Below, piece after piece: positions 1 to 64,000 of a stretch of DNA of 64,000 nucleotides. Numbering within the stretch: position 1 is the first letter of the stretch; the number at the start of each line of letters is the position of its first letter. The stretch is taken from contig PAAR01000029.1 of assembly GCA_002699085.1 (NCBI GenBank), forward strand, positions 1,249 through 65,248, given 5' to 3'. A program made the translations under genes and the position numbers. The notes beneath the pieces were generated by a model. It did not search any database and was not told where the DNA came from. It worked only from the letters and a program-made list of their open reading frames with translations. The stretch is from Micavibrio sp. (GTDB lineage Bacteria; Pseudomonadota; Alphaproteobacteria; Micavibrionales; UBA9664).

Positions 1-22
1 TCTCAGAAAAACACAACGAGAC

Positions 23-1039
23 TTAATCATACTTGAGATCCACTGCTTTGCCGTGAAATATTTTATAGGCGACAAAAGTATAACCAAATAGCACTGGAAG
101 AACGATTAAAGCACCAACCAGAATAATCATTAGCGATTCAGGTGCACTTGCAGCATCAACGATAAGCAATTCTCCTGGCACAATATACGGATAAAAGCTA
201 TATGCCAAACCACTGAAACAAAGAACAAAAATAAAGGCCGTCATAACAAATGGTGCCCAACATAAGCGATCTTTTTCCATTGGCATCTTACGTAATAAGA
301 AATACAACCAGACGATTAGTACGCCAGTTAAGATTGGGATCGGTGATAAATATAAAATCTCTGGAAAATGGAACCAACGCTCCGCAGTATGCGGGTTAAT
401 CATTGGGGTCACTAATGAAATTAACACAACCCCTACTGTGGTGTTAATTAGATTATATTTTGCCCAACGTACAGCACGCTCTTGTAAAAAACCTTCTGTC
501 TTCATAATCAACCAGCACGCACCTATTAAACAATAGCCGGCCACTACACAGAGTCCAATAAACAAGGAAAAAATAATCCCGAACGCATCACCACGGAACC
601 CGATAATATAAGAACCAAGCATATAGCCCTGAGATAAAGCCGTTAAAAGAGAACCCCAGAAAAATATTTTATTCCACTTCTTCTTCTTTTCTTGTGGGAC
701 TTTGGCGCGGAAATCGAACGCTACACCTCTAAAGATAAGACCAATCAACATGACGGCTACAGGTAAATATAAATGCGTCAAAATAATTCCATGAGCTTTA
801 GGAAAAGCGACAAGCAAGAGACCAACGCCGAGGACTAACCATGTTTCATTGGCATCCCAGAAAGGCCCAATAGAAGCAATCATACGATCTTTATGTTTAG
901 CACTAGCATTATCGGTTAAAATACCAACGCCCAGATCATAACCATCAAGCACGGCATAAATCAGCATTGATAAACCCATTAAAAAGGCAAAAACTAAAGG
1001 AAGCCAATCACCACTTTCAATCCATTGTTGTATTACCAT
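23..1039 (-). CDS. cydB: cytochrome bd ubiquinol oxidase subunit II
   Basis: 338-aa polytopic membrane ORF. The N-terminal ...LPLVFAFLMGLSMLIYAVLDGYDLGVGIL... is typical of CydB. It starts 12 nt downstream of the cydA stop. Confidence 0.9.
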   Translation of the reverse strand: MVIQQWIESGDWLPLVFAFLMGLSMLIYAVLDGYDLGVGILTDNASAKHKDRMIASIGPFWDANETWLVLGVGLLLVAFPKAHGIILTHLYLPVAVMLIGLIFRGVAFDFRAKVPQEKKKKWNKIFFWGSLLTALSQGYMLGSYIIGFRGDAFGIIFSLFIGLCVVAGYCLIGACWLIMKTEGFLQERAVRWAKYNLINTTVGVVLISLVTPMINPHTAERWFHFPEILYLSPIPILTGVLIVWLYFLLRKMPMEKDRLCWAPFVMTAFIFVLCFSGLAYSFYPYIVPGELLIVDAASAPESLMIILVGALIVLPVLFGYTFVAYKIFHGKAVDLKYD

Positions 1040-1051
1040 GGTTTACACTCC

Positions 1052-2440
1052 TTATTCACTAACCGTTTTTTCTTCATGTTCTATAATATGTCGACGCTCG
1101 GCACCCTGTGCGATTTGGTTCTCAGGATCTCTATTACCGCCATCTCCAGCACGCTTAGTCATATAAATAATCGTACCTATATAAGCACTCAATAAGCCTG
1201 CATAGACAGCTAAATAGGCATAAAGTGTCGTCCATACCATCGCTGGCGGATGATCTGCTACAGCCATCTTTGTCGTTAAAACACCTGTAACCAACCACGG
1301 TTGACGACCAATCTCCGTAACATACCATCCCGCCAAAGTGGCTAACCACCCTGAAAAAGTCATGCCAACCAAAGTCATTAAGATAAGTTTAGGAATATCT
1401 TTGCCACGGATAATATAAGCAGTACAAGTCCATGTCACGAATAGCATTAAGAGCCCCATACCGACCATAATACGAAATGCCCAGAACACCGGCGCGACAG
1501 GTGGATGATTACCTTCAAATTCATTTAAGCCCTTAATCTCGCCATCAGGATCATGCGCCAAAATTAAGCTAGCACCTTTAGGTATTTCAACAGCGAGATG
1601 GTTCTTTTTGGCTTTTTCATCAGGAATGCCAAATATAACAAGCGGAGCGCCTTGCTCTGTTTCCCACAATGCTTCCATAGCCGCAACTTTAGCAGGCTGG
1701 TATTCTTTTGTATTTAGACCATGCAAATCGCCAACAAATATTTGAATAGGAATAAGAATAGCCGCAATCAAAATACCTGTCTTTAACGCCGACTTAACCG
1801 CTGGCTTGGTATGACCCAATAACATTCTCAAAGCAGAGACACCTGCGACTAAAAAAGAAGCTGTCAGACCAGACGCCAATAGCATATGGACCATACGATA
1901 AGGCATTGATGGGTTAAACAAGATCGCCAGCCAATCCGTTGCATGCGCTTCACCATTAATCATTTCAAAGCCCACTGGTGTTTGCATCCAGCTGTTCAAC
2001 ACCAATATCCAGAAGGCCGAGGCTGTTGTCCCGAAAGCAACAAGAAAAGTTGCTAAGTTATGAACCCAAGAGGGCACGCGACGGAAGCCAAAAAGCATCA
2101 CACCTAAAAAAGTTGCCTCTAAAAAGAAGGCTGTCAACACTTCATAGGCCAATAAAGGACCTGCTATATTACCCACAGTCTCCATAAAGCCTGGCCAGTT
2201 CGTCCCAAATTGAAAGGACATTGTAATACCGCTAACAACACCCATCGCAAAGCTAAGGGCGAATATTTTTGTGAAGAAAAAATAATTCTCCATCCATTTA
2301 TAATCTTTGGTAGCGCTATAGCGTAATTTGAAAAAGAGCAGAATCCAGCCAAGAGCTATGGTGATCGTGGGAAAAAGAATATGAAAGCTAATATTAGCCC
2401 CAAATTGCATTCTTGCGAGCATAAAAGCTTCATTTTCCAT
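1052..2440 (-). CDS. cydA: cytochrome bd ubiquinol oxidase subunit I
   Basis: 462-aa membrane ORF. The N-terminus MLARMQFGANISFHILFPTITIALGW and the GRQPW motif (TEIGRQPWLV) are CydA hallmarks. Confidence 0.92.
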   Translation of the reverse strand: MENEAFMLARMQFGANISFHILFPTITIALGWILLFFKLRYSATKDYKWMENYFFFTKIFALSFAMGVVSGITMSFQFGTNWPGFMETVGNIAGPLLAYEVLTAFFLEATFLGVMLFGFRRVPSWVHNLATFLVAFGTTASAFWILVLNSWMQTPVGFEMINGEAHATDWLAILFNPSMPYRMVHMLLASGLTASFLVAGVSALRMLLGHTKPAVKSALKTGILIAAILIPIQIFVGDLHGLNTKEYQPAKVAAMEALWETEQGAPLVIFGIPDEKAKKNHLAVEIPKGASLILAHDPDGEIKGLNEFEGNHPPVAPVFWAFRIMVGMGLLMLFVTWTCTAYIIRGKDIPKLILMTLVGMTFSGWLATLAGWYVTEIGRQPWLVTGVLTTKMAVADHPPAMVWTTLYAYLAVYAGLLSAYIGTIIYMTKRAGDGGNRDPENQIAQGAERRHIIEHEEKTVSE

Positions 2441-2462
2441 GATTTCTTCTCCTTATATCCTT

Positions 2463-2984
2463 TTATTTATTCCACGGCATAATTTTTAAGATTTTTGCGA
2501 GACCGCACCAGCCTGTTAAACCAGCAAAACCTAGCGCAAAAGCAAAAAATGCAGCCACAAAAAACACTGCAACATAGCCAAGCAGACCTAACACTATCAA
2601 GACAAAAATAAGAAAACCCATAATCACCTGTACTTGTCTCATAATCTCCCAACCAGAACCGATAGTAACAATAGGTAAGTTAGCCTCTTTCCAAGCGGTA
2701 ATACCGCCTTCCATATTATAAATCTTATTCTTAAATGATTTGGTCTCAGTAACAATCTGACACGCTTGCTCACCACGCCCGCCTTTTAGGCACTGCATGA
2801 TAAGTTTTTTCTCTGCTGGCAGATTCATAGAAGCCATTATTTCAGCAAAACGTGATAAAGGTATATTCATCGCATAGGCAATATGTGATTGTTTAAATTC
2901 ATCTGGTTCACGAACATCAACCAGCAAGGCCTCACCTGTATTAAGCCACTCTAAAGCTTGTTCCGCCGTTATATTATTCTGCAT
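2463..2984 (-). CDS. rhodanese-domain sulfurtransferase with C-terminal membrane anchor (YgaP-like)
   Basis: The N-terminal rhodanese fold has the active-site loop CLKGGRG. The C-terminal ~60 aa form two hydrophobic helices. It sits downstream of an ArsR-family regulator. Confidence 0.75.
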   Translation of the reverse strand: MQNNITAEQALEWLNTGEALLVDVREPDEFKQSHIAYAMNIPLSRFAEIMASMNLPAEKKLIMQCLKGGRGEQACQIVTETKSFKNKIYNMEGGITAWKEANLPIVTIGSGWEIMRQVQVIMGFLIFVLIVLGLLGYVAVFFVAAFFAFALGFAGLTGWCGLAKILKIMPWNK

Positions 2985-3010
2985 CTTGATCTACCTTTTT
3001 ATATAATGAA

Positions 3011-3340
3011 TTATTTTTTACAGAAAACGTCATGGAGCACACCCATAATTCTAAGAACCGAAGGATCTTTAATATAATAATAGAGCGTACGATGATCTCT
3101 CCGATAGTCAATAATATCTTCATCTTTTAATTTTTTAAGATGCTGTGACATCGAACTTTGCGCTAATCCAGTAAATTCAATAAGTTGAGAGACGTTGTGC
3201 TCACCCTCGACCAGCTTACATAGAATAAGCAAACGACTCTTATGAGAAAGGCCCTTCAAAAAATCTGCGGCGACGCTAACATTCTCTCGCATTTTTTCCA
3301 TTGATAAAAACTTCCTTAATTTATATCTTAGTGATATCAT
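3011..3340 (-). CDS. ArsR/SmtB-family transcriptional regulator
   Basis: Winged-HTH signature HKSRLLILCKLVEGEHNVSQLIEFTGLAQSSMSQHLKKLKDEDII. The real start is probably the internal ATG at 3301 (MEKMRENV...), which leaves a more sensible divergent promoter. Confidence 0.85.
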   Translation of the reverse strand: MISLRYKLRKFLSMEKMRENVSVAADFLKGLSHKSRLLILCKLVEGEHNVSQLIEFTGLAQSSMSQHLKKLKDEDIIDYRRDHRTLYYYIKDPSVLRIMGVLHDVFCKK

Positions 3341-3366
3341 AAAAATATAAAATAAGGAAGGTTAAA

Positions 3367-3702
3367 ATGACAAAAGACTATAAGGCCATTACCGCAGATA
3401 TCTCAGAATATATAGCTCAATTGAGAGAGCTGGCACCAGATGCCATGCAAGGTTTTTCTGCCCTTGCCAAAGGCGCAACAAAAGACAATACACTTGATGA
3501 GAAAACAAAAGAACTTATCGCTCTTGGCATTGGTATTTCACAACGATGCGATGGCTGTATTGGTTTCCATGTTAAAACGTTAAAACGTCTAGGCACCACA
3601 AAAGAAGAAATCGCTGAAGTTGCGGCCATGGCTGTTTACATGGGTGGCGGCCCATCTCTTATGTATGCGGCTGACGCCTTACGTGCTTACGATCAATTCT
3701 AA
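3367..3702 (+). CDS. carboxymuconolactone decarboxylase / AhpD-like family protein
   Basis: 111 aa with a CxxC redox motif in the context QRCDGCIGFHVK, typical of the CMD/AhpD family. An AAGGAAGG RBS-like purine run lies upstream. Confidence 0.85.
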   Translation: MTKDYKAITADISEYIAQLRELAPDAMQGFSALAKGATKDNTLDEKTKELIALGIGISQRCDGCIGFHVKTLKRLGTTKEEIAEVAAMAVYMGGGPSLMYAADALRAYDQF

Positions 3703-3756
3703 ATTTCACCTATACTATAGAACTCAGAACCAGAGCATTATATGCTATAGGACGTA

Positions 3757-5613
3757 ATGAAACCAATAAAAGACATAGTGCCACGGGGCTTGAATAAATG
3801 GGAAGTGTGGATCGCACTCACTGCCCTTACTTCAATAGCTCTGCACTTTGCCTTGATACATACAGCCTATAGCCAGCTTCCTTTACAAACTATGTTGGTC
3901 ATTGGTGGCTTGCCGCTGCTAGCCCAGATTGCTGGTAAACTTATCAAAGGTGATTTCGGCGCCGACCTTATGGCGATAATAGCCTTAGTGACTGCAGCTG
4001 TTTTAGGCGAATATCTGGCAGGTGTTTTAATCGTTATCATGCTGGCGGGTGGCCAAGCTCTTGAATTTTATGCCATGCGTAAAGCATCCTCCGTGCTACG
4101 TGCTTTAGCCGATCGTATGCCTTCAACTGCCCACCGCAAAGGAGGCAGTGATGTCAAGGATATTGCGCTAAGTGCTATTAAAATTGGCGATGAGATCGTT
4201 ATATATCCGCATGAAACTGCACCTGTTGATGGCACTGTCATTGAGGGTCACGGCACAATGGATGAATCCTATTTAACAGGCGAGCCCTATACAATCACCA
4301 AAGCAGTAGGTGCTAACGTGCTTTCAGGGGCGATCAATGGTGATGCCGTTTTGACTATTCGAGCCGAGAAATTAGCGAATGATTCCCGCTACGCCCAGAT
4401 TATGAGCGTCATGCAAGATGCCGAGCAGAAACGCCCAAGCATGCGCCGTATAGGTGACCAAATCGGTGCTGTTTTTGCGCCCATAGCACTGATCGTTGCA
4501 TTGGCCGCTTGGTATTTCACAGGCGATCCAATGCGCTTTCTTGCTGTTTTAGTTGTGGCCACACCATGCCCTTTGCTGATTGCCATTCCCATTACCCTTA
4601 TTAGTGCGATTTCCATGGCCGCCAAACGAGGTATCATCATTAAAGACCCAACAGTGCTGGAGCGCATACCAACATGTCGAACAGCAATATTTGATAAAAC
4701 AGGCACGCTCACTTACGGTAAACCAGAAGTCACCGAAATCCTTACGGCCAAAGGTATAGACCGTGATGATATATTACGACGTGCCGCAAGCCTTGAACGT
4801 TATTCAAAACACCCACTGGCCAGCGCTATTTTAGCCGCTGCGAAAAAAGCAAATCTACCACTTATGGACGCCACTGCTATATCAGAAAAAGCAGGTCAAG
4901 GCCTGACGGGGAGTGTGGACAGCCATGAAATCACCGTAACTAGTCGTAAGAAATTTTTAGCCAGCTACCCTGATGCCGTTGCGCTTCTCCCTGAAACAGC
5001 AGCCGGTCTAGAATGCCTTATTCTGATGGATGGCGACTATGCTGCGACGATACGTTTGCGCGATGCACCACGTGATGATGGAAAACCATTCATCCATCAT
5101 CTTGCCCCCAATCATCAATTCTCTAAAATTATGATTGTTTCAGGTGACCGTGAATCTGAGGTGACGTATCTAGCTGATATTCTGGGCATTAAAGAAACCT
5201 ATGCCTCACAAAGTCCCGAACAAAAGGTCACTATCGTCCGAGCAGAAACCACTTTTGCCCCAACACTTTATATGGGAGACGGGATCAATGATGCTCCTGC
5301 CTTGGCTTCCGCCACTGTTGGTATCGCTTTTGGTCAACATAGCAGCATCACCGCTGAAGCCGCAGGTGCTGTCATCATGGAAAACTCGCTGGTAAAAGTG
5401 GATGAGCTAATCCATATCTCCGGTTCAATGCGTAAGATCGTCCTGCAAAGTGCGCTTGGTGGCATGGCGTTAAGTTTGATCGCTATGGGTTTCGCCGCTG
5501 GTGGGTTTATCACACCCGTGGCAGGCGCATTACTGCAAGAAATGATTGATGTTCTGGCCATTGCCAATGCCCTACGCATGACATGGCAAAAGAAAATTGA
5601 AGCGGATATTTAA
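3757..5613 (+). CDS. heavy-metal translocating P1B-type ATPase (no N-terminal metal-binding domain)
   Basis: CPC transmembrane metal motif (ATPCPLLIA), phosphorylation motif FDKTGTLT and hinge GDGINDAP. The N-terminus goes straight into TM helices with no CxxC HMA domain. Confidence 0.9.
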   Translation: MKPIKDIVPRGLNKWEVWIALTALTSIALHFALIHTAYSQLPLQTMLVIGGLPLLAQIAGKLIKGDFGADLMAIIALVTAAVLGEYLAGVLIVIMLAGGQALEFYAMRKASSVLRALADRMPSTAHRKGGSDVKDIALSAIKIGDEIVIYPHETAPVDGTVIEGHGTMDESYLTGEPYTITKAVGANVLSGAINGDAVLTIRAEKLANDSRYAQIMSVMQDAEQKRPSMRRIGDQIGAVFAPIALIVALAAWYFTGDPMRFLAVLVVATPCPLLIAIPITLISAISMAAKRGIIIKDPTVLERIPTCRTAIFDKTGTLTYGKPEVTEILTAKGIDRDDILRRAASLERYSKHPLASAILAAAKKANLPLMDATAISEKAGQGLTGSVDSHEITVTSRKKFLASYPDAVALLPETAAGLECLILMDGDYAATIRLRDAPRDDGKPFIHHLAPNHQFSKIMIVSGDRESEVTYLADILGIKETYASQSPEQKVTIVRAETTFAPTLYMGDGINDAPALASATVGIAFGQHSSITAEAAGAVIMENSLVKVDELIHISGSMRKIVLQSALGGMALSLIAMGFAAGGFITPVAGALLQEMIDVLAIANALRMTWQKKIEADI

Positions 5614-5651
5614 ATAGTTTCAGATCTTAAGTTCTCCTATCAATCATTTTC

Positions 5652-6677
5652 TCAGCGAGAAACAGTTTCTTTACCCGTAAGGTTATTCTTGCAGGCTTGA
5701 GCCATGACCAGCTCTTCATCGGTGGGAATGACATAGACGTCAAAATCGCCTATCCAGCGTAACTCTGCGGTGATTTTATCTCGAATAAAGGCAGCATTTT
5801 CGCCAATGCCGCCTGTAAAGACAAGCGCCTCTAACCCGCCAATAGACGGTAATAGGCTGGCAATCTGTTTAGCGGCAGAAATACAATAAAGCTCTATGGC
5901 TTGTTTGGCTGAAGCAATGTCGCTACCGATGAGTTGACGCATATCATCACTGATCCCCGATACACCTTTAAGGCCTGCATTATGGTAGAGCAGCTCACTT
6001 AATTCAGACACAGCCATATTGTCTTGCGCCAATAGATAGAGTAAGACACCAGCATCAAGCGCACCGCAGCGTGTACCCATCATCAAACCGTCTAAGGTTG
6101 AAAAACCCATCGTGCTGTCCACGCTTTGTAACTCTTTCATAGCGCAGGCCGATGCCCCACCACCTAAATGCACCACGATAATGCGACCATTCGCTTTTTC
6201 TTTAGCGTAATCTGGTAATACATCCGCAATATGCTGATAAGACAGCCCATGGAAGCCGTAACGCATTAATCCCTCATCATGGTATTGCTGCGGTAGAGGT
6301 AAACGGCGGGCAATATCGGATATACTATGATGAAAAGCTGTATCGAAACAGGCTATATGCGGGATATCCTCATAGTGTTTTTGCGTTACCTCTATAAAGT
6401 TTATCGCTGCAGGTTGGTGTAGTGGCGCTAGTGGAATGAAGTCCTTGAGCGTTTGTAGCACCGTATCATCAATACGGACAGGATGCGTAAAAGAACGACC
6501 GCCATGAACAACACGGTGCCCAACAGCCACTACATTCTGGTGACTTTTTAACCACGCTATCGTTTCTTCTGCTTTATGGACAGATACATGATCTTGTTGT
6601 TGCAATGTGTCTACATCAAAAGCTGCCAGCTTTGTGTTACTTGATCCAGCGTTGCAGGTAAGAATAAGGGCGCTCAT
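5652..6677 (-). CDS. ackA: acetate kinase (short form)
   Basis: MSALILTCNAGSSNTKLAAF... plus HRVVHGG and the ASKHA-fold motifs. The start was chosen at ATG 6677, 1 nt downstream of the pta stop. The longer ORF-track version (to 6755) would overlap pta. Confidence 0.88.
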   Translation of the reverse strand: MSALILTCNAGSSNTKLAAFDVDTLQQQDHVSVHKAEETIAWLKSHQNVVAVGHRVVHGGRSFTHPVRIDDTVLQTLKDFIPLAPLHQPAAINFIEVTQKHYEDIPHIACFDTAFHHSISDIARRLPLPQQYHDEGLMRYGFHGLSYQHIADVLPDYAKEKANGRIIVVHLGGGASACAMKELQSVDSTMGFSTLDGLMMGTRCGALDAGVLLYLLAQDNMAVSELSELLYHNAGLKGVSGISDDMRQLIGSDIASAKQAIELYCISAAKQIASLLPSIGGLEALVFTGGIGENAAFIRDKITAELRWIGDFDVYVIPTDEELVMAQACKNNLTGKETVSR

Positions 6678-6678
6678 A

Positions 6679-8082
6679 TCAGTTCTTTTCTTTTTGGCGC
6701 ACATATAAAAGTGCCAAGGCCGAGGAAGCCACACGGCTATCCGCGTCCCCTGCACGACTTGTCAAAATAATAGGTACTGTCGCACCGAGCACAATCCCAG
6801 CGCCTTCTGCTCCTGAAAAATAGCGCAACTCTTTATAAAGCATATTCCCTGATTCAATATCTGGAACCACCAGAATATCCGCATCACCTGCGACATCTGA
6901 AATAATGCCTTTAATATCGGCGGCTTCTTTTGAAATAGCATTATCAAAGGCCAATGGGCCATCAATAATACCACCTGTAATCTGGCCACGTTGTGCCATT
7001 TTGCACAAAGCAGTTGCGTCAATAGTTGAGGGTATGCGTTCACTGACTACCTCAACTGCTGACAGAAGAGCAACTTTTGGTATCCCTAAACCAAGAGCGC
7101 CATAAAGATCAATTGCATTTTGGACGATATCTTTTTTATCCATCAGGCTGGGTTTGATGTTAATCGCTGAATCCGTTAAAAAAAGTGGTTTTGGATAGCT
7201 CGGCACATCAAGAACAAATACATGGCTCATACGTCTACCCGTACGCAAACCCTTTTCCTTATCAACCACAGCCTCCATCAATTCATCCGTATGCAGCTTG
7301 CCCTTCATCAACGCTTCCACCTCACCCTTATGCACCATTTCAACGGCGAGAGCGGCCGCAGCATGACTATGTGGTGTAGAAATGATCTCATAATGATCAA
7401 GGTCAATATGCGCATCCTCTGCAACTTTACGAATTTTAACTTCTGGACCAACAAATACAGGCTCTATAATCCCTGCCTTTGCGGCTTCTACTGCACCCGC
7501 TAGTGAAAAAATATCCGCAGGATGCACCACGGCAACACGCAAAGGCTTCAACCCAGATGCTTTATCAAGCAATATCTGTTCGTAATTATGAGCACCAGTT
7601 TTAATCTGCACTTCTGGCAAAGCTGTTGCTTTCCAGCATATTTTCTCAGAAGGCGCTAGAACAAGCGCTTCACCTTCTAGTACATGCTCGCCATCTTCGT
7701 TGGCACAAAGTGTCTGAAAAGTAATATGCTTGTGGGCATTGTCTTTCTTTATGACCTTCACTGATGCTGTGATTGTATCACCCAAACGTACAGGCCTTAA
7801 GAATTTAAGTGTTTGGCTTAAATAAAGAGTCCCTGGTCCAGGAAGCTGCATACCCAACAGCACTGAAAACATTGACGCTGTCCACATACCGTGCCCAACA
7901 ATTTGATGAAAAATATCAGTTTTAGCATAGGACTCGTCTAAATGCGCAGGGTTCATATCCCCTGTAACGGTGGCAAAGAGCTGAATATCTTGTTTAGTGA
8001 GTGTACGTGTCAGCGTTGCTGAGTCACCCATCTTTATTTCATCATAGGTTTTATTCGTTATGCAGTTATTAGCATTTATCAT
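6679..8082 (-). CDS. pta: bifunctional MaoC-like dehydratase / phosphate acetyl(butyryl)transferase
   Basis: An N-terminal hot-dog/MaoC region (GDMNPAHLDESYAKTDIFHQIVGHGMW) is fused to a C-terminal PTA_PTB domain (FLTDSAINIKPS..., SRAGDADSRV). ATG 8082 is preferred over TTG 8106. Confidence 0.85.
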   Translation of the reverse strand: MINANNCITNKTYDEIKMGDSATLTRTLTKQDIQLFATVTGDMNPAHLDESYAKTDIFHQIVGHGMWTASMFSVLLGMQLPGPGTLYLSQTLKFLRPVRLGDTITASVKVIKKDNAHKHITFQTLCANEDGEHVLEGEALVLAPSEKICWKATALPEVQIKTGAHNYEQILLDKASGLKPLRVAVVHPADIFSLAGAVEAAKAGIIEPVFVGPEVKIRKVAEDAHIDLDHYEIISTPHSHAAAALAVEMVHKGEVEALMKGKLHTDELMEAVVDKEKGLRTGRRMSHVFVLDVPSYPKPLFLTDSAINIKPSLMDKKDIVQNAIDLYGALGLGIPKVALLSAVEVVSERIPSTIDATALCKMAQRGQITGGIIDGPLAFDNAISKEAADIKGIISDVAGDADILVVPDIESGNMLYKELRYFSGAEGAGIVLGATVPIILTSRAGDADSRVASSALALLYVRQKEKN

Positions 8083-8098
8083 ATTAGCCCCTTTATCC

Positions 8099-8872
8099 TT
8101 AATCAATTACTTCATAACCACCATCAACCATATGAACGCCACCTGTAATATTTTTAGACAGATCACTAACCAAAAAGGCAGCCATATGGCCAATATCATC
8201 CAAATCAATCATACGGTGTAGTGGCATTTTAACAGCAGTAGATTCTAAAAGCCCATCAAAATCGGCAATACCCGAACCAGCACGTGTTTTTATCGCACTT
8301 GGTGATACGACGTTTACACGGATATTCTTTTCGCCTAATTCTGCTGCTAAATAACGTGTCGTAGATTCTAGCGCTGCCTTAACTGGACCCATAAGACCGT
8401 AATTTTTCACAACTTCTTGACTACCTATATAGCTCACCGTTAATAAACTGCCACCTTTTATCATTAAGGGCTCAGCACGTTTGGCTAAACGAATAAAAGA
8501 GTGACAAGAAATATCCATCGCTTCAAAAAAGCCATCTTTTGAGCAATCCGTCACACGCCCTTGTAAATCCGCTTTTGGCGCATAGGCAATAGAATGTAGA
8601 AGAAAATCTAAACAGCCCCATTCATCTTTTATCGCCTTAAAGAGTGCATCCATCTGTGCGTCATCTCTAACATCACAGGGCATAAGAATCGAAGCTTTAA
8701 GTTGCTCTGCTAGAGGTCTAACGTAAGGCGCCGCTTTCTCAGTGGCATAGGATATGGCCAGTTCCGCACCCGCTTGATGGAAAATATTAGCGCAGCCGTA
8801 AGCAATACTCTGCTCATTAGCAATACCTAAAACAAGTCCCTTTTTTCCTGCTAAATCTAACAATGCAGCCAT
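8099..8872 (-). CDS. fabI: enoyl-[acyl-carrier-protein] reductase (NADH), FabI
   Basis: SDR fold LAGKKGLVLGIANEQSIAYG and the YxxxxxxK context (SYIGSQEVVKNYGLMGPVKAALE). ATG 8872 is preferred over TTG 8884. Confidence 0.88.
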   Translation of the reverse strand: MAALLDLAGKKGLVLGIANEQSIAYGCANIFHQAGAELAISYATEKAAPYVRPLAEQLKASILMPCDVRDDAQMDALFKAIKDEWGCLDFLLHSIAYAPKADLQGRVTDCSKDGFFEAMDISCHSFIRLAKRAEPLMIKGGSLLTVSYIGSQEVVKNYGLMGPVKAALESTTRYLAAELGEKNIRVNVVSPSAIKTRAGSGIADFDGLLESTAVKMPLHRMIDLDDIGHMAAFLVSDLSKNITGGVHMVDGGYEVID

Positions 8873-9044
8873 GTACGCCCCCAAGATAACAGATACTTAC
8901 ATAGGCATATTAAAGCCATTCTGGCTTTAATTACAATCAAATGTCACTTTCGCTAAGAATAGTTAGTGGCAGACTACAAACACTTCCATTTAGCGTTAAA
9001 TTATCTATACTGACAAAAGCAAAAATAACATAGGAGCGTCTACT

Positions 9045-9716
9045 GTGCCAAAAATTGCAGCTGGTGTTGTTCATTTCCAAAAAAATGTTTATCCAGAAAA
9101 GAAGGAGCTTTTCGAAAAACTGGCTAAAGGACAATCACCCGAAGCCTTATTCATTACGTGCTCAGACTCACGTGTGAACCCAAATTTGCTAACACAAACC
9201 GATCCAGGTGAGCTATTCATCTGTCGCAATGCTGGTAATATCGTACCGCCACATACACACCACACAGGTGCTATGACGGCCAGTATTGAATATGCTGTCG
9301 GTGTTTTAAATGTACCCCATATCATCATTTGCGGCCATACAGATTGCGGGGCGATGAAAGGGGCAATGAATGTCGACCAATTAACAGATTTACCGCATGT
9401 TAAAGAATGGCTCAATTATACCAATGCGGCTGTCCGTATTTCAAAAGAAAAAGTCAAAGATGGTAATGAAGAAACCTTATTAAATATGCTGATATATGAG
9501 AATGTTTTACTACAGATGCAGCACCTCAAAACACACCCTTATGTCGCTGCTAATCTTTCGGCAGGTAAAACAAAAATCCATGGCTGGGTTTATGATATCA
9601 AAAGTGGTGAGGTCTGGGCTTATGATGAAGACAGTAAGGCTTTTCTGCCTGTTGCAGAGAAATACGCCGCAGAAGTAAAGAAATTTGCAGAAATTTCTAT
9701 GCATTGTGAGCATTAA
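9045..9716 (+). CDS. beta-class carbonic anhydrase
   Basis: Zinc-ligand motifs CSDSR and HTDCGAM. GTG start with an AGGAG RBS 8 nt upstream. Confidence 0.9.
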   Translation: MPKIAAGVVHFQKNVYPEKKELFEKLAKGQSPEALFITCSDSRVNPNLLTQTDPGELFICRNAGNIVPPHTHHTGAMTASIEYAVGVLNVPHIIICGHTDCGAMKGAMNVDQLTDLPHVKEWLNYTNAAVRISKEKVKDGNEETLLNMLIYENVLLQMQHLKTHPYVAANLSAGKTKIHGWVYDIKSGEVWAYDEDSKAFLPVAEKYAAEVKKFAEISMHCEH

Positions 9717-9719
9717 AGA

Positions 9720-10070
9720 ATGAGCGGCACTACTATCTACGGCATTAAAAATTGTAATACCATGCAAAAAGCCATGGCTTGGTTAGATACGCATAGCATC
9801 GCCTATATTTTCCATGATTACAAAAAACAAGGTGCTGATGAGGCAATACTAAAAGAAGCGATTGCCACTCATGGTTGGGAAACTGTGATAAATAAAAAGG
9901 GTATGACATGGCCTAATCTTCCTGATGAAGCTAAGACCTCTATGAATGAGAGAAAAGCTATAGAAACAGCTCTTGATAACCCGTCTATTATTAAACGGCC
10001 ACTTCTCGCCCATGAAGGCAAAACGTATTTAGGTTTTGATGAAGCCGTCTATCAAACTATCTTTAATTAA
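9720..10070 (+). CDS. ArsC/Spx-family protein (YffB-like)
   Basis: 116 aa. IYGIKNCNTMQKAMAWL... and the C-terminal IIKRPLL motif are typical of the ArsC-family thioredoxin-fold proteins. Confidence 0.8.
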   Translation: MSGTTIYGIKNCNTMQKAMAWLDTHSIAYIFHDYKKQGADEAILKEAIATHGWETVINKKGMTWPNLPDEAKTSMNERKAIETALDNPSIIKRPLLAHEGKTYLGFDEAVYQTIFN

Positions 10071-10158
10071 AAATACATAACCTATTACCATAAATTACTT
10101 GATCTGTGCTCATGCTATTTGCTAAAGATTAGATATAAACTGCTGCAATAGAGGCTAT

Positions 10159-11256
10159 ATGGGTAAAAAAGACGACGTTAAAGAAGACTTCGATGTAATT
10201 GAATGTGCTGGCTCAGCCCTCAAAGGCGGCTTAATTGGCACATTTATTCTAGCCGTTAAAAATGATCCTTTTGGTGGATCAAGTAATGTATTCGAATATT
10301 TTACAGCTATCTTAAATTTTTCTAATTGGCCTGTATCTGTCTATGACCAATATGTTAGCAGCATCAGCAATGCTTTTGAGAATGCCTCAAGCGGTGATGT
10401 TTCGGATATGGCACTATGGATAGGCGGTGGTGCAGCTCTAGTCAGCGGTGTAAATGCCATCGGACAGAAATACCCTTTTGTTAGAAAAGCCATCGACACC
10501 GCAACCACAGCACCGTTGAGCCTAGTAGAAACACCAATAAGAATAGCGGCTGCGCCTATAGCGGCAATCGCCGCTGTTATGATCGTCAACCAAGACGGCA
10601 CTGGGGATGGGTGGTTTAATTATATACGTCATATCGCAACCAACCCTTATACTCTGACAGCAATCGGTGGTGGTGCAACGCTCGGCTTTTTCTTCACAAA
10701 TTCAGTCTATAAAGCGGCTACAGCGCCTATTAGTCTGGCAATCGCTGCTTTTAAATATAATCTTCTTAAACTGCGTAACCCCGAAAACAATACCTATAAA
10801 AAAATGTGGGAAAATGTTCAGTGGTCGGTCAGCCATAATACAAAGAAATATCTTGCGACAACCCTACTTGCGACGACAACATTGGTTGGCTTAACCTGTG
10901 GTATGCAGGCTGGCTATCACCTCAATCAAACCCCCGAAATGATTGAAGCGCTGACGGCTCATACAGAATGGGGCACGCCAATTAACACAATGCTCACATC
11001 ATTCAACCATGCCGCTGAGTTTTTACGGGCTACTATTATTCAACCCCTCGCTAAAGATTGGTTAGGACCAAAAATCATTGGTCAAGAAATCCCATGGGAA
11101 GAAAAGAAGATCATGCTGGCTGCCACAGGTATATTCACCGCAATTGGTTTCGGTCTTGGTTGGGTAGGACAAAAACTAGCCTTTAATATCAAAGACGAAG
11201 AAAATGCCTATCATCGTTTTCATGGCAAAGGACCTACAACGCTCGTTATGCGTTAG
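10159..11256 (+). CDS. hypothetical Gly/Ala-rich polytopic membrane protein (orphan)
   Basis: 365-aa ORF preceded by an AT-rich spacer. It has several hydrophobic Gly/Ala-rich segments. I recognise no family motif. Confidence 0.6.
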   Translation: MGKKDDVKEDFDVIECAGSALKGGLIGTFILAVKNDPFGGSSNVFEYFTAILNFSNWPVSVYDQYVSSISNAFENASSGDVSDMALWIGGGAALVSGVNAIGQKYPFVRKAIDTATTAPLSLVETPIRIAAAPIAAIAAVMIVNQDGTGDGWFNYIRHIATNPYTLTAIGGGATLGFFFTNSVYKAATAPISLAIAAFKYNLLKLRNPENNTYKKMWENVQWSVSHNTKKYLATTLLATTTLVGLTCGMQAGYHLNQTPEMIEALTAHTEWGTPINTMLTSFNHAAEFLRATIIQPLAKDWLGPKIIGQEIPWEEKKIMLAATGIFTAIGFGLGWVGQKLAFNIKDEENAYHRFHGKGPTTLVMR

Positions 11257-11359
11257 GCATAGTCTTAATAACGCCCGTAGAATGTTTTTATTGCTATAAT
11301 ATGAAAAACTTGCTATTGGCATAATTATAAAATTTCGTAAACCTATAAGGAGAATTAAA

Positions 11360-12457
11360 GTGGTATTTGGACTAGGAAAAAAGGAAATTAAATCATTCGA
11401 AGATGGTTTGGATTTAGTCGCCTTGCAAGCACGACGTAAAATAAACTTTCGTCAAGATGATCTAGAAAAAATGATCTCCTTTGCCATTGATGAACTCATT
11501 GATGACCGCAATGATGCTGGTAAAAACATTAAGTCATTAACACGTATTTTTGGTTATACAAAAGCAGGCTTAAGTCTACCTTATATTGGCCGCCTAGCTG
11601 CTGCAATCGGATTACTTGGTATTGAATATGCACTTATTGCTAACCATAAAATACAAACTTTAGCTTTAAGTGGTATTGAGTTAAATGCCTCTAATACAAT
11701 CATCGCAGCAATTTCTGCTGCAACTATGACAGTTGCAACAGGTCTTTTTAAAGTTGGTTATGATGCAATGGATAAAGATCAGTGGTTAAGAGGATCACTT
11801 TTGTCTATGGGAGGACTTTCTGTTCCACTTATTCTCGCTTCTAATGGTTATAACCCTGTGCTTATACCCGCAGCTATCTTATCTGGTATCGTTTTCTCTT
11901 CTGCTTTTAAAAAAGACAGTGATCTAAAAAACGCCTTAGACACGCTTACCGCTATGAGTCTGCGTGGTGCAGCTGATGAAGCACGTGCGGAAATTTCTGA
12001 AACTTTTCTTAAGCATTCAGGTGCCACTCTAAATATACCAGAAGCGCCGCAAGCACCTGCAAAAGAAAAATATCCTCCATATCCAATTCTAGACTCAAGA
12101 ATCAAGGACGACGCCAGAAGAGATAAAGCCTTTGAAACAGCCAAAAGGATTTATGAATCGGAAGTAGAAGCCATCAACAAAGATTATAAATTGGCAGTAG
12201 AATCATACACAGAAGCTGTCGCCGCTTATAACGATGAAATGGCACTATACACTGAGCGCACAGGTAAAAATGCTAATCCTTTTAACACTTTTATGGATGT
12301 GTTAAACGCTGCCTATCAAGCTGTTCTTGATGACCGCGGGCTAATTACTAGCAATACAGCGGCGCCAGATGATGAATTTACGCTATATAACTCCAATATC
12401 GTTACTGAAGAAGATATCAAAGCGGTATTCAATCCTTCCAAACCACCTAAACCGTAA
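11360..12457 (+). CDS. hypothetical membrane protein with C-terminal coiled-coil-like region (orphan)
   Basis: 365-aa ORF with a GTG start and an AAGGAG RBS. It has central hydrophobic helices and a charged C-terminal half ending ...NPSKPPKP. Confidence 0.6.
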   Translation: MVFGLGKKEIKSFEDGLDLVALQARRKINFRQDDLEKMISFAIDELIDDRNDAGKNIKSLTRIFGYTKAGLSLPYIGRLAAAIGLLGIEYALIANHKIQTLALSGIELNASNTIIAAISAATMTVATGLFKVGYDAMDKDQWLRGSLLSMGGLSVPLILASNGYNPVLIPAAILSGIVFSSAFKKDSDLKNALDTLTAMSLRGAADEARAEISETFLKHSGATLNIPEAPQAPAKEKYPPYPILDSRIKDDARRDKAFETAKRIYESEVEAINKDYKLAVESYTEAVAAYNDEMALYTERTGKNANPFNTFMDVLNAAYQAVLDDRGLITSNTAAPDDEFTLYNSNIVTEEDIKAVFNPSKPPKP

Positions 12458-12491
12458 AAGACTCATTAGATAGTTAAAAGGAACTTTGTAA

Positions 12492-14369
12492 ATGGCACGC
12501 GAAAGAATATCACGAAGAAGCACTTCTCAAAGAAATACTAGAAGATCATCTACTAACTCTGCACGTCAAAGACAACGTAATATGAGAAGTCGCAATAGCA
12601 CCTCAAACAGCTTTGGGAGCGCTGCATCAAAATTCACAGCTGGAACAACGGCAATTATTGCAATAACGCTTACTGGCATTCACTTTTATCAACAAGGTTT
12701 AGATCATACAGTAAAGCTTTCTGGTGGCAGTATTCCTTTTATGTCAGAAGTGACATATGAAGCAGAAATCAGACAAAATCCGAGCTATTTCTTACCTGAC
12801 GAGATCCTAGGTCGCCAAGTGCCTGCTCTCTCTAAAAGTGACTTGAGACTATTAGGTAGAGAGCAATACCAAGCTATTGATGACCTGATGACAATTGGAC
12901 GACACAATAGCGATTACAAAAATGGTGTCACCTATGTTGATTTATCTGATAGCTTTAGAAAATGGCTCGAAGTTAACTATAAAGGTGATTTAGCGATCAT
13001 TTACGATGAACCATTTAAAGACCTCACACCAAAAGAAGCTCGTACTGTTATCGCAATTTTTCTAGCTTCTGCTAATAGTACATCAGAATTTAATGAACGT
13101 TATGATTATTTCTATGATGTCATTCGGAATTATCAAAAGCAGAATGTCTATCCATTTGCAGATAAAAACGGCAAAGATCTTATCGGATTAGCACTTTGGT
13201 CAAAAAACGTTCCTTTTGCAGATCTATACAGACGCCAAGATGGTTTTGGCCTAGGCGCCTTATACCGGGAAGCATGGGCACGATTCAAAGATAATAATCC
13301 TGGTCTTGCTGGCGCCATCAACGATGTTGATTCATCGACATTTGATGATTCACGTCCTGGTGAAATTATTCTTGGTGACAAGTCCATTTTATTCCAGCCA
13401 GACTTCAAAGATTTCAGCGCAAGTCTAGCAGAAATAGGCATACCAACGACATCTTCTACTGTGCTCAGTACATCAATGGATGTTCTTTCACAACGCTGGA
13501 GAACATATAAAACAACAGAAAAACCTGAACACCTATTACGTTATAACGATAATGTATTAGCAACATGGTTTGCCGCTGCAACTTATATGGGCACAGAGGA
13601 TACACGTGCCGCAGAGCAAACTATTGCTGCACGTAACCTGATTGCCCTTGATTTAGGTGAATATGCTGTTGACGGTACTACCATACGTGGTGGTGAGAAC
13701 TATGATATTATTGAAGGCTATAAAGATGCATCTTTCGCAGGCTTTGGAAATATTTGGATTGCTTCTGGCAGAACGCCTGTAACAAGTTTCGACAATAATT
13801 TCAGAATTAACCTAAACAACTCTTTTCAAACTGTTATCAAAATGACTGACACATCTGGTTACAATATTAAGAGTCAATTTGATATCAATGTAAAACCACA
13901 ACTTGCAGCCATATCAACAACCTTACAAAACCCAGCGTTTAATAATTTTAGACTGCCGAATGGCCGTATTGACTGGGCAAGGGAAGAAGTAAGAGATTTC
14001 TTTAAACAGGCTGCTGATATCTCGGGTGCACCGATACTTGAATATATTGACCTGAATATTGATGTTTTAAATACTGACGGACGCTTTATGGCTGCACAGC
14101 CAGTCATTAATAAACTTACACCTTATTATGGCTTGAAAGAGAATGAAATATCGCGGGCTAGAAATTCTATGTGGGGTAACTTAACGGATCAAGCTGATAC
14201 ATTACGAAAATCCACATTAGCTGACACATATCCTGCCCAGGTTGATGCGTTGGCCCGTGGTTTAGAACAAGCTAGAATTTTGTTAGACCCTTCTTCCATT
14301 GCTATAACATTACAGGAAAGAGAAAACAAAAAAGAAGACGTTCAACCAGCAACACCAAAACCTAATTAG
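12492..14369 (+). CDS. hypothetical protein with Arg/Ser-rich N-terminus and one TM helix (orphan)
   Basis: 625-aa ORF. The N-terminal ~45 aa are RS-rich (RRSTSQRNTRRSSTNSARQRQRNMRSRNS), followed by one hydrophobic helix and a large unknown domain. The C-terminus is ...KKEDVQPATPKPN. Confidence 0.6.
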   Translation: MARERISRRSTSQRNTRRSSTNSARQRQRNMRSRNSTSNSFGSAASKFTAGTTAIIAITLTGIHFYQQGLDHTVKLSGGSIPFMSEVTYEAEIRQNPSYFLPDEILGRQVPALSKSDLRLLGREQYQAIDDLMTIGRHNSDYKNGVTYVDLSDSFRKWLEVNYKGDLAIIYDEPFKDLTPKEARTVIAIFLASANSTSEFNERYDYFYDVIRNYQKQNVYPFADKNGKDLIGLALWSKNVPFADLYRRQDGFGLGALYREAWARFKDNNPGLAGAINDVDSSTFDDSRPGEIILGDKSILFQPDFKDFSASLAEIGIPTTSSTVLSTSMDVLSQRWRTYKTTEKPEHLLRYNDNVLATWFAAATYMGTEDTRAAEQTIAARNLIALDLGEYAVDGTTIRGGENYDIIEGYKDASFAGFGNIWIASGRTPVTSFDNNFRINLNNSFQTVIKMTDTSGYNIKSQFDINVKPQLAAISTTLQNPAFNNFRLPNGRIDWAREEVRDFFKQAADISGAPILEYIDLNIDVLNTDGRFMAAQPVINKLTPYYGLKENEISRARNSMWGNLTDQADTLRKSTLADTYPAQVDALARGLEQARILLDPSSIAITLQERENKKEDVQPATPKPN

Positions 14370-14382
14370 CACGCCATTTCGA

Positions 14383-15540
14383 TTGCAATTCGATCCAAGA
14401 TTGCCTATTTGTATAGGGATGCAGGATCATTCTTTATTGAAATGGGATAAACAGGCCCTTCTTGGACTATGCCAACGTTTAGGCAGCCCTTCTATCCTAT
14501 TTTGGACACTCCCTGCTTTAATGTTGCTTCTATTGGCTGGAACCATCTCACAGAAATATTTAGGTCTTTACGTTTCTATTCATCAATTTTTTGATAGCTG
14601 GATCATATGGCTATTTGGCATGATACCCTTGCCAGGCTTTTATCCAATCATGATTGTGTTTAGCACCAATCTGCTCTTCCGTTTTATTTTCCGTAGCCCA
14701 TGGTCATGGCAAAAAGCTGGCCTGCATATGGCACATTTCGGTGTTTTAGTCCTTGTTATTGGCGGGCTTTTCACCTCTTTAAGTGCTGAAGAAGGCTTTT
14801 TAGCGATTAAGGAAGGTGAATCCAATCAATATGTTTCCGACTATCACAAGCGTGTGTTGGTTTTATTTGACGGTGATACAACTCTCCAAAGCGTAGATTT
14901 CAAAAAACTAGCAAAACATCAAGAACAAAAAATTGGCCCATTCACATTAGTGATCCAAAATAAATGCAGAAACTGTGAGATTACAGCACGTACAGAGAAC
15001 GTACAGGAAACAAAATCTCAAAAGAAATCGATGGCTCAATTTATGGCCTTAAGTGATAAGCCGCTCGAAAAAGAAGATGAGCTTAATATGTCTGGCCTGA
15101 GCTTCACCGTTAATAATGAAGAATATATCGCTTTTGAAGGCATGCCAAAACCGATAACTTTACAGGCAGACAATAAAGACTATCAGTTGCTCTTTGGCAA
15201 AGATCAACGAGCATTACCCTTTACGCTCAGATTAGAAAAGTTCACACAAGACAATTATCCAGGTAGCGACACTGCCCGTAATTATAGCTCAGATATTATT
15301 ATTGTAGACGGTAAATCAAAAATTGAGGCACAGATATCAATGAACAAACCACTTCGCTACAAAGGGTATAGCTTCTATCAATCCTCTTATGAACGTACAC
15401 CAGACGAAATCTACAGCATTCTAACCGTCGTTGAAAATAAAGGACGCATTTTCCCATATATAGCCTGCCTAATTATTGGTTTAGGCCTTCTGTACCATGC
15501 ATTTATGAATTACCCCAGAACGAAGGAGACGAGGTCTTGA
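14383..15540 (+). CDS. resB: System II cytochrome c biogenesis protein ResB/Ccs1 (short form)
   Basis: N-terminal TM helices plus a C-terminal ResB signature (DNYPGSDTARNYSSDIIIVDG...MNKPLRYKGYSFYQSSY) and a final TM. The start is ambiguous (TTG 14383 or ATG 14419). Confidence 0.7.
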   Translation: MQFDPRLPICIGMQDHSLLKWDKQALLGLCQRLGSPSILFWTLPALMLLLLAGTISQKYLGLYVSIHQFFDSWIIWLFGMIPLPGFYPIMIVFSTNLLFRFIFRSPWSWQKAGLHMAHFGVLVLVIGGLFTSLSAEEGFLAIKEGESNQYVSDYHKRVLVLFDGDTTLQSVDFKKLAKHQEQKIGPFTLVIQNKCRNCEITARTENVQETKSQKKSMAQFMALSDKPLEKEDELNMSGLSFTVNNEEYIAFEGMPKPITLQADNKDYQLLFGKDQRALPFTLRLEKFTQDNYPGSDTARNYSSDIIIVDGKSKIEAQISMNKPLRYKGYSFYQSSYERTPDEIYSILTVVENKGRIFPYIACLIIGLGLLYHAFMNYPRTKETRS

Positions 15541-17306
15541 AACAATTATTTCTCCTTTTAGCTTTTATTTTATGCAGTTTCAGCTGGCCTACTATTGCAA
15601 AAGAGGCACCTATAGATATTCACGGATTAGGGAATATACCCGTTCTACATGAAGGCCGCATCAAACCTATTTCAGAGCTTGCCTTATCTGAATTCAAAAA
15701 TATCAGTGGACATAGCCAATTAGGCGAAATGGACGCAATAGACTGGTTAGCACTCACGCTTTTTTCTCCCGCAGAATCGGTAGAAATACCTGTTATTAAA
15801 CTTGCACCTTCTACAAAGCAGAAACTCAACCTTGATCCAGACACATCTTATTTCAGCCTAAAGAATACGCTCGATCCACTTTTAGGAACCTTAGAAGAAG
15901 CAGAAACATTACAGAAAAAGAAAAAGCTGACCAAGCAGGAGAAGTCTCTCCTAAAAGCACAGGATAAAGTTTTTATATACAATCAACTCTTACGCAGCCT
16001 ATCACTGGTCTTGCCACTTAATGTACGTACGCCAGAATCATTCGCAAAAAGCACATACAGCCTGAGCTATCTTGAGCTTTTAAAAATGGACTCAGAGCTA
16101 CAAAGTCTAGCAAAAGCAATTGGCACACCGATTAACCAAGAAGAAAAAGACCTCGTTATATTAGCACAACAAACACGTATTATTGCTAAAGGTGGAGAAG
16201 ACAATGTGTTCTTTAAGATCATGCCGCCACAATGGCAACAAGACGGTGATCGCTGGTATTCTCCATGGGAACAGATCAATCTCGGCACCGGCAGCCCAGA
16301 GAGCCAAGACTACTTACGTCTATGGCAAAGCTTGGCTCGTGCCTACATAACACATAACCAATCACTATGGGATGAAACGATTGAGAAGATGCAACCTTTT
16401 ATTGCACCTTACCAATCTCGTATAAAGGCAGAGCAATTTTACACACGTACAGATCCTTTTTACTGGTCACAGATTGCGTACGGCTTATGCTTGTTTTTCG
16501 TCCTTTTATGGCTAGGCTTTAAAAAAGAAATGTTTTGGCGACCTGCCATATTTAGTTTCTCTATAGCCATTATTTTGCATGTTTTTGGTCTTGGTTTGCA
16601 TATGTATATATTAGAACGTGCCCCCGTTGCGACGCTAGGCGAAAGCCTTATCTTTGTTTCGTTGTGTACAGCCATTATCGCTGGTTTTACTGAGCGAAAA
16701 GCGTGGCTTAATCATTCTATCGCACTCGGTATTGGTGCTTTCTGTGCTTTTGGGCTTCTTTCAACAGCAGCAGCGATTGACGCAACCGTTGGTAGTAAGC
16801 ATGTCCTCGCAGCCGTTTTAAATAGCAATTTCTGGCTCGGTACACATGTTATTATTATCACATTAGGCTATGCAGCCACGTTAATGACAGCTTTTTACGC
16901 ACATTACATACTCTATATACAAGAAAAACCGAATAAACTCATAGGCTTTATGGCTATATCAGCCCTTTGCCTCATGACCATAGGCACTATTCTAGGCGGC
17001 ATATGGGCTGACCAATCTTGGGGACGGTTTTGGGGTTGGGATCCTAAAGAAAACGGGGCTCTGCTGATTATTTTATGGTTGATATGGATATTACATGGTC
17101 GTTTAAGTGGGCACTTGAAAAACAAGCAATTTATTGCAGGTTTAGCTGCCTCAAATATTATGCTCGCCCTCTCATGGTTTGGCGTCAATTTACTGGGTGT
17201 TGGCTTACATGCTTATGGCTTTTTTGAAGGCTGGGGGCTTGCTTTAGCTAGCTTCTGTACGTTAGAAATAGTCTTTATTGGCTTTCTATGGAGGCGATAT
17301 TCGTGA
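15537..17306 (+). CDS. ccsA: System II cytochrome c biogenesis protein CcsA/ResC with long N-terminal periplasmic extension
   Basis: WWD heme-handling motif WGRFWGWDPKENGAL in a polytopic C-terminal half. The N-terminal ~300 aa are a signal peptide plus a soluble region. The TTG start overlaps the resB stop (TTGA). Confidence 0.85.
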   Translation: MKQLFLLLAFILCSFSWPTIAKEAPIDIHGLGNIPVLHEGRIKPISELALSEFKNISGHSQLGEMDAIDWLALTLFSPAESVEIPVIKLAPSTKQKLNLDPDTSYFSLKNTLDPLLGTLEEAETLQKKKKLTKQEKSLLKAQDKVFIYNQLLRSLSLVLPLNVRTPESFAKSTYSLSYLELLKMDSELQSLAKAIGTPINQEEKDLVILAQQTRIIAKGGEDNVFFKIMPPQWQQDGDRWYSPWEQINLGTGSPESQDYLRLWQSLARAYITHNQSLWDETIEKMQPFIAPYQSRIKAEQFYTRTDPFYWSQIAYGLCLFFVLLWLGFKKEMFWRPAIFSFSIAIILHVFGLGLHMYILERAPVATLGESLIFVSLCTAIIAGFTERKAWLNHSIALGIGAFCAFGLLSTAAAIDATVGSKHVLAAVLNSNFWLGTHVIIITLGYAATLMTAFYAHYILYIQEKPNKLIGFMAISALCLMTIGTILGGIWADQSWGRFWGWDPKENGALLIILWLIWILHGRLSGHLKNKQFIAGLAASNIMLALSWFGVNLLGVGLHAYGFFEGWGLALASFCTLEIVFIGFLWRRYS

Positions 17307-17842
17307 AAATTAATTTTTGGCTACTTTTAGGTGCCACCATTATTGGTTTAGGTCTTGGTGTATTACTACAAGACTTTAATCCATTCATACCAAAACCGCC
17401 TATTAAGGAGGATATCCAAACAGGCAAGACAGTCCCAGACTTCGCCTTTACCGACCTCTTTGGTAAAGACTACAATATTAAAGATCTTCGTGGCAAAACA
17501 GTTTTGCTTAATTTCTGGGCTAGCTGGTGCCCTCCCTGCATTATTGAATTTCCTGATCTTGTTAAACGTGCACGCAACGATGAAAACATCGTCTTTCTGG
17601 CAGTTTCGACTGATTACCGTGTCGAGAATATGGAGAAATTTTTAGCGAAACAAAATCTATTAAAAGCCCCTACCGAACGGATTATCTTAGTCCATGATAC
17701 TGACAAAACAATCACTCAAGACTTGTTCCAAACATATCGTTTGCCTGAAACGATCATCATTAACGACAAAGGTGAAATGGTTGAGAAAATTGCAGGGGCG
17801 ATTGAATGGCTAGACAAAGAGCTTCCTACCCCCTCAAGATAA
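17303..17842 (+). CDS. TlpA/ResA-like thiol:disulfide oxidoreductase
   Basis: N-terminal membrane anchor and thioredoxin motif WASWCPPC. GTG 17303 (GGAGG RBS, GTGA overlap with the ccsA stop) is preferred over ATG 17288. Confidence 0.85.
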   Translation: MKINFWLLLGATIIGLGLGVLLQDFNPFIPKPPIKEDIQTGKTVPDFAFTDLFGKDYNIKDLRGKTVLLNFWASWCPPCIIEFPDLVKRARNDENIVFLAVSTDYRVENMEKFLAKQNLLKAPTERIILVHDTDKTITQDLFQTYRLPETIIINDKGEMVEKIAGAIEWLDKELPTPSR

Positions 17843-19015
17843 CGTATAAAGTGGCAGTAAGATAACAAACCGTGCGCCTTCTTCCACTTTGTTGTCAAGC
17901 TGAATAGAGCCACCCCAGCTTTTAATTAAAGCCTGCACCAATGACAGCCCTAAACCAGTGCCATGGCCAATAGATTTAGTTGTAAAGAATGGATTAAATA
18001 TCTTCTCGGCAATGGAACGGGGTACACCTGGACCATTATCTTCAATAATGATCTTAGCATAATGAGTCTGCGGCTGATCTGTTGGCTCAGTATCCATATG
18101 CAGGCCATAAAAAGCCCTTTCAGAGGGCTTTATATAGCATTGCACTAATTTTATTTGCACAGCTCCCTTATATTCTACAGCTTGAATCGCATTATTAATA
18201 AGGTTACTCAACACACGGAATAAATCCGTGTCACTAAGATGCACAAAAGACTCTTCCAAACCTTCTCGCTCAATATCAATGGTAAGTTGGACTGATTTCG
18301 GACTCATGTCCTGAATAAATTTAAGCTTCTCTTCAAACAAACCCAAAAGATGGTGGCTCTCAAAAGATATTTCTTCTTCTTGATGTGAAAACTTCAATAC
18401 ATCACTCATAATATGAGCAGCCTTACTGGCGCAATCAACAATCTTTGATGCCTCAATAATCACGGCCTTATCTTGTGACTGTTCAATAATATTCTCTGCT
18501 TTAAATAAGATAGGCTGCAATAAATTATTCAATTCATGCGCCAAGCCAGTGGCCATATGCCCCAATGCCTCCATTTTATGTTGCTGTTTGCGCGCAATCA
18601 GTTCAGCCTGCTCACGGTGACGTTCCAATACTTGTCGAATGGAACGTTCCAATAAAGACGGCGTTACCTCTCTTTTCAAAATATACTCATAAATTCCACT
18701 ATGTATGGCTTCTTCGACATAGCGCATACGATCATGGTGAGTTAGCATAATAAAAGGGATCGTTTGCCCTCTATTTTTAGCCTGCTGAACCAGTTTTGTA
18801 CCGTTCTCTGTATCAAGACTATAATCAACGAAACAAAGATCAAAAGCCCGCTCCTCTAGCATCTGTAACGCCGAATGAAAGGTCTTTGCCCAAGAAAGCT
18901 GATAACGCCCCTTTAAATGAGATGTTTTAAAGGCTTGCTGAAATAAGCGATGATCTACAGGACAATCCTCCACAAGCAATACCGACAAAGGCATATCTGA
19001 CATTTGTGGAATCAT
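17834..19015 (-). CDS. hybrid sensor: N-terminal receiver domain + HisKA/HATPase histidine kinase
   Basis: REC-like N-terminus (VLLVEDCPVD...FVDYSLD), H-box GLAHELNNLLQPI, and ATPase N/G boxes (NLINNAIQA, DNGPGV, GHGTGLGLS). Confidence 0.85.
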   Translation of the reverse strand: MIPQMSDMPLSVLLVEDCPVDHRLFQQAFKTSHLKGRYQLSWAKTFHSALQMLEERAFDLCFVDYSLDTENGTKLVQQAKNRGQTIPFIMLTHHDRMRYVEEAIHSGIYEYILKREVTPSLLERSIRQVLERHREQAELIARKQQHKMEALGHMATGLAHELNNLLQPILFKAENIIEQSQDKAVIIEASKIVDCASKAAHIMSDVLKFSHQEEEISFESHHLLGLFEEKLKFIQDMSPKSVQLTIDIEREGLEESFVHLSDTDLFRVLSNLINNAIQAVEYKGAVQIKLVQCYIKPSERAFYGLHMDTEPTDQPQTHYAKIIIEDNGPGVPRSIAEKIFNPFFTTKSIGHGTGLGLSLVQALIKSWGGSIQLDNKVEEGARFVILLPLYTLS

Positions 19016-19018
19016 AAA

Positions 19019-19393
19019 TTATGCTGGCTCGAGAAGTAGATCATTTACTGCCCCAATAAATTGCTGCCGCGTGAAAGGTTTCTTGAGGCTACGGTGCCCC
19101 TTAATCTGTGCCAAAGAGGTTGAAAAACTAGCACTAATCAATGGACCACCGCCTGATATTGCTAAAAATTTTGACTTATCATGCTTGGCTTTGGCCATAC
19201 GTATCACATCAAAACCATTACGAAATGGCATCATAATATCGGTAATCACCAAATCATACTGACCACCCTCTAAATAGTCCTCAGCATCCAAACCATCATG
19301 CGCTGCATGCGTAATATGCCCAAGACTTTGTAATGTGGTTTGCAAGCTCTCACGCGTCTCTTCAACATCTTCAACAACTAATATTCGTGCCAT
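19019..19393 (-). CDS. single-domain CheY-like response regulator
   Basis: 124 aa. RILVVEDVEETR, the phospho-acceptor context LVITDIMMP and KKPF. Confidence 0.85.
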   Translation of the reverse strand: MARILVVEDVEETRESLQTTLQSLGHITHAAHDGLDAEDYLEGGQYDLVITDIMMPFRNGFDVIRMAKAKHDKSKFLAISGGGPLISASFSTSLAQIKGHRSLKKPFTRQQFIGAVNDLLLEPA

Positions 19394-19717
19394 AATATCT
19401 CCTTTGTTATGATAAAATTACCATAGCTTAGAGACGTGAAGAACAACCGCACACAGACGTGTTCTCTGGGTATAGAGTAATAATATTTTAAAAGTTTGAC
19501 AGATTATACTGAACTGTGTATCTTCCGCTTCATTACTGGTTAGCGTTTGGCTTATCCAATATTGATATCGACAAATTCCCCTGATAAATCCAAAGTCCTT
19601 TAGAGGCTCCACTGGTCAGAGAAGAATTTATCGGCAGATATATTCTTCTCAAACTCTCACCACAATATTAACGTTTAAACACATCATCTTTTATAAAAAG
19701 GATGAAGAAAGAAAACT

Positions 19718-21418
19718 ATGCAAAACGAACAACAAACAAATAAAGACTATGAGCCTTTAGAAGCACAAGCAACGAAACCCAGCTTTAACGATTTTGGCCT
19801 TCACAGCCGCCTTCAAAAAGGCTTGGATGAGATGGGTTATACATTACCGACATTGATCCAACAACAATCTATCCCCTTATCAATGCAAGGCCGTGATGTT
19901 TTAGCATCTGCCCAAACAGGGACTGGTAAAACGGGTGCTTTTTCTGTGCCGATGATCCAGCATTTGCTCGATAATCAAGGCAGCACAGCCCTTATTATGA
20001 CCCCAACACGTGAATTAGCGATGCAAATTCAAACCGTTGTAAAAGATATGATTAAGCACATTCCTATCTTGAAAACAGCCCTTCTTATTGGTGGTGATTC
20101 AATGCAACGCCAGATCAAACAACTACAAGATCGCCCACGTATCATTATCGGTACGCCGGGTCGTATTAATGACCATTTACGGTCAATGGTCTTTCTTAAT
20201 AAGGTGACGTTCTTAGTCCTTGATGAAGCAGATCGTATGCTTGATATGGGCTTTACTGTTCAGTTGGAAGAAATTTATAAATTCTTGCCAGCACAGCGTC
20301 AAACATTGATGTTCTCTGCGACTTTTGCACCGGGGATTATTAAATTTGCTCAAAGCTATTTAAAGAACCCTGAGCGTGTAGCGATTGAGCCAGATAAGAA
20401 AAAGGCTGATAATATCGACCATGTCATTCGCCGTGTAAAACGTGACCAAAAATATGATGTTTTAGTTGAAGAGCTAAATCAACGAACTGGCTCGGTCATT
20501 ATTTTCGTGAAAACAAAAATATGGGCAGATAAGCTAAGCACACGTCTTGTTAAAGACGGATTTAAATCAACAGCTATTCATGGTGACTTACACCAGCATA
20601 AACGTACACGTGTATTGAAAAACTTCCGTGATGAAAAATCACGTATTTTAGTGGCAACAGATGTTGCAGCACGTGGTTTGGACGTACCGCATATTGAGCA
20701 TGTTGTGAACTATGAATTGCCACAAAACCCTGAGGATTATGTACACCGCATTGGTCGTACAGCCCGTGCAGGAGCCAAAGGTAATGCGCTTTGCTTGCTG
20801 ATGGATGATGATGCAGAAAAATGGTACGGCATTCACAAAATGCTTGATCTAAAAGCTGATAATCCATTTGGCGATCAAAAACCACGCCCGTCTAAAGCCC
20901 CATCACGTGGTGGTCGTGGCAGATCAGGCGGTGGCTTTAAAGGCCGTGGCGGCTCAAACGGTGGTTACAAAGGCAAAGCTGGCAGCAACACAGGCGGTCG
21001 TAAATTTGGCGGCGGTGATAGAACCAAAACAGGTTATGGCACCAAATCTGAAGGTGGTGCTGCAGAAAGCGGCGAAAAGCGTAACTATGCGAAAAAGCGT
21101 CCTTTCGGCACTAAGCCTGGCACAAAAGCAACTGAAGGCGGCGAAAAGCGCAGCTATGAAGGCAAAAAATCATTCGGCAAGCGTAATGAAGCTTCAAAAT
21201 CAGAAGGCGGTAAAAAGCGTAACTTTGGTGAGAAGAAATCTTTTGGCGAAAAGAAGTCATATGGAGAGAAGAAAACCTTCGGCGACAAAAAGCCTTCTGC
21301 TAATAAAAAATACGGCAATAAAGGGGGCTCGGCTAAACCTGCAAGCGATAAAAAAGCATGGCAGACAAAACGTCGTCCTAACACTAAGCCAAAACCAAGA
21401 GCGACTGATTCAAATTAG
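19718..21418 (+). CDS. DEAD-box ATP-dependent RNA helicase with Lys/Gly-rich repetitive C-terminal tail
   Basis: Q-motif region, Walker A AQTGTGKT, DEAD box (VLDEADRM), SAT and HRIGRTAR. There is a ~185-aa basic G/K-rich tail. Confidence 0.92.
   Translation: MQNEQQTNKDYEPLEAQATKPSFNDFGLHSRLQKGLDEMGYTLPTLIQQQSIPLSMQGRDVLASAQTGTGKTGAFSVPMIQHLLDNQGSTALIMTPTRELAMQIQTVVKDMIKHIPILKTALLIGGDSMQRQIKQLQDRPRIIIGTPGRINDHLRSMVFLNKVTFLVLDEADRMLDMGFTVQLEEIYKFLPAQRQTLMFSATFAPGIIKFAQSYLKNPERVAIEPDKKKADNIDHVIRRVKRDQKYDVLVEELNQRTGSVIIFVKTKIWADKLSTRLVKDGFKSTAIHGDLHQHKRTRVLKNFRDEKSRILVATDVAARGLDVPHIEHVVNYELPQNPEDYVHRIGRTARAGAKGNALCLLMDDDAEKWYGIHKMLDLKADNPFGDQKPRPSKAPSRGGRGRSGGGFKGRGGSNGGYKGKAGSNTGGRKFGGGDRTKTGYGTKSEGGAAESGEKRNYAKKRPFGTKPGTKATEGGEKRSYEGKKSFGKRNEASKSEGGKKRNFGEKKSFGEKKSYGEKKTFGDKKPSANKKYGNKGGSAKPASDKKAWQTKRRPNTKPKPRATDSN
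21227..21298 (+). repeat. four tandem 18-bp coding repeats (GEKKSF/GEKKSY/GEKKTF/GDKKPS) in helicase tail
   Basis: Read directly: ggtgagaagaaatctttt / ggcgaaaagaagtcatat / ggagagaagaaaaccttc / ggcgacaaaaagccttct. Confidence 0.7.
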
Positions 21419-21427
21419 AGTAGCTTG

Positions 21428-21967
21428 TTAAATAAATTTTTTGAGCGCGGCCTTGTGGGCTTCAGTTAAAACCCCTTCGCCGCGCCATAGAATTTTACCA
21501 TTATTGTCTAATAATAATGTGTAAATACGATCAGGACTCATATCCATGATCTCAAAAAATTTCTCACGATCTGTATATACCGTAATCGTCCGTGTACGTG
21601 CCTCATCACTTGGTATACCTGAGCGCATACCATTATTAATCCACCAACGATACGCTGGATTTATCTCATAAATGAGCGGTACTTCATAAAAACGGAAATC
21701 TTCATCAGCGGCCTCTAGCTCTTCTGCATAAGAAATCCAAGTATCAATCTCTGCCTGATCTTCTCGTTGAAATCCAATAGTGACGAGGTTTTTTTCACCT
21801 TCAAAAGCATCAGGTAGTAGCTGTTCACTGCCTTGCAAATCTATGCCCGTCATAGCAGGAAACATGCCTTGGGCTTTGCTTTCTACTGGTGAGTTAACAC
21901 CTGCACCAATACAAGCTGACAACAATAGACAAAGACTAAAAACACATAAATACTTCATAAAAATCAC
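21428..21967 (-). CDS. hypothetical lipoprotein, last gene of the icmB operon
   Basis: Lipobox LLLSAC after a hydrophobic signal; the start may be ATG 21958 (MKYLCVF...). Its start abuts or overlaps the stop of the upstream ORF. The fold looks thioredoxin-like but has no CxxC; this is a weak impression only. Confidence 0.55.
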   Translation of the reverse strand: MIFMKYLCVFSLCLLLSACIGAGVNSPVESKAQGMFPAMTGIDLQGSEQLLPDAFEGEKNLVTIGFQREDQAEIDTWISYAEELEAADEDFRFYEVPLIYEINPAYRWWINNGMRSGIPSDEARTRTITVYTDREKFFEIMDMSPDRIYTLLLDNNGKILWRGEGVLTEAHKAALKKFI

Positions 21968-22539
21968 TATCTTTCATAACTAAACGAGGGATCAAGTGGC
22001 AACATCTTGCGGTCTTTAGCGGCCTCTATATCCGTGTTATAACCTTCAGGCGTTTGAGTATCCATATCCGTTTGAAGAATAAATGGCAAATAATCAGAAA
22101 CATTTTTATACGCTGCTTTCGGTAAATCTTTGCCATCTTGTGCCACTGATTTGATATAGGGACGGCCATCCTTAATGTCAAATAAGCAATAAATGAGGTG
22201 TAAACGCTCATCCCCAAAAGAATTGCGGCGAGAATAATAGATTGTTGCTGAATTAGGCGTCTCACCAGAAGCTAGGATATCGACAGATGATGGATATTCT
22301 GCCAGTTCTTCAATAACAACTTTACAAGCACCATACCGCCACTCACCATGTGGTACATAAAGTAATGAAGAGATCACAAAATAAAGACCAAGAACCACAA
22401 TTGTAACTAAAGCGGTCACGATTTGAGTGGCACGATCAGTTTTAAGCCTCTGCCAAAACATATCAAAAGCCTCAAACATTACAGCTAAACGTGATTTTTT
22501 TACTGAATTATCTACTTCATCACTCATAGCAAACCTCAC
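21967..22539 (-). CDS. hypothetical single-pass membrane protein, translationally coupled to icmB
   Basis: 190 aa with one TM helix (IVTALVTIVVLGLYFVISSLLYV). The start overlaps the icmB stop by 4 nt. No recognisable family. Confidence 0.55.
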   Translation of the reverse strand: MRFAMSDEVDNSVKKSRLAVMFEAFDMFWQRLKTDRATQIVTALVTIVVLGLYFVISSLLYVPHGEWRYGACKVVIEELAEYPSSVDILASGETPNSATIYYSRRNSFGDERLHLIYCLFDIKDGRPYIKSVAQDGKDLPKAAYKNVSDYLPFILQTDMDTQTPEGYNTDIEAAKDRKMLPLDPSFSYER

Positions 22540-25523
22540 GAGGCTCGTTCAATACGTGCTTCAGCTTTCATCACCAAATCAACCAACTCATTGACAATCT
22601 CATCAATAACTTCTGATGTTACTGCAGCGCCCGTTTTACCACCTTCGGCTTTCAAATAAAGGCGACGTTTAATCTCTGCGCTAGCCGATCCACCAGGAAA
22701 ACTAGCCGCCAAAGCACGTCTTGCACGCTGAGCGCCTAAACGGGCATATAAACGATTTCGGACACCCACATCTTCCGTTGATGTTGATAAAGCCCATAAT
22801 TCGATCGGCCCTAATGTATTAATAAGATGCTGTTCATAACGCCCATCTTTACTCCCCAAAACAAACAAACATGGTGCACCGCCGCTTCTTGGGCCCGTTA
22901 ATTGATAACGAATAATGTTTCGTGCCGTGTCCGACAAACCGAAACGCTCTTGTGCTCGATCAATAGCAGACTCAGAAATCGCCGTGCCTAAAATCCAAAC
23001 ACCTGTCGCCAAATCAACCATGTCATCAGAGAAATCATCAATGAGTTGAGAAGACAGAACAATCTGGACAGAACGTTTACGTCCTTCACGTACGTCACGT
23101 ACGACCTGCGTACGTACAGCTGGCGATTTACTTGTTCGATGAAATTCATCATAACACAAACGCTTCGGCGTCTCTGCTAAATCCTGCAGTTTAAGCTCAT
23201 GGTAATGACGATATTTTTCTGGAATAAATTCAAGATTTTCTTTAGCCATCCACCATGAACGTACAAGCGCATGACGTGCCAGCATATACATGATCGCAGT
23301 TTGGCGATCCGCTGTTGCATCACCTTGAGGTGCAACATCCATTAAATCTAGAGAACATACACGTGCATCTGTAATCTCAAACTTTGTCACAGCCGATACA
23401 ATAGGAAATTCACGAATAGCAGATGTTATCATACGTTCAAACGCATTCACGACATTCTCAACTGATGCACCGATCGAGGTTTCCTCTAATAATGAACGAA
23501 TTTGCGGACGGCGTGCGGCGACGATAGAATCAGCTAGAACAGGTACAGCATGGCGTTGCGCTAGATTAGCCAAATGATATTGGCCAAGCTCAAAGAATTT
23601 ATCGACAACATCCCACCAATACGGATCTTTTGGAAGATGCACATTATGCTTACGCAAAGCCTCATCCACCTCTTCGTCAATACGTGGCAGGTAAGGCCGT
23701 GCCTCAGCCCCTGCTTTTGTATCATCGCGCCAGCGGTACATTTCATCAACCACCATACCCGCCAATTGCTGGATACCGTCATAAGGCTCTTCTTTGCCTG
23801 CCGGCGTACATAATAGCGTTAAAAGCTCAATTAAATAGGCTCGCTCATCCGCCAATGGGTAACGGCAGCCTAATTGTGTATCGAAAGGGTTAATAGCGTA
23901 TTCACTACTCATCTGCAAACGGTAATAAGCGGCCTCGTGCTTACGTTCAGGGGGTAAAGCTTCTTTTATCAGTGATATAAGTCCAGAAGAAGACGGTCCA
24001 ATATCGATAATAGCGACATAAGGCAGCTTTGAGAGGCCCGCCCCCATACATGTCCCTAAATTCAGCGTATTCATCAACACAGATTTACCAGCGCCAGGCT
24101 GTGCAAAAATAAGGTCAAACCATGTATTGGTCATTGATGACCCTGTTTGATAAGGCCAGACCTTACCATCTGGTGAGCGTAATATGATCGAACCTTTATC
24201 AAAAGGACTTGACGGACGCTGCCACGGAATGAGCTTAAAGACTTCATAAAGAGGCGCAATTGCAGCTGGTGCAGTAGAAGCACAGGCAATCCCCATAGAT
24301 GATGACATGATCGCATCAAGCGGATCACCAATCATATTTGACACTTGGCAATATCCCCAACTCTCTACCGCTTGCATCAAAATCGAAATACGGTCTTCCA
24401 TCAGCTCTGTATTCCCTTTGGGTGCCCATGTTGCCAAAGATACACGCATACGTACAACAGGTTCTGAACGGGCGACCGCTGCTAAAGAATTAATAGAATT
24501 TTGTATTTGTTTATTTTGAGAGTTCGTGACTGCTAAAATTGAAGCAATAGATGCTTTCGTTGTTGCGCCTTGAATACCACCGCTTTCAATCAGATACGAA
24601 ATTCTAAAAGGAATACCTGATTCAAACAATCTATTCATCAGCATGGGAAAAGGACTAGGATCCATGGGCGCTAAGGTTAGGTCGCACCCGCCCCATAGCA
24701 TATTATCCATCTCAATAAATTGGTTACTCACTTTCTCCGCAGCAGAAACCGCTAACTGCGTACGCAGTGGTGGCCATAAAATATCAGCCATATCAGTGGC
24801 TGAGCGAGGCGCACGGGGCGGAATGGGATCACCAGGCACACAAGCACGCCAGCCATCATTAGCCCGAGAAGGAAACATACATGTACGTACAGCTGCCAAA
24901 GCGTCATGCACTTCTAGTAAGTCAGCACGAATACCCATTTCATCCAGTGCTGACAAGAAACCTGTTACATACGTTGTATGCCGTGTTTGCAGCCCCTCAA
25001 GACCTGTTTCAGGGCTTTGTGCTTCCCCGACATTATACTTAGCCTTTTTCTTAGCAAGCTTTGCGGCACGCTCTAATTCAGGCTTGGTCATTGATGAAGG
25101 GCGTGTCCAAAGCACGTAATAATTATCTTCTTGCACTAAAAATCGTGATAAATGACGTTTTTTCTCGTCAATAAGGTCATCAAGTTCCAAGCCAATATTT
25201 TGAGTCGCCTCTTTACTACTTGATGTCAATTTCTCCATTTCACGGCGCATACGCTGCGGATTGCGCGAAAAGAAAATTTGAAGGGCATGGCCTGGCTTAT
25301 CAAAACGAGACCCCAGCTTTACGGTCGCTGCTTCGATTAAAAATTTATATTCTTCATCGCCAATAATTTGGCGAGACCCATCAACTTTAATATAAGAAAC
25401 CAACGATCCATCTTCGGCAATAATTGTCGTCTCGTCTTGGGTCGATTCAAGACGAATAAAGGATTCAACAGGATGTTTTGAGGCCATAAGAAAAGGCGTC
25501 AAATATTTGCTATACCATGACAT
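22536..25523 (-). CDS. icmB: type IVB secretion ATPase IcmB/DotO (R64 TraU-like)
   Basis: 995 aa with Walker A FAQPGAGKSVLMN. Its size and its position directly after icmJ match IcmB/DotO. Confidence 0.85.
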   Translation of the reverse strand: MSWYSKYLTPFLMASKHPVESFIRLESTQDETTIIAEDGSLVSYIKVDGSRQIIGDEEYKFLIEAATVKLGSRFDKPGHALQIFFSRNPQRMRREMEKLTSSSKEATQNIGLELDDLIDEKKRHLSRFLVQEDNYYVLWTRPSSMTKPELERAAKLAKKKAKYNVGEAQSPETGLEGLQTRHTTYVTGFLSALDEMGIRADLLEVHDALAAVRTCMFPSRANDGWRACVPGDPIPPRAPRSATDMADILWPPLRTQLAVSAAEKVSNQFIEMDNMLWGGCDLTLAPMDPSPFPMLMNRLFESGIPFRISYLIESGGIQGATTKASIASILAVTNSQNKQIQNSINSLAAVARSEPVVRMRVSLATWAPKGNTELMEDRISILMQAVESWGYCQVSNMIGDPLDAIMSSSMGIACASTAPAAIAPLYEVFKLIPWQRPSSPFDKGSIILRSPDGKVWPYQTGSSMTNTWFDLIFAQPGAGKSVLMNTLNLGTCMGAGLSKLPYVAIIDIGPSSSGLISLIKEALPPERKHEAAYYRLQMSSEYAINPFDTQLGCRYPLADERAYLIELLTLLCTPAGKEEPYDGIQQLAGMVVDEMYRWRDDTKAGAEARPYLPRIDEEVDEALRKHNVHLPKDPYWWDVVDKFFELGQYHLANLAQRHAVPVLADSIVAARRPQIRSLLEETSIGASVENVVNAFERMITSAIREFPIVSAVTKFEITDARVCSLDLMDVAPQGDATADRQTAIMYMLARHALVRSWWMAKENLEFIPEKYRHYHELKLQDLAETPKRLCYDEFHRTSKSPAVRTQVVRDVREGRKRSVQIVLSSQLIDDFSDDMVDLATGVWILGTAISESAIDRAQERFGLSDTARNIIRYQLTGPRSGGAPCLFVLGSKDGRYEQHLINTLGPIELWALSTSTEDVGVRNRLYARLGAQRARRALAASFPGGSASAEIKRRLYLKAEGGKTGAAVTSEVIDEIVNELVDLVMKAEARIERAS

Positions 25524-25578
25524 GCTGTAATGATTATAAACTGATTTTACAAAGAGGTGAAAGCCTAACTATTAAAAA

Positions 25579-26298
25579 CTACGCAGCTTTTACGTCGTGA
25601 AACAGCTCTTTATAGCGGCTAAGCCATTTATTAGGCATTAAACCGCCAAATGCGCCATCTTTTGAGCGCCAATACGCATTAATTTGCGGATATTGGTTAA
25701 ATTCGTAGTCGCCTTCTTTAATAATACGACGATCAAGCGGCATTAGACGAACACCTTGAAGCTTTCTCATACGCTCTGCATAATGTCGCTCTTCCAGATA
25801 GTCGCTCAATATAGAGGCCAGCACTGCCGGATCATCAGTTCCCAACCTTGCTTTTGCCTCTTCACGACGTGCCATAAGACTATCAATAGTTTTTTTAGCT
25901 TGTGTCGCCACATCTCCTTGAGAAATACGCGCCACATAAAGGGCACGTGCCACATTATTAAGCACTGCTTGTGATACTTCTGGCAGCCATATTAATACGC
26001 CTGATTTCATTGTCGCCACAGCATCTAAATGGAAACATTGATGACAAAAAATACATAATGTCATCAGATTATCCGATGCATGATCGTTCTGATTACCGTT
26101 TTTAGCATGAATTTTTTGATATTTTTCAGAACGGAAACCGCAGCATTGGCAGCTATATTTGTCACGTTCTAATATTTTGAGCTTTTGCTCGGGTGTTAAT
26201 AAATCTTCAAAATTAACAGCCTGCTTATGATAGGCCTGCACCGATTGTGCTGATGCGTTTTTACGCTGAACATCAAAACTAATCGGTGCAAATGCCAT
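25579..26298 (-). CDS. icmJ: IcmJ/DotN (R64 TraT-like) zinc-binding T4BSS protein
   Basis: Cys cluster ERDKYSCQCCGFRS...HAKNGNQNDHASDNLMTLCIFCHQCFHLD matches the DotN Cys/His motif pattern. It sits between icmD and icmB. Confidence 0.8.
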   Translation of the reverse strand: MAFAPISFDVQRKNASAQSVQAYHKQAVNFEDLLTPEQKLKILERDKYSCQCCGFRSEKYQKIHAKNGNQNDHASDNLMTLCIFCHQCFHLDAVATMKSGVLIWLPEVSQAVLNNVARALYVARISQGDVATQAKKTIDSLMARREEAKARLGTDDPAVLASILSDYLEERHYAERMRKLQGVRLMPLDRRIIKEGDYEFNQYPQINAYWRSKDGAFGGLMPNKWLSRYKELFHDVKAA

Positions 26299-26324
26299 AA
26301 TTTATATATACCGATTCTCGACTA

Positions 26325-26717
26325 TTAGCCGCCGATTGAATCAAGCGGTTTATAGGTGATACCTGTGCCTTCAGTCACACCCATTGTGTCAAGAACACCT
26401 TTAAAGGCAACAGGGGCAACTAACAACAATGCACCAGCTATCAAGCGCACCAAACCATTACGAATTGGCTCACGTGATGGATCATCAACATGCTTCTTCA
26501 ACGCCAGAATACCGCCAGCTGCCATAATAGCACCACCAATATACAATACCGCCGAAATCAATTGAGGTATATTGTCTAAGCTTGATCTACTTTTCTGAAC
26601 CATATTATCGAGACTTGCGCTACTTTGAGCGAAAACCTCTGTAGAAAAAGTTCCTGCCGTAAAACCACCGATAACTGCGGCTGATAGTCTTTGGCCTTGT
26701 ATTTTTAGTGCTTTCAT
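26325..26717 (-). CDS. icmD: IcmD/DotP-like small inner-membrane T4BSS protein
   Basis: 130 aa: signal/TM, then a helix-loop-helix with the loop KKHVDDPSREPI. It is a paralog of the modules in the upstream ORF, and its size and position match IcmD. Confidence 0.7.
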   Translation of the reverse strand: MKALKIQGQRLSAAVIGGFTAGTFSTEVFAQSSASLDNMVQKSRSSLDNIPQLISAVLYIGGAIMAAGGILALKKHVDDPSREPIRNGLVRLIAGALLLVAPVAFKGVLDTMGVTEGTGITYKPLDSIGG

Positions 26718-26757
26718 AGTATTTCTCCTTTTCTATTACGCCCTAATTCATTAAATT

Positions 26758-27762
26758 CTATTGGAATAGTAACCCATTCGCAGGATCTAATCCAAAGGTT
26801 TGTTGAACCGCATTAACAAACGGCCCAATATTCACGGCTATCACCCCTGCAATAATATGACTAAATGCCGACATTGCAGTTGCTTGGCCGTTTCCATCCG
26901 CCACTGATCTAAGAATAAACCAACCACGGAAGAAACTAATAACGCCAATAATAATAAGAAAGCTCTCGATCGCTGTCATAATCGCTTCAGCACGCGCCTT
27001 CAGATCAGCATCCATGCCAGCACCATCGGCAAAAACAGGGTTCGTTACTATGCCTGCATCGCCAAATAAAGTAGACGAAATACCACTCAATGCTTGTGGC
27101 GCAGAAAGCAATATAGCTGCCAAAAAGAAACTCATCACTGTCCCGAGACCTAATGGTCCACGAGGACCCTGATCCATGCTTTTTGTCAGGCGGAAAATAG
27201 CATTCATCAACACAAATATACCCGCAACATAACTAAAGGCACTTAATAGCATTAAGCTTGGACCATAGATATCCGAAGATAACGACATCAACATGCCATC
27301 AACAGTACCAACCTGACCACCTTTAAGTCCTTCGAGCCCTAAATCAAGCGCATCACCATCGGCCAAACCAAAGGTTCTGACGGCTATACCTGCAAGTGCA
27401 GGGAGTGCTATAAAAAAGGCCCCCGCAAATAAATAACGAATAGGTGTATTAATTGGCTCACGTGACGGATTATCAACGTGCTTAACAAAATTCAACAGGC
27501 CATAGGCACAAAAAACGAGACCCATAAGATAAGAAACGGCACTAAAAAGCAGCGGAAAATTAGTTAAATTCTCGGTAAGAGTACTCATCATCCCACCCAA
27601 AGTTGTGGCATCTCCACCGCCGGCATTAACTGCTGAAAAAGCACTAAGCGGTAGCGCAAAAGGCGACACGGCATAAGCATCAGCTGCACTCAATAAAGTG
27701 GCCGCCACTAATGTCGTCAAAAATAGTAAGAAATGAATGCTCTGCATTCTTAGCGTACTCAT
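26758..27762 (-). CDS. icmC: IcmC/DotE-like membrane protein built from three IcmD-like modules
   Basis: 334 aa from ATG 27762 (signal peptide ...LLSAADAYA). It has three repeats of a two-helix module; the first loop, KHVDNPSREPI, is almost identical to the IcmD loop. Confidence 0.65.
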   Translation of the reverse strand: MSTLRMQSIHFLLFLTTLVAATLLSAADAYAVSPFALPLSAFSAVNAGGGDATTLGGMMSTLTENLTNFPLLFSAVSYLMGLVFCAYGLLNFVKHVDNPSREPINTPIRYLFAGAFFIALPALAGIAVRTFGLADGDALDLGLEGLKGGQVGTVDGMLMSLSSDIYGPSLMLLSAFSYVAGIFVLMNAIFRLTKSMDQGPRGPLGLGTVMSFFLAAILLSAPQALSGISSTLFGDAGIVTNPVFADGAGMDADLKARAEAIMTAIESFLIIIGVISFFRGWFILRSVADGNGQATAMSAFSHIIAGVIAVNIGPFVNAVQQTFGLDPANGLLFQ

Positions 27763-27958
27763 CTTATCCCTTTTCACACTCTCATTCGTATTTATATAAA
27801 ACACGATAATTATACGTTATTTTCACGCAAAAAAAAGCTCTGAAAATAAATCCTCATTACATAAGCTTTTCACAAAGCCTACACCCTATGAAGAATTTTA
27901 GACATAAAACATTAATAAACAATTAAATCTTGTTCATTTTTATATCTATTACACTAAA

Positions 27959-29656
27959 TTACTGAGTTATTTGGCCTTGCGAGGCACTCACGATCCATCG
28001 GCCATTATTAAGAGCGATACTCTTAATCGTGCCCAAACCTTCCAATTGATCGCCAACAGAAACCTGTTTAAGGGTGCTATTACCCTGACGTGATACCCAT
28101 GCCTGATTTGGTGATGCCGCTCGCAACTCCCATTTCACTGCAGGCTTTTGTGCAACGGGCTGTGTACGTGTAATTGATTTCGTTGAGTTAGATACTACAG
28201 ATGGTTTCGAATGTGACACAGAAGACTGACTTACCTTTCGCTCTAAACCTGATACCTTTTTGTTTAAAGCCTCAATACTATTAGCCAACTTCTGGTAATC
28301 AGCGGACGACTCGGCAGAAACGCCCTCACTATTAATTTTTTGCTCAACCGCTTCTATACGCTCGACAAAAGCTGCTGTTTGCTTTTCAAAACGTGCCATG
28401 TTTTCTGTCAAAGTTTCTGCCAATATTACCAATTCTTGGTTACTACCTCTCGGCTTAGGCTTTGAGACCATTTCTGCTTCGGCCTCTGCTTTACCCATTT
28501 TTTCAGCTGTTGTCTCTATCGATTGCAGTTCCGCTAAAGCCTCAGCTTTATTTTGCTGTTCAATTTCTTTTGGTTTTGCATCACCAAAGGGCGCAGGCAA
28601 TGATAATGCATCATTAAAGCCATCATTTGTACCTTTAGGTTGATACGGCTCAAAGTCAGACATCCTGTCACCTTGCGGTTGTGCAGTAATATCTGCAGGC
28701 GCTGCGTTATCGTTAACTGCCTGCTGCGACGACAATAATGGCGCCAAAGGCTCTGCATTCACATTAGTAGTTGGAACAGCCATCTCGTTCGAAATCGGCG
28801 TCGGTGACGGCAGTCCACCTAAACTTTGTCTTTCGCCAAAATCAGCGACTTGATTCGTATTTGCTAATTGTTGAGACACTGTTTTAGGCGCAGGAACATC
28901 TCGGATTTGACTTTCTAACGCATCAAGATCATCTAGTGTATTACGCTGCAATTGCTTATCCTGTTTGGTCGCTAAGGTCCCTGAATTTAAAATGCCAGAG
29001 AGCGTTTGCGGCTCTTGCGATTGGAGCATTTGATTTTGCTGTTGTTGCTGGGCATTGGCTAATTGCAGCGTTTGTTGCGATTGAGTGTCACCACCCGAGA
29101 ATAATGTTAAATATCCAATAATTATCACAATGAAACCCACCACACCGTAAACAGCGTAGTTAAAGAGTTTTGCATTACCACCACCAAACAGCGCTGACAA
29201 AGGACTACCTGCGTGAGGTTTCTGCTCACCTTGATTAAAATCAGACGAATCAGAAGATACTTCTTCTTGAGGCTTTTCATCCACCCATTCATCATCTGAT
29301 GGAAATTCAGCTTCAGCATCCTCTCCTGATTCAACATGCGCTTCAGGAAATTCAGAATCTTGGAATTCTGAAAACTCAGCATCAATAGGCTCTTCCATGG
29401 CTGGATCTATATAAAAATTATCCTCCAAGAATTCAGCATCATCGAAGGTATCAAATTCATCGAAAGCTTCATCAGGAATGTAATTTTCTGAGAAATTATC
29501 GGTAAAGTCACCTACCTCTTCAGGAGCAGGCATTTCAGGTTCAGACTGATTGGCTTCAGAGTCCACACCTTGTGCTAAATCATCAAAAGCTTGTGAGCCA
29601 GCATTTTCTTGTTCTGACTGCGTTTCATCTTCTGGCTTTTGCGGATCGTCACTCAT
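27959..29656 (-). CDS. icmG: IcmG/DotF-like protein, expanded (acidic N-terminus, TM, Q-rich and coiled-coil regions)
   Basis: Position between icmE and icmC. It has a single TM (NYAVYGVVGFIVIIIGYLTLF). The C-terminal domain WELRAASPNQAWVSRQGNSTLKQVSVGDQLEGLGTIKSIALNNGRWIV resembles the DotF C-terminus. Confidence 0.65.
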   Translation of the reverse strand: MSDDPQKPEDETQSEQENAGSQAFDDLAQGVDSEANQSEPEMPAPEEVGDFTDNFSENYIPDEAFDEFDTFDDAEFLEDNFYIDPAMEEPIDAEFSEFQDSEFPEAHVESGEDAEAEFPSDDEWVDEKPQEEVSSDSSDFNQGEQKPHAGSPLSALFGGGNAKLFNYAVYGVVGFIVIIIGYLTLFSGGDTQSQQTLQLANAQQQQQNQMLQSQEPQTLSGILNSGTLATKQDKQLQRNTLDDLDALESQIRDVPAPKTVSQQLANTNQVADFGERQSLGGLPSPTPISNEMAVPTTNVNAEPLAPLLSSQQAVNDNAAPADITAQPQGDRMSDFEPYQPKGTNDGFNDALSLPAPFGDAKPKEIEQQNKAEALAELQSIETTAEKMGKAEAEAEMVSKPKPRGSNQELVILAETLTENMARFEKQTAAFVERIEAVEQKINSEGVSAESSADYQKLANSIEALNKKVSGLERKVSQSSVSHSKPSVVSNSTKSITRTQPVAQKPAVKWELRAASPNQAWVSRQGNSTLKQVSVGDQLEGLGTIKSIALNNGRWIVSASQGQITQ

Positions 29657-31200
29657 TATTGGCCGTTCAAATATTGGTTAACTTGCTGGGTTGGCTGCGT
29701 TGCGCCAAATAAAGGCTGCTGATTTAAAGGGTATTGACCACCAAATTGTGTTCCATAAGGTTGAGGTTGAATACCATATTGACCATAACCTTGCTGCGCA
29801 TAGGGAAATTGACCTGTTAATCCACCAAAACCACCCTGATTATTATACTGCTGTTGTCGCAGTATCGCCGCATCATTAGGATCATACACATCGTCAGTAA
29901 AGAAAATCGCTACAGGTGTGCCTGCCGCCACACGAATAAGCGGTTCAATCTGTTGCGCTTCATCATCAAGTATGTCATCAAACTTACGTGCACCCTCTTC
30001 TACACCACGCCCTACCTCTTGTTTAACATCAAGGTCTTCCGTATCAGAAACGGTTGCACCACCTGCGCCAACAACAGTTGTCGTTTGCTGTTCAGAGAAG
30101 GCCGATCCCATACCTTCAATAAACCTTGCAGCAGCAGGCAAAACAACACGACGGAAATAACGTCCGTCATATTCTGTTACCATACCGCTAATATTTGTAT
30201 CAGGGTCAAGCGCTACAGCCTGAATAGAATAAGATTTCTTGCCACGTGTCATTCTATTAAACTTAATAGTGATATAACGATCGGTATTGTCAAAATCGCC
30301 GATAATTTTAGCGCCTGAAAAACGTGTATCGACAATTTGCGCCAGAATAGGTCCTGGTGCGTCTGTATTTGCCTCGGTCATTAATTGAGCGTATAAAACT
30401 GTACCCGCCGTAATAACCGGATCTGGCTGGACGTCTAATGGTGCTACTTGCTGCGGTTGCAGCCCTTGTATTTGCCCATTTTGAGAAACGGCGTTACCAA
30501 AACTATTCACTCCCGATTGACCAAAAGCACCACCACCTGCAATCTGCGGTTGTGTGACAGTCATAAGCGTAATCGGTGATATTTGTTGTGTTTCTAAAAT
30601 CGCCTGCATTTGCGCCAACATAGCATCTGACAGGGCCGCTACAGCATTTGGGTCTGGTTGCATACTCACAGCTTGATCGAAACTTTCAACAAACTGATCT
30701 TGCTCTTGCGCCATTTGTGTTTTTTGCTGCTCAACTTGCTCTTCAAACTCCTTGATCCGCCACTGCTTGAAAGGATCCTGCTCATCGTCATTAGTGCTAT
30801 CCGCCTCAAGATCACTCAATACACGGTCTTGGTCACCAAAGGCAATAGTGGGAACAGCACTCCCTACGCCACTGCGCAACGCTTGATCCGCCTCTTGCTG
30901 ATCAGTCTCCTCAATAGCCTGCTTCATAGCAGGTGTCAGCTCATCATCAGGGCCGAGCACAGCACGTGTCGCTGGAGCCCCTGCAATTTGTGATTGATTC
31001 TCGTTAGAGCCATTGCCTGCAAGAAGGAAAACACCCCCTACAACAATCAAAACAGCTGCCAGAACAAGGCCCATCTTAAGTAGAGGGTTATTGGCGAACA
31101 CATCTTTTAATGACTGACCCTTACCGACTTGCGTTTCAAAGCCATCAAAACCATCATCAAAGTCATCAAAGCCGTTTTCTGTATTATTATCATCAACCAT
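29656..31200 (-). CDS. icmE: IcmE/DotG-like (VirB10/TrbI-domain) T4BSS core protein, short form
   Basis: N-terminal acidic segment plus TM (LKMGLVLAAVLIVVGGVFLL). TrbI/VirB10-like block GTVLYAQLMTEANTDAPGPILAQIV...GAKIIGDF...RVAAGTPVAIFF. The stop overlaps the icmG start. Confidence 0.8.
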   Translation of the reverse strand: MVDDNNTENGFDDFDDGFDGFETQVGKGQSLKDVFANNPLLKMGLVLAAVLIVVGGVFLLAGNGSNENQSQIAGAPATRAVLGPDDELTPAMKQAIEETDQQEADQALRSGVGSAVPTIAFGDQDRVLSDLEADSTNDDEQDPFKQWRIKEFEEQVEQQKTQMAQEQDQFVESFDQAVSMQPDPNAVAALSDAMLAQMQAILETQQISPITLMTVTQPQIAGGGAFGQSGVNSFGNAVSQNGQIQGLQPQQVAPLDVQPDPVITAGTVLYAQLMTEANTDAPGPILAQIVDTRFSGAKIIGDFDNTDRYITIKFNRMTRGKKSYSIQAVALDPDTNISGMVTEYDGRYFRRVVLPAAARFIEGMGSAFSEQQTTTVVGAGGATVSDTEDLDVKQEVGRGVEEGARKFDDILDDEAQQIEPLIRVAAGTPVAIFFTDDVYDPNDAAILRQQQYNNQGGFGGLTGQFPYAQQGYGQYGIQPQPYGTQFGGQYPLNQQPLFGATQPTQQVNQYLNGQ

Positions 31201-31227
31201 ATTAAAAGGATTCTATATTATCTGTTA

Positions 31228-32325
31228 CTATATATCGTCATCATCTGCTTTTTGAGAAAGCGTTGCCCGCACCATCTTACCATTATCAGACAAAAGTAAA
31301 ACAGGTGTTTCTGGTATTGTATAAACTTTTAAACCATCAGCAGAATTAATTGAATTAGACCATGCTGGTGACAACAATGTATATGGCGTACGCAGATAAA
31401 CCTCACTGTTCAACATATAAGCGGACGTTCTGCCATCAATACCTTCAACAATCATCCTTTTTGCACCAGAGGGGATAACACCATCAAGCATTGACACTAG
31501 TGTTGCACTACCAGCTTCTGTTTTAAGTCCACCTTGTTCGATGATGGGTACAGAGGCACTTGGGCCATATTTTGGTATGCGTGCATCAAAGCGGTATTGA
31601 ACAACATCACGATGTGTCTGCAGCATAAAAGTCACAGGTGTATTGAGATCGACAAGACGAATAGAGAGATTGCCACGATTATAGGCCCCTAAAGGACTAA
31701 TCCGCAACACATGCCCACCATCTTCTGGCTGCAAAATATCAAAATCCCCACCCCAACTTACATCTTGAATAGGCCAAGGCTCACCTGATTGATCGAGCAT
31801 AGAAAGCGTTGTCACATGCCCTGGTGCCACTTTAATAATTGGCGGTGCCACACCGGGATCTAATGAAACAGTTTGAACTGTAATTTCAGGCTCAGGCGCA
31901 TCCATGATAGGCGTTTGCGCCGCTTCTGTTGATTCATCATACTTGCCCAATAAGCGGCGAATTTCATCAGGCCTTAACGGTAACAACCCATTAACAGCCG
32001 CATCAAAAGCGAGATCTCTTGCTTGCGCCTCCATCTCTGCTTGGCGCTCTTCAGGAGTCATATTGGCTGCATCTAAAACACCACGTAACTGCTCATTATT
32101 CTGAATATTAACTGGCGGCAACTCAGGCGACTGGGCATTCACTGTGCCAACTTGCCCACCCTCTCGTATTTTTGGTGCAGGTTTGGAATTAGCCTCTTCT
32201 TGCTTCTTACTTTGCTCATTAAAAAGCTCCAAACTCATTTGCGCAAACGCAGAATGAGCAGAAGCCATGAAAGACATACTTAAAAGGGCGGTGAAAAATA
32301 TTTTTCTGTAATTGTTAATAATCAT
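31228..32325 (-). CDS. icmK: IcmK/DotH (R64 TraN-like) outer-membrane core complex protein
   Basis: 365 aa with a signal peptide (...ASAHSAFAQ). Its position between icmL and icmE and its size fit. The conserved-looking C-terminal beta-rich domain is consistent with DotH. Confidence 0.75.
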   Translation of the reverse strand: MIINNYRKIFFTALLSMSFMASAHSAFAQMSLELFNEQSKKQEEANSKPAPKIREGGQVGTVNAQSPELPPVNIQNNEQLRGVLDAANMTPEERQAEMEAQARDLAFDAAVNGLLPLRPDEIRRLLGKYDESTEAAQTPIMDAPEPEITVQTVSLDPGVAPPIIKVAPGHVTTLSMLDQSGEPWPIQDVSWGGDFDILQPEDGGHVLRISPLGAYNRGNLSIRLVDLNTPVTFMLQTHRDVVQYRFDARIPKYGPSASVPIIEQGGLKTEAGSATLVSMLDGVIPSGAKRMIVEGIDGRTSAYMLNSEVYLRTPYTLLSPAWSNSINSADGLKVYTIPETPVLLLSDNGKMVRATLSQKADDDDI

Positions 32326-32443
32326 TGGTTTTGCTAAAGCTGACAGCCCTTAATGTTTTCTTATGTTGGTATGTATTACACGCTCCAAAATAGCCCTGTT
32401 GATAGGGGGTTGGCAAGCTTTTTTATGAAAGAACTATCTGTAC

Positions 32444-33139
32444 CTAACCTGCGAAAGCGACCCATTGCTGAATGCCAATGCCGCTTGGGCTTTCAAGCCT
32501 TGGTACACGTACAACAATTAAGCGAACAATCTGTGAATTTGTCCGTGAACTTGCACCTAACTGAAAGTTTATCAACATAGGAATCTCTATTTCCCATTGA
32601 TAGCGACCATCTTTAATACCTTCAGAACGAATAATTGGTGCTGATCTTGGTGTCGCTGTCACTACTTGACGGTTCTTGTTAACTGCTTCAATAACACCAG
32701 AATCTTGCAATGCACGGGTAAAGCTCTGCCAACCATCACGTGTAAAATGACGAGATGATTCTTGTAACCGTGTACGATAGTCATGGAATCCGAAAGTCAT
32801 CACTTCGGTCGCCGCCTGAGCCGCCCATGAAACAAGCGCAGGATGAGATAAATTAGGCTCACTTAACGCTATCATTGGCACTAAACGCCCATCTTCCGTC
32901 GTTGCAAAATATTGGTTACGTGGCTCTGTAAAACCCATAAAAAAGACTAAAGCTAAGATCAACCCGACAATGGCAACCGTTTGCATCATTGTGATTCTTA
33001 CTAAAGAGCGATATCCATCACGATAAAAGCTATTACGCGTGACAACGGCGTTTAATGCCGATGATGTTACTTTCTCATCTACAGGCATTGCCTTAGCAGA
33101 TTTCGGGGACTCTTTTACAGGTGGTTTCGTATTAGCCAT
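32444..33139 (-). CDS. icmL: IcmL/DotI (R64 TraM-like) inner-membrane T4BSS protein
   Basis: Strong resemblance to IcmL: VVTRNSFYRDGYRSL..., single TM, ...DGRYQWEIEIPMLINFQ...VVRVPRLESPSGIGIQQWV. Confidence 0.9.
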   Translation of the reverse strand: MANTKPPVKESPKSAKAMPVDEKVTSSALNAVVTRNSFYRDGYRSLVRITMMQTVAIVGLILALVFFMGFTEPRNQYFATTEDGRLVPMIALSEPNLSHPALVSWAAQAATEVMTFGFHDYRTRLQESSRHFTRDGWQSFTRALQDSGVIEAVNKNRQVVTATPRSAPIIRSEGIKDGRYQWEIEIPMLINFQLGASSRTNSQIVRLIVVRVPRLESPSGIGIQQWVAFAG

Positions 33140-33293
33140 GATTCAATCTAAAATGTTTATCGCCATTTGCAAAGACAAATCCTTCAAATAACTTAATTTT
33201 TCATAATATTTACAAAAAATGTGATTCTCAAGTGGAAATTCATATAAAAACCATGGTATACTAAAAATTAAAGACTGTGAGCATGAGGAATCG
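33140..33293. promoter_or_regulatory. AT-rich divergent intergenic region (icmL operon vs paralog pair)
   Basis: 154-bp non-coding spacer between divergently oriented starts. The promoters are inferred, not identified. Confidence 0.35.
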
Positions 33294-35177
33294 ATGGTGT
33301 GTATAAATAAGGCAGCTTGTCTGCTTTTAGCTTTTTTACTAGCTTTATTACCAAGTTTTGCGGCATATGCCGAAGCAGGGTACACGCCCATTCCTCGCTA
33401 TGCGCAGCATGATAATGCAAATCAGCAAAATCAACCGCGCCCTTATATTGATTACCAACCTTCTCCCGCATATGAAAAAGCAGTAGAGAAACTAAGGCAA
33501 CAAACACCTCAAGCTACACAAGCAAATATTGTACCCGCCCAATATATACCGGCACAAGCTGAAGGTGCCCAAAATGATGTTTATGGCTATCAATTACCCG
33601 GTGCACTTTCTGGTTACAGCAACATAGCAAGTAAAGCTGTTTCTGCACTTCAAGAATTTTTTAGCTTTATTCTAGAAACATTGCAGGTCGTTTTTGGCTT
33701 CTTAGATAATAGTACACAAGACGAAGTTGCCAATAACTCACAAGCTGCTGACAAGCTTCAAACCGAAGCAATGGCAACAGATTCCTTTTATGCGACACGT
33801 GATGCAGCAATACTCGACGCGCAACAAAGCGATAACATACATAGAGCTATGGAAAAGGACGCTTTTAACGCTAAACTGCCTCTTGACGTTGCCTTTAATT
33901 CAGGACTTGTCGGCTTAATGTGTAGAGACAATTCTACACGTCAAGGCGTCTCTGCGGCTTTGGTCGCTGGAAAGGTCACCGTTGAAGGATTGGCTGAAAT
34001 TCAATCTGATAAAAATGCTCAAACCTCGACTGGTTCATATAGTGCCGCTAGCGGTGGCGGCGGTGGTGGCGGCGGTACAGGCCCAGATGATTCTGGCAAC
34101 CCAGATGATTCATCTGATGCTAGTAACAAAGAAAATATCATCAATGAAGGACCTGGTGCGGCTGGACCATTAGATGAGATCAATGATCGCTGGGGTACGG
34201 TGCTTCTATTCTGTAACCCAGGTGACCCAAAAGTTGAGAAATCTGGCGATATGAATGGGGCAGCAAAAGCATTTTGTCCAGCAACCTGTTCTGAAGGCCA
34301 AGGTGCTAAATGTAATTACGTTGCCAAAGCCTATAAAGATGCCGCTGGCCGTGATATGCCTGGCTTACTGCCGCCAATTAACGCAAGAGACAGAAAAACA
34401 GGCGGTGCAGGCTCTTTCAAAAAAGACAATACGATTTATAACATGGATACGAGCTATTATAAGGCAATTAATGGTCGTAAAACATGGGGATTAGGCTATT
34501 ACCTGCACATGAATGAAGCTACTGGTAAAGCCGATAAATGGCAAAAAAGATCTTTAGCTTCAGATGAGGCAATCGCCGAATTCTTTTTACAAAATGTTTT
34601 CCGGACGGCAGTAACACCTTTACCACGAAACGTGATTGAGGAATCTATTGACGAAGATACTGGATTACCCAGTCTTGAAGCTGTTGAGTTTTTACTTAAC
34701 CATAAAAGTCTATCAGCACAACGCAGTGTGGCGCAAAATGTCTTTATTAACCAGATCGCTTATAAAAGACCATCACCAGTTGAAAATAGATATTTATTTG
34801 ATCAAGCACAGGACATTCTTCTAGGTAACAAACTTAATGATCCATCAGCAGACAAGCCTCAAGATGCCTATGAGAATTACAAACTTGAAATCATGGGCGA
34901 CCCTAATAAGAAACAAGGGCCTAGCTATGAAGCACAGTTAGAATATTTGGCAAAATTGGTCTATTTGAATCCGGATTTTATTATCTCAAAAGCTCCAGAA
35001 GATTTTGAAAATAAAATGCAGCTCATGGCAGCTACTAAAAATATTGTAACTTACGATCTTCTTGAAAGCATGAAACGTCAAGAAGCTGTGATGGCCACTA
35101 TATTAGAAGTGCTCCTGACACCAAAACAACGTGAGTTAGAAGAAAAAAGCGAATTAATATCACAAGGTGGCCAATGA
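33294..35177 (+). CDS. secreted protein of unknown function, paralog A (T4BSS/pilus-associated)
   Basis: Signal peptide MVCINKAACLLLAFLLALLPSFAAYAEA. It shares several collinear blocks with the next ORF, e.g. PSYEAQLEYLAKLVYLNPDF...RQEAVMATILEVLLTPKQRELEE. Confidence 0.7.
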   Translation: MVCINKAACLLLAFLLALLPSFAAYAEAGYTPIPRYAQHDNANQQNQPRPYIDYQPSPAYEKAVEKLRQQTPQATQANIVPAQYIPAQAEGAQNDVYGYQLPGALSGYSNIASKAVSALQEFFSFILETLQVVFGFLDNSTQDEVANNSQAADKLQTEAMATDSFYATRDAAILDAQQSDNIHRAMEKDAFNAKLPLDVAFNSGLVGLMCRDNSTRQGVSAALVAGKVTVEGLAEIQSDKNAQTSTGSYSAASGGGGGGGGTGPDDSGNPDDSSDASNKENIINEGPGAAGPLDEINDRWGTVLLFCNPGDPKVEKSGDMNGAAKAFCPATCSEGQGAKCNYVAKAYKDAAGRDMPGLLPPINARDRKTGGAGSFKKDNTIYNMDTSYYKAINGRKTWGLGYYLHMNEATGKADKWQKRSLASDEAIAEFFLQNVFRTAVTPLPRNVIEESIDEDTGLPSLEAVEFLLNHKSLSAQRSVAQNVFINQIAYKRPSPVENRYLFDQAQDILLGNKLNDPSADKPQDAYENYKLEIMGDPNKKQGPSYEAQLEYLAKLVYLNPDFIISKAPEDFENKMQLMAATKNIVTYDLLESMKRQEAVMATILEVLLTPKQRELEEKSELISQGGQ

Positions 35178-36745
35178 TGAAGCACACATTTCATCATGGA
35201 TTACTATGCCTCACCCTTGTTTTTATGATGGCCTTTGTGCCTGTTGCACAAGCCTATGCGGCCGGTAATTACACCTCTTTCCAAACATTAAAAGAGGAAG
35301 AGAAACCGACGAAACAAGGCGTTGTATATAAATATGATGAATGTCCTCATAAAACGGAAAATGGGGAATGCGCCCAATCACCTAATGCAAAACCTGTTTT
35401 TTATACCACAGCAGCTAATGTTATTAGCGGTGGTATTGCTATTATGCAGCTTCTTACTGAACTTCTTGGTGAGTTCTTCAAAAAGGTTATCATTAAAGGC
35501 CTTATAAGTTTTCTTACTAACATTGTGACAACATTTTTCAGCTTCTTGACCGATTTATTTGATTTTAAGTCGCAGGCCTTGCGTCAAAATGAATCGAAGC
35601 GTCAAAATGAGAAACTGGCTTTTGAAGCGCTTAATAAAACACGCGAAGCCGCTTTACAAGATTCCATACATAGTCGTGCAATCCACGATAGCCTAGAAAA
35701 AGACGTTTTCAATGCGACAAAAGATACTGGTCTTTCTGAACAAAGTGGTGAAATGGCCCTGCAATGTAAGATTAATACGCAATATAAATACCAATCTAGT
35801 GCCTTTGCGACCTCCGTTAATACAGCAACCATCAATGCTGATAAAATGGCCGACAATGCTGGCGCCCAAGAAGGACCTCTGGAGAACCTTGTAAGAAGAG
35901 CAAAAGACTGTCTTAACTACAGCGAAAATGATCTTAATGGCAGTGTTTCAAAATATGTTGAAGAATGTAAAGCAAAATACGGCGCCGCTATAATTGCCAA
36001 AATTAATGCCGACGCTTTACAAGGAGAAAGCACAGATTTCCACTCTAAATGTGATGACGGCGATGATCTTAGCATTACTAATTTTATAACCAACCCTACC
36101 TATATTGAGCAAGAAGACCCAGGTTGTGGCAAACCAAATACTGGCGCAGAAGAAAAATATAAGCTCAAGGGATTCATAGATCACTATACTGGTGAGCGGG
36201 CAACTACACCCATCACGGAACAGGCCATCAAAGACAGCTATAACGAGGAAACTGGCATGTTGGGTCAAAATGAAATTGAATATATCTTAGAAAAGAAAAC
36301 ATTCGACTCGCTTACCTCAATTGTTGATAACTCGCTCAACCATCTTTTAGCCAAAGACAAAGAACCCGTTCTGCGTAGCAATAACGACGGAGAAAGACAA
36401 TTCTTAACCAATGAAATTAAAGAGATCATTGGTGATGAAGGCGCAACTGACAAAAAATATGCTGCGTATACAGGTAATGAAAACTATTTACCCAGCTATG
36501 AAGGGCAGTTGCAGTTCTTGGCCAAAATCCAATATACAAACCCTGCTTTTGAATCAACTAACTTTAGTAAGCTAGGTTATGAAGGCGGGATGCTAAGAAA
36601 GAGTGCCACAGAGAGCATGGTTTTATACGATGCCCTTCAATCAGCGCAGCGCCAAGAAGCTATAATGGCAGCTATTCTGGAAGTCCTCCTGCAGCCAAAA
36701 CAAGAAGAGCTTGAAGAATTGTCCGCAGAGTTAAGCGGCAATTAA
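35174..36745 (+). CDS. secreted protein of unknown function, paralog B
   Basis: Signal peptide ...FMMAFVPVAQAYAAG. ATGA start/stop overlap with paralog A. Shared blocks include PSYEGQLQFLAKIQYTNPAF...RQEAIMAAILEVLLQPKQEELEE. Confidence 0.7.
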   Translation: MMKHTFHHGLLCLTLVFMMAFVPVAQAYAAGNYTSFQTLKEEEKPTKQGVVYKYDECPHKTENGECAQSPNAKPVFYTTAANVISGGIAIMQLLTELLGEFFKKVIIKGLISFLTNIVTTFFSFLTDLFDFKSQALRQNESKRQNEKLAFEALNKTREAALQDSIHSRAIHDSLEKDVFNATKDTGLSEQSGEMALQCKINTQYKYQSSAFATSVNTATINADKMADNAGAQEGPLENLVRRAKDCLNYSENDLNGSVSKYVEECKAKYGAAIIAKINADALQGESTDFHSKCDDGDDLSITNFITNPTYIEQEDPGCGKPNTGAEEKYKLKGFIDHYTGERATTPITEQAIKDSYNEETGMLGQNEIEYILEKKTFDSLTSIVDNSLNHLLAKDKEPVLRSNNDGERQFLTNEIKEIIGDEGATDKKYAAYTGNENYLPSYEGQLQFLAKIQYTNPAFESTNFSKLGYEGGMLRKSATESMVLYDALQSAQRQEAIMAAILEVLLQPKQEELEELSAELSGN

Positions 36746-36759
36746 GAAAAAACCTCAAA

Positions 36760-37782
36760 TTAAAAAAGACCAGTTTCGCCTAAACCACTATCATCTGTTA
36801 AAGGCACAGGTGCTGCATCATTAAGGGGTGTCGTTGCACGTGGTGCATTGGTTGGTGCTGTCATATTAGCACCTGGAAAACCCGAAAATTGCGCTTCTAA
36901 ATCACCTAAAGACGTCGGAATTTCACGTGGCACGGGTGCTTCATTTCTATTAAGAGGCGCAGGGTCAAGTCGGATGATTTCTCCTGCTTTCGTCACTTCC
37001 ATTCGGCCCGGTTGTACTTTTGTCACACGCGACCCATCAGGCAGCGTTTCATCAACCTTAACTGTACGACGAAAATCGCCATTTTCTTTACTGCCTAAGA
37101 CAGCCTCACAAATACCTGAAAGACAAAAAATTTCTATCCACTCGTAATTAGATGTTACTGCCACGGGTTTTTTCTTCAATGAAGATGACATATCACCTTT
37201 GGCCGCTTTTTCAATCACAGCATCAAGCGCACTTTGTGCTGTTTCATTCGAGTTCAGATTTGGCCGCAACGCATTTTGCAACGCCGCAACTTCATCGACA
37301 GCTGATGCTTTCTGAGCTTTTTGTTCATCTAATTCTTTTAAACGCTGTTCTAATACATCTTCTGTCCCAGGGTATACCTCTGGATAAGCATTAAAACACG
37401 GTACATTAGCCGGCACTTGCTCACATAAACCACGTGGTGGCTGCGGTGTCGTGTAATTTACACCAATACTGGTATAAGCCTTTTGAATCTCACTCACTTG
37501 TTTTTGCCAAGTAATGAGGTTCTCAATTAAAGCAATCTGATATTGCAATGTAATTTTGTCTGCTAAATATTTATTCTGAATCTTGTATTCAGTAAAATTC
37601 TCGGCGTTTAAAACATTGTCTCGATTAAGCTCAGCTTCAATAGGTGGTACTGAAATATCAGGTAATTTTGTTGTAAGACGTTTACTATTCTGAGCATAGG
37701 CATCAGCACTACATAATACCGCCATAACAGCAATAGAACATACTGAAAATTTAAACCATTTTTTATGCCAATGAATATTCAT
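36760..37782 (-). CDS. secreted coiled-coil protein, last gene of pilus operon (PilP-like C-terminal domain?)
   Basis: Signal peptide ...VLCSADAYAQ. The C-terminus VKVDETLPDGSRVTKVQPGRMEVTKAGEIIRL loosely parallels the C-terminus of the PilP-like ORF at 46157. Confidence 0.55.
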   Translation of the reverse strand: MNIHWHKKWFKFSVCSIAVMAVLCSADAYAQNSKRLTTKLPDISVPPIEAELNRDNVLNAENFTEYKIQNKYLADKITLQYQIALIENLITWQKQVSEIQKAYTSIGVNYTTPQPPRGLCEQVPANVPCFNAYPEVYPGTEDVLEQRLKELDEQKAQKASAVDEVAALQNALRPNLNSNETAQSALDAVIEKAAKGDMSSSLKKKPVAVTSNYEWIEIFCLSGICEAVLGSKENGDFRRTVKVDETLPDGSRVTKVQPGRMEVTKAGEIIRLDPAPLNRNEAPVPREIPTSLGDLEAQFSGFPGANMTAPTNAPRATTPLNDAAPVPLTDDSGLGETGLF

Positions 37783-37802
37783 GAAAATTATTATACGTGT
37801 AT

Positions 37803-39215
37803 TTACGGATTAATAAAACAGCCATCATCACAATTACCAAAATTATTGAAGGTCACATTGCCCTTATTCTCAATATCAATTGCTGACAGCGTATTGTTGA
37901 TAGTGGTCGTTTCACTTAATGTATCAATTGTCGCCAAACTACCTGCCCCATGATCAAATGATGCAGGGCCTGCGGTGGCTGGGTTATCTTGCACAACCAA
38001 TGTATCGCCACGAATCTCCCGTTGCAGGTTAAGTTGTAATGTATTTGGATTGGCGGCATTATTAATTAAGTTACTTACCGCCATACCGGCAACCGAATCC
38101 ACGTTTAAAGCACCGCCATTAAGGTTAACTGTGCCTGACACAAGATTCTCCGCATTAAATTCATTGGTTGTTACACGTTCAACTTGAAGCTCCTCGGTAG
38201 TCATAGACTGACCAATTTCCAGAGTATTTTGAACGGCCAATTCACTGCGTCCGACGCCATAAGCCGAACGAGTTGCAGGCGTTAAAATCGTATCGCCCAA
38301 TGCAAAGCCTTGCGCCCGCACCTGCCCATCTACCGCAAAATTACCATTAATGTCAGTCACGCCGCCAACATAAGCCGATCCTTGCACAATCATATCCTGC
38401 GTAACAGACAAATCTCCCGCAACATTAATATTATCGACCCCCACAAGATTATTACTCGCCATATTTAAATCAGAATTCATCACATGTAACTCAGGACGTG
38501 TGAATTGCGGTGTACGATACAAATAATCACCAAAAACATCTTCTTCATTAATGTATGAATAATGCGCAATATAGGCTTCATCTGTTGAAATACCTGTTGC
38601 TGTTGCGGCTGTGTGCCAGCTTGTACCTGCCATATCGGCAAAATTAACATGCCAAATGCCGAAAATCCCACGAATAGGGTCATTCGCAGCGACTAATACA
38701 TCATCATAATAAAGACCGCCTTGGCCACCCATTAACTCAGCCGTAGGCTTAGCACGGTCTGTTGAAATAGGGTCTTCAGAAAGAATTAAAATATCCAAGG
38801 CTCTAGTGGCGGCAGTATCTGCCACCAATACATATATCTCCAAATTAGTCTTTAAAGGACTATAGGCACTGGCATTTTGTGCAATAACAGAGCTTGGCTC
38901 AAGACCCAAGCCAACATCACCTGCCGTTAAAAAAGTAAATGGTATTTCATAAACACCCGCCGTGGTAAATCCAGGATTAACAGCGCGTAAATAAATAGCG
39001 TCGAACATTACTGGGTCTTTCAACATTTCCTCAGTCGCCGTTGCAATCTGCTCAATATGCTCTGCCGCGTTACCTGCAAGTTCATCTCTGGCTAAATTTT
39101 GTAAAGCAATAGATAGCCCAATCAACAATGTTGTCGCCACAATCAATGAGAGCAGCAATTCCAACAGCGTTAAACCAGACTCATGATGTATGTTGTTGTA
39201 TCCCTGTTTTAGCAT
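37803..39215 (-). CDS. giant pilin-headed protein 3 (PilV-like putative pilus tip adhesin)
   Basis: Prepilin N-terminus MLKQGYNNIHHESG/LTLLELLLSLIV (Glu5 present). Motif LYRTPQFTRPELHVMNSDLNMASNNL, an N/G/V/T-rich repetitive C-terminal half and a terminal Cys pair CDDGC. Confidence 0.7.
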   Translation of the reverse strand: MLKQGYNNIHHESGLTLLELLLSLIVATTLLIGLSIALQNLARDELAGNAAEHIEQIATATEEMLKDPVMFDAIYLRAVNPGFTTAGVYEIPFTFLTAGDVGLGLEPSSVIAQNASAYSPLKTNLEIYVLVADTAATRALDILILSEDPISTDRAKPTAELMGGQGGLYYDDVLVAANDPIRGIFGIWHVNFADMAGTSWHTAATATGISTDEAYIAHYSYINEEDVFGDYLYRTPQFTRPELHVMNSDLNMASNNLVGVDNINVAGDLSVTQDMIVQGSAYVGGVTDINGNFAVDGQVRAQGFALGDTILTPATRSAYGVGRSELAVQNTLEIGQSMTTEELQVERVTTNEFNAENLVSGTVNLNGGALNVDSVAGMAVSNLINNAANPNTLQLNLQREIRGDTLVVQDNPATAGPASFDHGAGSLATIDTLSETTTINNTLSAIDIENKGNVTFNNFGNCDDGCFINP

Positions 39216-40714
39216 GGATCACCACCTGATGTCTGACAGAATACTTTTGTACCGACACCCATCGATTTTGTTACATTCGTCGTCCCTAAAACGTTCATGT
39301 TGCCAGATACATCTAAAGCCCGAGTAACACGCAAATCACTAATGTTGGTATTTGTATCTTCAATAATAGCCTGTAAAACAACAGACCCTGCGGCATTAAC
39401 TGTTTCAAAGGTATTCGTAGCAGCCCCATTTCCAACCATCTGGAAGGCACCGGCATCAACATTAATCGGCTGAGAGCCTGATGCTGCGTTCATATTCATC
39501 GTAAAGGCTGTCACTTTACCAAATTGCGCAGGATCAGCACCCGGTGCCGCTTTACTCACGATAACATCTTGGAATTCTGCTGATGTAAAGGTAACGGCCG
39601 TATTACCTGACCCTTCAACAATAATATCTTCTGCAACAACCGCACCTGTATAAGCCGGTGCCACTGCCGATACATCAAGAAAATCGACATCATTTTGCAC
39701 AAGGATAGCGGGATTTGTAGCGTCCGAGAAATTGACAACCATATTACCGCCGACAATATCACACCCTGCACCAACAACGCCGCCACTGCCGTCAAATGCA
39801 CAACCAGACCCATCAGGACCAATAACAGCATGGTTAATTGATACAGCATTATTAAATTGCGCCATTTGTGAAATATTGAGTGCATTGGCAAAAGTACCCT
39901 CCGTGAAACCTTGTGCCAAAATTTCAGTATTGCCAGCCACCTCCAAACGATCGACAGTCATCGCTTTGGCACCTGTTAAACTATAATTATTCATATCAAG
40001 ATTAGCTTGCATAACATTCGCATCGACAGCTGTCGCTATAGGAATCTTATACAAAACATCACTATTCATAGATTCAGCCTGCGAAATCCTGCCATACGCC
40101 GCCAAATAACCGCCTTCATCCGCATCTGGAACAGAAGTACCCGCCGCGACAAATGGCGCTCTATTGATGCTCCATTGACCAGAAAGACTTGTAATATCGT
40201 TGGGCGTGATAATGCCGCTTGAATAACCCAGTTTAGCACCACCGTAACTCGCAATTTTACGCAAACGTGCATCTGGTATATATGCCGTTCCAGCTGCTGG
40301 ATCTTCACTAATAGTCAAAACTTCAATCGTTAAACCATTTGTAAAATTAGTCCCTAAATTACGAATATAAACAGTAATATCTTGCTGAAACCTATTCGTT
40401 TCTTTAAAGCCTGCCGCTAAAAAATTATCTGTCTTCAATGTTGCTAATGGCACTTCGCCAATATCATTGGTATTAGGAATATTAACAGTCACAATATCCG
40501 AGAAATTAGCGGCAACATAATTTTCTGCAGCTTGCTGTACATCAAGCATTTGAGCTGCAATACGCTGGTTCGAGACACGTACAGCACTATCTTTCAGAAT
40601 AGCCGTTGCTGCTATGCCAACTAATGCCAGAACGCCTACAACGAGCAGAAGCTCTATCAAAGTAAAGCCCTTCTCTCTTTTTAATCGACCTAAATTGCAC
40701 ATTCTCTTATCCAT
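39209..40714 (-). CDS. giant pilin-headed protein 2 (PilV-like putative pilus tip adhesin)
   Basis: Prepilin N-terminus ...RLKREKG/FTLIELLLVVGVLALVG. Motif LYKIPIATAVDANVMQANLDMNNYSL and a terminal Cys pair CQTSGGDPC. TAATG overlap with the upstream ORF. Confidence 0.7.
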   Translation of the reverse strand: MDKRMCNLGRLKREKGFTLIELLLVVGVLALVGIAATAILKDSAVRVSNQRIAAQMLDVQQAAENYVAANFSDIVTVNIPNTNDIGEVPLATLKTDNFLAAGFKETNRFQQDITVYIRNLGTNFTNGLTIEVLTISEDPAAGTAYIPDARLRKIASYGGAKLGYSSGIITPNDITSLSGQWSINRAPFVAAGTSVPDADEGGYLAAYGRISQAESMNSDVLYKIPIATAVDANVMQANLDMNNYSLTGAKAMTVDRLEVAGNTEILAQGFTEGTFANALNISQMAQFNNAVSINHAVIGPDGSGCAFDGSGGVVGAGCDIVGGNMVVNFSDATNPAILVQNDVDFLDVSAVAPAYTGAVVAEDIIVEGSGNTAVTFTSAEFQDVIVSKAAPGADPAQFGKVTAFTMNMNAASGSQPINVDAGAFQMVGNGAATNTFETVNAAGSVVLQAIIEDTNTNISDLRVTRALDVSGNMNVLGTTNVTKSMGVGTKVFCQTSGGDPC

Positions 40715-42747
40715 TAAAACGGTGTCCCCGGGTCAATATCTTCAATTTCAGGACAATCACCTGAACAAACTGCCTCAGGATCGCTACCACTAGCACGCTG
40801 TATATTTGTCAAACCTGAAAAGACAGTATCACCAAACACCTGAACACCCTCGTCCGATACAACATTATCTGCTGTTAATGTTTGGCCATTAGCGACCGTT
40901 AAACGACCCATGATTGTTTCATAGCTATCTGGGCCGATTGTTGCCGCCCCATACAAACCACTACCCTGATCGCCCAATACAAAATTTTCAACATTCAAGC
41001 CGTTGGAAAAATTTGCTGACTGAGCGTTAATATTATTACCGTTCACACGGAAGTCACGTACTGTTAAGCCAATATTATCGCTCGTTGATAAGAGTGAGGG
41101 GTCTATATTCATCCCTTCTGGTAATAAAATACTGTTTAATCTGACTACCGTTTGACCCGATGCCTTGGCCGCATCAGCAGAAAGAACCTGCCCATCAACT
41201 GTCGTTCCTTCAGCAATACCAATATTTATTGTGGCATTCGGTGCTTGTAATTCAGGCGTAATAATATTGGCTTGTGAGGCTAATAAATTACCCGATATAC
41301 GCATATAAGATGTACCGCCAGAGCCTGTACTAACACTACCTTGTACATTCACATTCTGGTTAAAATAAGCTTGCTGAATCGGCTGAATATAATTGAAATC
41401 AGGATCATTAAATATTTTAACGTTACTATCAACATTGAGTGAACCACCAAGCGCCACGACATCATCAATATCTCTGTTGCCCGCAATAGCATCAATATTA
41501 ACAGAATCCTCAATACCATTATACGTTTCACCTGCAACAACCACACCTGTAGGCGAACCATCCAAGGTTACACTAACATCCCTTGAGGTAGCGCCATCAA
41601 TAGCTCTATCACGTTGATCTGCCGCTATAATACGCTGAAGCGTTAAATTAGATATATTCATGATATTGCGACGATTATCTGCAAATGTTAATGGGTTATC
41701 TCGTATCGTTGGACACAATCTTGAATCAACCTTTTGAATCCCCCCCGCACCATCATCTTCATTGAAAGCAATTGTGTTTTCGCCACCACCATCACCATAA
41801 TAATTTGGATCACCTACATCCTCTATTGCCACATTTGCTTTACAATTCGCATCCACAACATCACCCATATATAAATCTGTAAGCATTGTCGCATAGGTAG
41901 TATTTTCTGGTTGTGGGAAACGCATAACAGCACGCTCATCAAAACGTACAGACTTCCATGCAGGGATAAGCATTTCACCTGGTTGGAATGCTGCGCCTGT
42001 TAAATTATTAAAATCAGCATCGCTTGTACACCCTGTATCCCATGCTGAGACAGCCGGTGTGCCATTACAATTATCAGAAATATTCACCCCTGCACCGTTA
42101 AATAATGGCGCCGAAACAGGTACTTCTAAATTCTGCAAAACGCGTGATAAACGTATGGCATCACCTGCACTTACAGCTGGCGACCCGCCTAATGTTACAT
42201 AGGCTGTTGCAACAGTTGTTGCTAAATTTGAGTCCCCATCAATAGGTGAGTTTGCTGCATACACAGTAATAGGCTGACGTAGAATCGTGCTTTCAGTTAA
42301 ATCGACCGCATTCGCATCCTGATTAACAAAACTAATCGGTAAATAACCTGCCGCAACTAATTGCGCCACAGTAATTTGTTGAGGTGCGCCCGCTGCATTA
42401 ATATCTAACGCTTGCTTATTGAACTGAGCATCTAATATACCATCCCCATTTTGATCGATCGCATTGGCGATCATATAAGCTAAATCTCTTGGCGTATCTG
42501 GAATATTATCCGCATTTGTATCTTCTACAAATTGTGACAAAGAATTATTACGTACCATAAGTCTTGCAGCCTGTGCGATCTGCTTTATCTGCCATGCCAC
42601 AGCCCGTAAGGTACGTTGATCCCTAGCATCCTTATTTGCGGTTGCAATAAAAGCAATAATAAAGGCAAAAGCGATCGTAATCACAAGCATCACAGCCAGT
42701 GAAAAACCTGATTCTTTCTTTCTGCATTGCTTAATCTGATTTAGCAC
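40714..42747 (-). CDS. giant pilin-headed protein 1 (PilV-like; lacks Glu5)
   Basis: N-terminus ...CRKKESG/FSLAVMLVITIAF, where position 5 is Val rather than Glu. Motif VMRFPQPENTTYATMLTDLYMG and a terminal Cys pair CSGDC. 677 aa. Confidence 0.65.
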   Translation of the reverse strand: MLNQIKQCRKKESGFSLAVMLVITIAFAFIIAFIATANKDARDQRTLRAVAWQIKQIAQAARLMVRNNSLSQFVEDTNADNIPDTPRDLAYMIANAIDQNGDGILDAQFNKQALDINAAGAPQQITVAQLVAAGYLPISFVNQDANAVDLTESTILRQPITVYAANSPIDGDSNLATTVATAYVTLGGSPAVSAGDAIRLSRVLQNLEVPVSAPLFNGAGVNISDNCNGTPAVSAWDTGCTSDADFNNLTGAAFQPGEMLIPAWKSVRFDERAVMRFPQPENTTYATMLTDLYMGDVVDANCKANVAIEDVGDPNYYGDGGGENTIAFNEDDGAGGIQKVDSRLCPTIRDNPLTFADNRRNIMNISNLTLQRIIAADQRDRAIDGATSRDVSVTLDGSPTGVVVAGETYNGIEDSVNIDAIAGNRDIDDVVALGGSLNVDSNVKIFNDPDFNYIQPIQQAYFNQNVNVQGSVSTGSGGTSYMRISGNLLASQANIITPELQAPNATINIGIAEGTTVDGQVLSADAAKASGQTVVRLNSILLPEGMNIDPSLLSTSDNIGLTVRDFRVNGNNINAQSANFSNGLNVENFVLGDQGSGLYGAATIGPDSYETIMGRLTVANGQTLTADNVVSDEGVQVFGDTVFSGLTNIQRASGSDPEAVCSGDCPEIEDIDPGTPF

Positions 42748-42804
42748 AATATTTAGCCCTTTTCCCTATATCTATAGTACACCATAAAAGGGTTAAAATT
42801 TAGT

Positions 42805-42840
42805 GTAAAAAACCCTTGAAAATAAGGATTCTCAAGGGTT
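42805..42840 (-). terminator. putative intrinsic terminator/attenuator after major pilin gene
   Basis: On the minus strand: CCCTTGA-(12 nt loop)-TCAAGGG followed by TTTTTT. It lies in the 124-nt gap between pilS and the first PilV-like gene. Confidence 0.5.
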
Positions 42841-42871
42841 TATGACAATTTTTTAATAAAGGGACGTTAAA

Positions 42872-43411
42872 TTAGATAAATGTCCAAGCAATTGTGTTTG
42901 TTGCACCTGCTTCACAGCTTCCCTGCACATCAGAAACAGTTGGGTCTGTGTACGTATCGCCCTGAATCGTTACATCAATAAAGTCCGAATCAGAAGACGG
43001 TGTAAAGGCTGTACCTAACTGAACACATGCCTCTTGAGGTAAATTAACTAAAGATATCACAAAAGTTGCCGCATCTGCTGCACCCACTTCGACAGATATA
43101 TCATTACCCCATGGGTCACGTACTTGACCTGTAGCCGCATCAATAACATTCCGAGCAGGAAAGACACCTGCCTGTGCTGCGATAATACTTAAATCAGCCC
43201 CTGTTGAGCCATATGTTGATTGATTCTGGTAAAGCGTTTGAATACCAATTTTTGATGAATTCAACAATCTGACAGCAGAACTAACATTATTACCTTGTGT
43301 CACAATTCTGTACGTCGCAAGACCTGCCAAAAGCAACAAAGCACCTACGCCAATAACAAGTAAAAGCTCTAGCAAAGAGAAACCCTTTTCTTGTGATGGG
43401 TGATATTTCAT
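42872..43411 (-). CDS. pilS: type IV (IVb-like) major prepilin
   Basis: 179 aa. Leader MKYHPSQEKG then FSLLELLLVIGVGALLLLAGLA (class III signal, Glu5). Two Cys residues in the C-terminal region could form a D-region disulfide. Confidence 0.85.
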   Translation of the reverse strand: MKYHPSQEKGFSLLELLLVIGVGALLLLAGLATYRIVTQGNNVSSAVRLLNSSKIGIQTLYQNQSTYGSTGADLSIIAAQAGVFPARNVIDAATGQVRDPWGNDISVEVGAADAATFVISLVNLPQEACVQLGTAFTPSSDSDFIDVTIQGDTYTDPTVSDVQGSCEAGATNTIAWTFI

Positions 43412-43458
43412 AATTTAACTCCTAAATTTTAATCTTATGTATCAATAATATAACGTAA

Positions 43459-44532
43459 TTATGCAGATGTGGAAGCATTAATTTGCTGGAAAACACCAAA
43501 AAAGGCCATAATTAACATACCAATTGTAATAGCGATCATGAATAGAACAACCGTATTAACAACCTTCATCGAGACATTTACTTCCTCAATAAGATCATCT
43601 ACCCAATTAAACGTAATTTTCGAAATATTATGCTCAAAACCACGTAATTGAGCATAAATTTGCATATCTGCAATTAACCCCTCATCTGGAAATTTATATC
43701 CTGCCTTTTGTAAAGCATCTCCGAAATTAGCCCCCGAAGACATCCACTTTTTCACTGCCTTTATCCGAACAGCCAAATAAGGGTCAGCACTTCTTGCAAG
43801 ACGAGTCAAAGACATTTCATCTAATTTAACACCCGCATTCATCAATGATGAAACAGACAATAAAAAGGCCGATCCCTGCCACATACGATAAAAATTGAAC
43901 GGCACTATATTCTCAAATGGCAAGCGGGACATACCTGACCATCTGGGTAAAGCATAACTAATACCAATAATCGCTAGAATAGCCGTTAATAAAATAAAGA
44001 AACCAAACTCACGAATAAATGAAGAGACATTAGCCATTAACTTCGAAACACCCGTCCATTCTTCAACAGGGATAATCTCGGCGAAAGTAGGAATAACCTG
44101 ATAAGAAGATAGCACTAATGCGCCAATCAACATCATCACCAGCACAGCAGGATAAGCACTCGCCGTAACAATAGCCTTTTTCACCTTACCTTGTTGTTCA
44201 ACAGCCGTTTCTGCATTCTTCAGCGCCATAATTAAATGGCCAGAATCTGCGCCTGTTTCAATCAAAATCGCTTCAGAGCTTGGAATATATGGCCCCATAC
44301 ATTTCCCAAAATTCACACCATTGGCAACAGAGCGTCGCCACCGTGCATAGAGCTGCCCTAATACCGATCCACGACTTTTAGCAGCAACTTTTTGTAGCTG
44401 AGATAGCGCCATATCCAACGCCACACCATTATCCAATAACTGTGATAATTTGGAATAGAAGCGCAAACGCTCTTTAGCATTAAACTCAAATTTAACTGAG
44501 GTATCAAAAAACCATTTTTCCAAACCACTCAT
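43459..44532 (-). CDS. pilR: type IV pilus platform protein (GspF/PilC family; R64 PilR-like)
   Basis: 357-aa polytopic protein with the duplicated GspF-type architecture. It lies directly downstream of the GspE-family ATPase. Confidence 0.8.
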   Translation of the reverse strand: MSGLEKWFFDTSVKFEFNAKERLRFYSKLSQLLDNGVALDMALSQLQKVAAKSRGSVLGQLYARWRRSVANGVNFGKCMGPYIPSSEAILIETGADSGHLIMALKNAETAVEQQGKVKKAIVTASAYPAVLVMMLIGALVLSSYQVIPTFAEIIPVEEWTGVSKLMANVSSFIREFGFFILLTAILAIIGISYALPRWSGMSRLPFENIVPFNFYRMWQGSAFLLSVSSLMNAGVKLDEMSLTRLARSADPYLAVRIKAVKKWMSSGANFGDALQKAGYKFPDEGLIADMQIYAQLRGFEHNISKITFNWVDDLIEEVNVSMKVVNTVVLFMIAITIGMLIMAFFGVFQQINASTSA

Positions 44533-44535
44533 ATA

Positions 44536-46110
44536 CTACCCTCGATCAGGTACGGCAAAAGGTCCAACAATACGCTCGGCATCAACAGGATCTACTTGAC
44601 CTGCCATCACACGATCCACCATTTGTTCGTTCATCGTACGGCCATTTAAGTGAGTCAACCAATACCGTTCTGCAGAACGTTTGTCGTCCTTTTTCACAAA
44701 ATTCATAAAATCATCATCTGGCAAAATAATCTCACCAACCAAGCTTCTTCCTACATAGCCAGCCCCACGACCACAGGATTCACAGCCATGTGGATTACGA
44801 CGACGCAAACGCTCAATCGGTATTTGCACTGATTCCAAACGAGACATCAGATTAAGATTAAGCTCATTCTCTTTGATAGGCGTTGAACAAGATGGGCACA
44901 GAACTCTGACAAGACGCTGGGAGATAAGGCCTGTCATCAAACTCGGATCACCGAGTTTGTAACTTTCAACCTTCAAGTCACGCAAACGAAACGGTATCGT
45001 AATCGCATCATTCGAGTGAAGTGTCGTCCATACTTGGTGACCTGTCATCGCCGCTTCAAAGGCAAGCTGAGCTGAGGCGGGGTCACGAATCTCACCGATC
45101 ATCAAACGATCAGGGTTCGACCGCAGTGATGCGGCGATCGCTTTGGTAAAAGCCGCCGAACGCTGTTCTGCCGTTGAAGCATTAACAACAGGCATCTGCA
45201 CCGCCCCTGGAATAGGATATTCAGGTGGATCCTCAACCGTATAAATTGCGATATTATAACTATGCTCTTGTAAAATAGAGATAATATTACGCTGCAACGT
45301 TGTTGATTTACCATGACCTGTCGGCCCTGCTACAATGTTAATACCAAAGGGCTTAGAGCGTAAATACTCAAAATCTTCTAAATGCTCTGGCGTAAAACCA
45401 AGTGCGCCCACATCACCCGCTGTCTTATCATCCGTGCTGTAAAGCAAACGCATAATCATCGCCCGACCGTTATATACTGTCGGGTTGAACTGAAGACGCA
45501 TAGAGATCACACCTTCAGGCAGTTGTAAATCTTTACGATTAGAAATACGTGCGCCCTGATATTCATAGGGCTGATAGTTCACATCCGAGGCATCAGCCAT
45601 CGCAAAAGCTGCCGCACAGAAACTATGGCCATATTCAGGTGGCCACTCAGCAATCTGCGTCATCGACCCGTCAATACGTGCTCTGACCAAACAAGAAGAT
45701 TCATAAACCACAACGTGTACGTCTGATACACGACGTTTAGCCATATCCCCTATAAGAGATAGCACCTCACGACGCATTCTCGCCTCATCTTGACGGCCTC
45801 TCGTATCCATAATCCCTGACGCATCCGTGTAACAAAGCTGTACACGGGTAATATCAACGACTTCCATATCAGGCTCGCCAAATCCACCCATGCGAATCTC
45901 AGCCAAAAGACTCAAGACTTTAGGATTATTGACATGCGATTTAGAAACAAAGAACTTACCATCCGTAAAGTAAGCAGCAATTTGACGTAGCTCCTCACCA
46001 CGATCAAAAGGGCCACCCTGCACCGTTAAAGGTAAACGATCATCCCACTCTTTAAGCTTACCGCTTGTGGCTCTATCTTTCGCTTTTCCTGTTGCTGTTA
46101 ATTCAACCAT
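44536..46110 (-). CDS. pilQ: type IV pilus assembly ATPase (GspE/PilB family; R64 PilQ-like)
   Basis: Walker A GPTGHGKST, Asp/His boxes (MIGEIRD, TGHQVWTTLHSN) and the tetracysteine motif CPSC...CESCG. Confidence 0.9.
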   Translation of the reverse strand: MVELTATGKAKDRATSGKLKEWDDRLPLTVQGGPFDRGEELRQIAAYFTDGKFFVSKSHVNNPKVLSLLAEIRMGGFGEPDMEVVDITRVQLCYTDASGIMDTRGRQDEARMRREVLSLIGDMAKRRVSDVHVVVYESSCLVRARIDGSMTQIAEWPPEYGHSFCAAAFAMADASDVNYQPYEYQGARISNRKDLQLPEGVISMRLQFNPTVYNGRAMIMRLLYSTDDKTAGDVGALGFTPEHLEDFEYLRSKPFGINIVAGPTGHGKSTTLQRNIISILQEHSYNIAIYTVEDPPEYPIPGAVQMPVVNASTAEQRSAAFTKAIAASLRSNPDRLMIGEIRDPASAQLAFEAAMTGHQVWTTLHSNDAITIPFRLRDLKVESYKLGDPSLMTGLISQRLVRVLCPSCSTPIKENELNLNLMSRLESVQIPIERLRRRNPHGCESCGRGAGYVGRSLVGEIILPDDDFMNFVKKDDKRSAERYWLTHLNGRTMNEQMVDRVMAGQVDPVDAERIVGPFAVPDRG

Positions 46111-46156
46111 TTATCTATTGTACCTTATTTAACTCAATGATAGCTACGTCGATTTA

Positions 46157-46741
46157 TTAACGTGCCCATTGTAAGTCAACTTTTCCTTTACCACCAAGGG
46201 TCACACCGCTCCTTGAAATTGACTTAACTGTGTAACCATCTGAAAGGGCATCCCCATTACGAACATTGGCAATTTCACCGTCTTTACTTGTGATACGTGC
46301 ACGCAAATTATTGTGAATGCCGTAAATATCATTAATTAACCACGGGGTTCTTGTGTCTTCGGCAATCTCGACATCTGCATTTTTGTCACGACTATAATCT
46401 TCACTCATATCATCCAAACCAAGATCATTAGCCGATATTGGTGGCAAAGCAGCCAGAGCAGCGTCATTCGGCATGGCTGGCATAGAGGATGGGCTATTAA
46501 TACCCAATAAAGAATCTGTATTTTTTGCAGACAGTTCATTCAATTGCTCAAGCAACTCAGCGCGCTTTAAACAAAGTGCAAAACGCTCAATATCAGACTG
46601 TACGCTCGCTAAGTCATTCGGCGTTTGTTTTGATGCCACATTAGGGCTCGGGCAAAGGTCATCACCCAAACTCTGTGCTTGAACGGCCTGCCCGGCACAT
46701 AAAAACACTATTAAAAAAGCTGCTATTATTAATTTTTTCAT
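46157..46741 (-). CDS. pilP: type IVb pilus biogenesis protein, PilP-like
   Basis: Signal peptide and small size. C-terminal beta-domain ...ANVRNGDALSDGYTVKSISRSGVTL. It sits between the PilO-like gene and the ATPase, as in the R64 pil operon. Confidence 0.5.
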   Translation of the reverse strand: MKKLIIAAFLIVFLCAGQAVQAQSLGDDLCPSPNVASKQTPNDLASVQSDIERFALCLKRAELLEQLNELSAKNTDSLLGINSPSSMPAMPNDAALAALPPISANDLGLDDMSEDYSRDKNADVEIAEDTRTPWLINDIYGIHNNLRARITSKDGEIANVRNGDALSDGYTVKSISRSGVTLGGKGKVDLQWAR

Positions 46742-48105
46742 TGTGGCACGCCTCCAGCCATACGTAGGATTATATTGGTTTTATACGTCCAATCCTGCCT
46801 GTTTAAATTATATTCTATCATCTCAAAGCTCAAACCTGGAATATTAAAATATTCTGCTGCCTTTGTCGGCGGGGTACTTGTTTTAAGTTCGACAGACAAA
46901 AAGGGTGGTTTTTTTGTTTCTGATTCATTTGTAATAAGCGTCGTTACAGCACTTTGCGCACGACGACGCACAGATGATGCAGTTTTCTTATCTTCATCCG
47001 GCACACGATATTGCACATTCATTTGCCCTAAATCGCCAAAACGGTCATTTACAAGTAAAATAGCACGATCACGATCAAGTGGTATATTCTGTTCTTTATA
47101 TTGATCGAGACTTGGCAATAATTTTGTAGCTGTGAACAACCTTGCGCCATCATACGTATGCGTCACACCTGGTCCAAAACGAGAAATATAGGGCCTAATA
47201 TTATCTAGGTCACCCCCATTGCTATTCCAAGAGACCGTTACAATCCGCCCATCACATTTAATTGATTCAATTGTCCACATCGGCAAAGGTAGAACGATAT
47301 CTTCCATACCTTTCAAACATGCAAAAACAACGAAGCTAGGTGTTGGCAAGGACACGTCTCCAAAACGTAACAATGGATTAAGTTGCTGGCCTACCTCTGG
47401 TCTTGGCGGCGGTGTCAATTCGTTCGCTGTGCCCAATGCAAGCTGTTTTGCTTGCCGTGGTTGTGGCAATAAAGAAGGTAAGATTTGTGAGGTCAACGTG
47501 CCTAAAAATAAAATACCTACCAGGATAGCCGCCAAAACAACGGCGATATCTTTGTTACGGCGACCCCCAAAAAGTGCATCGAGATTTGCAGGCTGTAAAG
47601 TAGCATTGGGAATCTCATCAAAGATCTTATTTAAGCTGACTTCACCAGCATTATCTTCGAATTCCCAGTTATCAGGTACAAAAGCACGTGGCCAACGATA
47701 GCCCGCCGCTTTTTGCAAAAAGAATTGATACGCCTCTTCTTCATCATCAAACAGAATGTCGCCATCTGGCGCAATTGCATCGGCATGAACAGCGACATAC
47801 CACCAGCCATTTTCAGCCACAAACACACCATGCCATTCACCAACCATTACATCAGCAGCCGTTGAGGCAGCAGCAGGTAATCCACGCTTATGACCCTGCT
47901 CTAAATAGCCGATACCATTTTGATTAACAACTGTATTTCTAATAACATAAAAGTCGGCGCCAACTTGTTTGGCCCGCTGACGTGGTGCTTTTGGGTCTTC
48001 TTCATCTTCCGAGGTCAACCAAAGCAAGCCGACAGCATAATCCTGTCCAGCATAGCGCATAATGCCAAGTTTATCTTTTTGTTTCTGGACTGCTTCGCTG
48101 CTCAT
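46738..48105 (-). CDS. pilO: type IVb pilus biogenesis protein, PilO-like (bitopic)
   Basis: 455 aa: cytoplasmic N-domain, one TM (IAVVLAAILVGILFLGTLT) and a periplasmic C-domain. The position after the secretin matches R64 pilO. Assigned mainly by synteny. Confidence 0.5.
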   Translation of the reverse strand: MSSEAVQKQKDKLGIMRYAGQDYAVGLLWLTSEDEEDPKAPRQRAKQVGADFYVIRNTVVNQNGIGYLEQGHKRGLPAAASTAADVMVGEWHGVFVAENGWWYVAVHADAIAPDGDILFDDEEEAYQFFLQKAAGYRWPRAFVPDNWEFEDNAGEVSLNKIFDEIPNATLQPANLDALFGGRRNKDIAVVLAAILVGILFLGTLTSQILPSLLPQPRQAKQLALGTANELTPPPRPEVGQQLNPLLRFGDVSLPTPSFVVFACLKGMEDIVLPLPMWTIESIKCDGRIVTVSWNSNGGDLDNIRPYISRFGPGVTHTYDGARLFTATKLLPSLDQYKEQNIPLDRDRAILLVNDRFGDLGQMNVQYRVPDEDKKTASSVRRRAQSAVTTLITNESETKKPPFLSVELKTSTPPTKAAEYFNIPGLSFEMIEYNLNRQDWTYKTNIILRMAGGVPQ

Positions 48106-48251
48106 GCGTCTCTGATGTCTTTGTACTTAAATATTTTACGAATCTTAACCAATATGAATATTCTACCAGCGGATAGACAAAACATCTACACCCTATTATA
48201 CGGCAAACGCATATATCTAAAGCACATTAAGAGCCATTTATTTAAAAATGA

Positions 48252-49811
48252 TTAAAAACCTTGTTCAGAAACACTTAATGGCTCTTCAGGTAAAACCTCT
48301 GCCGAAATAAGAAGAACCGTAATATTTCTGCCACGGTCATAATTACGTGTGCCGCCCAACAACCAACTTGGCGTACGCGCATCTGTAATCCCTGACTGTC
48401 TACGCTCAAAGCCAGCCAAAACAAGCGTTTCACCTTGTGACAACACCGCATTTTGTAAGAAACCAGTCGTGTCAATTTGCGGCAATTGAATTTGTTGCGT
48501 GTCTGTACCAAATGTCTGGAAAGGCTGCTCCGCATCAGTAATGGAAATCGCTAAGCGCATCAAAATACGATTATTCTCGATCACACGTGGCAATATATTC
48601 ATCGTTAAACCAACATCAATTGTACCAGGTTCAAGTGATGTCCCTGTACTATCACCACTCGCCGAAGCCGAAATACGCTCAAGATAGGTGATCTGACGAC
48701 CAATTTGTAGCGGTGCTGGCTGATCTGACAGCGTTACGATAGAACCAGAATTAGCGATCGTTACATGTGATACATTTTCTGCAGCACGTACAATAGAAGC
48801 AAAATCATCTATCGTTCCAGCTACTTGTCCGTTAATAGCCTGAGACTGCCGCAAAATACCCGCTGACAATGAACCATCAATCGAGCTTAGCTGATATGGC
48901 TGCTTATCGATCACATCTTGCAGCTCTAAAAACAGGTCAAAGCCATATTCAGAAGAATTTTGCACTTGAACATTTAACACCTTCACAGCCACCGCAACAC
49001 GGCGTAGACGTAATGAGTTTTGTTGACGCAAATATTCTTCCACACGATCGACCAAGGTTGGCGAAGCGCTCACAGTAATTGTCCCAGTTGAACGTGACAA
49101 TGAAATACGGCCACGACTATCGAGAATATTATTCAGAACTTCTTCGATCTCATCCCAAATTTGAATTTCTGTCTTATCGTCAATCGTTACAGACGGTAGA
49201 CTTCCGCCACCTGAAGCAACACCCGTTTCAAGCGAACCGCTTAAATCAATGCCTGTGCCAAGCGCATGCAACATGAATGTTTTTGTTACTTCTTGGAATA
49301 TTTTAATCACGCCATTTTCATAGCTCCAGCCAACGTCAAACGCATCGGCAATTTGATTAAGAAGCTGTGTTAATGATCCTTGCCATACAACACGTCCACC
49401 AGTTACCTGCAAGCCATCCGATGGTAAGAAACGTTGATCCAGAGTGTTGCTACCACGGTCAAACACTACACGAATATTTGTTACCTTTTGAATCTCTGAA
49501 CGAAGCTGCGGCAATGAAAGTGGCTCTGCAAAGGTTACCACAACACTGTCTTTTGCATTAAACTTTGCTGGCAGCGGATCGCCTTTAGCCAATGCCACCG
49601 CCTTACCGCCATACCATGGACGGTCGTCAACCATTAAAGATTTAGACAATTCTTTTGTTGGCTCAATTTGACGCAACGCTTTTTCGGCAATGACACCATC
49701 TTTATCAAGATCGCCTTTAATTGCTGCATGTTGAGCGCAAGAGCTCATAAAAAAAGCGGCAAAAAGAAAGGTAAATATTTGAAATGTCTTTGTGAATTTA
49801 GATAATGTCAT
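48252..49811 (-). CDS. pilN: type IVb pilus secretin lipoprotein (R64 PilN / BfpB-like)
   Basis: Lipobox FFMSSCA. C-terminal secretin domain (…GETLVLAGFERRQSGITDARTP...GRNITVLLISAEV). Confidence 0.8.
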   Translation of the reverse strand: MTLSKFTKTFQIFTFLFAAFFMSSCAQHAAIKGDLDKDGVIAEKALRQIEPTKELSKSLMVDDRPWYGGKAVALAKGDPLPAKFNAKDSVVVTFAEPLSLPQLRSEIQKVTNIRVVFDRGSNTLDQRFLPSDGLQVTGGRVVWQGSLTQLLNQIADAFDVGWSYENGVIKIFQEVTKTFMLHALGTGIDLSGSLETGVASGGGSLPSVTIDDKTEIQIWDEIEEVLNNILDSRGRISLSRSTGTITVSASPTLVDRVEEYLRQQNSLRLRRVAVAVKVLNVQVQNSSEYGFDLFLELQDVIDKQPYQLSSIDGSLSAGILRQSQAINGQVAGTIDDFASIVRAAENVSHVTIANSGSIVTLSDQPAPLQIGRQITYLERISASASGDSTGTSLEPGTIDVGLTMNILPRVIENNRILMRLAISITDAEQPFQTFGTDTQQIQLPQIDTTGFLQNAVLSQGETLVLAGFERRQSGITDARTPSWLLGGTRNYDRGRNITVLLISAEVLPEEPLSVSEQGF

Positions 49812-49913
49812 CTGTCTATCTATTGTTTTACTTAACGAATCTTATCTTAGCTTACACAGGGTTACGGCTTCCGACAAACAGAATTTTTAGATTTTTCACT
49901 TTAAATAATATGT

Positions 49914-51320
49914 TTAGCGAATAATATGACGTGTTTCGATCACTATAACAGCAGGACCATCTGGCTCATTTGGATGCAATCTTGCGATCGGGCGAGGCTG
50001 CGCCTCACTGAAACCCTTCAGCAAAACTTCAACAACTTCTTCAAATGTGCCCTGCAAACTGACATCAGACTCAAGAGGGTAGTCGTAATCAGCTCGCCAA
50101 TATAACTGAACACCCGCCTCTTTCGACCATGATTCAAGGACTTGGCGTAGTGTTAAGTTTCGTGGCGCTGTCCATGTTTTGATCGTTGTATCATAATCAA
50201 CCATCTCAACAGAAGAACGCTCATTTAGGTTATCAAGCGCATAAAGTGCTGACGAAACTGTTTTGTTCGACCCAAAATTTTCAAGTGCTGAATGACGTGT
50301 TGCACTTGGCATAATTTGTACGGTTTTTCCTGCAATTGACGCTGTTAAGTTTTTCGGTGCCAACATAGAATCCAGCACCTGATTCCAAGGCTTGCCACCT
50401 TCCCACGAAACAGTTTGGGATACATCGACCCCCTCAGCGTAGATCAAAGAATAATCACTTGGAACAATTTGTGATAAAGCAATCGGCAAAGGCATACCTT
50501 TACCAAACCCAACAGCAACAGCATATGATCCAGCTGGTGCGTCCATTTGTTGTGAGACAATAGGTTGCATGCGTTGAGGCGCTGCCAATGTCGCTGTTTG
50601 TACTGACGCACGCGGCATTGAATTATTCATATAAGGTCCAGAAAATCCTGTTGCAGGAATAGGCGCAGATGCCGAAGATGGTACTGGACGACCAAATAAA
50701 AATCCTTTTTGCTCTGATGGTTTTGCTGTTAAGCCAAATGGAAACGGGTTTAATGAGACGATAGAACGTTTCTTCTCTTCTTCTGCACGGCGGCGTGAAA
50801 TTGACGGTGCAAAAGCATCACCTTCTACAGCAACTTCGGAATAAACAGGGATACTGGTCACCGCTTGCGGTGCAGCCATTTGCTGCATTTGCATAGGCTG
50901 TTGCGCAGGGGCTTCCATTACAGGCTGTTGCGCCATTTGCGCCCTTAGAGGCTGTGGCTCTGTTGATGAAAACGGCATAGAGGCTGGCTGCATCATTTGC
51001 GGTTGCGGTTGATACTGTTGTTGTGGCTGTTGCATAACAGGAGCCATTTGCATTTGTTGAACTGGCTGTTGGTACGCTTGCTGAGATTGCTGTCTGTAAT
51101 AATTATCTTGAGCACGAGATGGTGCCATCACAACAGGCAACGTATTTTGTACAATTGGCTGTGTCGGTGGAATGCGATTAATTTGCTGGCCCATTTGGCC
51201 CGATTGATTGTAGTTTGCCATTGGCGCAACAAACTCAAAACCAGCCTGCGCTTCATTTAGATTTATGCTCGCAGCACTTACCACTAAACCCATTACCAGA
51301 AAAACTTTTGAAAAACGCAT
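49914..51320 (-). CDS. pilL: PilL-like pilus protein with Q/P/M-rich spacer and TcpQ-like C-terminal domain
   Basis: Signal peptide and a long low-complexity Q/P/M region. C-terminus WTAPRNLTLRQVLESWSKEAGVQLYWRADYDYPLESDVSLQGTFEEVVEVLL is typical of the TcpQ/PilL domain. Confidence 0.55.
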   Translation of the reverse strand: MRFSKVFLVMGLVVSAASINLNEAQAGFEFVAPMANYNQSGQMGQQINRIPPTQPIVQNTLPVVMAPSRAQDNYYRQQSQQAYQQPVQQMQMAPVMQQPQQQYQPQPQMMQPASMPFSSTEPQPLRAQMAQQPVMEAPAQQPMQMQQMAAPQAVTSIPVYSEVAVEGDAFAPSISRRRAEEEKKRSIVSLNPFPFGLTAKPSEQKGFLFGRPVPSSASAPIPATGFSGPYMNNSMPRASVQTATLAAPQRMQPIVSQQMDAPAGSYAVAVGFGKGMPLPIALSQIVPSDYSLIYAEGVDVSQTVSWEGGKPWNQVLDSMLAPKNLTASIAGKTVQIMPSATRHSALENFGSNKTVSSALYALDNLNERSSVEMVDYDTTIKTWTAPRNLTLRQVLESWSKEAGVQLYWRADYDYPLESDVSLQGTFEEVVEVLLKGFSEAQPRPIARLHPNEPDGPAVIVIETRHIIR

Positions 51321-51409
51321 ATGTTTTATGAACCTTTAAATATTTAAGCTTAAGCCATAGCCTAGGATATTTCTATCCAAGACGCCATTATTTTTTTATA
51401 GAAACTATA

Positions 51410-51700
51410 CTAGCCGTAGTCAATCAGCTTGTTACGGCGCGTGTGCATAAGTGCTGGGCGGTGATTGCCGACAATCCAACTCCGCAAAGCCCGTAAAGCA
51501 GAAGGCAATGTATAACCATTACGCTCAACCACATGAAACACAAAAGTAATAATAGCGCATAGATACACTGTCCACCAACGCATATAAAGCAATACAACAA
51601 GAAATGTCGAAGCGGCCCGTGCATCAAGTGCAAAGAACTTCAACGGCTTCATTGAATTCCGCCAATGCCAATCGCCTTCTGTTTCGATATTATTTGCCAT
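51410..51700 (-). CDS. icmT: IcmT (R64 TraK-like) small T4BSS membrane protein
   Basis: 96 aa. HWRNSMKPLKFFALDARAASTFLVVLLYMRWWT...GYTLPSALRALRSWIVG matches my recollection of the IcmT/TraK pattern. It follows dotB as traK follows traJ. Confidence 0.7.
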   Translation of the reverse strand: MANNIETEGDWHWRNSMKPLKFFALDARAASTFLVVLLYMRWWTVYLCAIITFVFHVVERNGYTLPSALRALRSWIVGNHRPALMHTRRNKLIDYG

Positions 51701-51733
51701 AGGTTCTAGGATATCACGCTTTGGGATATGCTT

Positions 51734-52885
51734 CTAGCTTATATTAGATAACATCAAATAATGACGTTTTTCGATCAAACCTGCTTCAAAGGCTTTTGAC
51801 GCTGATTGAGCCATGGTCTGACCGTAATTAGGCATCATGCGTTGTACTTCATTGGTCCAATCCTGGAAATCCATATCTAATAATTTTTCACGTACAGCAT
51901 CATCAAAATGCATCCATTCACGAATACCGATACGCCCACCACCAATTTTAGGCACAAGGGCTTGGGTGACAATCATTCGTAATGTTTCCATGAGTGCGGA
52001 AGCACGCTCTAAACGTTCCTCTGGATCAAAAGTTGAAATCATACGACGGATCGTTGTTGCGACACCTGTTGTGTGGGTTGTTGTATAGACAGCGTGGCCA
52101 GTTTGACCCGCTTCAATCGCCGCAGAGATTGTCTCCTTATCGCGTGCCTCACCTATCAGAATAATATTTGGTTTACGACGTAGAGCGTTCCGTACGCCAT
52201 GAGCAAAGCTATCTAAATGACGACCCACTTCGGTTTGCGACACCACAGAATGCGGTGATTGAATTGTGTCATAGGTATATTCGATCGGCGCTTCATAGGT
52301 CAGCATCTTACCGCACCCATTTGGCTGCTCTAAAAGCATACGATTCACGGCTGCCAATAACGTTGTTTTACCAGAACCCGTTGGGCCAGTAATAACTACC
52401 ATGCCTTGGCGTGGTGCAACATGTTTAATGATATCTTCTTCAATCCCTAACGCTTCCAATGTTGGTGGCTCGGTCGGCAACGTACGCATCGTAATTTGCG
52501 CTGCATCACGCCCCTTTGAAAGAATGGCTGTAATGTTCACCCGAAAACGCATGCGAGAATAACGATCAGGGCGTATCTCGTATGAAAGATCAAGATCTTT
52601 ACCAGAAGCCAAACGTGCTTGTGCTTCTGCACCGTAAATTTTGCTCAAGAAAATGGCCATATCGCCAGAATCAACAGGGCGGAACGTTGCTGGATACAAT
52701 TTACCACTAATATCATTATAGACAGGACGATCTGTCTGAATTGTTACATCAGATGCCCCTTGTGCCACGCACCAGCTCAATAATTTATCAACATGATCTT
52801 CAGTGAAACGATCTGGCTCATCAGGCCATAGCTGGCCTTCTGGATTTTCGCCTTTTTTCAAACTTATCGGTTTACGGGTTGCCAT
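51734..52885 (-). CDS. dotB: DotB (R64 TraJ-like) PilT/VirB11-family secretion ATPase
   Basis: Walker A GPTGSGKTT, IGEARD and the His box TGHAVYTTTHT. Adjacent to dotC and dotD. Confidence 0.85.
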   Translation of the reverse strand: MATRKPISLKKGENPEGQLWPDEPDRFTEDHVDKLLSWCVAQGASDVTIQTDRPVYNDISGKLYPATFRPVDSGDMAIFLSKIYGAEAQARLASGKDLDLSYEIRPDRYSRMRFRVNITAILSKGRDAAQITMRTLPTEPPTLEALGIEEDIIKHVAPRQGMVVITGPTGSGKTTLLAAVNRMLLEQPNGCGKMLTYEAPIEYTYDTIQSPHSVVSQTEVGRHLDSFAHGVRNALRRKPNIILIGEARDKETISAAIEAGQTGHAVYTTTHTTGVATTIRRMISTFDPEERLERASALMETLRMIVTQALVPKIGGGRIGIREWMHFDDAVREKLLDMDFQDWTNEVQRMMPNYGQTMAQSASKAFEAGLIEKRHYLMLSNIS

Positions 52886-53697
52886 TCTTCAGGTCTCGCT
52901 TGTAATTGTGATGGGCCAGTGATTTGTACAGCCCGATCCCCTATTCTAAGCTCATTTCCGCCACCTGTCACCCCACGTTCTTCGAGCAACGCAAAAGGCG
53001 CTGAAATAATATTCTGTTTCAATAATAAACGGTAACGTACCATACCTGTAAAATCACGGTTTAGTCGATCAAGGTCCGCTTGGAAGATATCATCCCCTTG
53101 CAAATAACCTTCTTCCCAGCCCTTTTCAACGTTTTCACGCCAAATAACACGCTCTTCATAATCTTTAGGCAATAATAAATCTGGTGGTGGCGTAACTTCG
53201 CCCCATTCACGCTCTAAATACGTCCGCCAGTTACGAGGCGCACCAACAATTTTGGCTTTTTGATTAATATTATACAAAACTTCGGCAATCGCTGCTGTTT
53301 GACCCTCGTTTTCAACAATGAACGCATCCTGACCTTCGGTCACGGTTGGCGGTTCAATAAATACACCCGATGGGCCTTTAATAAGTAAACGAGAAAAATC
53401 ATAGGTACGATCCATATAATTCCCTTTACCTTTAAGTTCTTGACGAATCTCATAGGTACGACGTGCCAAACCGCCACGTGCACCATAAGAAAGAGCGGCA
53501 TTCTTAATGGCATCCCGACGAATATTCGGCGCTTGCGGTTTGCCAGAAATGAGATCTTTCTCATTTTTAGGCTTCACATCTTGTAAATATTTTAAACTAG
53601 GCGGCGGTGGATTAATTGAGTCCTTAGCTTGCGCCATAGAAATGCTTACACCAAAGGAGAAAAGAACAGCAAAAACACCAACAAATAAGGGTTTCAT
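52864..53697 (-). CDS. dotC: DotC (R64 TraI-like) outer-membrane core complex protein
   Basis: Signal peptide. Conserved-looking block AIKNAALSYGARGGLARRTYEIRQEL. Position between dotD and dotB; the 3' end overlaps dotB by 22 nt. Confidence 0.75.
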   Translation of the reverse strand: MKPLFVGVFAVLFSFGVSISMAQAKDSINPPPPSLKYLQDVKPKNEKDLISGKPQAPNIRRDAIKNAALSYGARGGLARRTYEIRQELKGKGNYMDRTYDFSRLLIKGPSGVFIEPPTVTEGQDAFIVENEGQTAAIAEVLYNINQKAKIVGAPRNWRTYLEREWGEVTPPPDLLLPKDYEERVIWRENVEKGWEEGYLQGDDIFQADLDRLNRDFTGMVRYRLLLKQNIISAPFALLEERGVTGGGNELRIGDRAVQITGPSQLQARPEEWQPVNR

Positions 53698-54237
53698 CTA
53701 CCCCCCTGTTTTAGTTGTCATAGCAGGGTCATCAAGCGCTGATGGATAATAAAGCTCAACAACACGACGTTGTGCATCTACCTTTAACTGAGCCATAGAC
53801 CCTAATTGCAACCCAACATCACGCAACACATCAATCACTTGGCGATTACGAGAAGTAATTGTCACAACAATTGGTGTTGGTGGCACATTACCGAAACTTT
53901 GAAAGTTATAACTCGCTCGGTCAGCCAAAATACGGGCAACCTGCTCAACTGGACCATACCAATCAAGATTGATCGTACGGCGTAACTCTTGTGGAGCGGC
54001 TGGAATAGACGCAATATCAACTTCTGGGCTCGCCGCTTGCTCAACAGCTGCCAATGTCTCTAGTGAACGAGATGCACGGTCAGCGGCTTCTGCTAAACGC
54101 ACAGATACTGAGTCAGGACTTGCCACGAGTTGAGGATCTTCAACAGGCATAGGACGCAATGCACAGCCTGACAACAGCAAAATTGTCATGGCGGCTATAA
54201 GTAAATTATTTTGTTTCAACGATATTCTCATATGCAT
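53698..54237 (-). CDS. dotD: DotD (R64 TraH-like) lipoprotein of T4BSS core complex
   Basis: Lipobox LLLSGCA. C-terminal N0/secretin-like domain (PTPIVVTITSRNRQVIDVLRDVGLQLG...VVELYY). Immediately upstream of dotC. Confidence 0.75.
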   Translation of the reverse strand: MHMRISLKQNNLLIAAMTILLLSGCALRPMPVEDPQLVASPDSVSVRLAEAADRASRSLETLAAVEQAASPEVDIASIPAAPQELRRTINLDWYGPVEQVARILADRASYNFQSFGNVPPTPIVVTITSRNRQVIDVLRDVGLQLGSMAQLKVDAQRRVVELYYPSALDDPAMTTKTGG

Positions 54238-54327
54238 ATTTTATTGGCTTAACAACGAACCTCTTTAAAAACTAGACCCTAGCGATTTCCTCTATGGTAA
54301 ACAAGATTTTTTATTATGGGTAGAGGT

Positions 54328-54744
54328 TTATTCAATCGAAATCAGTCCTTTTTTTTGCAAGGCCTCGACAACCTTCTTTTTATAGCGTCTACCATAATAT
54401 GGCGTGCGTGAGTGATAATGGGCAATAGCTTGGGATAGAGACCCTGTTTCATTAATATGTTGGCGCAAGATCCAAGCCGAAACATTTATATTGGTACAAG
54501 GATCATCTTTAACCCAGCGGATAGCGGTTGCTTGGTCAACATTCCAATATTTAGCCAATTCGGGAATCCAAATTGTATTAATTTGCATTGGCCCCAAATC
54601 ATAACTACCATTTTTATTTTTAACGGCTTGGCCAACCTGACCGCCCTCAACGGTTTGAATACCCATTAAAACAGCTGGTGGCACTTGATACGTCTGCGAC
54701 GCAATGAACAGACATGATGCTAGAACCTGCGCTATCATACACAA
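54328..54744 (-). CDS. specialised lytic transglycosylase (SLT domain; IagB/VirB1/R64 PilT-like)
   Basis: Catalytic-Glu context GIQTVEGG, then YDLGPMQINTIW and AHYHS motifs. Confidence 0.85.
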   Translation of the reverse strand: MCMIAQVLASCLFIASQTYQVPPAVLMGIQTVEGGQVGQAVKNKNGSYDLGPMQINTIWIPELAKYWNVDQATAIRWVKDDPCTNINVSAWILRQHINETGSLSQAIAHYHSRTPYYGRRYKKKVVEALQKKGLISIE

Positions 54745-54753
54745 TCCTTTTGA

Positions 54754-55884
54754 TTACATACCACCTTTTTTCGCTCCGAAATAACCCATTGGATTTGCTT
54801 TAGGTGGCTTCAAATCTGGATTGACCTTACTTTTCTCTCCGCCACCACGACGCCCTTCTGAACCGTCATCATCTTCATCATCGTCTTTATCTTCACCAAT
54901 AATGGTTTTAGGTTTTGTAGCCCCACCCTTAGAAAAGAACGACATAGGATTGCCTAAAGCAGGTGCTTCTGATTCTTGCACTTTATTTGAGGATGCTTTT
55001 GTTGCTTTTAATGCCTCTTTTGGCGCAGCTTTCTCAGATGAGGAGGCTGACTCATCTTCTGGCGTCACCATTAGATTTTTTGTTAAAGCGACCATCAAGC
55101 CAGAACGCATTTCAAACATATGCCACAAGGTATCAAGTGATAATTCACCCGTTTTATTCATTGATTTTTCACGAAGTTTTTCATCCATTTCTTCATAGCG
55201 ACGTTTTTCCGCCATATGACATGACGCATATATATGCGTCAAACTACGCAAAACACCTAATTCAGAGAGCTTTTGATCGCTTATATCATCGGCACGACCA
55301 AATAAGGCGCGAGCAACAATCTTAGCACGTGATTGTAATTTCGTCGTAATCTCTGCCAGAAGTTCTTTATGGTCATGGCCAAAACTATATTCAGCCACAC
55401 GGATCACCACAGGTAACAACGCCTGCATTGCCTGTATTGTCATTTGATCTTCATCAAACACCAAACGATCAGAGACTGAGATTGGATCAGGGTTAGCCAA
55501 TCTTAAACGACGATTGGCCGCATCTTTTGCTTCTGCAAATTTATCAGTAAAATCTAAAATACCGTCAAAAACATCTGAGAACTGACCAATATCTTCATCA
55601 GATAAATCTTTACCAGTTTTTGCAAAATGCTCAGCTATAATAGGGCTCACCAAACAGGCCACCGCTAAACGCAGTGCATCGGCATCATCATTATTAGAAG
55701 GCTGAAAGCTATCAGATAGGGCCTTGCTCATTTTAATAGACGTACGCAAAAGTGAGGAAATTTGCGCCACATCATCGGCTTCAACAGCACCCTTTTTTTG
55801 ATATGAGCCACGCAACACTGCATTCATTAGCGGCGCAGCTAATTTCTCAAAAACCTTTATATTATAGAGTGTTTTACTATCCAT
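54754..55884 (-). CDS. hypothetical protein (helical N-region, charged low-complexity C-terminus), in dotD operon
   Basis: 376-aa ORF tightly packed between the dsbC-like gene and the SLT gene. The C-terminal tail is DKDDDEDDDGSEGRRGGGEKSKVNPDLKPPKANPMGYFGAKKGGM. No family recognised. Confidence 0.55.
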   Translation of the reverse strand: MDSKTLYNIKVFEKLAAPLMNAVLRGSYQKKGAVEADDVAQISSLLRTSIKMSKALSDSFQPSNNDDADALRLAVACLVSPIIAEHFAKTGKDLSDEDIGQFSDVFDGILDFTDKFAEAKDAANRRLRLANPDPISVSDRLVFDEDQMTIQAMQALLPVVIRVAEYSFGHDHKELLAEITTKLQSRAKIVARALFGRADDISDQKLSELGVLRSLTHIYASCHMAEKRRYEEMDEKLREKSMNKTGELSLDTLWHMFEMRSGLMVALTKNLMVTPEDESASSSEKAAPKEALKATKASSNKVQESEAPALGNPMSFFSKGGATKPKTIIGEDKDDDEDDDGSEGRRGGGEKSKVNPDLKPPKANPMGYFGAKKGGM

Positions 55885-55928
55885 GCCGCCCTTTTACCAC
55901 AAGCTGTGTCGTCTTAGCCAGTAAGATT

Positions 55929-56903
55929 TTATCCGTTCAAATCCTTTATAATCGCTGGAATGTCGCCAGGCACACCACGGATAATTTTCACTTCACCAGC
56001 GGCATTACGATAAAACATCATTGGTGTCACATCAAAACCCCACGTATTGATCGTCATTAAATTCCGATCAATCCCTTGCGTATTAACATTTCCAGACTTA
56101 CCAAGATCTTTTGCCTTACCTGTGATATAACTGTAATACAGCGTTTCCGCATCTCCAGCCACCAACATCAACGCCCCTACACGTTTTGTATCAAGCTCAA
56201 AGCCAACAGGCATAACACGCATTTCCAACATGTCATTATCTAAATATGGCTTAAACGCCAACATTGTTTCTTGGCAATGTGGGCAACCAGGATCAATCAT
56301 TGCATAAATCTCAGGCTTTGACACATCCCCAAAACTCACCCAATTAGCATTTTGTAAATCCTGCATTAATTTATCGCTCTTCGTTACTGCTTCAGCAGGC
56401 TCACGGGATGGAGACGGTGTCTTTACTACAGGTGCAGCATCTGCCGCCTTCACTTGTGAAGCAGGTGCTTCCGTATTTTGTAAATTATCTGTAATTTGTT
56501 TTGTCGCCTCAGTCGCCCGTGTCGTACGTTGACGATCTTTAATTAAGCGTGAAACTTCATTAAGCGTATCGAAACTATCTTCACCATCACGAATACGGAA
56601 ATCTTGTAGCTGTTTAAAAGTAAGGTTGTCGCCTTTTTCATTAAACATCATACCTTGAAAATATGTTTTTTGATCCTTTGTTGAGTAGGTAAACGTTGGC
56701 CTTCCCTTATCAAACACAACCCAGCCATCAAAATCTTTATACGGTCCTAAATAGCGAATTTGCGCGCCTTTTTCTTCCATAGGTTTTAATAATTCTGGTG
56801 TTTCTGGCACGACAAGCTTTTCTAATGTTGGCCATTCCTGCGATTGTACTGGCATCGCCAATAATAGAGCTAGAAAGAAACTTGCTAAAAATTTTACACG
56901 CAT
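55929..56903 (-). CDS. periplasmic thiol:disulfide interchange protein (DsbC/DsbG-like; analogous to plasmid TrbB)
   Basis: Signal peptide, thioredoxin-fold motif DPGCPHCQ and an N-terminal extra domain plus an Ala/Pro/Lys-rich linker. Confidence 0.75.
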   Translation of the reverse strand: MRVKFLASFFLALLLAMPVQSQEWPTLEKLVVPETPELLKPMEEKGAQIRYLGPYKDFDGWVVFDKGRPTFTYSTKDQKTYFQGMMFNEKGDNLTFKQLQDFRIRDGEDSFDTLNEVSRLIKDRQRTTRATEATKQITDNLQNTEAPASQVKAADAAPVVKTPSPSREPAEAVTKSDKLMQDLQNANWVSFGDVSKPEIYAMIDPGCPHCQETMLAFKPYLDNDMLEMRVMPVGFELDTKRVGALMLVAGDAETLYYSYITGKAKDLGKSGNVNTQGIDRNLMTINTWGFDVTPMMFYRNAAGEVKIIRGVPGDIPAIIKDLNG

Positions 56904-57060
56904 GGATTATATACTCCTCATTCTGATGCTTTAGAATAGAGTGGCACAGGCAGAACTTCAAGTCATGTTTTACTGGTTTTTAGCAAAACCGATTGTCCTT
57001 GAAATAGCCACAATCTTATCCCATATTATACTATATATTTTAACAAGGAGTTTACGAGAG

Positions 57061-57771
57061 ATGTCACACCCTCAAACACAAGAACAAACCCAAACACTCA
57101 GCCGCTATGATGCTGGCTTGCGTGCACATTTTGCGCGTGTTTATAAAATTATGTGCTTTGGCTTACTAATCACAGGTCTTGTATCCTTTGGTACAGCACA
57201 AGTCCCAGCACTTTTTAATGCCATTCACGGCACATTCTTAGGCATTATTGTTGCTCTATCACCTTTAGCCGTGATTTTCTTTGGACTGAGCCCAAAGCGT
57301 GTTCGTACCATGAGTAATGCTGCTGTCAGCGGCATGTTCTATCTCATGTCTGGCCTCATTGGTCTATCAATGTCGTATATATTTGCGGTTTATTCAGGCA
57401 ACTCTATTGCACGTGTATTCTTCATTACCGCAGGTATGTTTGGGACAATGTCACTATGGGGCTATACAACAAAACGTGATTTAAGTGCGATGGGCTCATT
57501 CCTGTTCATGGGTATGATCGGTCTTATTATCGCTTCTGTAGTAAACATTTTCCTGCACTCTACCATGATGCAGTTAATTGTGTCAGCAGCAGGTGTATTG
57601 ATCTTCACCTTAATGATTGCCTTTGATACCCAGCGTATCAAGGAAATGTATAATTCAATGGATAGCGAATCAGCGCTCCACAAACTGGCCGTGATGAGTG
57701 CTCTAAGTCTATACTTAGATGTCATCAATCTATTCCAGTTCTTATTACAATTCCTCGGCAACAGAAATTAA
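57061..57771 (+). CDS. Bax inhibitor-1/YccA family membrane protein
   Basis: Seven-TM pattern and the C-terminal IAFDTQRIKEMY motif. ATG 57061 with an AAGGAG RBS is preferred over the longer ORF. Confidence 0.85.
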   Translation: MSHPQTQEQTQTLSRYDAGLRAHFARVYKIMCFGLLITGLVSFGTAQVPALFNAIHGTFLGIIVALSPLAVIFFGLSPKRVRTMSNAAVSGMFYLMSGLIGLSMSYIFAVYSGNSIARVFFITAGMFGTMSLWGYTTKRDLSAMGSFLFMGMIGLIIASVVNIFLHSTMMQLIVSAAGVLIFTLMIAFDTQRIKEMYNSMDSESALHKLAVMSALSLYLDVINLFQFLLQFLGNRN

Positions 57772-57798
57772 GAACAACAACAGTATCTTTTAAGAATT

Positions 57799-57827
57799 AA
57801 AAAAGCCCCGTCATCGGGGCTTTTTTA
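57799..57827. terminator. bidirectional intrinsic terminator between convergent genes
   Basis: AAAAA-AGCCCCG-TCAT-CGGGGCT-TTTTT: a GC-rich hairpin flanked by an A-run and a T-run. Confidence 0.8.
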
Positions 57828-57829
57828 AT

Positions 57830-58915
57830 TCATGATAAAATTTTAGCTTTCAAAAAACGTGCCTCTTCTTCCCAATTATGCCTGTATTTCTCACGTTTCA
57901 ACTTATTGTTAAAGTATTGGACACTATCTCCTTGCGACTGATCAGACATAGAAAAACCATATAAATTTACGTTATTCTCAGAAAAAGAGCCTCTGATTTT
58001 CCTAAGCCAGTACAAGATCAGAAGTCCCGCACTAGGTGGATAGTCTAAAGCGACAGCTAGTTCAGAATATATTCGAGCTGGAATGCAAGCTGTTGGCACG
58101 CCTGCCTCAACTGCCTCAATAATATCTAACCCTGTTGAGTGATACCTCTTATCAGGGCCACTAAAGACAATCAAATCATAGTTTGACATGGGTCTACGCC
58201 AAATATCCATATACTTTCCTGCTCGTACCCAAATATTAGTCTTTTTGCCATAGTCTTTAGTATATTCATGCTCAATGCTATAATTATTAAACCGTATAAC
58301 AATATCATGAGAATCTATTTCATCACCTTTTCCGCTACCGATCCCTATCGGTGAGTTTCCGACAATTGCTATTGATGCATCACTCCTAGCTATAGCCTCA
58401 AATTTTCCTTCATCTCTCCGTGTTCTCTGCATAACTTTATGGCATATTTCAGCAAAAGATCCGTCGCATTGATTGGTCTTATATAAATAATCAACCAGCC
58501 CTATTGGTAAACTCGTAAAAGGTGGGGTTGCTTCATAAAGAAATCCCTGCCCTGACTCAGCGAAAATAGATGCCTGTAAGCGTTCTAGCGTAATAAGATT
58601 TTTCCAATTTCCTTTGTAAATTCTTATCAAATCTTTGGCACATGCTAAAGTTTCATGACCATGACCGTGAACGTGCCAATATTCTCTCAGTAAATATTCT
58701 GCGGCTTTTATATCGAAATAAGCAATCTTGCTCGCTTCGTTCAAATGAACAGAAATAGGCTGTGCATCATTTTTCTCTAAAAAATCTTTCCAAGAAAGAA
58801 CATAATCTTCACCCGTCTTTTTACTTAAAGCTTTTCTTTGACTGTTCTTAATAGCATCAATAAAGAACAAATGCGGTGATTCTACCAACTTTTTTAATTT
58901 TCTAGTTCTGCTCAT
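57830..58915 (-). CDS. eukaryote-like glycosyltransferase family 29 (sialyltransferase-like) protein
   Basis: Sialyl motif L-like IAIVGNSPIGIGSGKGDEIDSHDIVIRFNN, motif S-like PSAGLLILYWLRK...VNLYGFS and a C-terminal HNWEEE (VS-like). Confidence 0.7.
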   Translation of the reverse strand: MSRTRKLKKLVESPHLFFIDAIKNSQRKALSKKTGEDYVLSWKDFLEKNDAQPISVHLNEASKIAYFDIKAAEYLLREYWHVHGHGHETLACAKDLIRIYKGNWKNLITLERLQASIFAESGQGFLYEATPPFTSLPIGLVDYLYKTNQCDGSFAEICHKVMQRTRRDEGKFEAIARSDASIAIVGNSPIGIGSGKGDEIDSHDIVIRFNNYSIEHEYTKDYGKKTNIWVRAGKYMDIWRRPMSNYDLIVFSGPDKRYHSTGLDIIEAVEAGVPTACIPARIYSELAVALDYPPSAGLLILYWLRKIRGSFSENNVNLYGFSMSDQSQGDSVQYFNNKLKREKYRHNWEEEARFLKAKILS

Positions 58916-59017
58916 AATAACTTCTTTTTATTATGGAATAAAAATATACCATTTTGGGATAATCCTAGAATGGGTTTATCGCTTTCATTTGGCCTTAGCA
59001 AGAAAAAAGTTAAGAAA

Positions 59018-59248
59018 ATGAAATCAATATATAAGAAAAACTATCAGAAACTAACAGCACTTCTTGTCGCAGCACGCAAACAAACAGGTATAACACAGCA
59101 AGCTTTAGCGGAAGCCTTAAACAAACCGCAATCTTATATTGCAAAAATTGAGAACAATGAAAGACGCCTCGATATTATTGAATTTATGATGATATGCGAA
59201 GCCTTAAACATTCAATACCAGAATATATTAGAACAACTAAAGGAATGA
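59018..59248 (+). CDS. XRE-family helix-turn-helix transcriptional regulator
   Basis: HTH LVAARKQTGITQQALAEALNKPQSYIAKIENNERRLDIIEF. ATG 59018 is preferred. Confidence 0.75.
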   Translation: MKSIYKKNYQKLTALLVAARKQTGITQQALAEALNKPQSYIAKIENNERRLDIIEFMMICEALNIQYQNILEQLKE

Positions 59249-59463
59249 ACTTTTTTATCGTTAAAGCGTTGTTTGATAGAACTATTAAAGTAATACAGAA
59301 AGAAAGAGACTATATGACAGACGTTACACATATAACAGACAAGAACAATAAAGGTGAATGGCAAGTACAGAAATTATGTACGGACGTTAAAGACTATGAG
59401 CTATCAATCGAAAAGCAAAAAACAGATTGGCAATGCGAGCAACGCCGTGAAAGCTGGAAATGA
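59245..59463 (+). CDS. hypothetical small protein, ATGA-coupled to XRE regulator
   Basis: 72-aa ORF whose ATG overlaps the regulator's TGA. No motif recognised. Confidence 0.35.
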   Translation: MNFFIVKALFDRTIKVIQKERDYMTDVTHITDKNNKGEWQVQKLCTDVKDYELSIEKQKTDWQCEQRRESWK

Positions 59464-59569
59464 CGTGTCTCTTATCATGGGTCAGTCGTCGCAAGCGGCT
59501 CTGTGAATGACCCAGAACAAGCTATGGCGCAAGCACATGCAAATGTTCCTCAGAGCATCTAAAGTATTT

Positions 59570-61192
59570 TTATGAAACCGCTTTCGCTTTTTTCTTTTCT
59601 TTGCGATCTTGGCGGCGAGACTGGATTGTAAAATTACGATAATCTTCCAAATCACCCTCAAAATCCTGTACAGCACCACCTTTGACGAGCCATAGACGAT
59701 CAGCCACACGCTCCACCATATTCGGATCATGGCTCACAATAACAATCGCCCCTTTATAATTATTCAACGCTGAAACAAGTGCTTGGCGGGCATCAATATC
59801 CAAATGGTTTGTCGGCTCATCAAGCAATAATAAATGAGGTGCATCAAAACTCATAAAAGCAAACAGCAATCTGGCTTTCTCACCGCCGCTTAATGCGCCG
59901 ATACGATTATCCGCCAAATCACGAGAGAAACCGAACGCACCAAGCTTGGCACGTACAACATGCTCCTTCACGCCGTCTTTTTGTTTTTTCTGATAAAGCC
60001 GAAACATTTCTTCATAGGGCGTTGAATCGACATCCAGTTCTTCTGTTTGATGTTGAGAGAAATAGCCAATTTTCAGCTTAGTTGAGCGAAAAACATCGCC
60101 CTTCATCACGCCCAAACGATCAGCAATCAATTTCATCAAGGTTGATTTACCTTCACCATTCGCCCCTAAAAGCGCAATGCGGTCATCATTATCAATATTC
60201 TTATGGACACGTTTTAAGATTGGCTGCCCTTCGACATAGCCAATATCAGCATGATTAATTGAGAGCATTGGCGAAGCAATTTGCACAGGACCAGGAAACG
60301 TAAACTGGATCGCCCGTTCGGCAATCACCGCATCAACAATATCCATTTTCTCTAAAGCCTTCATACGGCTTTGTGCTTGACGAGCCTTACTGGCTTGCGC
60401 TTTAAAACGATCAACAAAGGCCTGCATATGGGCTCGTTCCGCCTCTTGTTTTTCATGCATCTTTTGTTGCAACCCCAGCGCCATCGTACGCTCACGCTCG
60501 AATGTATCGTAATTACCTGTATATAAAGTAAGTTGTTTTTTATCAACATGGATCACATGATCGATACATTTATTCAGCATTTCTCGGTCATGCGAGATAA
60601 TCATTAAGGTGTGCCGATATGACATTAAATATGTTTCCAGCCACATAATCGCTTCTAAATCCAAATGGTTAGTCGGTTCATCAAGAAGCAAAATTTCAGG
60701 CTCAACAAAGAGCGCCCCTGCAAGAGCAACACGCATACGCCAACCACCACTAAAAGAGGAAAATGGCTCTGATAATTGTTCTTCCGTAAAGCCTAAGCCT
60801 GTCAGCAGCATTGAGGCTTTTGACGGGGCGGTGTACGCATCCATATCGGCCAAACGCTGATATATCTCAGCAATCTTGTTGCCATCTGTTTCTGTCTCTG
60901 TTTGTTTCCACAGAGCCGCCATTTCTGTATTAGCCGCTAAAACAATATCGAGTAATGAATCATCGGTCTCTGGGATATCTTGACGTACCATGCCTAGACG
61001 TTGACCATCACTGTAACTAACGATACCGCCATCTGGTTTAAGGTCACCTGAAATGAGCTTAAACAGTGTCGACTTACCAGCACCATTATGACCGATGACA
61101 CCGACTCGCCAGCCATCCATCACAGTAATATTACCGTTTTCAATGATTGTGCGATTCCCTATTTGATAGGATAGGTCGGAGATATTCAGCAT
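59570..61192 (-). CDS. ABC-F family ATPase (two ABC domains, no TM)
   Basis: Two Walker A motifs (GHNGAGKST, GANGEGKST), two signature motifs (FSGGWRMR, LSGGEKAR) and a basic C-terminal tail. ATG 61192 is preferred. Confidence 0.9.
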   Translation of the reverse strand: MLNISDLSYQIGNRTIIENGNITVMDGWRVGVIGHNGAGKSTLFKLISGDLKPDGGIVSYSDGQRLGMVRQDIPETDDSLLDIVLAANTEMAALWKQTETETDGNKIAEIYQRLADMDAYTAPSKASMLLTGLGFTEEQLSEPFSSFSGGWRMRVALAGALFVEPEILLLDEPTNHLDLEAIMWLETYLMSYRHTLMIISHDREMLNKCIDHVIHVDKKQLTLYTGNYDTFERERTMALGLQQKMHEKQEAERAHMQAFVDRFKAQASKARQAQSRMKALEKMDIVDAVIAERAIQFTFPGPVQIASPMLSINHADIGYVEGQPILKRVHKNIDNDDRIALLGANGEGKSTLMKLIADRLGVMKGDVFRSTKLKIGYFSQHQTEELDVDSTPYEEMFRLYQKKQKDGVKEHVVRAKLGAFGFSRDLADNRIGALSGGEKARLLFAFMSFDAPHLLLLDEPTNHLDIDARQALVSALNNYKGAIVIVSHDPNMVERVADRLWLVKGGAVQDFEGDLEDYRNFTIQSRRQDRKEKKKAKAVS

Positions 61193-61397
61193 AAGCCCTT
61201 TTCTGTTAAATATGTGTGTGGTTATGGCACATACCCGCACTAAAAGGGAAGGCTTTTCTAGGAAAATTCTTTATGAAAATTAACCTAAGTAATAATTACA
61301 ATCATTATCAAGTAACCATCTTTCAAATATTATATTGTCTTGCACAAAATAAATCATTAGGCTGTGTTGATAATAAAAAAACTAAGGCAAAAAATAT

Positions 61398-61868
61398 ATG
61401 TCACAAATAATCCAGCCAAAAAATATGCTTAAAACAAAAGTAGGTGATGGCGGCTTTAAAACAGAAAGTTTAGCGAAAGCACAAAAAGCGATTGAAGAAA
61501 ATGTCGTTGATTTCGTGCCTATTGCTACAAAATATCTCGCACAAATAAAGAAATCTCTTAATGACCATGCGGGAGATAAAGCATCAAAACAACTTTATTC
61601 TGAACTTTTAGACATTTTAACACAATTAAGAGCACAGGGTTCGATGTTCCATTACCCCTCTATTACAGCCGTGACAGATACCGTAGTTGATCTATTAGAC
61701 TCTCTCAAAGCAATTGACAGCACCATTGTTGAAATCGTTCAAGTGTATGAAAAAGCGGCAATGGCGATTGTGACAATGAATATCAAGAGTGATAAAGACA
61801 AGGTTTGTGCAGCACTTGTCACTGAATTAAAAGGTGTTTGCACAAGATATAAGGCTAAAAATAGTTAG
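61398..61868 (+). CDS. hypothetical helical protein (Hpt-like, no obvious phospho-His)
   Basis: 156-aa all-helical-looking ORF 11 nt upstream of a receiver gene. The segment LTQLRAQGSMFHYP aligns loosely to the Hpt HxxKG region, with Gln at the His position. Confidence 0.5.
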   Translation: MSQIIQPKNMLKTKVGDGGFKTESLAKAQKAIEENVVDFVPIATKYLAQIKKSLNDHAGDKASKQLYSELLDILTQLRAQGSMFHYPSITAVTDTVVDLLDSLKAIDSTIVEIVQVYEKAAMAIVTMNIKSDKDKVCAALVTELKGVCTRYKAKNS

Positions 61869-61879
61869 AAGAATTTTAT

Positions 61880-62389
61880 ATGGCTTATGATTTTTCAAAG
61901 GTAAATGTTCTTGTTGTCGAATCGACTGCCGAGATGTTTAAGCTTTTTAAGAATGTTCTAGCCATGCTTGAAGTACCCGATAGAAACATTCACTCAGCCT
62001 ACTCAAAAGATGAGGGTTTCGAAAAATTTTGTTCACAGCGTCACGACATTGTGATTACAGACTGGCTAGACAACCCAGATACTGGGATAGAACTCGTTAA
62101 AAAAATTCGTACAGACGATAAATCACCCAATAAATTTGTGCCTATTATTATGACGGCTGGCTCAAGCCACTTGACCCGTGTTTTAAAATCACGTGACTCA
62201 GGGGTGTCAGAATACCTTGTTAAGCCTTTCGCCGCCGATGCATTGGCCACAAGACTCACCCGTGTTATTGAAAAACCTCGGCCCTTCGTTATTTCCAAAA
62301 CATATACAGGCCATGACCGTCGCGTCAAAACCCTACCATTCAAGGGCGAAGACCGCCGCAAAGAAAAACTCGAAATAGAATATCAGTAA
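61880..62389 (+). CDS. CheY-like receiver protein with Arg-rich C-terminal extension
   Basis: Receiver fold (VLVVES..., IVITDW, IIMTAG, LVKPF) plus a ~35-aa tail GHDRRVKTLPFKGEDRRKEK. Confidence 0.8.
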   Translation: MAYDFSKVNVLVVESTAEMFKLFKNVLAMLEVPDRNIHSAYSKDEGFEKFCSQRHDIVITDWLDNPDTGIELVKKIRTDDKSPNKFVPIIMTAGSSHLTRVLKSRDSGVSEYLVKPFAADALATRLTRVIEKPRPFVISKTYTGHDRRVKTLPFKGEDRRKEKLEIEYQ

Positions 62390-62396
62390 GACGCCA

Positions 62397-63119
62397 CTAA
62401 CGACCAAAACTATTTAAATAATAGTCCTTATTATCAGCACTTTTACGATCCAAACGCCTTGAAAACGCTTGTGATTTCTCATCACCCTCAAATGGAACAG
62501 TAACACGTATCATTGTGCGGCCCATTATATCCTGATCAAGCTCTATATCAAATAAACTGAAGACCCCTGATTCTTTTATATCAGCTCTCGATCGTTTAGC
62601 TGCAAACTCTTTACCCATACCTGATCTAAAAATTATTCCAGAACGTTTCTGTCCCAGTTTTGGCAAAGGAGAATGTTGATAAAGTTTTCGATTAAACAGA
62701 AAAGCCAGCGGTGTCGTAATGCGCCACCGTTCAGTGCGTATTGTATTCATAAATAATGTGTGCGCTTCATCTAAATCATCCGCACTCATACGGTCAAAGC
62801 CCAGTGCAATCTTTCGCCCATCTACTTCACCATGCGCTTTGCAATATACCCAGCAAGATGTCCCTGAACCCGCCTCAACAAAAAGCTTTTTAGGGGCAAA
62901 TTTTTTCAGCATATCCGTAGAATCTTTTCCATCCATTAAAGTGCGCATCATCGCTTCAGCAATCATAGACTTGCCACCACCTGACGTCCCGCCGATTGTA
63001 ATCATAGGGATTTTATCTTGATCTAAAAGCAGCTCTTTTGGTATGCATGCGGCAATCATCGCTGACAACTGAATAAGTTGCTCTCGTCCCCTCACCTCAA
63101 AATTAAATACTTTTCTCAT
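62397..63119 (-). CDS. hypothetical P-loop NTPase
   Basis: 240-aa ORF with a Walker A-like GGTSGGGKS. Nothing else recognisable. Confidence 0.45.
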   Translation of the reverse strand: MRKVFNFEVRGREQLIQLSAMIAACIPKELLLDQDKIPMITIGGTSGGGKSMIAEAMMRTLMDGKDSTDMLKKFAPKKLFVEAGSGTSCWVYCKAHGEVDGRKIALGFDRMSADDLDEAHTLFMNTIRTERWRITTPLAFLFNRKLYQHSPLPKLGQKRSGIIFRSGMGKEFAAKRSRADIKESGVFSLFDIELDQDIMGRTMIRVTVPFEGDEKSQAFSRRLDRKSADNKDYYLNSFGR

Positions 63120-63213
63120 TACTACAAACGACCTCTACTCAAAGTCATTGTATCAAATAGCTTCTTAAAATATTCTTAACTATGTCAATAAATACAAATA
63201 AATATTTAGATAC

Positions 63214-63289
63214 TGGTGGACCCGATCAGTCTCGAACTGACGACCTCTTCACTGCCAGCGAAGCGCTCTACCAACTGAGCTACGGGCCC
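63214..63289 (-). tRNA. tRNA-Ala (anticodon GGC)
   Basis: The reverse complement GGGCCCGTAGCTCAGTTGGTAGAGCGCTTCGCTGGCAGTGAAGAGGTCGTCAGTTCGAGACTGATCGGGTCCACCA folds as a 76-nt cloverleaf. Anticodon loop CTGGCAG, G3:U70 alanine identity pair, encoded CCA. Confidence 0.92.
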
Positions 63290-63582
63290 GTACATGAAAT
63301 ATGTATGCCTATTTTTATTAATAGAGGCTATTTAGAAAGTAAAGTCCCTATCGTTAAAGATTTTAATTGTGCTTTTTAGCAAAGCTGTATATCGTCATTT
63401 TTAAGGAATTCTCTTTGAGAGTTGGGTCGGCTGATCTCGCCGTAGCGAATAAATCCCAGCTTTATAAGGAGCATTAAAGAATTAACACGCTGCCTCAAAG
63501 GTTTTTCGTGTTTATAGAGCCGTATTTTTAATTTTGCCTATAAACAAACTTTTCTGGCGCGATACATAAGGAGAATTGAGCA
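63290..63582 (+). promoter_or_regulatory. putative promoter and long 5' leader of rne
   Basis: ~290-nt non-coding region ending in an AAGGAG RBS 9 nt before the ATG. A regulatory role is inferred by analogy with rne leaders. Confidence 0.35.

Positions 63583-64000: not shown

Follow-up and report, generated by a model that had tools for sequence, protein, structure and literature searches.

The described type IVB secretion systems (T4BSSs) closest to the locus analysed here are those of IncI1 (R64-type) plasmids and the Dot/Icm systems of Legionella and Coxiella. In IncI plasmids the pilus genes pilI-V lie directly beside traE-Y, and the R64 thin pilus holds recipients in liquid mating. The Dot/Icm systems are chromosomal, lineage-wide and relaxase-less, are distributed over several loci, and belong to Legionellales that live as intracellular parasites of eukaryotes.

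In the Micavibrio lineage, whose cultured members live by obligate epibiotic predation on Gram-negative bacteria, a protein-secreting type-I T4SS is already on record, mentioned in passing in the survey that accompanied Ca. Comchoanobacter (Needham et al. 2022; PMC9418006). Relaxase-less type-I systems (pT4SSi) were counted there in seven marine Micavibrionales genomes; for these the survey gives the count only, with no architecture, pilus linkage, lineage-wide distribution, DotM-DotL locus or proposal of function. The X-T4SS (type IVA) of Xanthomonas, Stenotrophomonas and Lysobacter is described as injecting toxic proteins, on contact, into bacterial rivals or prey (PMC12428579).

Setting and gene content of the locus

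The window, meaning the whole 64,000-nucleotide stretch of DNA analysed, comes from a marine, uncultured 'Micavibrio sp.' metagenome-assembled genome (MAG). A first-pass annotation had recognised in it a chromosomal Dot/Icm-like T4BSS of an alphaproteobacterial-type host, split in two by a type IVb pilus operon, and this picture holds for the present genome: profile searches of the ORFs against Dot/Icm and IncI families reproduced every gene call at its coordinates, with scores far above chance, and assigned 15 minus-strand ORFs of the window to Dot/Icm–IncI Tra families. The T4BSS genes form two minus-strand blocks, block 1 (51410-56903) and block 2 (21428-33139).

55929-56903, minus: DsbC/DsbG-like periplasmic thiol-disulfide isomerase, TrbB-like (NF008657 DsbG 1.1e-24, below cutoff)
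54754-55884, minus: orf376, matching no family
54328-54744, minus: SLT lytic transglycosylase (PF01464 2.3e-9)
53698-54237, minus: DotD/TraH outer-membrane lipoprotein (PF16816 1.9e-30; lipobox at residues 22-25)
52864-53697, minus: DotC/TraI core-complex protein (PF16932 3.9e-74)
51734-52885, minus: DotB/TraJ hexameric ATPase (TIGR02524 DotB 405 bits, against TIGR02525 TraJ 251 bits)
51410-51700, minus: IcmT/TraK small inner-membrane protein (NF038220 94.4 bits, cutoff 40)
32444-33139, minus: DotI/IcmL/TraM (PF11393 1.1e-59)
31228-32325, minus: DotH/IcmK/TraN outer-membrane core protein (PF12293 6.6e-82; PDB IcmK chain 169.8 bits)
29656-31200, minus: DotG/IcmE/TraO with VirB10-like TrbI domain (PF03743 1.5e-12, residues 262-438)
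27959-29656, minus: DotF/IcmG/TraP-like bitopic protein (NF038218 2.4e-10, below cutoff, C-terminal region only)
26758-27804, minus: fusion of a DotP/IcmD-like N-terminal half to a DotE/IcmC/TraQ C-terminal half (TraQ_IncI1 4.9e-11)
26325-26717, minus: DotP/IcmD/TraR-like small membrane protein (weak TrbC/VirB2 and IncI TraR matches)
25579-26298, minus: DotN/IcmJ/TraT zinc-binding coupling-complex subunit (NF038221 105.2 bits, cutoff 100)
22536-25523, minus: IcmB/DotO/TraU VirB4-family ATPase (27% identity to IncI TraU, E 4e-102)
21967-22539, minus: orf190, single-TM protein following icmB
21428-21967, minus: orf179, lipoprotein (lipobox at residue 16)

The locus is part of the core chromosome, with housekeeping genes on both sides: cytochrome bd, EF-Tu/EF-G and ribosomal S7/S12 genes to the left, and RNase E, def, fmt and truA to the right. 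GC stays between 0.39 and 0.47 along the whole window with no shift at the locus, in keeping with the similar composition noted by eye for the flanks; all ORFs of the locus are intact, and Walker and zinc motifs are present. Between the T4BSS and the sole tRNA of the window, a tRNA-Ala (63214-63289), stand 6 kb of genes of housekeeping type. A eukaryote-like gene resembling GT29 sialyltransferases (57830-58915) lies two genes from the locus. No relaxase, integrase or oriT proteins and no element boundaries in the form of repeats were found in the window, and neither relaxase nor NikA within 10 kb to either side.

Within block 1, the DsbC/DsbG-like gene comes first and encodes a predicted signal peptide; its product matches IncI TrbB weakly (E 0.003) and has homologs in 41 of 80 DotB-centred relatives. 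The best IncI counterpart of the SLT gene is PilT (28% identity, 1.7e-10), and its median identity over 52 relatives is 62%. DotC scores 128 bits against the PDB DotC chain 6x62 and is 29% identical to IncI TraI (1e-34), while DotB, with the Walker A sequence GPTGSGKT, scores 371 bits against 6geb (DotB) and 203 bits against 6gef and retains 63-82% identity among 80 metagenome relatives. The icmT gene directly follows dotB, as in IncI.

In block 2, DotI matches PDB DotI (3wz4) at 105.5 bits against 48.9 bits for R64 TraM (3wz3). DotG is short, at 514 aa, with one N-terminal TM helix; DotF has a single TM helix, and its place between icmE and icmC is kept in relatives. The polytopic DotP/DotE fusion has seven TM helices, with TraQ_IncI1 at residues 171-339 and a DUF6750 match (9e-7), and its residues 66-150 share 38% identity with the neighbouring DotP-like protein, the copy number of which ranges from one to three among relatives (tandem in L003 and L012). 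DotN scores 84 bits against PDB IcmJ(DotN) and carries a cysteine cluster (C50, C52, C53, C82, C85, C88). IcmB is 100% identical to NCBI MAS88077.1, 'IcmB [Micavibrio sp.]', and its Walker A sequence QPGAGKS is invariant over relatives. Homologs of orf190, with two invariant Cys, stand right behind icmB in 40/80 relatives; a TraV-like identity was rejected on comparison. No homolog of orf179 was found among 80 relatives, and it is a species-specific lipoprotein.

The locus is thus predicted to encode most of a T4BSS: the outer-membrane core (DotC, DotD, DotH, DotG, DotF), inner-membrane parts (DotI, DotE/DotP, IcmT), the ATPases DotO (IcmB) and DotB, and the coupling-complex subunit DotN, with the remaining essentials, DotM-DotL and DotA, encoded at other loci in relatives.

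A protein that shares a motif with DotL

The orf376 product is all-helical and cytoplasmic, with a charged disordered tail bearing two NPM[SG][FY]F motifs. It has no Pfam, NCBIfam or PDB match, a TraF-like identity was rejected (hhalign probability 0.1), and its AF2 single-sequence model is of low confidence (pLDDT 41). The gene is kept upstream of SLT in 35/80 DotB-centred relatives, and in 23 of 25 homologs the motif is placed 7-22 aa before the C-terminus. By sequence comparison, NPMSFF is a new putative motif, common to the orf376 C-terminus and DotL tails; orf376 may serve as an adaptor, or be a cargo, specific to the lineage and would dock where the DotL tail docks.

A type IVb pilus operon between the blocks

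The region between the blocks holds a pilus operon (36760-51320), the genes of which follow the IncI R64 thin-pilus order pilL,N,O,P,Q,R,S,V, and a divergent gene pair.

49914-51320, minus: PilL-like secreted protein with STN and TcpQ domains (PF07660 1.7e-8, PF10671 6.4e-13)
48252-49811, minus: PilN secretin (Pfam Secretin)
46738-48105, minus: PilO (Pfam PAP_PilO alone)
46157-46741, minus: PilP (TIGR03021 PilP)
44536-46110, minus: PilQ ATPase (Pfam T2SSE)
43459-44532, minus: PilR platform (Pfam T2SSF)
42872-43411, minus: PilS major pilin (Pfam PilS/Bundlin/N_methyl)
40714-42747, minus: 677-aa prepilin-like protein
39209-40714, minus: PilV-like, pilin-like protein
37803-39215, minus: PilV-like, pilin-like protein
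36760-37782, minus: secreted protein of 340 aa, no family assigned
33294-36745, plus: divergent secreted paralog pair, 627 aa and 523 aa, with signal peptides

IncI pilN, P, Q, R and S are matched gene for gene at 23-43% identity (pilP across 49 residues only), PilO having no direct IncI match; R64 pilL and pilV likewise have sequence matches here. Besides a single major pilin, the operon encodes three large pilins of tip or minor type, which have Pfam support (Shufflon_N 2.7e-8 and 2e-5, N_methyl 5e-6) and begin with the prepilin-type leaders G|FTLIELL, G|LTLLELL and G|FSLAVML; identity between the two PilV-like proteins is 26%. Neither an Rci recombinase nor multicopy sfx-like inverted repeats were found with the pil genes, and no prepilin peptidase (PilU), PilM or PilT-type gene inside the operon.

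The first gene of the operon, pilL-like, encodes a protein 27% identical to IncI PilL across the TcpQ region. It follows icmT in 49/80 relatives, most of them without pilN-S at that site, and its product is a lineage-wide partner of the T4BSS block. Placement of the pil operon between the T4BSS blocks is clade-specific: pilN follows the PilL-like gene in only 6/80 DotB-centred relatives, the operon occurs after it also in L093, L095, L097 and L098 (PilQ 72%), and in L067 block 1 is joined straight to icmC-D-J-B.

The secreted pair shares a promoter region with icmL, and its two members are 35% identical across the C-terminal 185 aa. They have no Pfam, NCBIfam or PDB match, a TraW-like identity was rejected on comparison, and in L003/L004, as in several further relatives, homologs are located upstream of dotI.

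Comparison with IncI and Dot/Icm systems

The locus had been read as following IncI rather than Legionella order. The dotB-icmT junction and pil operon are indeed IncI-like, but order itself is weakly diagnostic, because icmL-K-E-G-C-D-J-B and dotD-C-B run alike in Legionella and IncI. Specific to IncI are the dotB-icmT adjacency, the DsbC/TrbB-like gene, the R64-type pil operon, and an interval from icmT to icmL that is free of icmM/N/O/P/Q/R/S. The subunits map one-to-one to TraH, I, J, K, M, N, O, P, Q, R, T and U, the thin-pilus operon occupies the same region as the T4BSS, and the traK|traL-M junction carries an insertion in both, nuc-sog in IncI and the pil operon here. The merged T4BSS-plus-pilus architecture, earlier singled out for attention, is not in itself new, given the neighbouring pil and tra genes of IncI plasmids. 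Unlike IncI1, however, the Micavibrio T4BSS is chromosomal and spread over at least three loci; the locus is without the NikA/NikB relaxosome, oriT, Sog primase, ExcA, Rci and shufflon, and without TraE/F/L/S/V/W/X and PilI/K/M/T/U; its adhesins are three separate large pilin genes in place of shufflon-switched PilV tails; and protein identity is 21-43% only.

While gene content is IncI-like, sequence affinity, as judged by bit scores, is nearer to Legionella Dot/Icm (Legionella versus IncI: DotB 371 vs 203, DotI 105 vs 49, DotN 84 vs 36; DotH scores 170 and DotC 128 against Dot/Icm). The system also resembles those of Legionella and Coxiella in being chromosomal, lineage-wide, relaxase-less and divided among several loci, and in possessing the coupling-complex parts DotN and a DotM_C-type protein. 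It differs in that IcmS, IcmW, LvgA, IcmQ, IcmR, DotK, DotJ, DotU, IcmF, IcmV and IcmX were not detected in the window or beside DotM-DotL of close relatives, in its short DotG and embedded thin-pilus operon, in proteins of the lineage's own (orf376, orf190, PilL-like and the 627/523-aa pair), and in belonging to bacterial predators. The surveyed pT4SSi systems are of the same class and from the same habitat as this window, and probably of the same lineage (PMC9418006).

Distribution and dispersed components

Relatives of IcmB turned up in 323 species-level genomes; the 80 best are all Micavibrio-like (63-78% identity) and include complete chromosomes of 2.3-2.5 Mb. The icmL-to-icmB and dotD-C-B-icmT blocks are each conserved, their linkage varying or being absent by genome. 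Flank conservation is partial (Bax-inhibitor in 18/80 relatives, DEAD helicase in a relative at 78%), and T4BSS proteins are conserved at least as well as the flanks, DotB reaching 76% where Bax-I is at 45-50%.

The coupling complex and DotA had been reported as lacking. That is correct for the window, where IncI queries returned no DotA, DotL, DotM, relaxase, NikA, TraW/X/Y or TrbA/C and lineage-specific queries no DotA, DotM or DotL, but DotM-DotL and DotA sit at other chromosomal loci in relatives' genomes. A DotM-x-DotL-x arrangement adjoins argS-gyrB-recF-dnaN-dnaA in L171 and L173-L177, constituting a third locus, and L170 encodes a DotA/TraY family protein near dotD-C-B (258 bits, cutoff 100). 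The same DotM-DotL order is found in the cultured predator M. aeruginosavorus ARL-13 (GMV_385-382, 'icmO'), the genome paper of which reported no T4SS. The ARL-13 icmO locus is transcribed in attack and attachment phases, at modest levels (gene expression index 3-4) and without phase specificity; within the part of the ARL-13 gene table covered, icmO alone was located, and IcmB and DotB were not found.

In L175-L177 a relaxase gene, paired with a NikA-like one, stands 1.5 kb away from dotM. It is the sole relaxase seen near a lineage DotL; since its closest homologs are from Nitrospira and Nitrosomonas (77-94% identical) and an IS1595 transposase gene stands beside it, it is mobile cargo that does not belong to the machine. 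No relaxase adjoins DotM-DotL in L173/L174 or ARL-13, and no IcmS, IcmW, IcmQ or IcmR was found adjoining DotM-DotL in L173-L177. A Fic gene occurs near DotL in L175. In L172, which may be another lineage, its DotL being just 46% identical, ankyrin-repeat and IcmW genes adjoin DotL/DotM and a MobA_MobL gene lies near dotL.

Function of the Micavibrio T4BSS

To the reading of the system as a vertically inherited, chromosomal, relaxase-less T4BSS of the pT4SSi class, and a candidate protein injector into bacterial prey, we assign slightly better than an even chance. Cultured members of the lineage prey on bacteria, and bacterial prey would therefore be the most likely target.

That effectors are injected into eukaryotes, with protists or algae as hosts, in the way of Legionella, Coxiella and the choanoflagellate associate Comchoanobacter, is distinctly less probable; many 'Micavibrio-like' MAGs would then be eukaryote-associated and not predators of bacteria. 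All characterised chromosomal T4BSSs target eukaryotic cells (PMC11338181, PMC8896642), DotB, DotI and DotN are nearer Legionella than IncI, and the source is itself an uncultured marine MAG. Eukaryote-directed functions are also suggested by the GT29-like gene, the ankyrin-repeat and IcmW genes of L172 and the L175 Fic gene, although the Ank, Fic and GT29 genes each occur singly and L172 perhaps belongs elsewhere. Against a eukaryotic host stand the obligate bacterial predation of the cultured species, among them ARL-13 with its icmO locus, and the fact that no IcmS, IcmW, IcmQ or IcmR adaptor was seen in the window or beside the DotM-DotL genes of L173-L177.

That the machine conjugates or mobilises chromosomal DNA, or integrated mobilisable elements with relaxases encoded elsewhere, its thin pilus stabilising mating pairs as in IncI plasmids, is improbable. 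Gene content and pil operon are IncI-type, the DotL of the lineage best fits the TrbC conjugation model (383 bits), and the Legionella Dot/Icm system mobilises RSF1010, but the locus has no Sog primase, ExcA exclusion or shufflon genes. The relaxase near dotM in L175-L177 and the MobA_MobL gene near dotL in L172 would suit DNA transfer; the former, however, is recently mobile cargo, and neither the window with 10 kb to each side nor the DotM-DotL surroundings in L173/L174 and ARL-13 contain a relaxase. The T4BSS genes moreover occupy three or more separate loci that are fixed amid housekeeping genes, an arrangement that cannot transfer as a unit. That the locus is a known IncI-type plasmid or ICE in integrated form, or what is left of one in decay, is very unlikely: despite the IncI-like order, the DsbC/TrbB-like gene, the R64-type pil operon and a tRNA-Ala that could in principle serve as attachment site, that tRNA is 6 kb off, there is no integrase, relaxase or repeat boundary, identity to IncI proteins is 21-43% (best plasmid match of IcmB, 44%), GC is uniform with all ORFs intact, and at least 80 related species carry the system, its flanks conserved and purifying selection on it strong.

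For the favoured reading, injection into bacterial prey, homology and the lifestyle of cultured relatives suggest that the function is probably contact-dependent protein injection. With its large pilin adhesins, the thin pilus would bind the target-cell surface and keep the target close, and the T4BSS, powered by DotB, DotO and DotL, would move protein rather than DNA into the target cell. The X-T4SS would be a functional analogue, with a VirB/D4 type IVA architecture and effectors bearing XVIPCD signals; homology is limited to the VirB4, VirB10 and T4CP cores, and the bacterial target is, for Micavibrio, a proposal. If true, the T4BSS would be a candidate attack or feeding apparatus of the Micavibrio lineage, and the best candidate so far for these predators' attack on other cells.

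A split type IVB secretion system

The first-pass annotation had outlined a Dot/Icm-like type IVB secretion system (T4BSS) split by a pil operon; the outline was right, and a six-frame ORF listing with profile searches bore out all of its T4BSS gene calls, which fall into two groups.

56903 down to 51410, minus strand: block 1, seven genes encoding a DsbG/DsbC-like protein, orf376, SLT, DotD, DotC, DotB and IcmT
33139 down to 21428, minus strand: block 2, ten genes encoding DotI, DotH, DotG, DotF, a DotE/DotP fusion, DotP, DotN, IcmB, orf190 and orf179

Profile searches of block 1 identified a DsbG/DsbC-like periplasmic protein (NF008657, 1e-24), an SLT transglycosylase, DotD (PF16816, 2e-30), DotC/TraI (PF16932, 4e-74), the PilT-like ATPase DotB/TraJ (TIGR02524, 405 bits, E 3e-121, just short of the equivalog cutoff of 463) and IcmT/TraK (94 bits, cutoff 40). 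Block 2 encodes DotI/IcmL (PF11393, 1e-59); DotH/IcmK (PF12293, 7e-82); DotG/IcmE with a TrbI domain (PF03743, 1.5e-12); DotF/IcmG, matched weakly (2e-10); and a seven-TM protein, the C-terminal half of which is TraQ/DotE-like (TraQ 5e-11, below cutoff) and the N-terminal half of which is a paralog of the next, small gene, itself putatively DotP/IcmD-like by position and weak similarity only. IcmJ/DotN (105 bits, cutoff 100) carries a six-cysteine cluster. The VirB4-family ATPase IcmB/DotO/TraU is a 995-aa ORF with 27% identity to IncI TraU over 966 aa (E 4e-102) and a Walker A motif invariant across relatives; it is named IcmB by both NCBI and JGI, is 100% identical to NCBI MAS88077.1 (‘IcmB [Micavibrio sp.]’), recurs unchanged in assembly GCA_002358745.1, and found no sequence match in the PDB. 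The window thus holds the outer-membrane core DotC, DotD and DotH with DotG and the weakly matched DotF, and the inner-membrane parts DotI, DotE, DotP and IcmT.

Between the blocks, two plus-strand genes (33294-36745; 627 and 523 aa) encode secreted paralogs without a known family; PDB and NCBIfam profile searches with this pair and with orf376 gave no match. Assignment of orf376 to TraF, of orf190 to TraV and of the paralog pair to TraW/IcmX was ruled out (hhalign probability ≤1% in each case, for the pair between the 627-aa family and TraW), and orf82 (33143-33391) was dismissed as a TraL-like gene, as it is without homologs and overlaps the signal-peptide-encoding start of the 627-aa gene. 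Promoter/terminator, Rfam and repeat scans of the window returned nothing decisive.

Chromosomal setting

The housekeeping flanks of like composition proposed at first pass continue outside the window, where 10-kb extensions on both sides contain core genes only (cytochrome bd, EF-Tu, EF-G, S7 and S12 to the left; RNase E, def, fmt and truA to the right); GC content is flat across the window (0.39-0.47), and its sole tRNA lies 6 kb past block 1. The window was also correctly described as lacking DotA, DotL, DotM and a relaxase: neither IncI queries nor lineage-specific queries detected these, NikA or an integrase in the window. NikB and NikA gave no match at E<=1 beyond noise in the window and none in the 10-kb extensions, and blast found no Sog primase, ExcA, TraE/F/L/V/W/X or Rci in the window. 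Absence of the IcmQ/R/S/W-type adaptors and DotK from the window likewise stands, as no ORF there has a Pfam or NCBIfam match to IcmS/IcmW/LvgA, IcmQ/IcmR, DotU/IcmF, DotK, IcmV or IcmX. With uniform GC, core-gene flanks, and lineage-wide presence with conserved flanks, neither integrase or att boundaries, nor a compositional island, nor a sporadic distribution was found, and the absence of a relaxase or integrase sets the locus apart from a simply integrated IncI plasmid or ICE, the alternative raised at first pass.

Two genes away from the T4BSS is a gene (57830-58915) with a glycosyltransferase family 29 motif (sialyltransferase-type, PF00777, 2e-15), a family found typically in eukaryotes; a second assembly of the species (L010) has a 586-aa ORF in place of this gene and an adjacent HTH gene, so the spot is strain-variable. 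At 10159-17842, genes for ResB/CcsA-type (System II) cytochrome c biogenesis and a thioredoxin are preceded by three genes that match no family, two for 365-aa membrane proteins and one for a 625-aa protein whose N-terminus is rich in Arg/Ser; the gene table of the cultured predator M. aeruginosavorus ARL-13 has CcmA-F (System I) instead. NCBI taxonomy places Micavibrio under Bdellovibrionota and many related MAGs are labelled Alphaproteobacteria; in the ARL-13 genome paper Micavibrio is an alphaproteobacterium, its integrases being compared with those of ‘other alpha-proteobacteria’ (PMC3189940).

Distribution in the lineage

IcmB relatives were identified in 323 genomes in a scan of one genome per species. 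The best 80 of these 323 (63-78% identity), which include complete chromosomes of 2.3-2.5 Mb, are all Micavibrio-like MAGs except one evidently mislabelled contig, and among them the icmL-K-E-G-C-D-J-B block recurs. One genome holds together only icmC-D-J-B and an orf190-like gene, amid unrelated housekeeping genes; in another relative (L067), block 1 with a PilL-like gene directly abuts icmC-D-J-B; and DotP-like genes number from one to three. One contig (L078, DATJGZ010000019.1), labelled ‘Patescibacteria group bacterium’, carries a complete icmL-to-icmB block with IcmB at 64%, and its label is probably a binning error; several DotL matches labelled Magnetococcus, Accumulibacter or Leadbetterella resemble this case.

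A metagenome scan with DotB yielded 80 loci (63-82% identity), across which the genes dsbC-like, orf376, SLT, dotD, dotC, dotB and icmT are conserved. Flanks are partly conserved, with a Bax-inhibitor gene in 18/80 of these loci and a DEAD-box helicase adjoining icmB in the 78% relative, and the T4BSS proteins are conserved at least as well as the flanks (DotB 76% identity where Bax-I has 45-50%). Together, recurrence, partly conserved flanks and this degree of conservation argue for long chromosomal residence under purifying selection; the T4BSS is a lineage trait, not an inserted element.

Relation to IncI and Dot/Icm systems

The blocks had been read as following IncI rather than Legionella gene order, a claim that holds for gene content: icmT follows dotB, a disulfide isomerase resembling TrbB is encoded, the region also includes an R64-type pil operon, and icmM/N/O/P/Q/R/S are missing between icmT and icmL. 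At the traK|traL-M junction, where IncI plasmids have nuc and sog inserted, the pil operon is found here. The orders dotD-C-B and icmL...icmB are, however, common to Legionella too, so gene order alone discriminates little, and the sequences lean the other way. DotB scores 405 bits with the Dot/Icm model versus 251 with the TraJ model, and 371 versus 203 bits against two solved DotB structures, those from L. pneumophila and Yersinia; DotI scores 105.5 bits with the DotI structure versus 48.9 with R64 TraM, DotN 84 bits versus 36 for TraT, and DotH 170 bits with IcmK, while IcmB, at 27% identity to IncI TraU, reaches 44% with its best plasmid match. By these comparisons, the T4BSS proteins appear to lean toward Dot/Icm, and the Micavibrio system reads as IncI-like in content and Dot/Icm-like in sequence, with accessory proteins of its own.

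That best plasmid match, the Methylorubrum extorquens AM1 megaplasmid NC_012811 (L002), has, of window-like T4BSS genes within 20 kb of its IcmB (44%), only a DotL homolog (42%); the two genes (20001-22940 and 40780-42162) are ~18 kb apart without a window-like T4BSS gene between them, which suggests another dispersed or reduced T4BSS in an alphaproteobacterium.

The thin-pilus operon

A type IVb pilus operon between the blocks was confirmed as R64-type by Pfam and TIGRFAM profiles, which place the PilN secretin, PilQ ATPase, PilR platform, PilS, PilO, PilP, PilL and PilV in one operon, and by comparison with an IncI plasmid, where pilL, N, P, Q, R, S and V match at 23-43% identity in identical order (PilO is assigned by Pfam only). 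The major pilin is followed by three large proteins, of 677, 501 and 470 aa, that have prepilin leaders. PilU, PilM and Rci had no match in the window, a repeat scan of which found no shufflon-like (sfx) repeats; PilT is absent from the pil operon, the only PilT-like gene in the window being the SLT of block 1, and as no prepilin peptidase is encoded in the window, this enzyme must be supplied from elsewhere in the genome. Directly 3' of pilS and 5' of the 677-aa pilin-like gene, a 20-nt inverted repeat (42804-42847; 85% complementary, 4-nt loop) may be an attenuator setting the major:minor pilin ratio.

The pilus is linked to the T4BSS far less regularly than its first gene. A PilL-like STN+TcpQ protein (49914-51320 in the window) follows icmT in 49/80 DotB-centred loci, including sites without any other pil gene, and so has the look of a regular partner of the T4BSS across this lineage; judged from this linkage, it may be a component of the T4BSS and not of the pilus. 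In the PDB it weakly matches a 114-aa ‘Lipoprotein’, of which entry 9u5s contains 17 copies. Only 6/80 loci have pilN after the PilL-like gene; four of the six are close relatives (PilQ 72% identity), and in the other two (L152, L166) the pil genes are much more divergent (PilQ 32%), with T4BSS proteins no more divergent. The full operon either is IncI-like and ancestral, having disappeared from this site in most genomes, or was inserted repeatedly behind pilL. In ARL-13, GMV_1930-1939 comprise a secretin (1785 nt), a hypothetical gene (1632 nt), a type II/IV ATPase (1842 nt), genes of 1221, 996 and 531 nt and a prepilin peptidase, in sizes and order resembling pilN-O-Q-R-S; as listed in part 10 of the gene table, these genes may represent a type IVb pilus operon that has moved to another site in ARL-13 (PMC3189940, supplementary file 4).

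The coupling complex and the cultured predator ARL-13

No match in the window, and almost none near IcmB in the best 80 relatives, came from IncI queries (TrbA, TrbC, TraY, TraW, NikB and others); with these queries, DotL and DotA surfaced only in DotB-centred metagenome loci. DotA is represented in L170 by a 1072-aa DotA/TraY family protein (TIGR04346, 258 bits, cutoff 100) 6 kb from dotD-C-B, and, starting from a TrbC-like fragment in L099, 227 homologs of DotL/IcmO were identified among alphaproteobacterial and ‘Bdellovibrionales’ MAGs. DotL and DotM were located at other loci in L171, L173-L177, L099 and, as GMV_383/385, ARL-13. In L173/L174, the order is a 198-aa gene, DotM (PF23127; NF033890, 6e-47), a 192-aa gene, DotL (764 aa) and a 241-aa gene, and the cluster directly adjoins argS-gyrB-recF-dnaN-dnaA, the same position being occupied in L171 and L175-L177; the coupling complex DotM-DotL is encoded near the replication origin. 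Genes flanking DotM-DotL in L173 gave no match to the adaptor and chaperone set sought in the window. IcmW was seen only in the distant locus L172 (1-14384), a fuller Dot/Icm-like set in which genes for a distant DotL relative (46%), IcmW (PF23130), DotM_C, a prepilin peptidase, an ankyrin-repeat protein and MobA_MobL cluster together.

The same synteny as in L173 is found in the cultured predator, where the ARL-13 gene table lists GMV_385 (1215 nt), GMV_384 (582 nt), GMV_383 ‘icmO’ (2583 nt) and GMV_382 (768 nt) next to argS, gyrB, recF, dnaN and dnaA (PMC3189940, supplementary file 4). The text of the paper states that a type IV secretion system is absent (PMC3189940). With the columns calibrated by GMV_287 against the paper's Table 2, icmO has expression indices of 4.3 in attack and 3.5 in attachment phase, and the DotM-sized gene 1.7 and 3.0; most housekeeping genes are near zero in attack phase (PMC3189940, supplementary file 4). 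The genes of the icmO locus are thus transcribed in both phases. Searched for IcmB and DotB by gene length and annotation terms, the table up to GMV_2037 yielded only the icmO locus; GMV_1708 (2994 nt, hypothetical), listed with the right length, lies within a flagellar cluster.

A motif shared by orf376 and DotL

orf376, a protein of no known family, is cytoplasmic and helical, and its tail is disordered (single-sequence model pLDDT 41). Within its gene (54754-55884), the motif [NGSD]PM[SGA][FY]F is encoded twice (codons near 54948 and 54792), and nowhere else in the window, whichever frame is read; related loci totalling 2.8 Mb contain it 58 times, against a chance expectation of ~1e-6 per residue. 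Almost every occurrence belongs to one of two classes. The first is the very C-terminus of orf376 homologs, the motif lying 7-22 residues from the end in 23/25 aligned homologs; the second is the C-terminal tails of DotL homologs (L173:12050; L175:12119; L099:19666; L092:20212 and 20386; L096:20268 and 20463; also L174, L176 and L177). The motif is missing from IncI TrbC and other IncI Tra proteins; the conserved N-terminus of IcmB, MSFxxKFLxPF, resembles it. Sharing of this motif suggests that orf376 and the DotL tail could bind one common partner, and the motif may act as a lineage-specific stand-in for docking of the IcmS/W type on the DotL tail, or as a signal for recognition. NPMSFF, common to both proteins, offers a handle on substrate or adaptor docking.

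Function and significance

Dispersal over three or more fixed loci, together with strong conservation and a coupling complex of DotN/DotM type, suggests a machine that translocates proteins. Cultured Micavibrio are described in the ARL-13 genome paper as obligate epibiotic predators of Gram-negative bacteria (PMC3189940), making prey bacteria the most likely target. It is proposed tentatively, as a possibility rather than a probability, that epibiotic predators of the Micavibrio type attack and feed on prey by means of the T4BSS, joined in this clade by the thin pilus: in analogy to the pilus of R64, the latter and its three large pilins would act in adhesion and capture Gram-negative prey, the T4BSS would inject proteins into it, and docking through the NPMSFF motif of orf376 and the DotL tail would replace IcmS/IcmW. 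If true, no bacteria-targeting type IVB system would be known before this one.

Eukaryotic cells are the main rival target, since all characterised chromosomal T4BSS have one; further hints are the nearby GT29-like gene and the Ank and IcmW genes of the distant L172, to be set against the obligate predation on bacteria from which a prey target is inferred. Conjugation draws on L175-L177, where a 429-aa relaxase (PF03432) and a NikA-like gene (5331-7015) lie 1.5 kb from dotM; however, no relaxase is linked to the T4BSS in the window, L173/L174 or ARL-13, and this one has its nearest homologs (77-94%) in Nitrospira and Nitrosomonas and lies close to an IS1595 transposase, a Fic gene and DUF3800. 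These homologs and the IS1595 neighbour mark the relaxase as recently mobile cargo, rejected as part of the machine; it looks like a mobilisable element parked by the coupling-protein genes, and perhaps uses the T4BSS for mobilisation.

The machine is of a known kind, a T4BSS of the relaxase-less pT4SSi class, lineage-wide in predatory Micavibrio-type bacteria and in this variant essentially uncharacterised. Its newness is tempered by routine IcmB and IcmO names in public annotation and by a 2022 survey that classes seven marine Micavibrionales systems as pT4SSi (PMC9418006), the sole literature link between Micavibrio and a T4BSS that was found. For T4SS biology it is an intermediate form, IncI-like in content and pilus linkage, Dot/Icm-like in sequence, its relaxase lost, and situated outside Gammaproteobacteria, which bears on the domestication of conjugation machines into protein injectors and on which of the parts were added later (IcmS/W adaptors, DotU/IcmF). 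For the predators themselves, a conserved, intact and chromosomally fixed T4BSS, of which at least the icmO locus is present and transcribed in cultured ARL-13, is a concrete and testable candidate for the killing and ‘leeching’ of prey by Micavibrio.

Follow-up and report, generated by a model that had tools for sequence, protein, structure and literature searches.

The window analyzed here is a 64-kb stretch of DNA from a Micavibrio-like MAG, in which two adjacent genes, A and B, lie between an icm block and a pilus operon. Both flanks of this location, which had been given in the initial annotation, are confirmed, with dotI/icmL, dotH/icmK and dotG on one side (Pfam matches in Table 1) and PilV-PilS-PilR-PilQ-PilO-PilN-PilL on the other. 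Both ORFs are present at the lengths first assigned to them, and the overlap claimed between them is real, as the TGA of A and the ATG of B share ATGA at 35174-35177; B is probably translationally coupled to A through this overlap. A GAGGA Shine-Dalgarno sequence (33285-33289) precedes the ATG of A, and AAGGTGG is located 4 nt upstream of that of B. The two genes had been described as a divergently transcribed pair, which holds for the pair relative to dotI/icmL but not for A and B themselves, which are co-directional on the + strand; the pair is convergent with a 340-aa ORF.

The intergenic region between dotI/icmL and A is 79-88% identical in nucleotide sequence to that of a related locus, L002, and is thus conserved like the flanks. 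It contains promoter-like sites on the + strand (TGGAAA-18-TATACT with a TG extension, 33233-33262) and the - strand (TTGAGA-17-TATTAT, 33231-33203), both of which are consensus matches only and no more numerous than in shuffled sequence. The convergent 340-aa ORF is conserved in L001, L002 and L008 (E=5e-184 to L002_341 and 1e-43 to L008_339), where it again separates the A/B-type array from the PilV genes.

Table 1. Coordinates of genes A and B, their parts and their neighbors in the window.
Feature	Coordinates	Strand	Residues	Remarks
dotG/traO	29656-31200	-		Pfam TrbI, E 1.5e-12
dotH/icmK/traN	31228-32325	-		Pfam T4BSS_DotH_IcmK, E 6.6e-82
dotI/icmL/traM	32444-33139	-		Pfam T4BSS_DotI_IcmL, E 1.1e-59
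Divergent intergenic region	33140-33293			154 bp, dotI/icmL (-) to A (+)
Paralog A	33294-35177	+	627 aa	A-type IcmX/TraW-like protein (putative)
A signal peptide			1-26	Followed by conserved post-signal segment, 27-65
A hypervariable block 1	33474-33707	+	61-138	Covers hydrophobic N-terminal helix
A N-terminal helices			~111-235	Hydrophobic/amphipathic
A Gly/Ser/Asp linker			236-287	
(GGY)8 run	34053-34076	+		Gly8, then acidic Ser/Asp linker to ~34154
A Cys-containing core				GPL..R..FC.P..C; after linker, then variable middle
A C-terminal helical domain	34599-35174	+	436-627	Conserved
A hypervariable block 2	34770-34928	+	493-545	C-terminal-domain loop just before PSYEAQLEYLAK motif
Paralog B	35174-36745	+	523 aa	B-type IcmX/TraW-like protein (putative)
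B signal peptide			1-29	
B hypervariable block	35405-35548	+	78-125	Hydrophobic N-terminal helix; position homologous to A block
B C-terminal domain	36200-36742	+	343-523	Conserved; pLDDT 90-97 in model
Convergent ORF	36760-37782	-	340 aa	Signal-like N-terminus; no family match

A and B are collinear paralogs, as proposed, aligning significantly by BLASTP in two collinear segments, the C-terminal 185 aa (E=2e-24, 35% identity) and the N-terminal ~240 aa (E=9e-15), and every motif pair that had been quoted as shared is found in the alignment. Each has a classical SPase-I type signal peptide, as stated earlier, with predicted cleavage between SFAAYA and EAG in A and between VAQAYA and AGN in B, and a single N-terminal hydrophobic segment on the Kyte-Doolittle scale; these calls are heuristic and were not made with SignalP. 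An M-start followed by a hydrophobic N-terminus is likewise found, by the same kind of heuristic, in 106 of 137 family members. The acidic Ser/Asp linker reported for A is real (GGGGGGGGTGPDDSGNPDDSSDAS), as is the run of eight glycines, although its DNA position is that of Table 1 and not 34056-34079. The length of this run differs among strains, with eight glycines in the A of the window and GGGGGGGGGGGGSGG in L001, and Gly-rich linkers occur at the equivalent position in P0003, P0017 and P0018. The label 'YgcG' that JGI attaches to P0003 is a low-complexity, Gly-rich artefact, with no TPM domain in Pfam.

The initial annotation could place the two proteins in no family, and neither has a match in Pfam, NCBIfam or PHROGs; weak matches to NCBIfam PtsJ and PDB SSO1 (E about 0.05-1) are noise. 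Word-indexed searches of 5.8 billion proteins recovered P0001, P0002 and P0003 only, while an exhaustive HMMER search gave 203 remote relatives. The C-terminal domain of A is the part common to all of them, and is more conserved across the family (35-46%) than the middle (19-39%). An HMM of the core subfamily, whose members are 420-480 aa long, matches A at residues 306-623 (E=1e-29), and its positions 273-416 match B at residues 367-518 (E=1e-16). A tblastn search of 72,556 plasmids with B and the core member P0025 gave no match, and the family is therefore not on sequenced plasmids. A and B are ancient lineages that have been separately maintained. The A-type clade includes A, its orthologs in L001 (87% nucleotide identity) and L004 (29% amino acid identity), P0003 of L002 (37% amino acid identity), and P0004, P0005 and P0007; the B-type clade includes B, P0001 (93%), P0008 in L002, a B-like start in L004, and P0009, P0011, P0012, P0014 and P0016.

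Comparison of the window with strain L001 shows that the A/B cassette has diverged much more rapidly than the sequence on either side of it, by block-wise recombination centered on the N-terminal hydrophobic helix. The flanking genes are 99.1-99.6% identical in nucleotide sequence, compared with 87% for A and 94% for B, and the differences are concentrated in blocks with amino acid identities of 30-60% (A block 1), 30-50% (A block 2, the flanks of which are near-identical) and 35-50% (the B block). Synonymous sites are saturated in the two A blocks (pS 0.74) and in B residues 78-125 and 161-180 (pS 0.77, versus 0.06 in the rest of B), and dN/dS in the blocks is about 0.1. These values argue against pure in-situ positive selection and are better explained by recombination with imported divergent alleles, which indicates that the A blocks derive from such an allele. 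The result is a recombination mosaic.

Co-occurrence with T4BSS loci, a check that the initial annotation had called for, is strict. All nine informative loci (the window, L001, L002, L004, L006, L007, L008, L009 and L019) are T4BSS loci, of marine bacteria, in which the genes occupy the same slot beside dotI, diverge from dotI-dotH-dotG, and number two to six copies per array; L018 and L020 were left out because they are too short to judge. FlgK/FlgL-like genes also recur in the sister loci. Within the window, phmmer and tblastn searches with R64 queries detect TraU, T, R, O, N, M, J, I and K, but no TraW/IcmX other than A and B, in agreement with the earlier remark that such a component is otherwise missing. 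TraY/DotA was not found in the window by phmmer, tblastn or Pfam, nor was it detectable among candidates in L007 and L008; ORFs of 677, 565 and 348 aa and a 1414-aa protein of L008 were considered as DotA candidates, and their similarity to TraY is not significant. The cluster lacks a coupling protein gene, and there is no relaxase in view on this chromosomal island.

We predicted the structure of B with AF2 from a 137-sequence alignment. The model is all-alpha (pLDDT 76, pTM 0.61), with long helices at residues 81-129, 142-230 and 466-520 and a less regular middle. In the Foldseek search that the initial annotation had suggested, the first-ranked of 350,542 PDB chains is chain AP1 of 9NGY (9ngy_AP1), the Legionella DotA-IcmX protochannel (PMC12501162). 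This 417-residue chain is IcmX, since the 1048-residue chain FP1 is DotA. The match has E 0.063, probability 1.00 and rmsd 6.4 A over 243 columns, with a TM of about 0.3; all other matches have probability ≤0.11 and rmsd of 20-60 A. IcmX is organized as SP-NH-extended domain-CH1/CH2 (PMC12501162), and the family follows the same order, with a signal peptide, long N-terminal helices, a variable middle and long C-terminal helices.

Profile-profile comparison, also proposed at the outset, points to TraW. The hhalign alignment of the family profile A4 with a nine-member IncI TraW profile spans 265 collinear columns (E=1.6e-4). The family consensus has three conserved cysteines, as does TraW, and all three pair; the C-terminal helices of the two proteins align, including those of A. 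Other profiles gave 4.9e-4 (A3), 3.5e-3 (the near subfamily alone), 0.018 (A1) and 0.064 (the core alone). The controls are clean, with 0.71 for reversed TraW, 0.17 for the best of 30 block-shuffles and at least 0.2 for eleven other R64 Tra proteins. Used as a single sequence, R64 TraW is not significant by hhalign (E 0.11-0.54) or phmmer, and we regard the profile evidence as arguing with moderate strength for homology to TraW. Profiles A1, A3 and A4 gave no match in sequence searches of the PDB, but such searches are powerless here because the TraW profile also misses IcmX. NCBIfam NF038225 (IcmX_IVB) does not match A or B even at E≤1; it matches one of 60 remote relatives (E 2.7e-6), while ten of these relatives tested singly were all negative and the ranking by HMM score contains no outlier. 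NF033888 (conj_TraW) also fails to match A or B, and its single match among 73 remote relatives (E=0.025) is at noise level. By these models, A and B are outside the narrow Legionella-type IcmX_IVB and IncI-type conj_TraW families.

The putative fold match, the TraW profile, the linkage to T4BSS loci and the vacant TraW/IcmX slot in the window all favor the tentative IcmX/TraW-type role of the initial annotation, and we think it probable that A and B, as two ancient paralogs, belong to a very divergent, unannotated branch of IcmX/TraW, the VirB5-class T4BSS subunit. Homologs are not widespread outside T4BSS loci and no unrelated family emerged clearly, the two outcomes named in advance as counting against such a role. 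An alternative, in which A and B represent a periplasmic T4BSS component that is specific to this lineage and has no relation to IcmX, such as a scaffold or a substitute for DotF or DotA, with a convergent helical likeness, draws on the modest Foldseek E-value and TM, on the lack of direct model matches, and on the missing DotA, as a result of which the central base needs some other protein. Convergence fits poorly, however, with a collinear TraW alignment in which every conserved cysteine is paired and the controls are clean, with the first rank of IcmX, and with the IcmX_IVB match of one family member, and we consider this explanation improbable.

It is also unlikely, though somewhat less so, that A and B are Sec-exported T4BSS cargo or effectors that leave in two steps like pertussis toxin, forming a polymorphic set in which the C-terminal domain targets variable payloads. 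Such a role would account for the observation that most remote relatives match over the C-terminal 80-170 residues only, for the enzymatic modules in some members (Glyco_hydro_108, as in P0014, Polysacc_lyase_14 and, in P0113, Lipase_GDSL_2), for a cluster without a coupling protein, a feature shared with the Ptl and Trw systems (PMC12857230), and for tandem variable arrays, which are typical of polymorphic toxin loci. But homology between subfamilies extends over ~320 columns that include the N-terminal helices and three conserved cysteines, rather than the C-terminus alone, both the putative fold match and the profile match point to a structural subunit, no small immunity-like genes were called within the arrays, and neither A nor B has an enzymatic domain recognizable in Pfam or NCBIfam. 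XVIPCD-type effectors have no Sec signal, share the C-terminal domain only and are accompanied by an immunity gene, a description that A and B do not fit. The cargo and IcmX readings do overlap, because the machine releases IcmX itself. The initial annotation spoke of a T4BSS or pilus component, and only the T4BSS part is borne out. The pair adjoins PilV-like genes and the conserved 340-aa ORF in the window, L001, L002 and L008, and signal peptides and variable surfaces would suit type IVb pilus accessories, either secreted colonization factors or tip adhesins like TcpF, CofJ or PilV partners. In L006, L007 and L009, however, the 20-kb loci read around the arrays contain a TcpQ-domain gene but no pilus operon, and A and B are thus T4BSS and not pilus components; the invariant neighbor is dotI and not a pil gene, Pfam finds no N_methyl (prepilin) motif, and neither pilins nor TcpF-like proteins are among the fold matches that Foldseek gives for the B model in the PDB. 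A pilus function seems very unlikely.

As IcmX/TraW-like subunits, A and B would leave the cytoplasm through Sec and lose their signal peptides by cleavage, after which the conserved long N- and C-terminal helices would bundle into an oligomer on the machine's central axis, perhaps a pentamer on the model of Legionella IcmX. This oligomer, in which A and B may co-assemble or be used alternatively, would be enclosed by the DotC/DotD/DotH/DotG outer-membrane complex, whose genes are adjacent, with the variable, Cys-containing middle domain as its exposed surface, and activation would push the assembly outward to meet the target-cell envelope. Target contact would fall to this part of the machine, which is presumably why the cassette would evolve by duplication (A and B here, up to six copies elsewhere) and by block-wise recombination at the hydrophobic N-helix.

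Several known systems share parts of this picture. IcmX of Legionella pneumophila Dot/Icm ('IcmX-B5' in the unified nomenclature) is also T4BSS-encoded with a Sec signal peptide, is fast-evolving and recombining, and at 466 aa is of the same size class as the core subfamily; it is the least conserved Dot/Icm protein, recombining and surface-exposed (PMC6761968). It differs in being single-copy, in having a DotA partner, and in adjoining icmW-icmV-dotA rather than diverging from dotI, whereas A and B are longer, and A has its Gly/Ser/Asp linker. TraW of IncI1 plasmid R64 and its relatives, like A and B, belongs to an IncI-like (MPF_I) gene set with a PilL-PilV thin-pilus operon, but lies within a traV-traW-traX-traY block that is absent here. 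A and B, by contrast, occur in pairs or arrays of paralogs and are located on a chromosomal island. The Bartonella Trw T4SS also lacks a coupling protein in its cluster and has tandem, sequence-variable VirB5-class tip copies, as A and B putatively are, and its multiple VirB5 and VirB2 copies are proposed to diversify target binding (PMC12857230). Trw is type IVA rather than IVB, and the likeness drawn here is one of gene arrangement; moreover, A and B go beyond recent amplification, being ancient lineages that have persisted as a pair. In IncI thin pili, the PilV shufflon adhesins, from the same type of element, concentrate variation in the target-recognizing part, as A and B may do, but PilV is a pilin that varies by site-specific DNA inversion, while A and B have no prepilin motif and vary by duplication and homologous block replacement.

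It is conceivable, though doubtful, that these loci represent a distinct T4BSS of marine Micavibrio-like alphaproteobacteria that uses exchangeable IcmX-like tips for contact-dependent breaching of prey or host envelopes and not for conjugation. If so, a core machine without DotA, coupling protein or relaxase in its cluster would carry A/B pairs of ancient origin or arrays with as many as six copies, recombination would swap the membrane-facing N-helix, some tips would bear lipase, muramidase or polysaccharide-lyase modules, and the FlgK/FlgL-like genes of the sister loci might supply additional axial parts. With DotA and a coupling protein apparently missing, it may be asked what forms the channel base and what the substrate is. 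IcmX/VirB5-class proteins are the T4SS part thought to touch the target cell, and how they choose and open it has been structurally tractable only since the DotA-IcmX structure of 2025. The family would extend this class by about 200 unannotated sequence clusters missed by current Pfam and NCBIfam models, and would offer a natural experiment in tip diversification, with ancient pairs, arrays, recombining N-helices and enzyme fusions, that points to the hydrophobic N-terminal helix as a specificity or attack determinant. For two 'hypothetical proteins' of a Micavibrio-like MAG, it provides a testable assignment.

Paralogs A and B occupy the position that the initial annotation gave them, both on the forward strand, with the stop of A and the start of B sharing an ATGA (35174-35177). 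A ribosome-binding site, AAGGTGG, lies just upstream of the B start, and GAGGA precedes the ATG of A. BLASTP aligns the proteins in two segments in the same order, the C-terminal 185 residues (35% identity, E=2e-24) and the N-terminal ~240 residues (E=9e-15), bearing out their description as collinear paralogs, and each starts with a classical signal peptide whose last residues are AYA. The Gly8 run and acidic Ser/Asp linker ascribed to A are also real, but the encoding (GGY)8 spans 34053-34076, 3 nt upstream of the place first assigned to it. A G-x-Y-[ST]-x-[FI]-P motif directly after the cleavage site is common to many members of the near subfamily.

As proposed, the pair sits between the icm block and the pilus operon: it diverges from dotI/icmL and is convergent with a 340-aa ORF, followed by two PilV-like genes and a PilS-R-Q-P-O-N-L thin-pilus operon. 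The 340-aa ORF is found at the same position, between array and PilV, in the near-identical strain L001, the more divergent L002 (E 5e-184) and the remote locus L008 (E 1e-43). The two tandem PilV-like genes occupy the place of a shufflon and, in contrast to A and B, are conserved between strains (pS about 0.05). The 677-aa ORF of the pilus operon is strongly hydrophobic at its N-terminus (aa 11-40) and is matched by no Pfam family, and neither a prepilin peptidase (PilU) nor a PilT-type lytic transglycosylase was recognised at its position. Three consecutive ORFs upstream of the ResB/CcsA cytochrome c biogenesis genes similarly have no Pfam match, and the two of equal length may be paralogs.

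Features of the window and of the compared loci (window positions unless a locus or aa is given; blocks are regions of amino-acid difference from L001)
Feature	Location	Strand	Remarks
Paralog A	33294-35177	+	627 aa
Paralog B	35174-36745	+	523 aa
340-aa ORF	36760-37782	-	signal-like N-terminus; no family match
PilV-like gene 1	37803-39215	-	Shufflon_N, N_methyl
PilV-like gene 2	39209-40714	-	Shufflon_N, N_methyl
677-aa ORF	40714-42747	-	between PilS pilin and PilV genes
Three consecutive ORFs	10159-14369	+	365, 365, 625 aa
T4BSS/pilus island	21428-56903		housekeeping genes on both sides
DUF6750/TraQ-TraR-like protein	26758-27804	-	polytopic membrane protein; internal repeats; 348 aa
Block in A	aa 61-138		hydrophobic N-terminal helix
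Block in A			Gly-rich linker
Block in A	aa 493-545
Block in B	aa 78-125		hydrophobic N-terminal helix, homologous to A 61-138
Block in B	aa 161-180
Lipase_GDSL_2	L019:10001-12763		N-terminal part of 920-aa P0113
FlgK-/FlgL-like genes	L006:11353-14994; L008:13779-17729; L009:15020-18520; L019:19303-22763		directly after or near IcmX-like arrays

Neither protein matches Pfam, NCBIfam or PHROGs, in agreement with the initial failure to place them, and word-indexed searching of 5.8 billion proteins yielded just three: the query itself ('MAG: hypothetical protein CMH30_08955 [Micavibrio sp.]'), a 93%-identical B and a 37%-identical A-like protein. A pattern scan added one alphaproteobacterial Tara MAG, which shares with the close relatives' contigs the layout DotG-DotH-DotI (-), A-like (+), B-like (+), 340-aa ORF (-), PilV (-). 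When 1.84 billion representative proteins were searched exhaustively with HMMER and a 4-sequence profile, 203 relatives emerged at E<=1e-3 (19 at E<=1e-10), most of them 400-700 aa and matching via the extreme C-terminus. A and B belong to an unannotated family that Pfam and NCBIfam do not at present recognise.

The first evidence on function is structural. AF2 gave a pLDDT of 30 with four sequences, and a 137-sequence alignment was used instead, yielding a usable model of B (pLDDT 76, pTM 0.61) that is all-alpha, its very long helices spanning 81-129, 142-230 and 466-520. Foldseek comparison with 350,542 PDB chains placed 9ngy_AP1 first, weakly by E-value (0.063) and TM-scores, at probability 1.00 and rmsd 6.4 Å over 243 columns; the remaining matches have probabilities of at most 0.11 and rmsd of 20-60 Å. 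The entry 9NGY shows the protochannel of DotA and IcmX in situ (PMC12501162), and its 1048-residue chain FP1 is DotA, as judged by its match to R64 TraY, so that the 417-residue chain AP1 is IcmX. Legionella IcmX is VirB5-like and pentameric, with a signal peptide, a conserved N-terminal helix, an extended domain and two conserved C-terminal helices, the five N-terminal helices making a pore-like bundle (PMC12501162); A and B have these elements in identical order.

Profile-profile comparison points the same way. Against a TraW profile (nine members from IncI1, IncK, IncL/M and other plasmids), hhalign aligned the family over 265 collinear columns at E=1.6e-4; in the controls, eleven other R64 Tra proteins gave 0.2 or more, reversed TraW 0.71 and 30 block-shuffled profiles 0.17 at best. 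The family consensus has three conserved cysteines, which align exactly with the three conserved in TraW. Subsets gave weaker values in the same direction (family alignment A3, 4.9e-4; near subfamily, 3.5e-3; alignment A1, 0.018; core subfamily alone, 0.064). The NCBIfam model IcmX_IVB matches one of 60 remote relatives (2.7e-6), which is thin support, and none of ten relatives scanned singly or 73 in bulk; A and B themselves fall short of the curated IcmX and TraW models. The accepted TraW-IcmX relationship is itself invisible to profile-to-sequence search, and sequence tools therefore have little power either way.

There is also a vacancy to be filled. In the window, R64 queries match TraU, TraT, TraR/Q, TraO, TraN, TraM, TraJ, TraI and a TraK-like ORF, and DotD is recognised through Pfam, but there is no TraW match across the 64 kb, as had been suspected. 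DotA/TraY, TraX/IcmV, DotL/TrbC, DotM/TrbA and a relaxase are likewise undetectable within the window, and after TraU there are only 190-aa and 179-aa ORFs before the housekeeping genes. The island is bordered on the left by a DEAD-box helicase and two-component genes and on the right by Bax1-I, a sialyltransferase-like gene and an ABC-F gene; no integrase is detectable in it, and the sole tRNA, for Ala, sits some 6 kb beyond it (63214-63289). The DUF6750/TraQ-TraR-like protein reaches 544 aa in L007 (2157-3791) and, with about 11 repeat units, 1414 aa in L008 (406-4650); one repeat region weakly matches the TM region at the N-terminus of R64 TraY (i-E 0.0035). The protein may conceivably replace the absent DotA/VirB6-like base. 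With structure, profiles, the curated model and the TraW vacancy converging, in a fitting context, the IcmX/TraW-type role first offered very tentatively is now probable.

Remote relatives were read at five loci (L006, L007, L008, L009 and L019; contigs L018 and L020 were too short to count). In all five the family fills one slot, divergent from dotI-dotH-dotG and placed between these genes and a TcpQ-IcmT-TraJ(DotB)-TraI(DotC)-DotD block, as tandem arrays of two to six genes; in L006-L009, each array ORF tested matches the family HMM at E<=1e-51. No homolog was seen outside a T4BSS locus at any informative locus. Of the suggested T4BSS/pilus association, the T4BSS part holds at every informative locus, the pilus part only at some: L006, L007 and L009 lack the pilus operon across the 20 kb read at each, showing that the association is with the T4BSS and making a pilus accessory protein very improbable. 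At four independent loci, though not in the window, the T4BSS cluster also contains FlgK-like (hook-associated protein 1: Flg_bb_rod, FlgK_D1, Flg_bbr_C) and FlgL/flagellin-like genes.

Some family members carry enzymatic domains: Glyco_hydro_108, probably an insert in the middle region of P0014 as judged by eye, Polysacc_lyase_14, in one member of A3, and Lipase_GDSL_2. Such hydrolytic domains would fit a subunit that comes into contact with a cell envelope. Together with the missing coupling protein they could also speak for a two-step secreted cargo or polymorphic effector family, but homology is full-length, there are no immunity-like genes and the IcmX/TraW matches argue against it, and we regard this as unlikely. 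Slightly less likely again is an unrelated, lineage-specific periplasmic component whose helices converge on those of IcmX/TraW.

The cassette is duplicated and changes rapidly. A-type and B-type proteins form separate clades in a distance tree, each across several divergent genomes, so the pair is old and has been retained, suggesting that A and B have distinct roles or co-assemble. Compared with L002, DNA identity is 79-88% in dotI and 69-82% in the 340-aa ORF but 41-61% in the A and B bodies, the drop beginning after about codon 65 of A and stopping at the stop codon of B. The first ~65 codons of A (33294-33491), comprising the signal peptide and first ~40 mature residues (EAGYTPIPRYAQ...PYIDYQPSPAYEKA), are ~85-89% identical to the L002 ortholog, against ~35% for the remainder, and differ at 22 synonymous and 15 non-synonymous codons, indicating purifying selection on the peptide. 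Against L001, A is 87.1% and B 93.6% identical between flanks of 99.6% and 99.1%, and the amino-acid differences fall in discrete blocks. Synonymous sites in the blocks are saturated (pS 0.74-0.77); pS is 0.19 across the remainder of A and 0.06 across that of B, and ranges over 0-0.06 for dotI, dotH, the 340-aa ORF and both PilV genes. Such saturation points to imported divergent alleles, i.e. recombination mosaics, rather than to in-situ point mutation. The pattern parallels the recombination and diversifying selection reported for Legionella icmX (PMC6761968), and the swapped N-terminal helix may be the target-facing part.

We therefore favor A and B as a divergent, duplicated and recombining branch of IcmX/TraW, a reading we hold with fair confidence. 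The proteins would be exported by Sec and act as a VirB5-class central-axis or tip subunit of the T4BSS, presumably diversified by duplication and recombination because the subunit contacts the target. In IcmX/TraW systems the gene lies beside dotA/traY, whereas A and B lie beside dotI. For multiple variable copies, the nearest precedent in function comes from the Trw system of Bartonella; it has no coupling protein (PMC12857230), and none is detectable for the A/B cluster within the 64-kb window. New here are the duplication, the dotI location, the fast-evolving cassette, the enzyme fusions and the missing partners, and the finding would gain interest if Micavibrio-like predators prove to use the whole locus to recognise or attack their targets.

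What the first reader, a model, noticed from the sequence alone, without database searches (positions are those of the whole stretch)
36760..51320. Complete R64-thin-pilus-like type IVb pilus operon embedded inside the T4BSS locus, with no prepilin peptidase or shufflon recombinase
Read on the minus strand, the order is: PilL-like (TcpQ-like C-terminus), PilN secretin lipoprotein, PilO-like, PilP-like, GspE-family ATPase, GspF-family platform, major prepilin, three giant pilin-headed proteins, and a secreted coiled-coil protein. This is the pilL-N-O-P-Q-R-S...V order of the IncI thin pilus, which stabilises mating pairs. Here the operon lies directly downstream of icmT with only a 90-nt gap, so it may be co-transcribed with dotD-C-B-icmT. 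The window has no PilU-like prepilin peptidase and no Rci-like recombinase. The lytic transglycosylase (PilT in R64) has moved upstream of dotD.
Basis: partly seen in the sequence, partly recalled or inferred. Interest (0 to 1): 0.7.

Follow-up and report, generated by a model that had tools for sequence, protein, structure and literature searches.

The report
Chromosomal type IVb pilus in Micavibrio-like bacteria
A complete-looking operon for a thin adhesive (type IVb) pilus sits inside a Dot/Icm-type secretion gene cluster on the chromosome of a marine Micavibrio-like bacterium. The arrangement is conserved across that group, so the machinery probably serves cell-to-cell contact rather than plasmid mating.

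Summary
On the minus strand, 51320-36760 encodes PilL-like, PilN secretin, PilO2-type, PilP, a GspE-family ATPase, a GspF-family platform, a PilS/bundlin-type pilin, three large PilV-family minor pilins, and a last gene that is a second PilP-domain protein. The operon lies between icmT and dotI of a T4BSS whose gene order matches R64 traH-traU. The window holds no prepilin peptidase, Rci/shufflon, retraction ATPase, relaxase, coupling protein or DotA.

The interpretation needs correcting in three ways.
- The motor proteins are closer to BFP and to an alphaproteobacterial plasmid pilus than to R64.
- The locus is chromosomal, in a MAG that NCBI labels Micavibrio sp. It is syntenic in about 15 related species and all genes appear to be under purifying selection. 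It is therefore a domesticated system rather than a mating-pair pilus of a plasmid.
- Four related loci keep a short A24 peptidase directly after pilS. The peptidase is therefore probably missing here by loss.

New details:
- A terminator hairpin follows pilS in nearly all of the related loci examined.
- One minor-pilin family (V1) lacks Glu5 in all 81 members scored, which suggests a tip cap.

The best reading is an adhesive pilus that brings a relaxase-less T4BSS into contact with a target cell. That function is inferred. It is a new variant of a known kind.

The parts
54328..54744 (-). Small lytic transglycosylase (BfpH/PilT-type) upstream of dotD
   Evidence: PF01464 SLT, E 2e-9. It is 45% identical to BfpH of a BFP-like operon and 27% to R64 PilT. 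SLT-DotD adjacency is conserved in 13 related loci.
51410..54237 (-). First T4BSS block: dotD (53698-54237), dotC (52864-53697), dotB (51734-52885), icmT (51410-51700)
   Evidence: PF16816 DotD, PF16932 T4SS_TraI and T2SSE. PF28014 IcmT_2 comes from precomputed hits. DotB is 33% identical to R64 TraJ and DotC 29% to TraI.
49914..51320 (-). PilL-like accessory protein: signal peptide, Q/P/M-rich region, STN domain, TcpQ domain
   Evidence: PF07660 STN and PF10671 TcpQ, both above cutoff. Weak BLASTP matches to the Bosea TcpQ-family protein, BfpG and the R64 PilL C-terminus.
48252..49811 (-). PilN/BfpB-family secretin, probable lipoprotein (MSSC lipobox)
   Evidence: TIGR02520 is the best NCBIfam match (204 bits, below the equivalog cutoff of 288). 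The closest solved structure is BfpB at 153 bits, against 36 for GspD. The lipobox was read from the sequence.
46738..48105 (-). PilO2/BfpC-type inner-membrane assembly protein
   Evidence: PF06864 PAP_PilO, E 1e-14, covering 2-414 of 419 profile positions.
46157..46741 (-). PilP
   Evidence: TIGR03021 pilP_fam, 48.7 bits against a cutoff of 34.65.
44536..46110 (-). Pilus extension ATPase (PilQ/BfpD type)
   Evidence: PF00437, E 4e-67. BfpD scores 321 bits over the full length, against 174 for GspE and 173 for PilF. It is 44% identical to the Bosea plasmid ATPase, 38% to BfpD and 32% to R64 PilQ.
43459..44532 (-). GspF-family platform protein (PilR/BfpE type)
   Evidence: PF00482, two stretches. 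It is 31% identical to BfpE, 30% to the Bosea protein and 26% to R64 PilR.
42872..43411 (-). Major prepilin PilS; leader MKYHPSQEKG, mature N-terminus FSLLELLLV
   Evidence: PF08805 PilS, PF05307 Bundlin and N_methyl. The best PDB match is S. Typhi PilS, 1Q5F. The G|F[ST]LLELLLV motif is invariant in 31 orthologues.
42804..42847 (-). Hairpin followed by a U-run, just downstream of pilS (intrinsic terminator or attenuator)
   Evidence: Inverted repeat I2. The fold is -32 kcal/mol for the gap, z = -4.05. A hairpin with a T-run, different in sequence, follows pilS in nearly all of 31 related loci.
40714..42747 (-). V1: 677-aa PilV-family minor pilin that lacks Glu5 (G|FSLAV)
   Evidence: Prepilin motif read. 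Its N-terminal ~260 residues are homologous to the V2 family (hhalign 97.7%, E 1.5e-12). The AF2 pilin head is confident. None of 81 family members has Glu at +5.
39209..40714 (-). V2: 501-aa PilV-type minor pilin (G|FTLIE)
   Evidence: PF04917 Shufflon_N, 34.1 bits against a cutoff of 27.5, plus N_methyl. The AF2 pilin head is confident and the C-terminal half is low confidence.
37803..39215 (-). V3: 470-aa PilV-type minor pilin (G|LTLLE)
   Evidence: Shufflon_N at 24.7 bits, below cutoff. BLASTP matches to Bosea PilV and R64 PilV. Glu5 is conserved in orthologues.
36760..37782 (-). X340: second PilP-domain protein with a signal peptide, conserved Cys pairs, a P/A/S-rich tail and a C-terminal GLF
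   Evidence: Its family alignment A4 matches the PilP family A5 by hhalign at 97.4%, E 1e-11, over the C-terminal beta domain. No Pfam or PDB hit.
33294..36745 (+). Two paralogous secreted proteins of unknown function, lying between the pil operon and dotI
   Evidence: No Pfam, NCBIfam or PDB match. They are paralogues (BLASTP E 2e-24). Signal peptides were read.
21428..33139 (-). Second T4BSS block: dotI, dotH, dotG, dotF-like, traQ/dotE-like, a 130-aa membrane protein, dotN, traU/dotO, and two small ORFs
   Evidence: PF11393, PF12293 and TrbI. NF033900 DotG, NF038218 DotF, NF033883 TraQ and NF038221 DotN. The 995-aa protein is 27% identical to R64 TraU over 966 aa, E 4e-101.

Best explanation
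This is a chromosomal type IVb pilus operon of the BFP/R64 class. It belongs to a marine bacterium that NCBI labels Micavibrio sp., and it lies between icmT and dotI of a Dot/Icm-IncI-type T4BSS.

**Shown**
- The operon encodes a lipoprotein secretin with a TcpQ/STN accessory protein, a PilO2-type protein, PilP, an extension ATPase, a platform protein, a PilS/bundlin-type major pilin, three PilV-family minor pilins and a second PilP-domain protein.
- A terminator-like hairpin follows pilS.
- The window has no peptidase, shufflon or retraction ATPase.
- The operon is conserved, and its genes are under purifying selection, across many related species.

**Inferred**
- PilS is made in excess because of attenuation at the hairpin.
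- After cleavage by a prepilin peptidase encoded elsewhere, PilS polymerises through the secretin.
- The three large minor pilins form the tip. V1, which lacks Glu5, would be the outermost subunit, like GspK or PilX. Their fast-evolving C-terminal halves would act as adhesins.
- The pilus holds the cell against a target cell so that the adjacent relaxase-less T4BSS can engage it. This parallels the R64, TP114 and PAPI-1 pili, which bind recipient surfaces for conjugation. Here the target is more likely a prey or host cell than a mating partner.
For: - **Family assignments:**
- **Collinearity with R64 traH-traU:**
- **No relaxase, T4CP, DotA, peptidase or Rci:** none in the window, and 10 kb beyond each end is housekeeping. 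GC content is uniform.
- **Source and relatives:** the source MAG and its relatives are labelled Micavibrio or equivalent names.
- **Synteny:** the order SLT-dotDCB-icmT-pilL...X340 is conserved in about 15 species.
- **Selection:** pN is far below pS for every pil gene. dN rises from the motor proteins (0.12) to the V proteins (0.4-0.6).
- **Terminator:** a hairpin follows pilS in nearly all of 31 loci, with divergent sequence.
- **Cleavage motifs:** conserved in all four pilins. V1 has Glu5 in 0 of 81 members, while V2 and V3 keep it.
- **Homology:** V1 and V2 are homologous.
- **Peptidase loss:** four related loci carry an A24 peptidase after pilS, so processing is part of the system's biology.
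- **Precedent for the adhesin role:** PilV/type IVb pili act as adhesins in conjugation (PMC9045228, PMC5297154; found). Relaxase-less Dot/Icm-type T4SS have been reported in seven marine Micavibrionales (PMC9418006).
Against: - No expression, filament or binding data exist. Everything comes from MAGs.
- No prepilin peptidase could be located for this genome.
- Five related species have the pil operon with no T4BSS genes within the 5-10 kb of upstream flank held. The pilus therefore does not strictly need an adjacent T4BSS and may have an independent role.
- DotA, DotL and DotM were not found, so whether the T4BSS is complete is unknown.
- The lifestyle of these MAG lineages is unknown. The paper on the cultured predator M. 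aeruginosavorus ARL-13 reported no T4SS (PMC3189940).
- The C-terminal 'adhesin' halves of V1 and V2 were modelled at low confidence and have no significant structural match.
Confidence: 0.6

Rival explanations
1. It is the thin pilus of an integrated IncI-like conjugative element, and it stabilises mating pairs for DNA transfer.
For: - The gene order of both the pil and tra blocks matches R64.
- PilV homologues are present.
- Two related loci have an AAA_30/TraI-helicase-like gene after the last pil gene.
Against: - No NikB-like relaxase, TrbC/DotL coupling protein, TraY/DotA, integrase or Rci in 64 kb.
- 10 kb beyond each end is housekeeping.
- GC content is uniform.
- The same chromosomal neighbours recur in distant species: Bax1-I, and ccsA with a thioredoxin gene.
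- PilQ from these genomes forms one clade.
- A MacSyFinder survey classed the Micavibrionales systems as relaxase-less (PMC9418006).
Confidence: 0.12
2. It is a type IVb 'secretion pilus'. Its main role would be to export a soluble factor, as TCP exports TcpF and CFA/III exports CofJ. Candidate cargoes are X340 or the two neighbouring secreted paralogues.
For: - X340 and p523/p627 carry signal peptides and are encoded at or next to the operon's end.
- There is no retraction ATPase.
- That type IVb pili export operon-encoded factors is from my own knowledge of TCP and CFA/III. It was not tested here.
Against: - X340 carries a PilP-type domain, which is typical of periplasmic assembly components.
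- p523 and p627 are on the opposite strand and were not detected in other species' loci.
- The three PilV-type minor pilins point to adhesion.
Confidence: 0.1
3. The pilus works independently of the T4BSS, for example in surface or prey attachment or in aggregation like BFP. Its position inside the T4BSS cluster would then be a historical leftover.
For: - Five related species keep the whole pil operon, flanked by housekeeping genes, with no T4BSS genes within the 5-10 kb of upstream flank held.
- The motor proteins are closest to BFP, a non-conjugative adhesion and aggregation pilus.
Against: - icmT-pilL adjacency survives even where the rest of the T4BSS is rearranged (L035, L004, L021, L022, L032).
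- The full dotDCB-icmT-pil order is kept in about 15 species.
Confidence: 0.15
4. It is a decaying, non-functional remnant that has lost its peptidase.
For: The window has no peptidase, PilM or PilI-K genes, and no DotA, DotL or DotM.
Against: - All 11 ORFs are intact here and in many species.
- pN is far below pS for every gene.
- The cleavage motifs are invariant.
- The terminator is structurally conserved.
Confidence: 0.03

Closest known systems
IncI1 plasmid R64 thin pilus (pilI-pilV with shufflon and rci), next to the Tra/Trb T4BSS
   Same: - Same order: PilL, N, O, P, Q, R, S ... V.
- PilV homologues with the Shufflon_N region.
- No retraction ATPase.
- Physical linkage to a T4BSS whose gene order (traH-I-J-K ... 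traM-N-O-P-Q-R-T-U) is collinear.
   Different: - Sequence identity is low (PilQ 32%, PilN 23%, PilR 26%).
- PilI, J, K, M, PilU, the shufflon and Rci are absent.
- The SLT lies upstream of dotD instead of after pilS.
- There are three fixed PilV paralogues instead of one switchable gene.
- The pil operon sits between traK and traM, where R64 has nuc, sog and traL.
- The locus is chromosomal, with no relaxase or coupling protein nearby.
Bundle-forming pilus (BFP) of EPEC and BFP-like plasmid operons
   Same: - It provides the closest solved structures for the ATPase (BfpD, 321 bits) and the secretin (BfpB, 153 bits).
- BfpH is 45% identical to the SLT.
- BfpC, BfpE and BfpG counterparts are present.
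- Both have a lipoprotein secretin.
   Different: - BFP has a retraction ATPase (BfpF), its own peptidase (BfpP) and three small minor pilins (BfpI, J, K). It has no PilV-type adhesin and no T4BSS neighbour.
Type IVb pilus cluster on Bosea sp. RAC05 plasmid pBSY19_1 (alphaproteobacterial)
   Same: - It gives the best overall matches: ATPase 44%, secretin 26%, PilO2 26%, platform 30%.
- It has a TcpQ-family protein and one annotated PilV adhesin.
   Different: - It has a second, PilT-like ATPase and only one PilV.
- It is on a plasmid, next to replication genes.
- No Dot/Icm genes appear in the 29 kb examined.
Conjugative type IVb pili of IncI2 TP114 and of the PAPI-1 island
   Same: The working model is the same: a major PilS-type pilin with a minor PilV adhesin that recognises the partner cell's surface (PMC9045228, PMC5297154).
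   Different: Those pili serve elements that carry a relaxase. Here no DNA-transfer genes were found, and the adhesin set is three paralogues, one of them lacking Glu5.
Tip minor pilins without Glu5 (GspK of T2SS; PilX/PilK of type IVa pili)
   Same: V1 keeps the Gly-1 cleavage site but never has Glu at +5 (0 of 81). This is the signature of the subunit that caps the tip complex in those systems (from my own knowledge).
   Different: V1 is a PilV homologue, not a GspK-family protein. Its tip position is an inference.

Membership tests
Type IVb pilus machinery (BFP / R64 Pil / TCP class) | Secretin of the PilN/BfpB/TcpC lineage rather than GspD or PilQ | tested here: met
   TIGR02520 is the best match at 204 bits, against 81 for MshL and 37 for GspD. 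It is below the equivalog cutoff of 288. BfpB scores 153 bits against 36 for GspD and 27 for PilQ.
Type IVb pilus machinery (BFP / R64 Pil / TCP class) | Extension ATPase and platform nearest to type IVb homologues | tested here: met
   BfpD scores 321 bits over the full length, against 174 for GspE and 173 for PilF. BLASTP identities are 44% to Bosea, 38% to BfpD and 32% to R64 PilQ. In the NJ tree the clade is sister to the Bosea and BfpD sequences.
Type IVb pilus machinery (BFP / R64 Pil / TCP class) | Type IVb-specific accessory proteins (PilO2/BfpC, TcpQ/BfpG/PilL, PilP) | tested here: met
   PF06864, PF10671 and TIGR03021 all score above their cutoffs.
Type IVb pilus machinery (BFP / R64 Pil / TCP class) | Major pilin with the type IVb globular domain and a long leader | tested here: inconclusive
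   The globular domain matches PF08805 PilS and PF05307 Bundlin, and PDB 1Q5F. The leader, however, is only 10 aa and the mature N-terminus is Phe, which resembles type IVa pilins.
Type IVb pilus machinery (BFP / R64 Pil / TCP class) | Dedicated prepilin peptidase in the operon | tested here: not met
   None in the window. One is present directly after pilS in four related loci (PF01478, E about 1e-14).
Type IVb pilus machinery (BFP / R64 Pil / TCP class) | A filament is actually assembled | not testable with these tools
   This needs expression and microscopy.
IncI conjugative thin pilus (R64 type) | pilL-N-O-P-Q-R-S ... pilV gene order with a PilV adhesin | tested here: met
   Order established. 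Shufflon_N is above cutoff in V2.
IncI conjugative thin pilus (R64 type) | Shufflon (sfx repeats) with the Rci recombinase | tested here: not met
   No integrase-family ORF. tblastn with Rci gave E = 0.99. Only chance-level inverted repeats were found.
IncI conjugative thin pilus (R64 type) | Belongs to a conjugative element (relaxase NikB, coupling protein TrbC, oriT) | tested here: not met
   tblastn with NikB, TrbC, TrbA and TraY found nothing in the window. The flanks are housekeeping. The rest of the genome was not searched.
Dot/Icm-IncI type IVB secretion system | Core components DotB, C, D, F, G, H, I, N, O and IcmT | tested here: met
Dot/Icm-IncI type IVB secretion system | DotA/TraY, DotL/TrbC (coupling protein) and DotM/TrbA | tested here: inconclusive
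   Absent from the window and from 10 kb beyond each end. They may lie elsewhere in the genome, as in the two-region Legionella layout.
Type II secretion system | GspC, L, M and the pseudopilins GspG-K, with a GspD secretin | tested here: not met
   No such families were hit. Only weak N-terminal pilin matches appeared (GspH, E 1e-4). GspD scored 37 bits against a cutoff of 351.

The most novel reading that the evidence does not exclude
Micavibrio-like bacteria, relatives of an obligate epibiotic predator, may have domesticated an IncI-type conjugation machine together with its thin pilus as a contact-dependent attack or host-interaction device. The type IVb pilus, tipped by a hetero-oligomer of three PilV-derived adhesins capped by the Glu5-less V1, would capture the target cell. 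The relaxase-less T4BSS would then inject proteins into it. This would be a type IVB counterpart of the bacteria-killing type IVA systems, and a possible missing piece of how these cells attack their targets.
Probability: 0.25. Interest if true: 0.85.

Novelty: new variant of a known kind. Interest (0 to 1): 0.6.

Why it matters
Type IVb pili linked to T4BSS are known from IncI plasmids, where they pick out mating partners. Here the same pairing is fixed in the chromosome of a whole lineage related to a predatory bacterium, and no DNA-transfer genes were found in the window. If the pair works together, it shows how a conjugation apparatus and its partner-finding pilus can be repurposed as one unit for cell-cell attack or symbiosis.

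It would also give concrete candidate genes for target recognition (V1-V3) in a group whose contact mechanism is unknown. The genome paper on cultured M. aeruginosavorus reported no T4SS, and a 2022 survey only listed relaxase-less Dot/Icm-type systems in seven marine Micavibrionales.

Two smaller points:
- The Glu5-less V1 family is a previously undescribed minor-pilin family that could test ideas on how type IVb tips are built.
- The presence or absence of the peptidase among sister loci is a natural experiment on using a peptidase encoded elsewhere.

Tried and rejected
- **Near-identical DNA in plasmids:** no match.
- **Best E. coli matches to the ATPase:** these turned out to be BFP-like operons on IncF plasmids, not IncI plasmids. 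R64 itself was fetched for the comparison.
- **Solved-structure sequence searches** for V1, V2, X340 and p627: only the N-terminal pilin helix matched, or nothing did.
- **AlphaFold models of V1 and V2:** only the pilin heads are confident. The C-terminal halves are below pLDDT 50. Foldseek against PDB gave no hit at E <= 0.001. The adhesin fold therefore remains unknown, and the weak beta-helix hits were discarded.
- **Consensus promoter/terminator scan:** no enrichment, and it missed the pilS hairpin. It cannot settle co-transcription.
- **Shufflon search by repeats:** negative.
- **R64 TraV/W/X/E/F/G/L against the small unknown ORFs:** no significant match, so they stay unassigned.
- **M. 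aeruginosavorus ARL-13:** I tried to decide from the published gene table whether it has this locus. Only gene names and lengths are available, which is inconclusive.
- **Literature searches** linking Micavibrio with Dot/Icm or type IVb pili: nothing beyond one passing sentence.
- **T2SS or Tad identity:** rejected on family scores.

Full report

Yes. The minus strand from 51320 to 36760 carries eleven consecutive ORFs, with gaps from -7 to 146 nt. Family scans identify them as follows:
- a PilL-like protein with STN and TcpQ domains;
- a secretin whose best model is the PilN type IVB family;
- a full-length PAP_PilO (PilO2/BfpC) protein;
- PilP;
- a GspE-family ATPase and a GspF-family platform;
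- a pilin matching the PilS and Bundlin families;
- three large proteins with class III signal peptides, two of which hit the PilV 'Shufflon_N' region;
- a 340-aa protein with a signal peptide.

IcmT, DotB, DotC, DotD and a small SLT lie directly upstream. DotI, DotH, DotG, DotF-like, TraQ-like, DotN and a TraU/DotO homologue lie downstream. The icmT-pilL gap is 89 nt.

**2. Which kind of pilus?**

It fails.
- Among solved structures, the ATPase is closest to BfpD (321 bits, full length), against 174 for GspE and 173 for PilF.
- The secretin is closest to BfpB (153 bits), against 36 for GspD.
- The pilin's globular domain is closest to S. Typhi PilS.

Direct BLASTP against operons I fetched shows the machinery is nearer to a Bosea plasmid pilus and to BFP than to R64. 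For PilQ the identities are 44%, 38% and 32% respectively. For the SLT they are 45% to BfpH and 27% to R64 PilT. An NJ tree of the ATPase agrees. The operon is therefore type IVb in R64 gene order, but 'R64-like' is only loosely right.

**3. What is missing?**

- No major ORF of at least 90 aa in the window hits Peptidase_A24 or an integrase family.
- Six-frame tblastn with R64 PilU, BfpP, Rci, PilM and PilI-K finds nothing.
- Searches with a BfpF-type retraction ATPase hit only PilQ and DotB.
- The PilV region has no shufflon-type repeats.
- R64 NikB, TrbC (DotL), TrbA (DotM) and TraY (DotA) also find nothing.
- The 10 kb beyond each window end is housekeeping, for example the EF-Tu/EF-G/S7/S12 genes and the RNase E, def and fmt genes.

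**4. Context**

The T4BSS genes follow the same order as R64 traH-I-J-K ... traM-N-O-P-Q-R-T-U. In R64 the pil operon lies upstream of traE, and nuc, sog and traL sit between traK and traM. Here the pil operon and two opposite-strand unknown genes occupy that slot.

The flanks are chromosomal: cytochrome bd, ackA/pta, fabI, cytochrome c biogenesis, a DEAD helicase, Bax1-I and an ABC-F protein. GC content is even across the window.

**5. Whose genome?**

The exact proteins occur in NCBI MAG GCA_002358745.1 and in marine metagenomes. NCBI names them as hypothetical proteins of 'Micavibrio sp.'.

A scan of species-representative genomes returned 37 loci. Nearly all come from MAGs titled Micavibrio, Pseudobdellovibrionaceae, Bdellovibrionales (NCBI's placement of Micavibrio) or Alphaproteobacteria. 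PilQ identity to the window is 65-83% in 35 of them and 36-39% in the other two. Several sit on contigs of 1-1.8 Mb.

The order SLT-dotD-dotC-dotB-icmT-pilL-N-O-P-Q-R-S-V1-V2-V3-X340 is kept in about 15 of these species. There are three kinds of variation:
- In L035 the genes upstream of icmT are dotG and dotF, yet icmT-pilL stays adjacent.
- In five species (L011, L012, L013, L014, L024) the pil operon has no T4BSS genes within the 5-10 kb of upstream flank held. In L011 and L012, where the flanks were scanned, they are housekeeping genes.
- Some loci have fewer V genes.

Against the two closest species, synonymous sites are saturated. Even so, pN is far below pS for every gene. dN rises from 0.12 for PilQ to 0.36 for PilS and 0.4-0.6 for the V proteins. 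This is a maintained system with fast-evolving surface parts, not a remnant.

**6. The peptidase question**

Four related loci (L025, L028, L029, L033) encode a short A24 peptidase of 166-207 aa directly after pilS (PF01478, E about 1e-14). That is the same relative position as pilU in R64. These four loci fall in one subclade of the PilQ tree.

The cleavage motif is the same whether or not the peptidase gene is present: a basic leader, then G|F[ST]LLELLLV. The simplest reading is that the window's clade lost the peptidase gene and now relies on one encoded elsewhere. Cultured M. aeruginosavorus lists three leader-peptidase genes in its gene table. I could not search this MAG for one.

**7. 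New anatomical details**

(a) A 14-bp-stem hairpin followed by a U-run lies 25 nt after the pilS stop codon (42804-42847; z = -4.05). A hairpin with a T-run occupies the same spot in nearly all of 31 related loci, although the sequences differ. This is good evidence for a terminator or attenuator that raises the ratio of PilS to the downstream products.

(b) V1 has no Pfam hit, but its family is homologous to the V2 family over the N-terminal ~260 residues (hhalign 97.7%). A profile search of 1.84 billion representative proteins finds only 85 clusters at E <= 1e-30. In 81 members with a recognisable prepilin site, the +5 residue is L, I, V, S, F, A, M or R, and never Glu. V2 and V3 orthologues keep Glu5. 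In T2SS and type IVa pili, the subunit without Glu5 caps the tip (my own knowledge). I infer the same for V1.

(c) The AF2 models give confident pilin heads for V1 and V2. Their C-terminal halves are low in confidence and show short strands with a six-residue period.

(d) The last gene, X340, carries a PilP-type beta domain (hhalign 97.4%) and conserved cysteines. In 12 of 19 homologues it has a P/A/S-rich tail ending in LGxTGLF.

**8. Co-transcription**

Sequence alone cannot settle this. The consensus scan is uninformative. A conspecific strain has a clean ~780-bp insertion, carrying two opposite-strand ORFs, between dotB and icmT. Its icmT-pilL spacer is identical to the window's. This suggests that icmT-pil can be expressed without read-through from dotDCB.

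**9. Mechanism**

- *Shown:* the parts list, its class, its conservation, and what is missing.
- *Inferred:* a peptidase encoded elsewhere processes the pilins; PilS is made in excess; the three PilV-type proteins form the tip, with V1 outermost; and their variable C-termini bind a partner surface.
- *Inferred by analogy:* the pilus brings the neighbouring T4BSS into contact with a target cell. The analogy is to R64, TP114 and PAPI-1 (PMC9045228, PMC5297154). Because no DNA-transfer genes were found, and the lineage is related to an epibiotic predator, the target may be prey or a host rather than a mating partner.
- *Caveats:* some relatives keep the pilus without an adjacent T4BSS. DotA, DotL and DotM were not located. 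The lifestyle of these MAG lineages is unknown.

**10. Literature**

[quoted passage not shown] It describes an incomplete 'T2SS' and dispersed pil genes (PMC3189940).
- A 2022 survey lists relaxase-less Dot/Icm-type systems in seven marine Micavibrionales, in one sentence (PMC9418006).
- I found no paper describing a type IVb pilus linked to a T4BSS in this group. The library covers open-access papers only.

**11. Verdict**

This is a new variant of a known kind: a chromosomal type IVb pilus without a peptidase or shufflon, carrying three PilV paralogues, built into a relaxase-less T4BSS locus and conserved across a Micavibrio-like lineage.

Noticed in passing
window 33294-36745 (+): Two paralogous genes for signal-peptide proteins (627 and 523 aa; BLASTP E 2e-24). 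They have no Pfam, NCBIfam or PDB match and lie between the pil operon and dotI on the opposite strand. Between conspecific strains they are only 86-93% identical, while their neighbours are 98-100% identical. They were not detected in other species' loci.
   Followed up: partly
window 55929-56903 (-): A 324-aa secreted protein with a CPHC thioredoxin motif and a weak match to R64 TrbB, the DsbC-like conjugation protein (E 0.008). It lies upstream of the SLT and dotD. It is probably a disulfide isomerase for the many Cys-bearing pilus or T4BSS parts.
   Followed up: partly
L002 3560-4400 (conspecific strain; corresponds to window ~51700-51734): A clean ~780-bp insertion between dotB and icmT carries two opposite-strand ORFs (109 and 97 aa, no Pfam hit). 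The icmT-pilL spacer is identical to the window's.
   Followed up: partly
L020 16839-17915 and L030 16869-17999: A gene of 358-376 aa with AAA_30 and TraI-helicase-associated domains directly follows the X340 homologue in two related species. It is a possible trace of DNA-processing functions.
   Followed up: no
L019 12597-13832: Two tandem copies of the major pilin gene pilS occur in one related species.
   Followed up: partly
window 36760-36800 (C-terminus of X340) and 12 of 19 homologues: The extreme C-terminus carries a conserved LGxTGLF-COOH motif after a long P/A/S-rich tail. Shorter homologues lack both the tail and the motif. Its function is unknown.
   Followed up: partly
window 57830-58915 (-): A GT29 (sialyltransferase-family) glycosyltransferase gene lies next to the locus. 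A conspecific strain (L047) has a 586-aa unknown ORF in its place.
   Followed up: no
M. aeruginosavorus ARL-13 gene table (PMC3189940, supplementary file 4): The table lists tandem large prepilin-type genes GMV_742-744 (391, 692 and 377 aa) and the cluster GMV_901-905. All but GMV_901 of that cluster are expressed 7-16 times more highly in attack phase. A third secretin/ATPase cluster (GMV_1930-1939) has a short leader peptidase. Whether any of these are homologous to V1-V3 or to this operon could not be tested.
   Followed up: no
window 1-2440 versus 21000-64000: In GCA_002358745.1 the cytochrome bd end of the window lies on a different contig (DEPL01000025) from the pil locus (DEPL01000049). 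The window therefore comes from a more contiguous assembly of the same population.
   Followed up: partly
window 10159-14369 (+): Three ORFs (365, 365 and 625 aa) with no Pfam hit lie directly upstream of the ResB/CcsA cytochrome c biogenesis genes.
   Followed up: no
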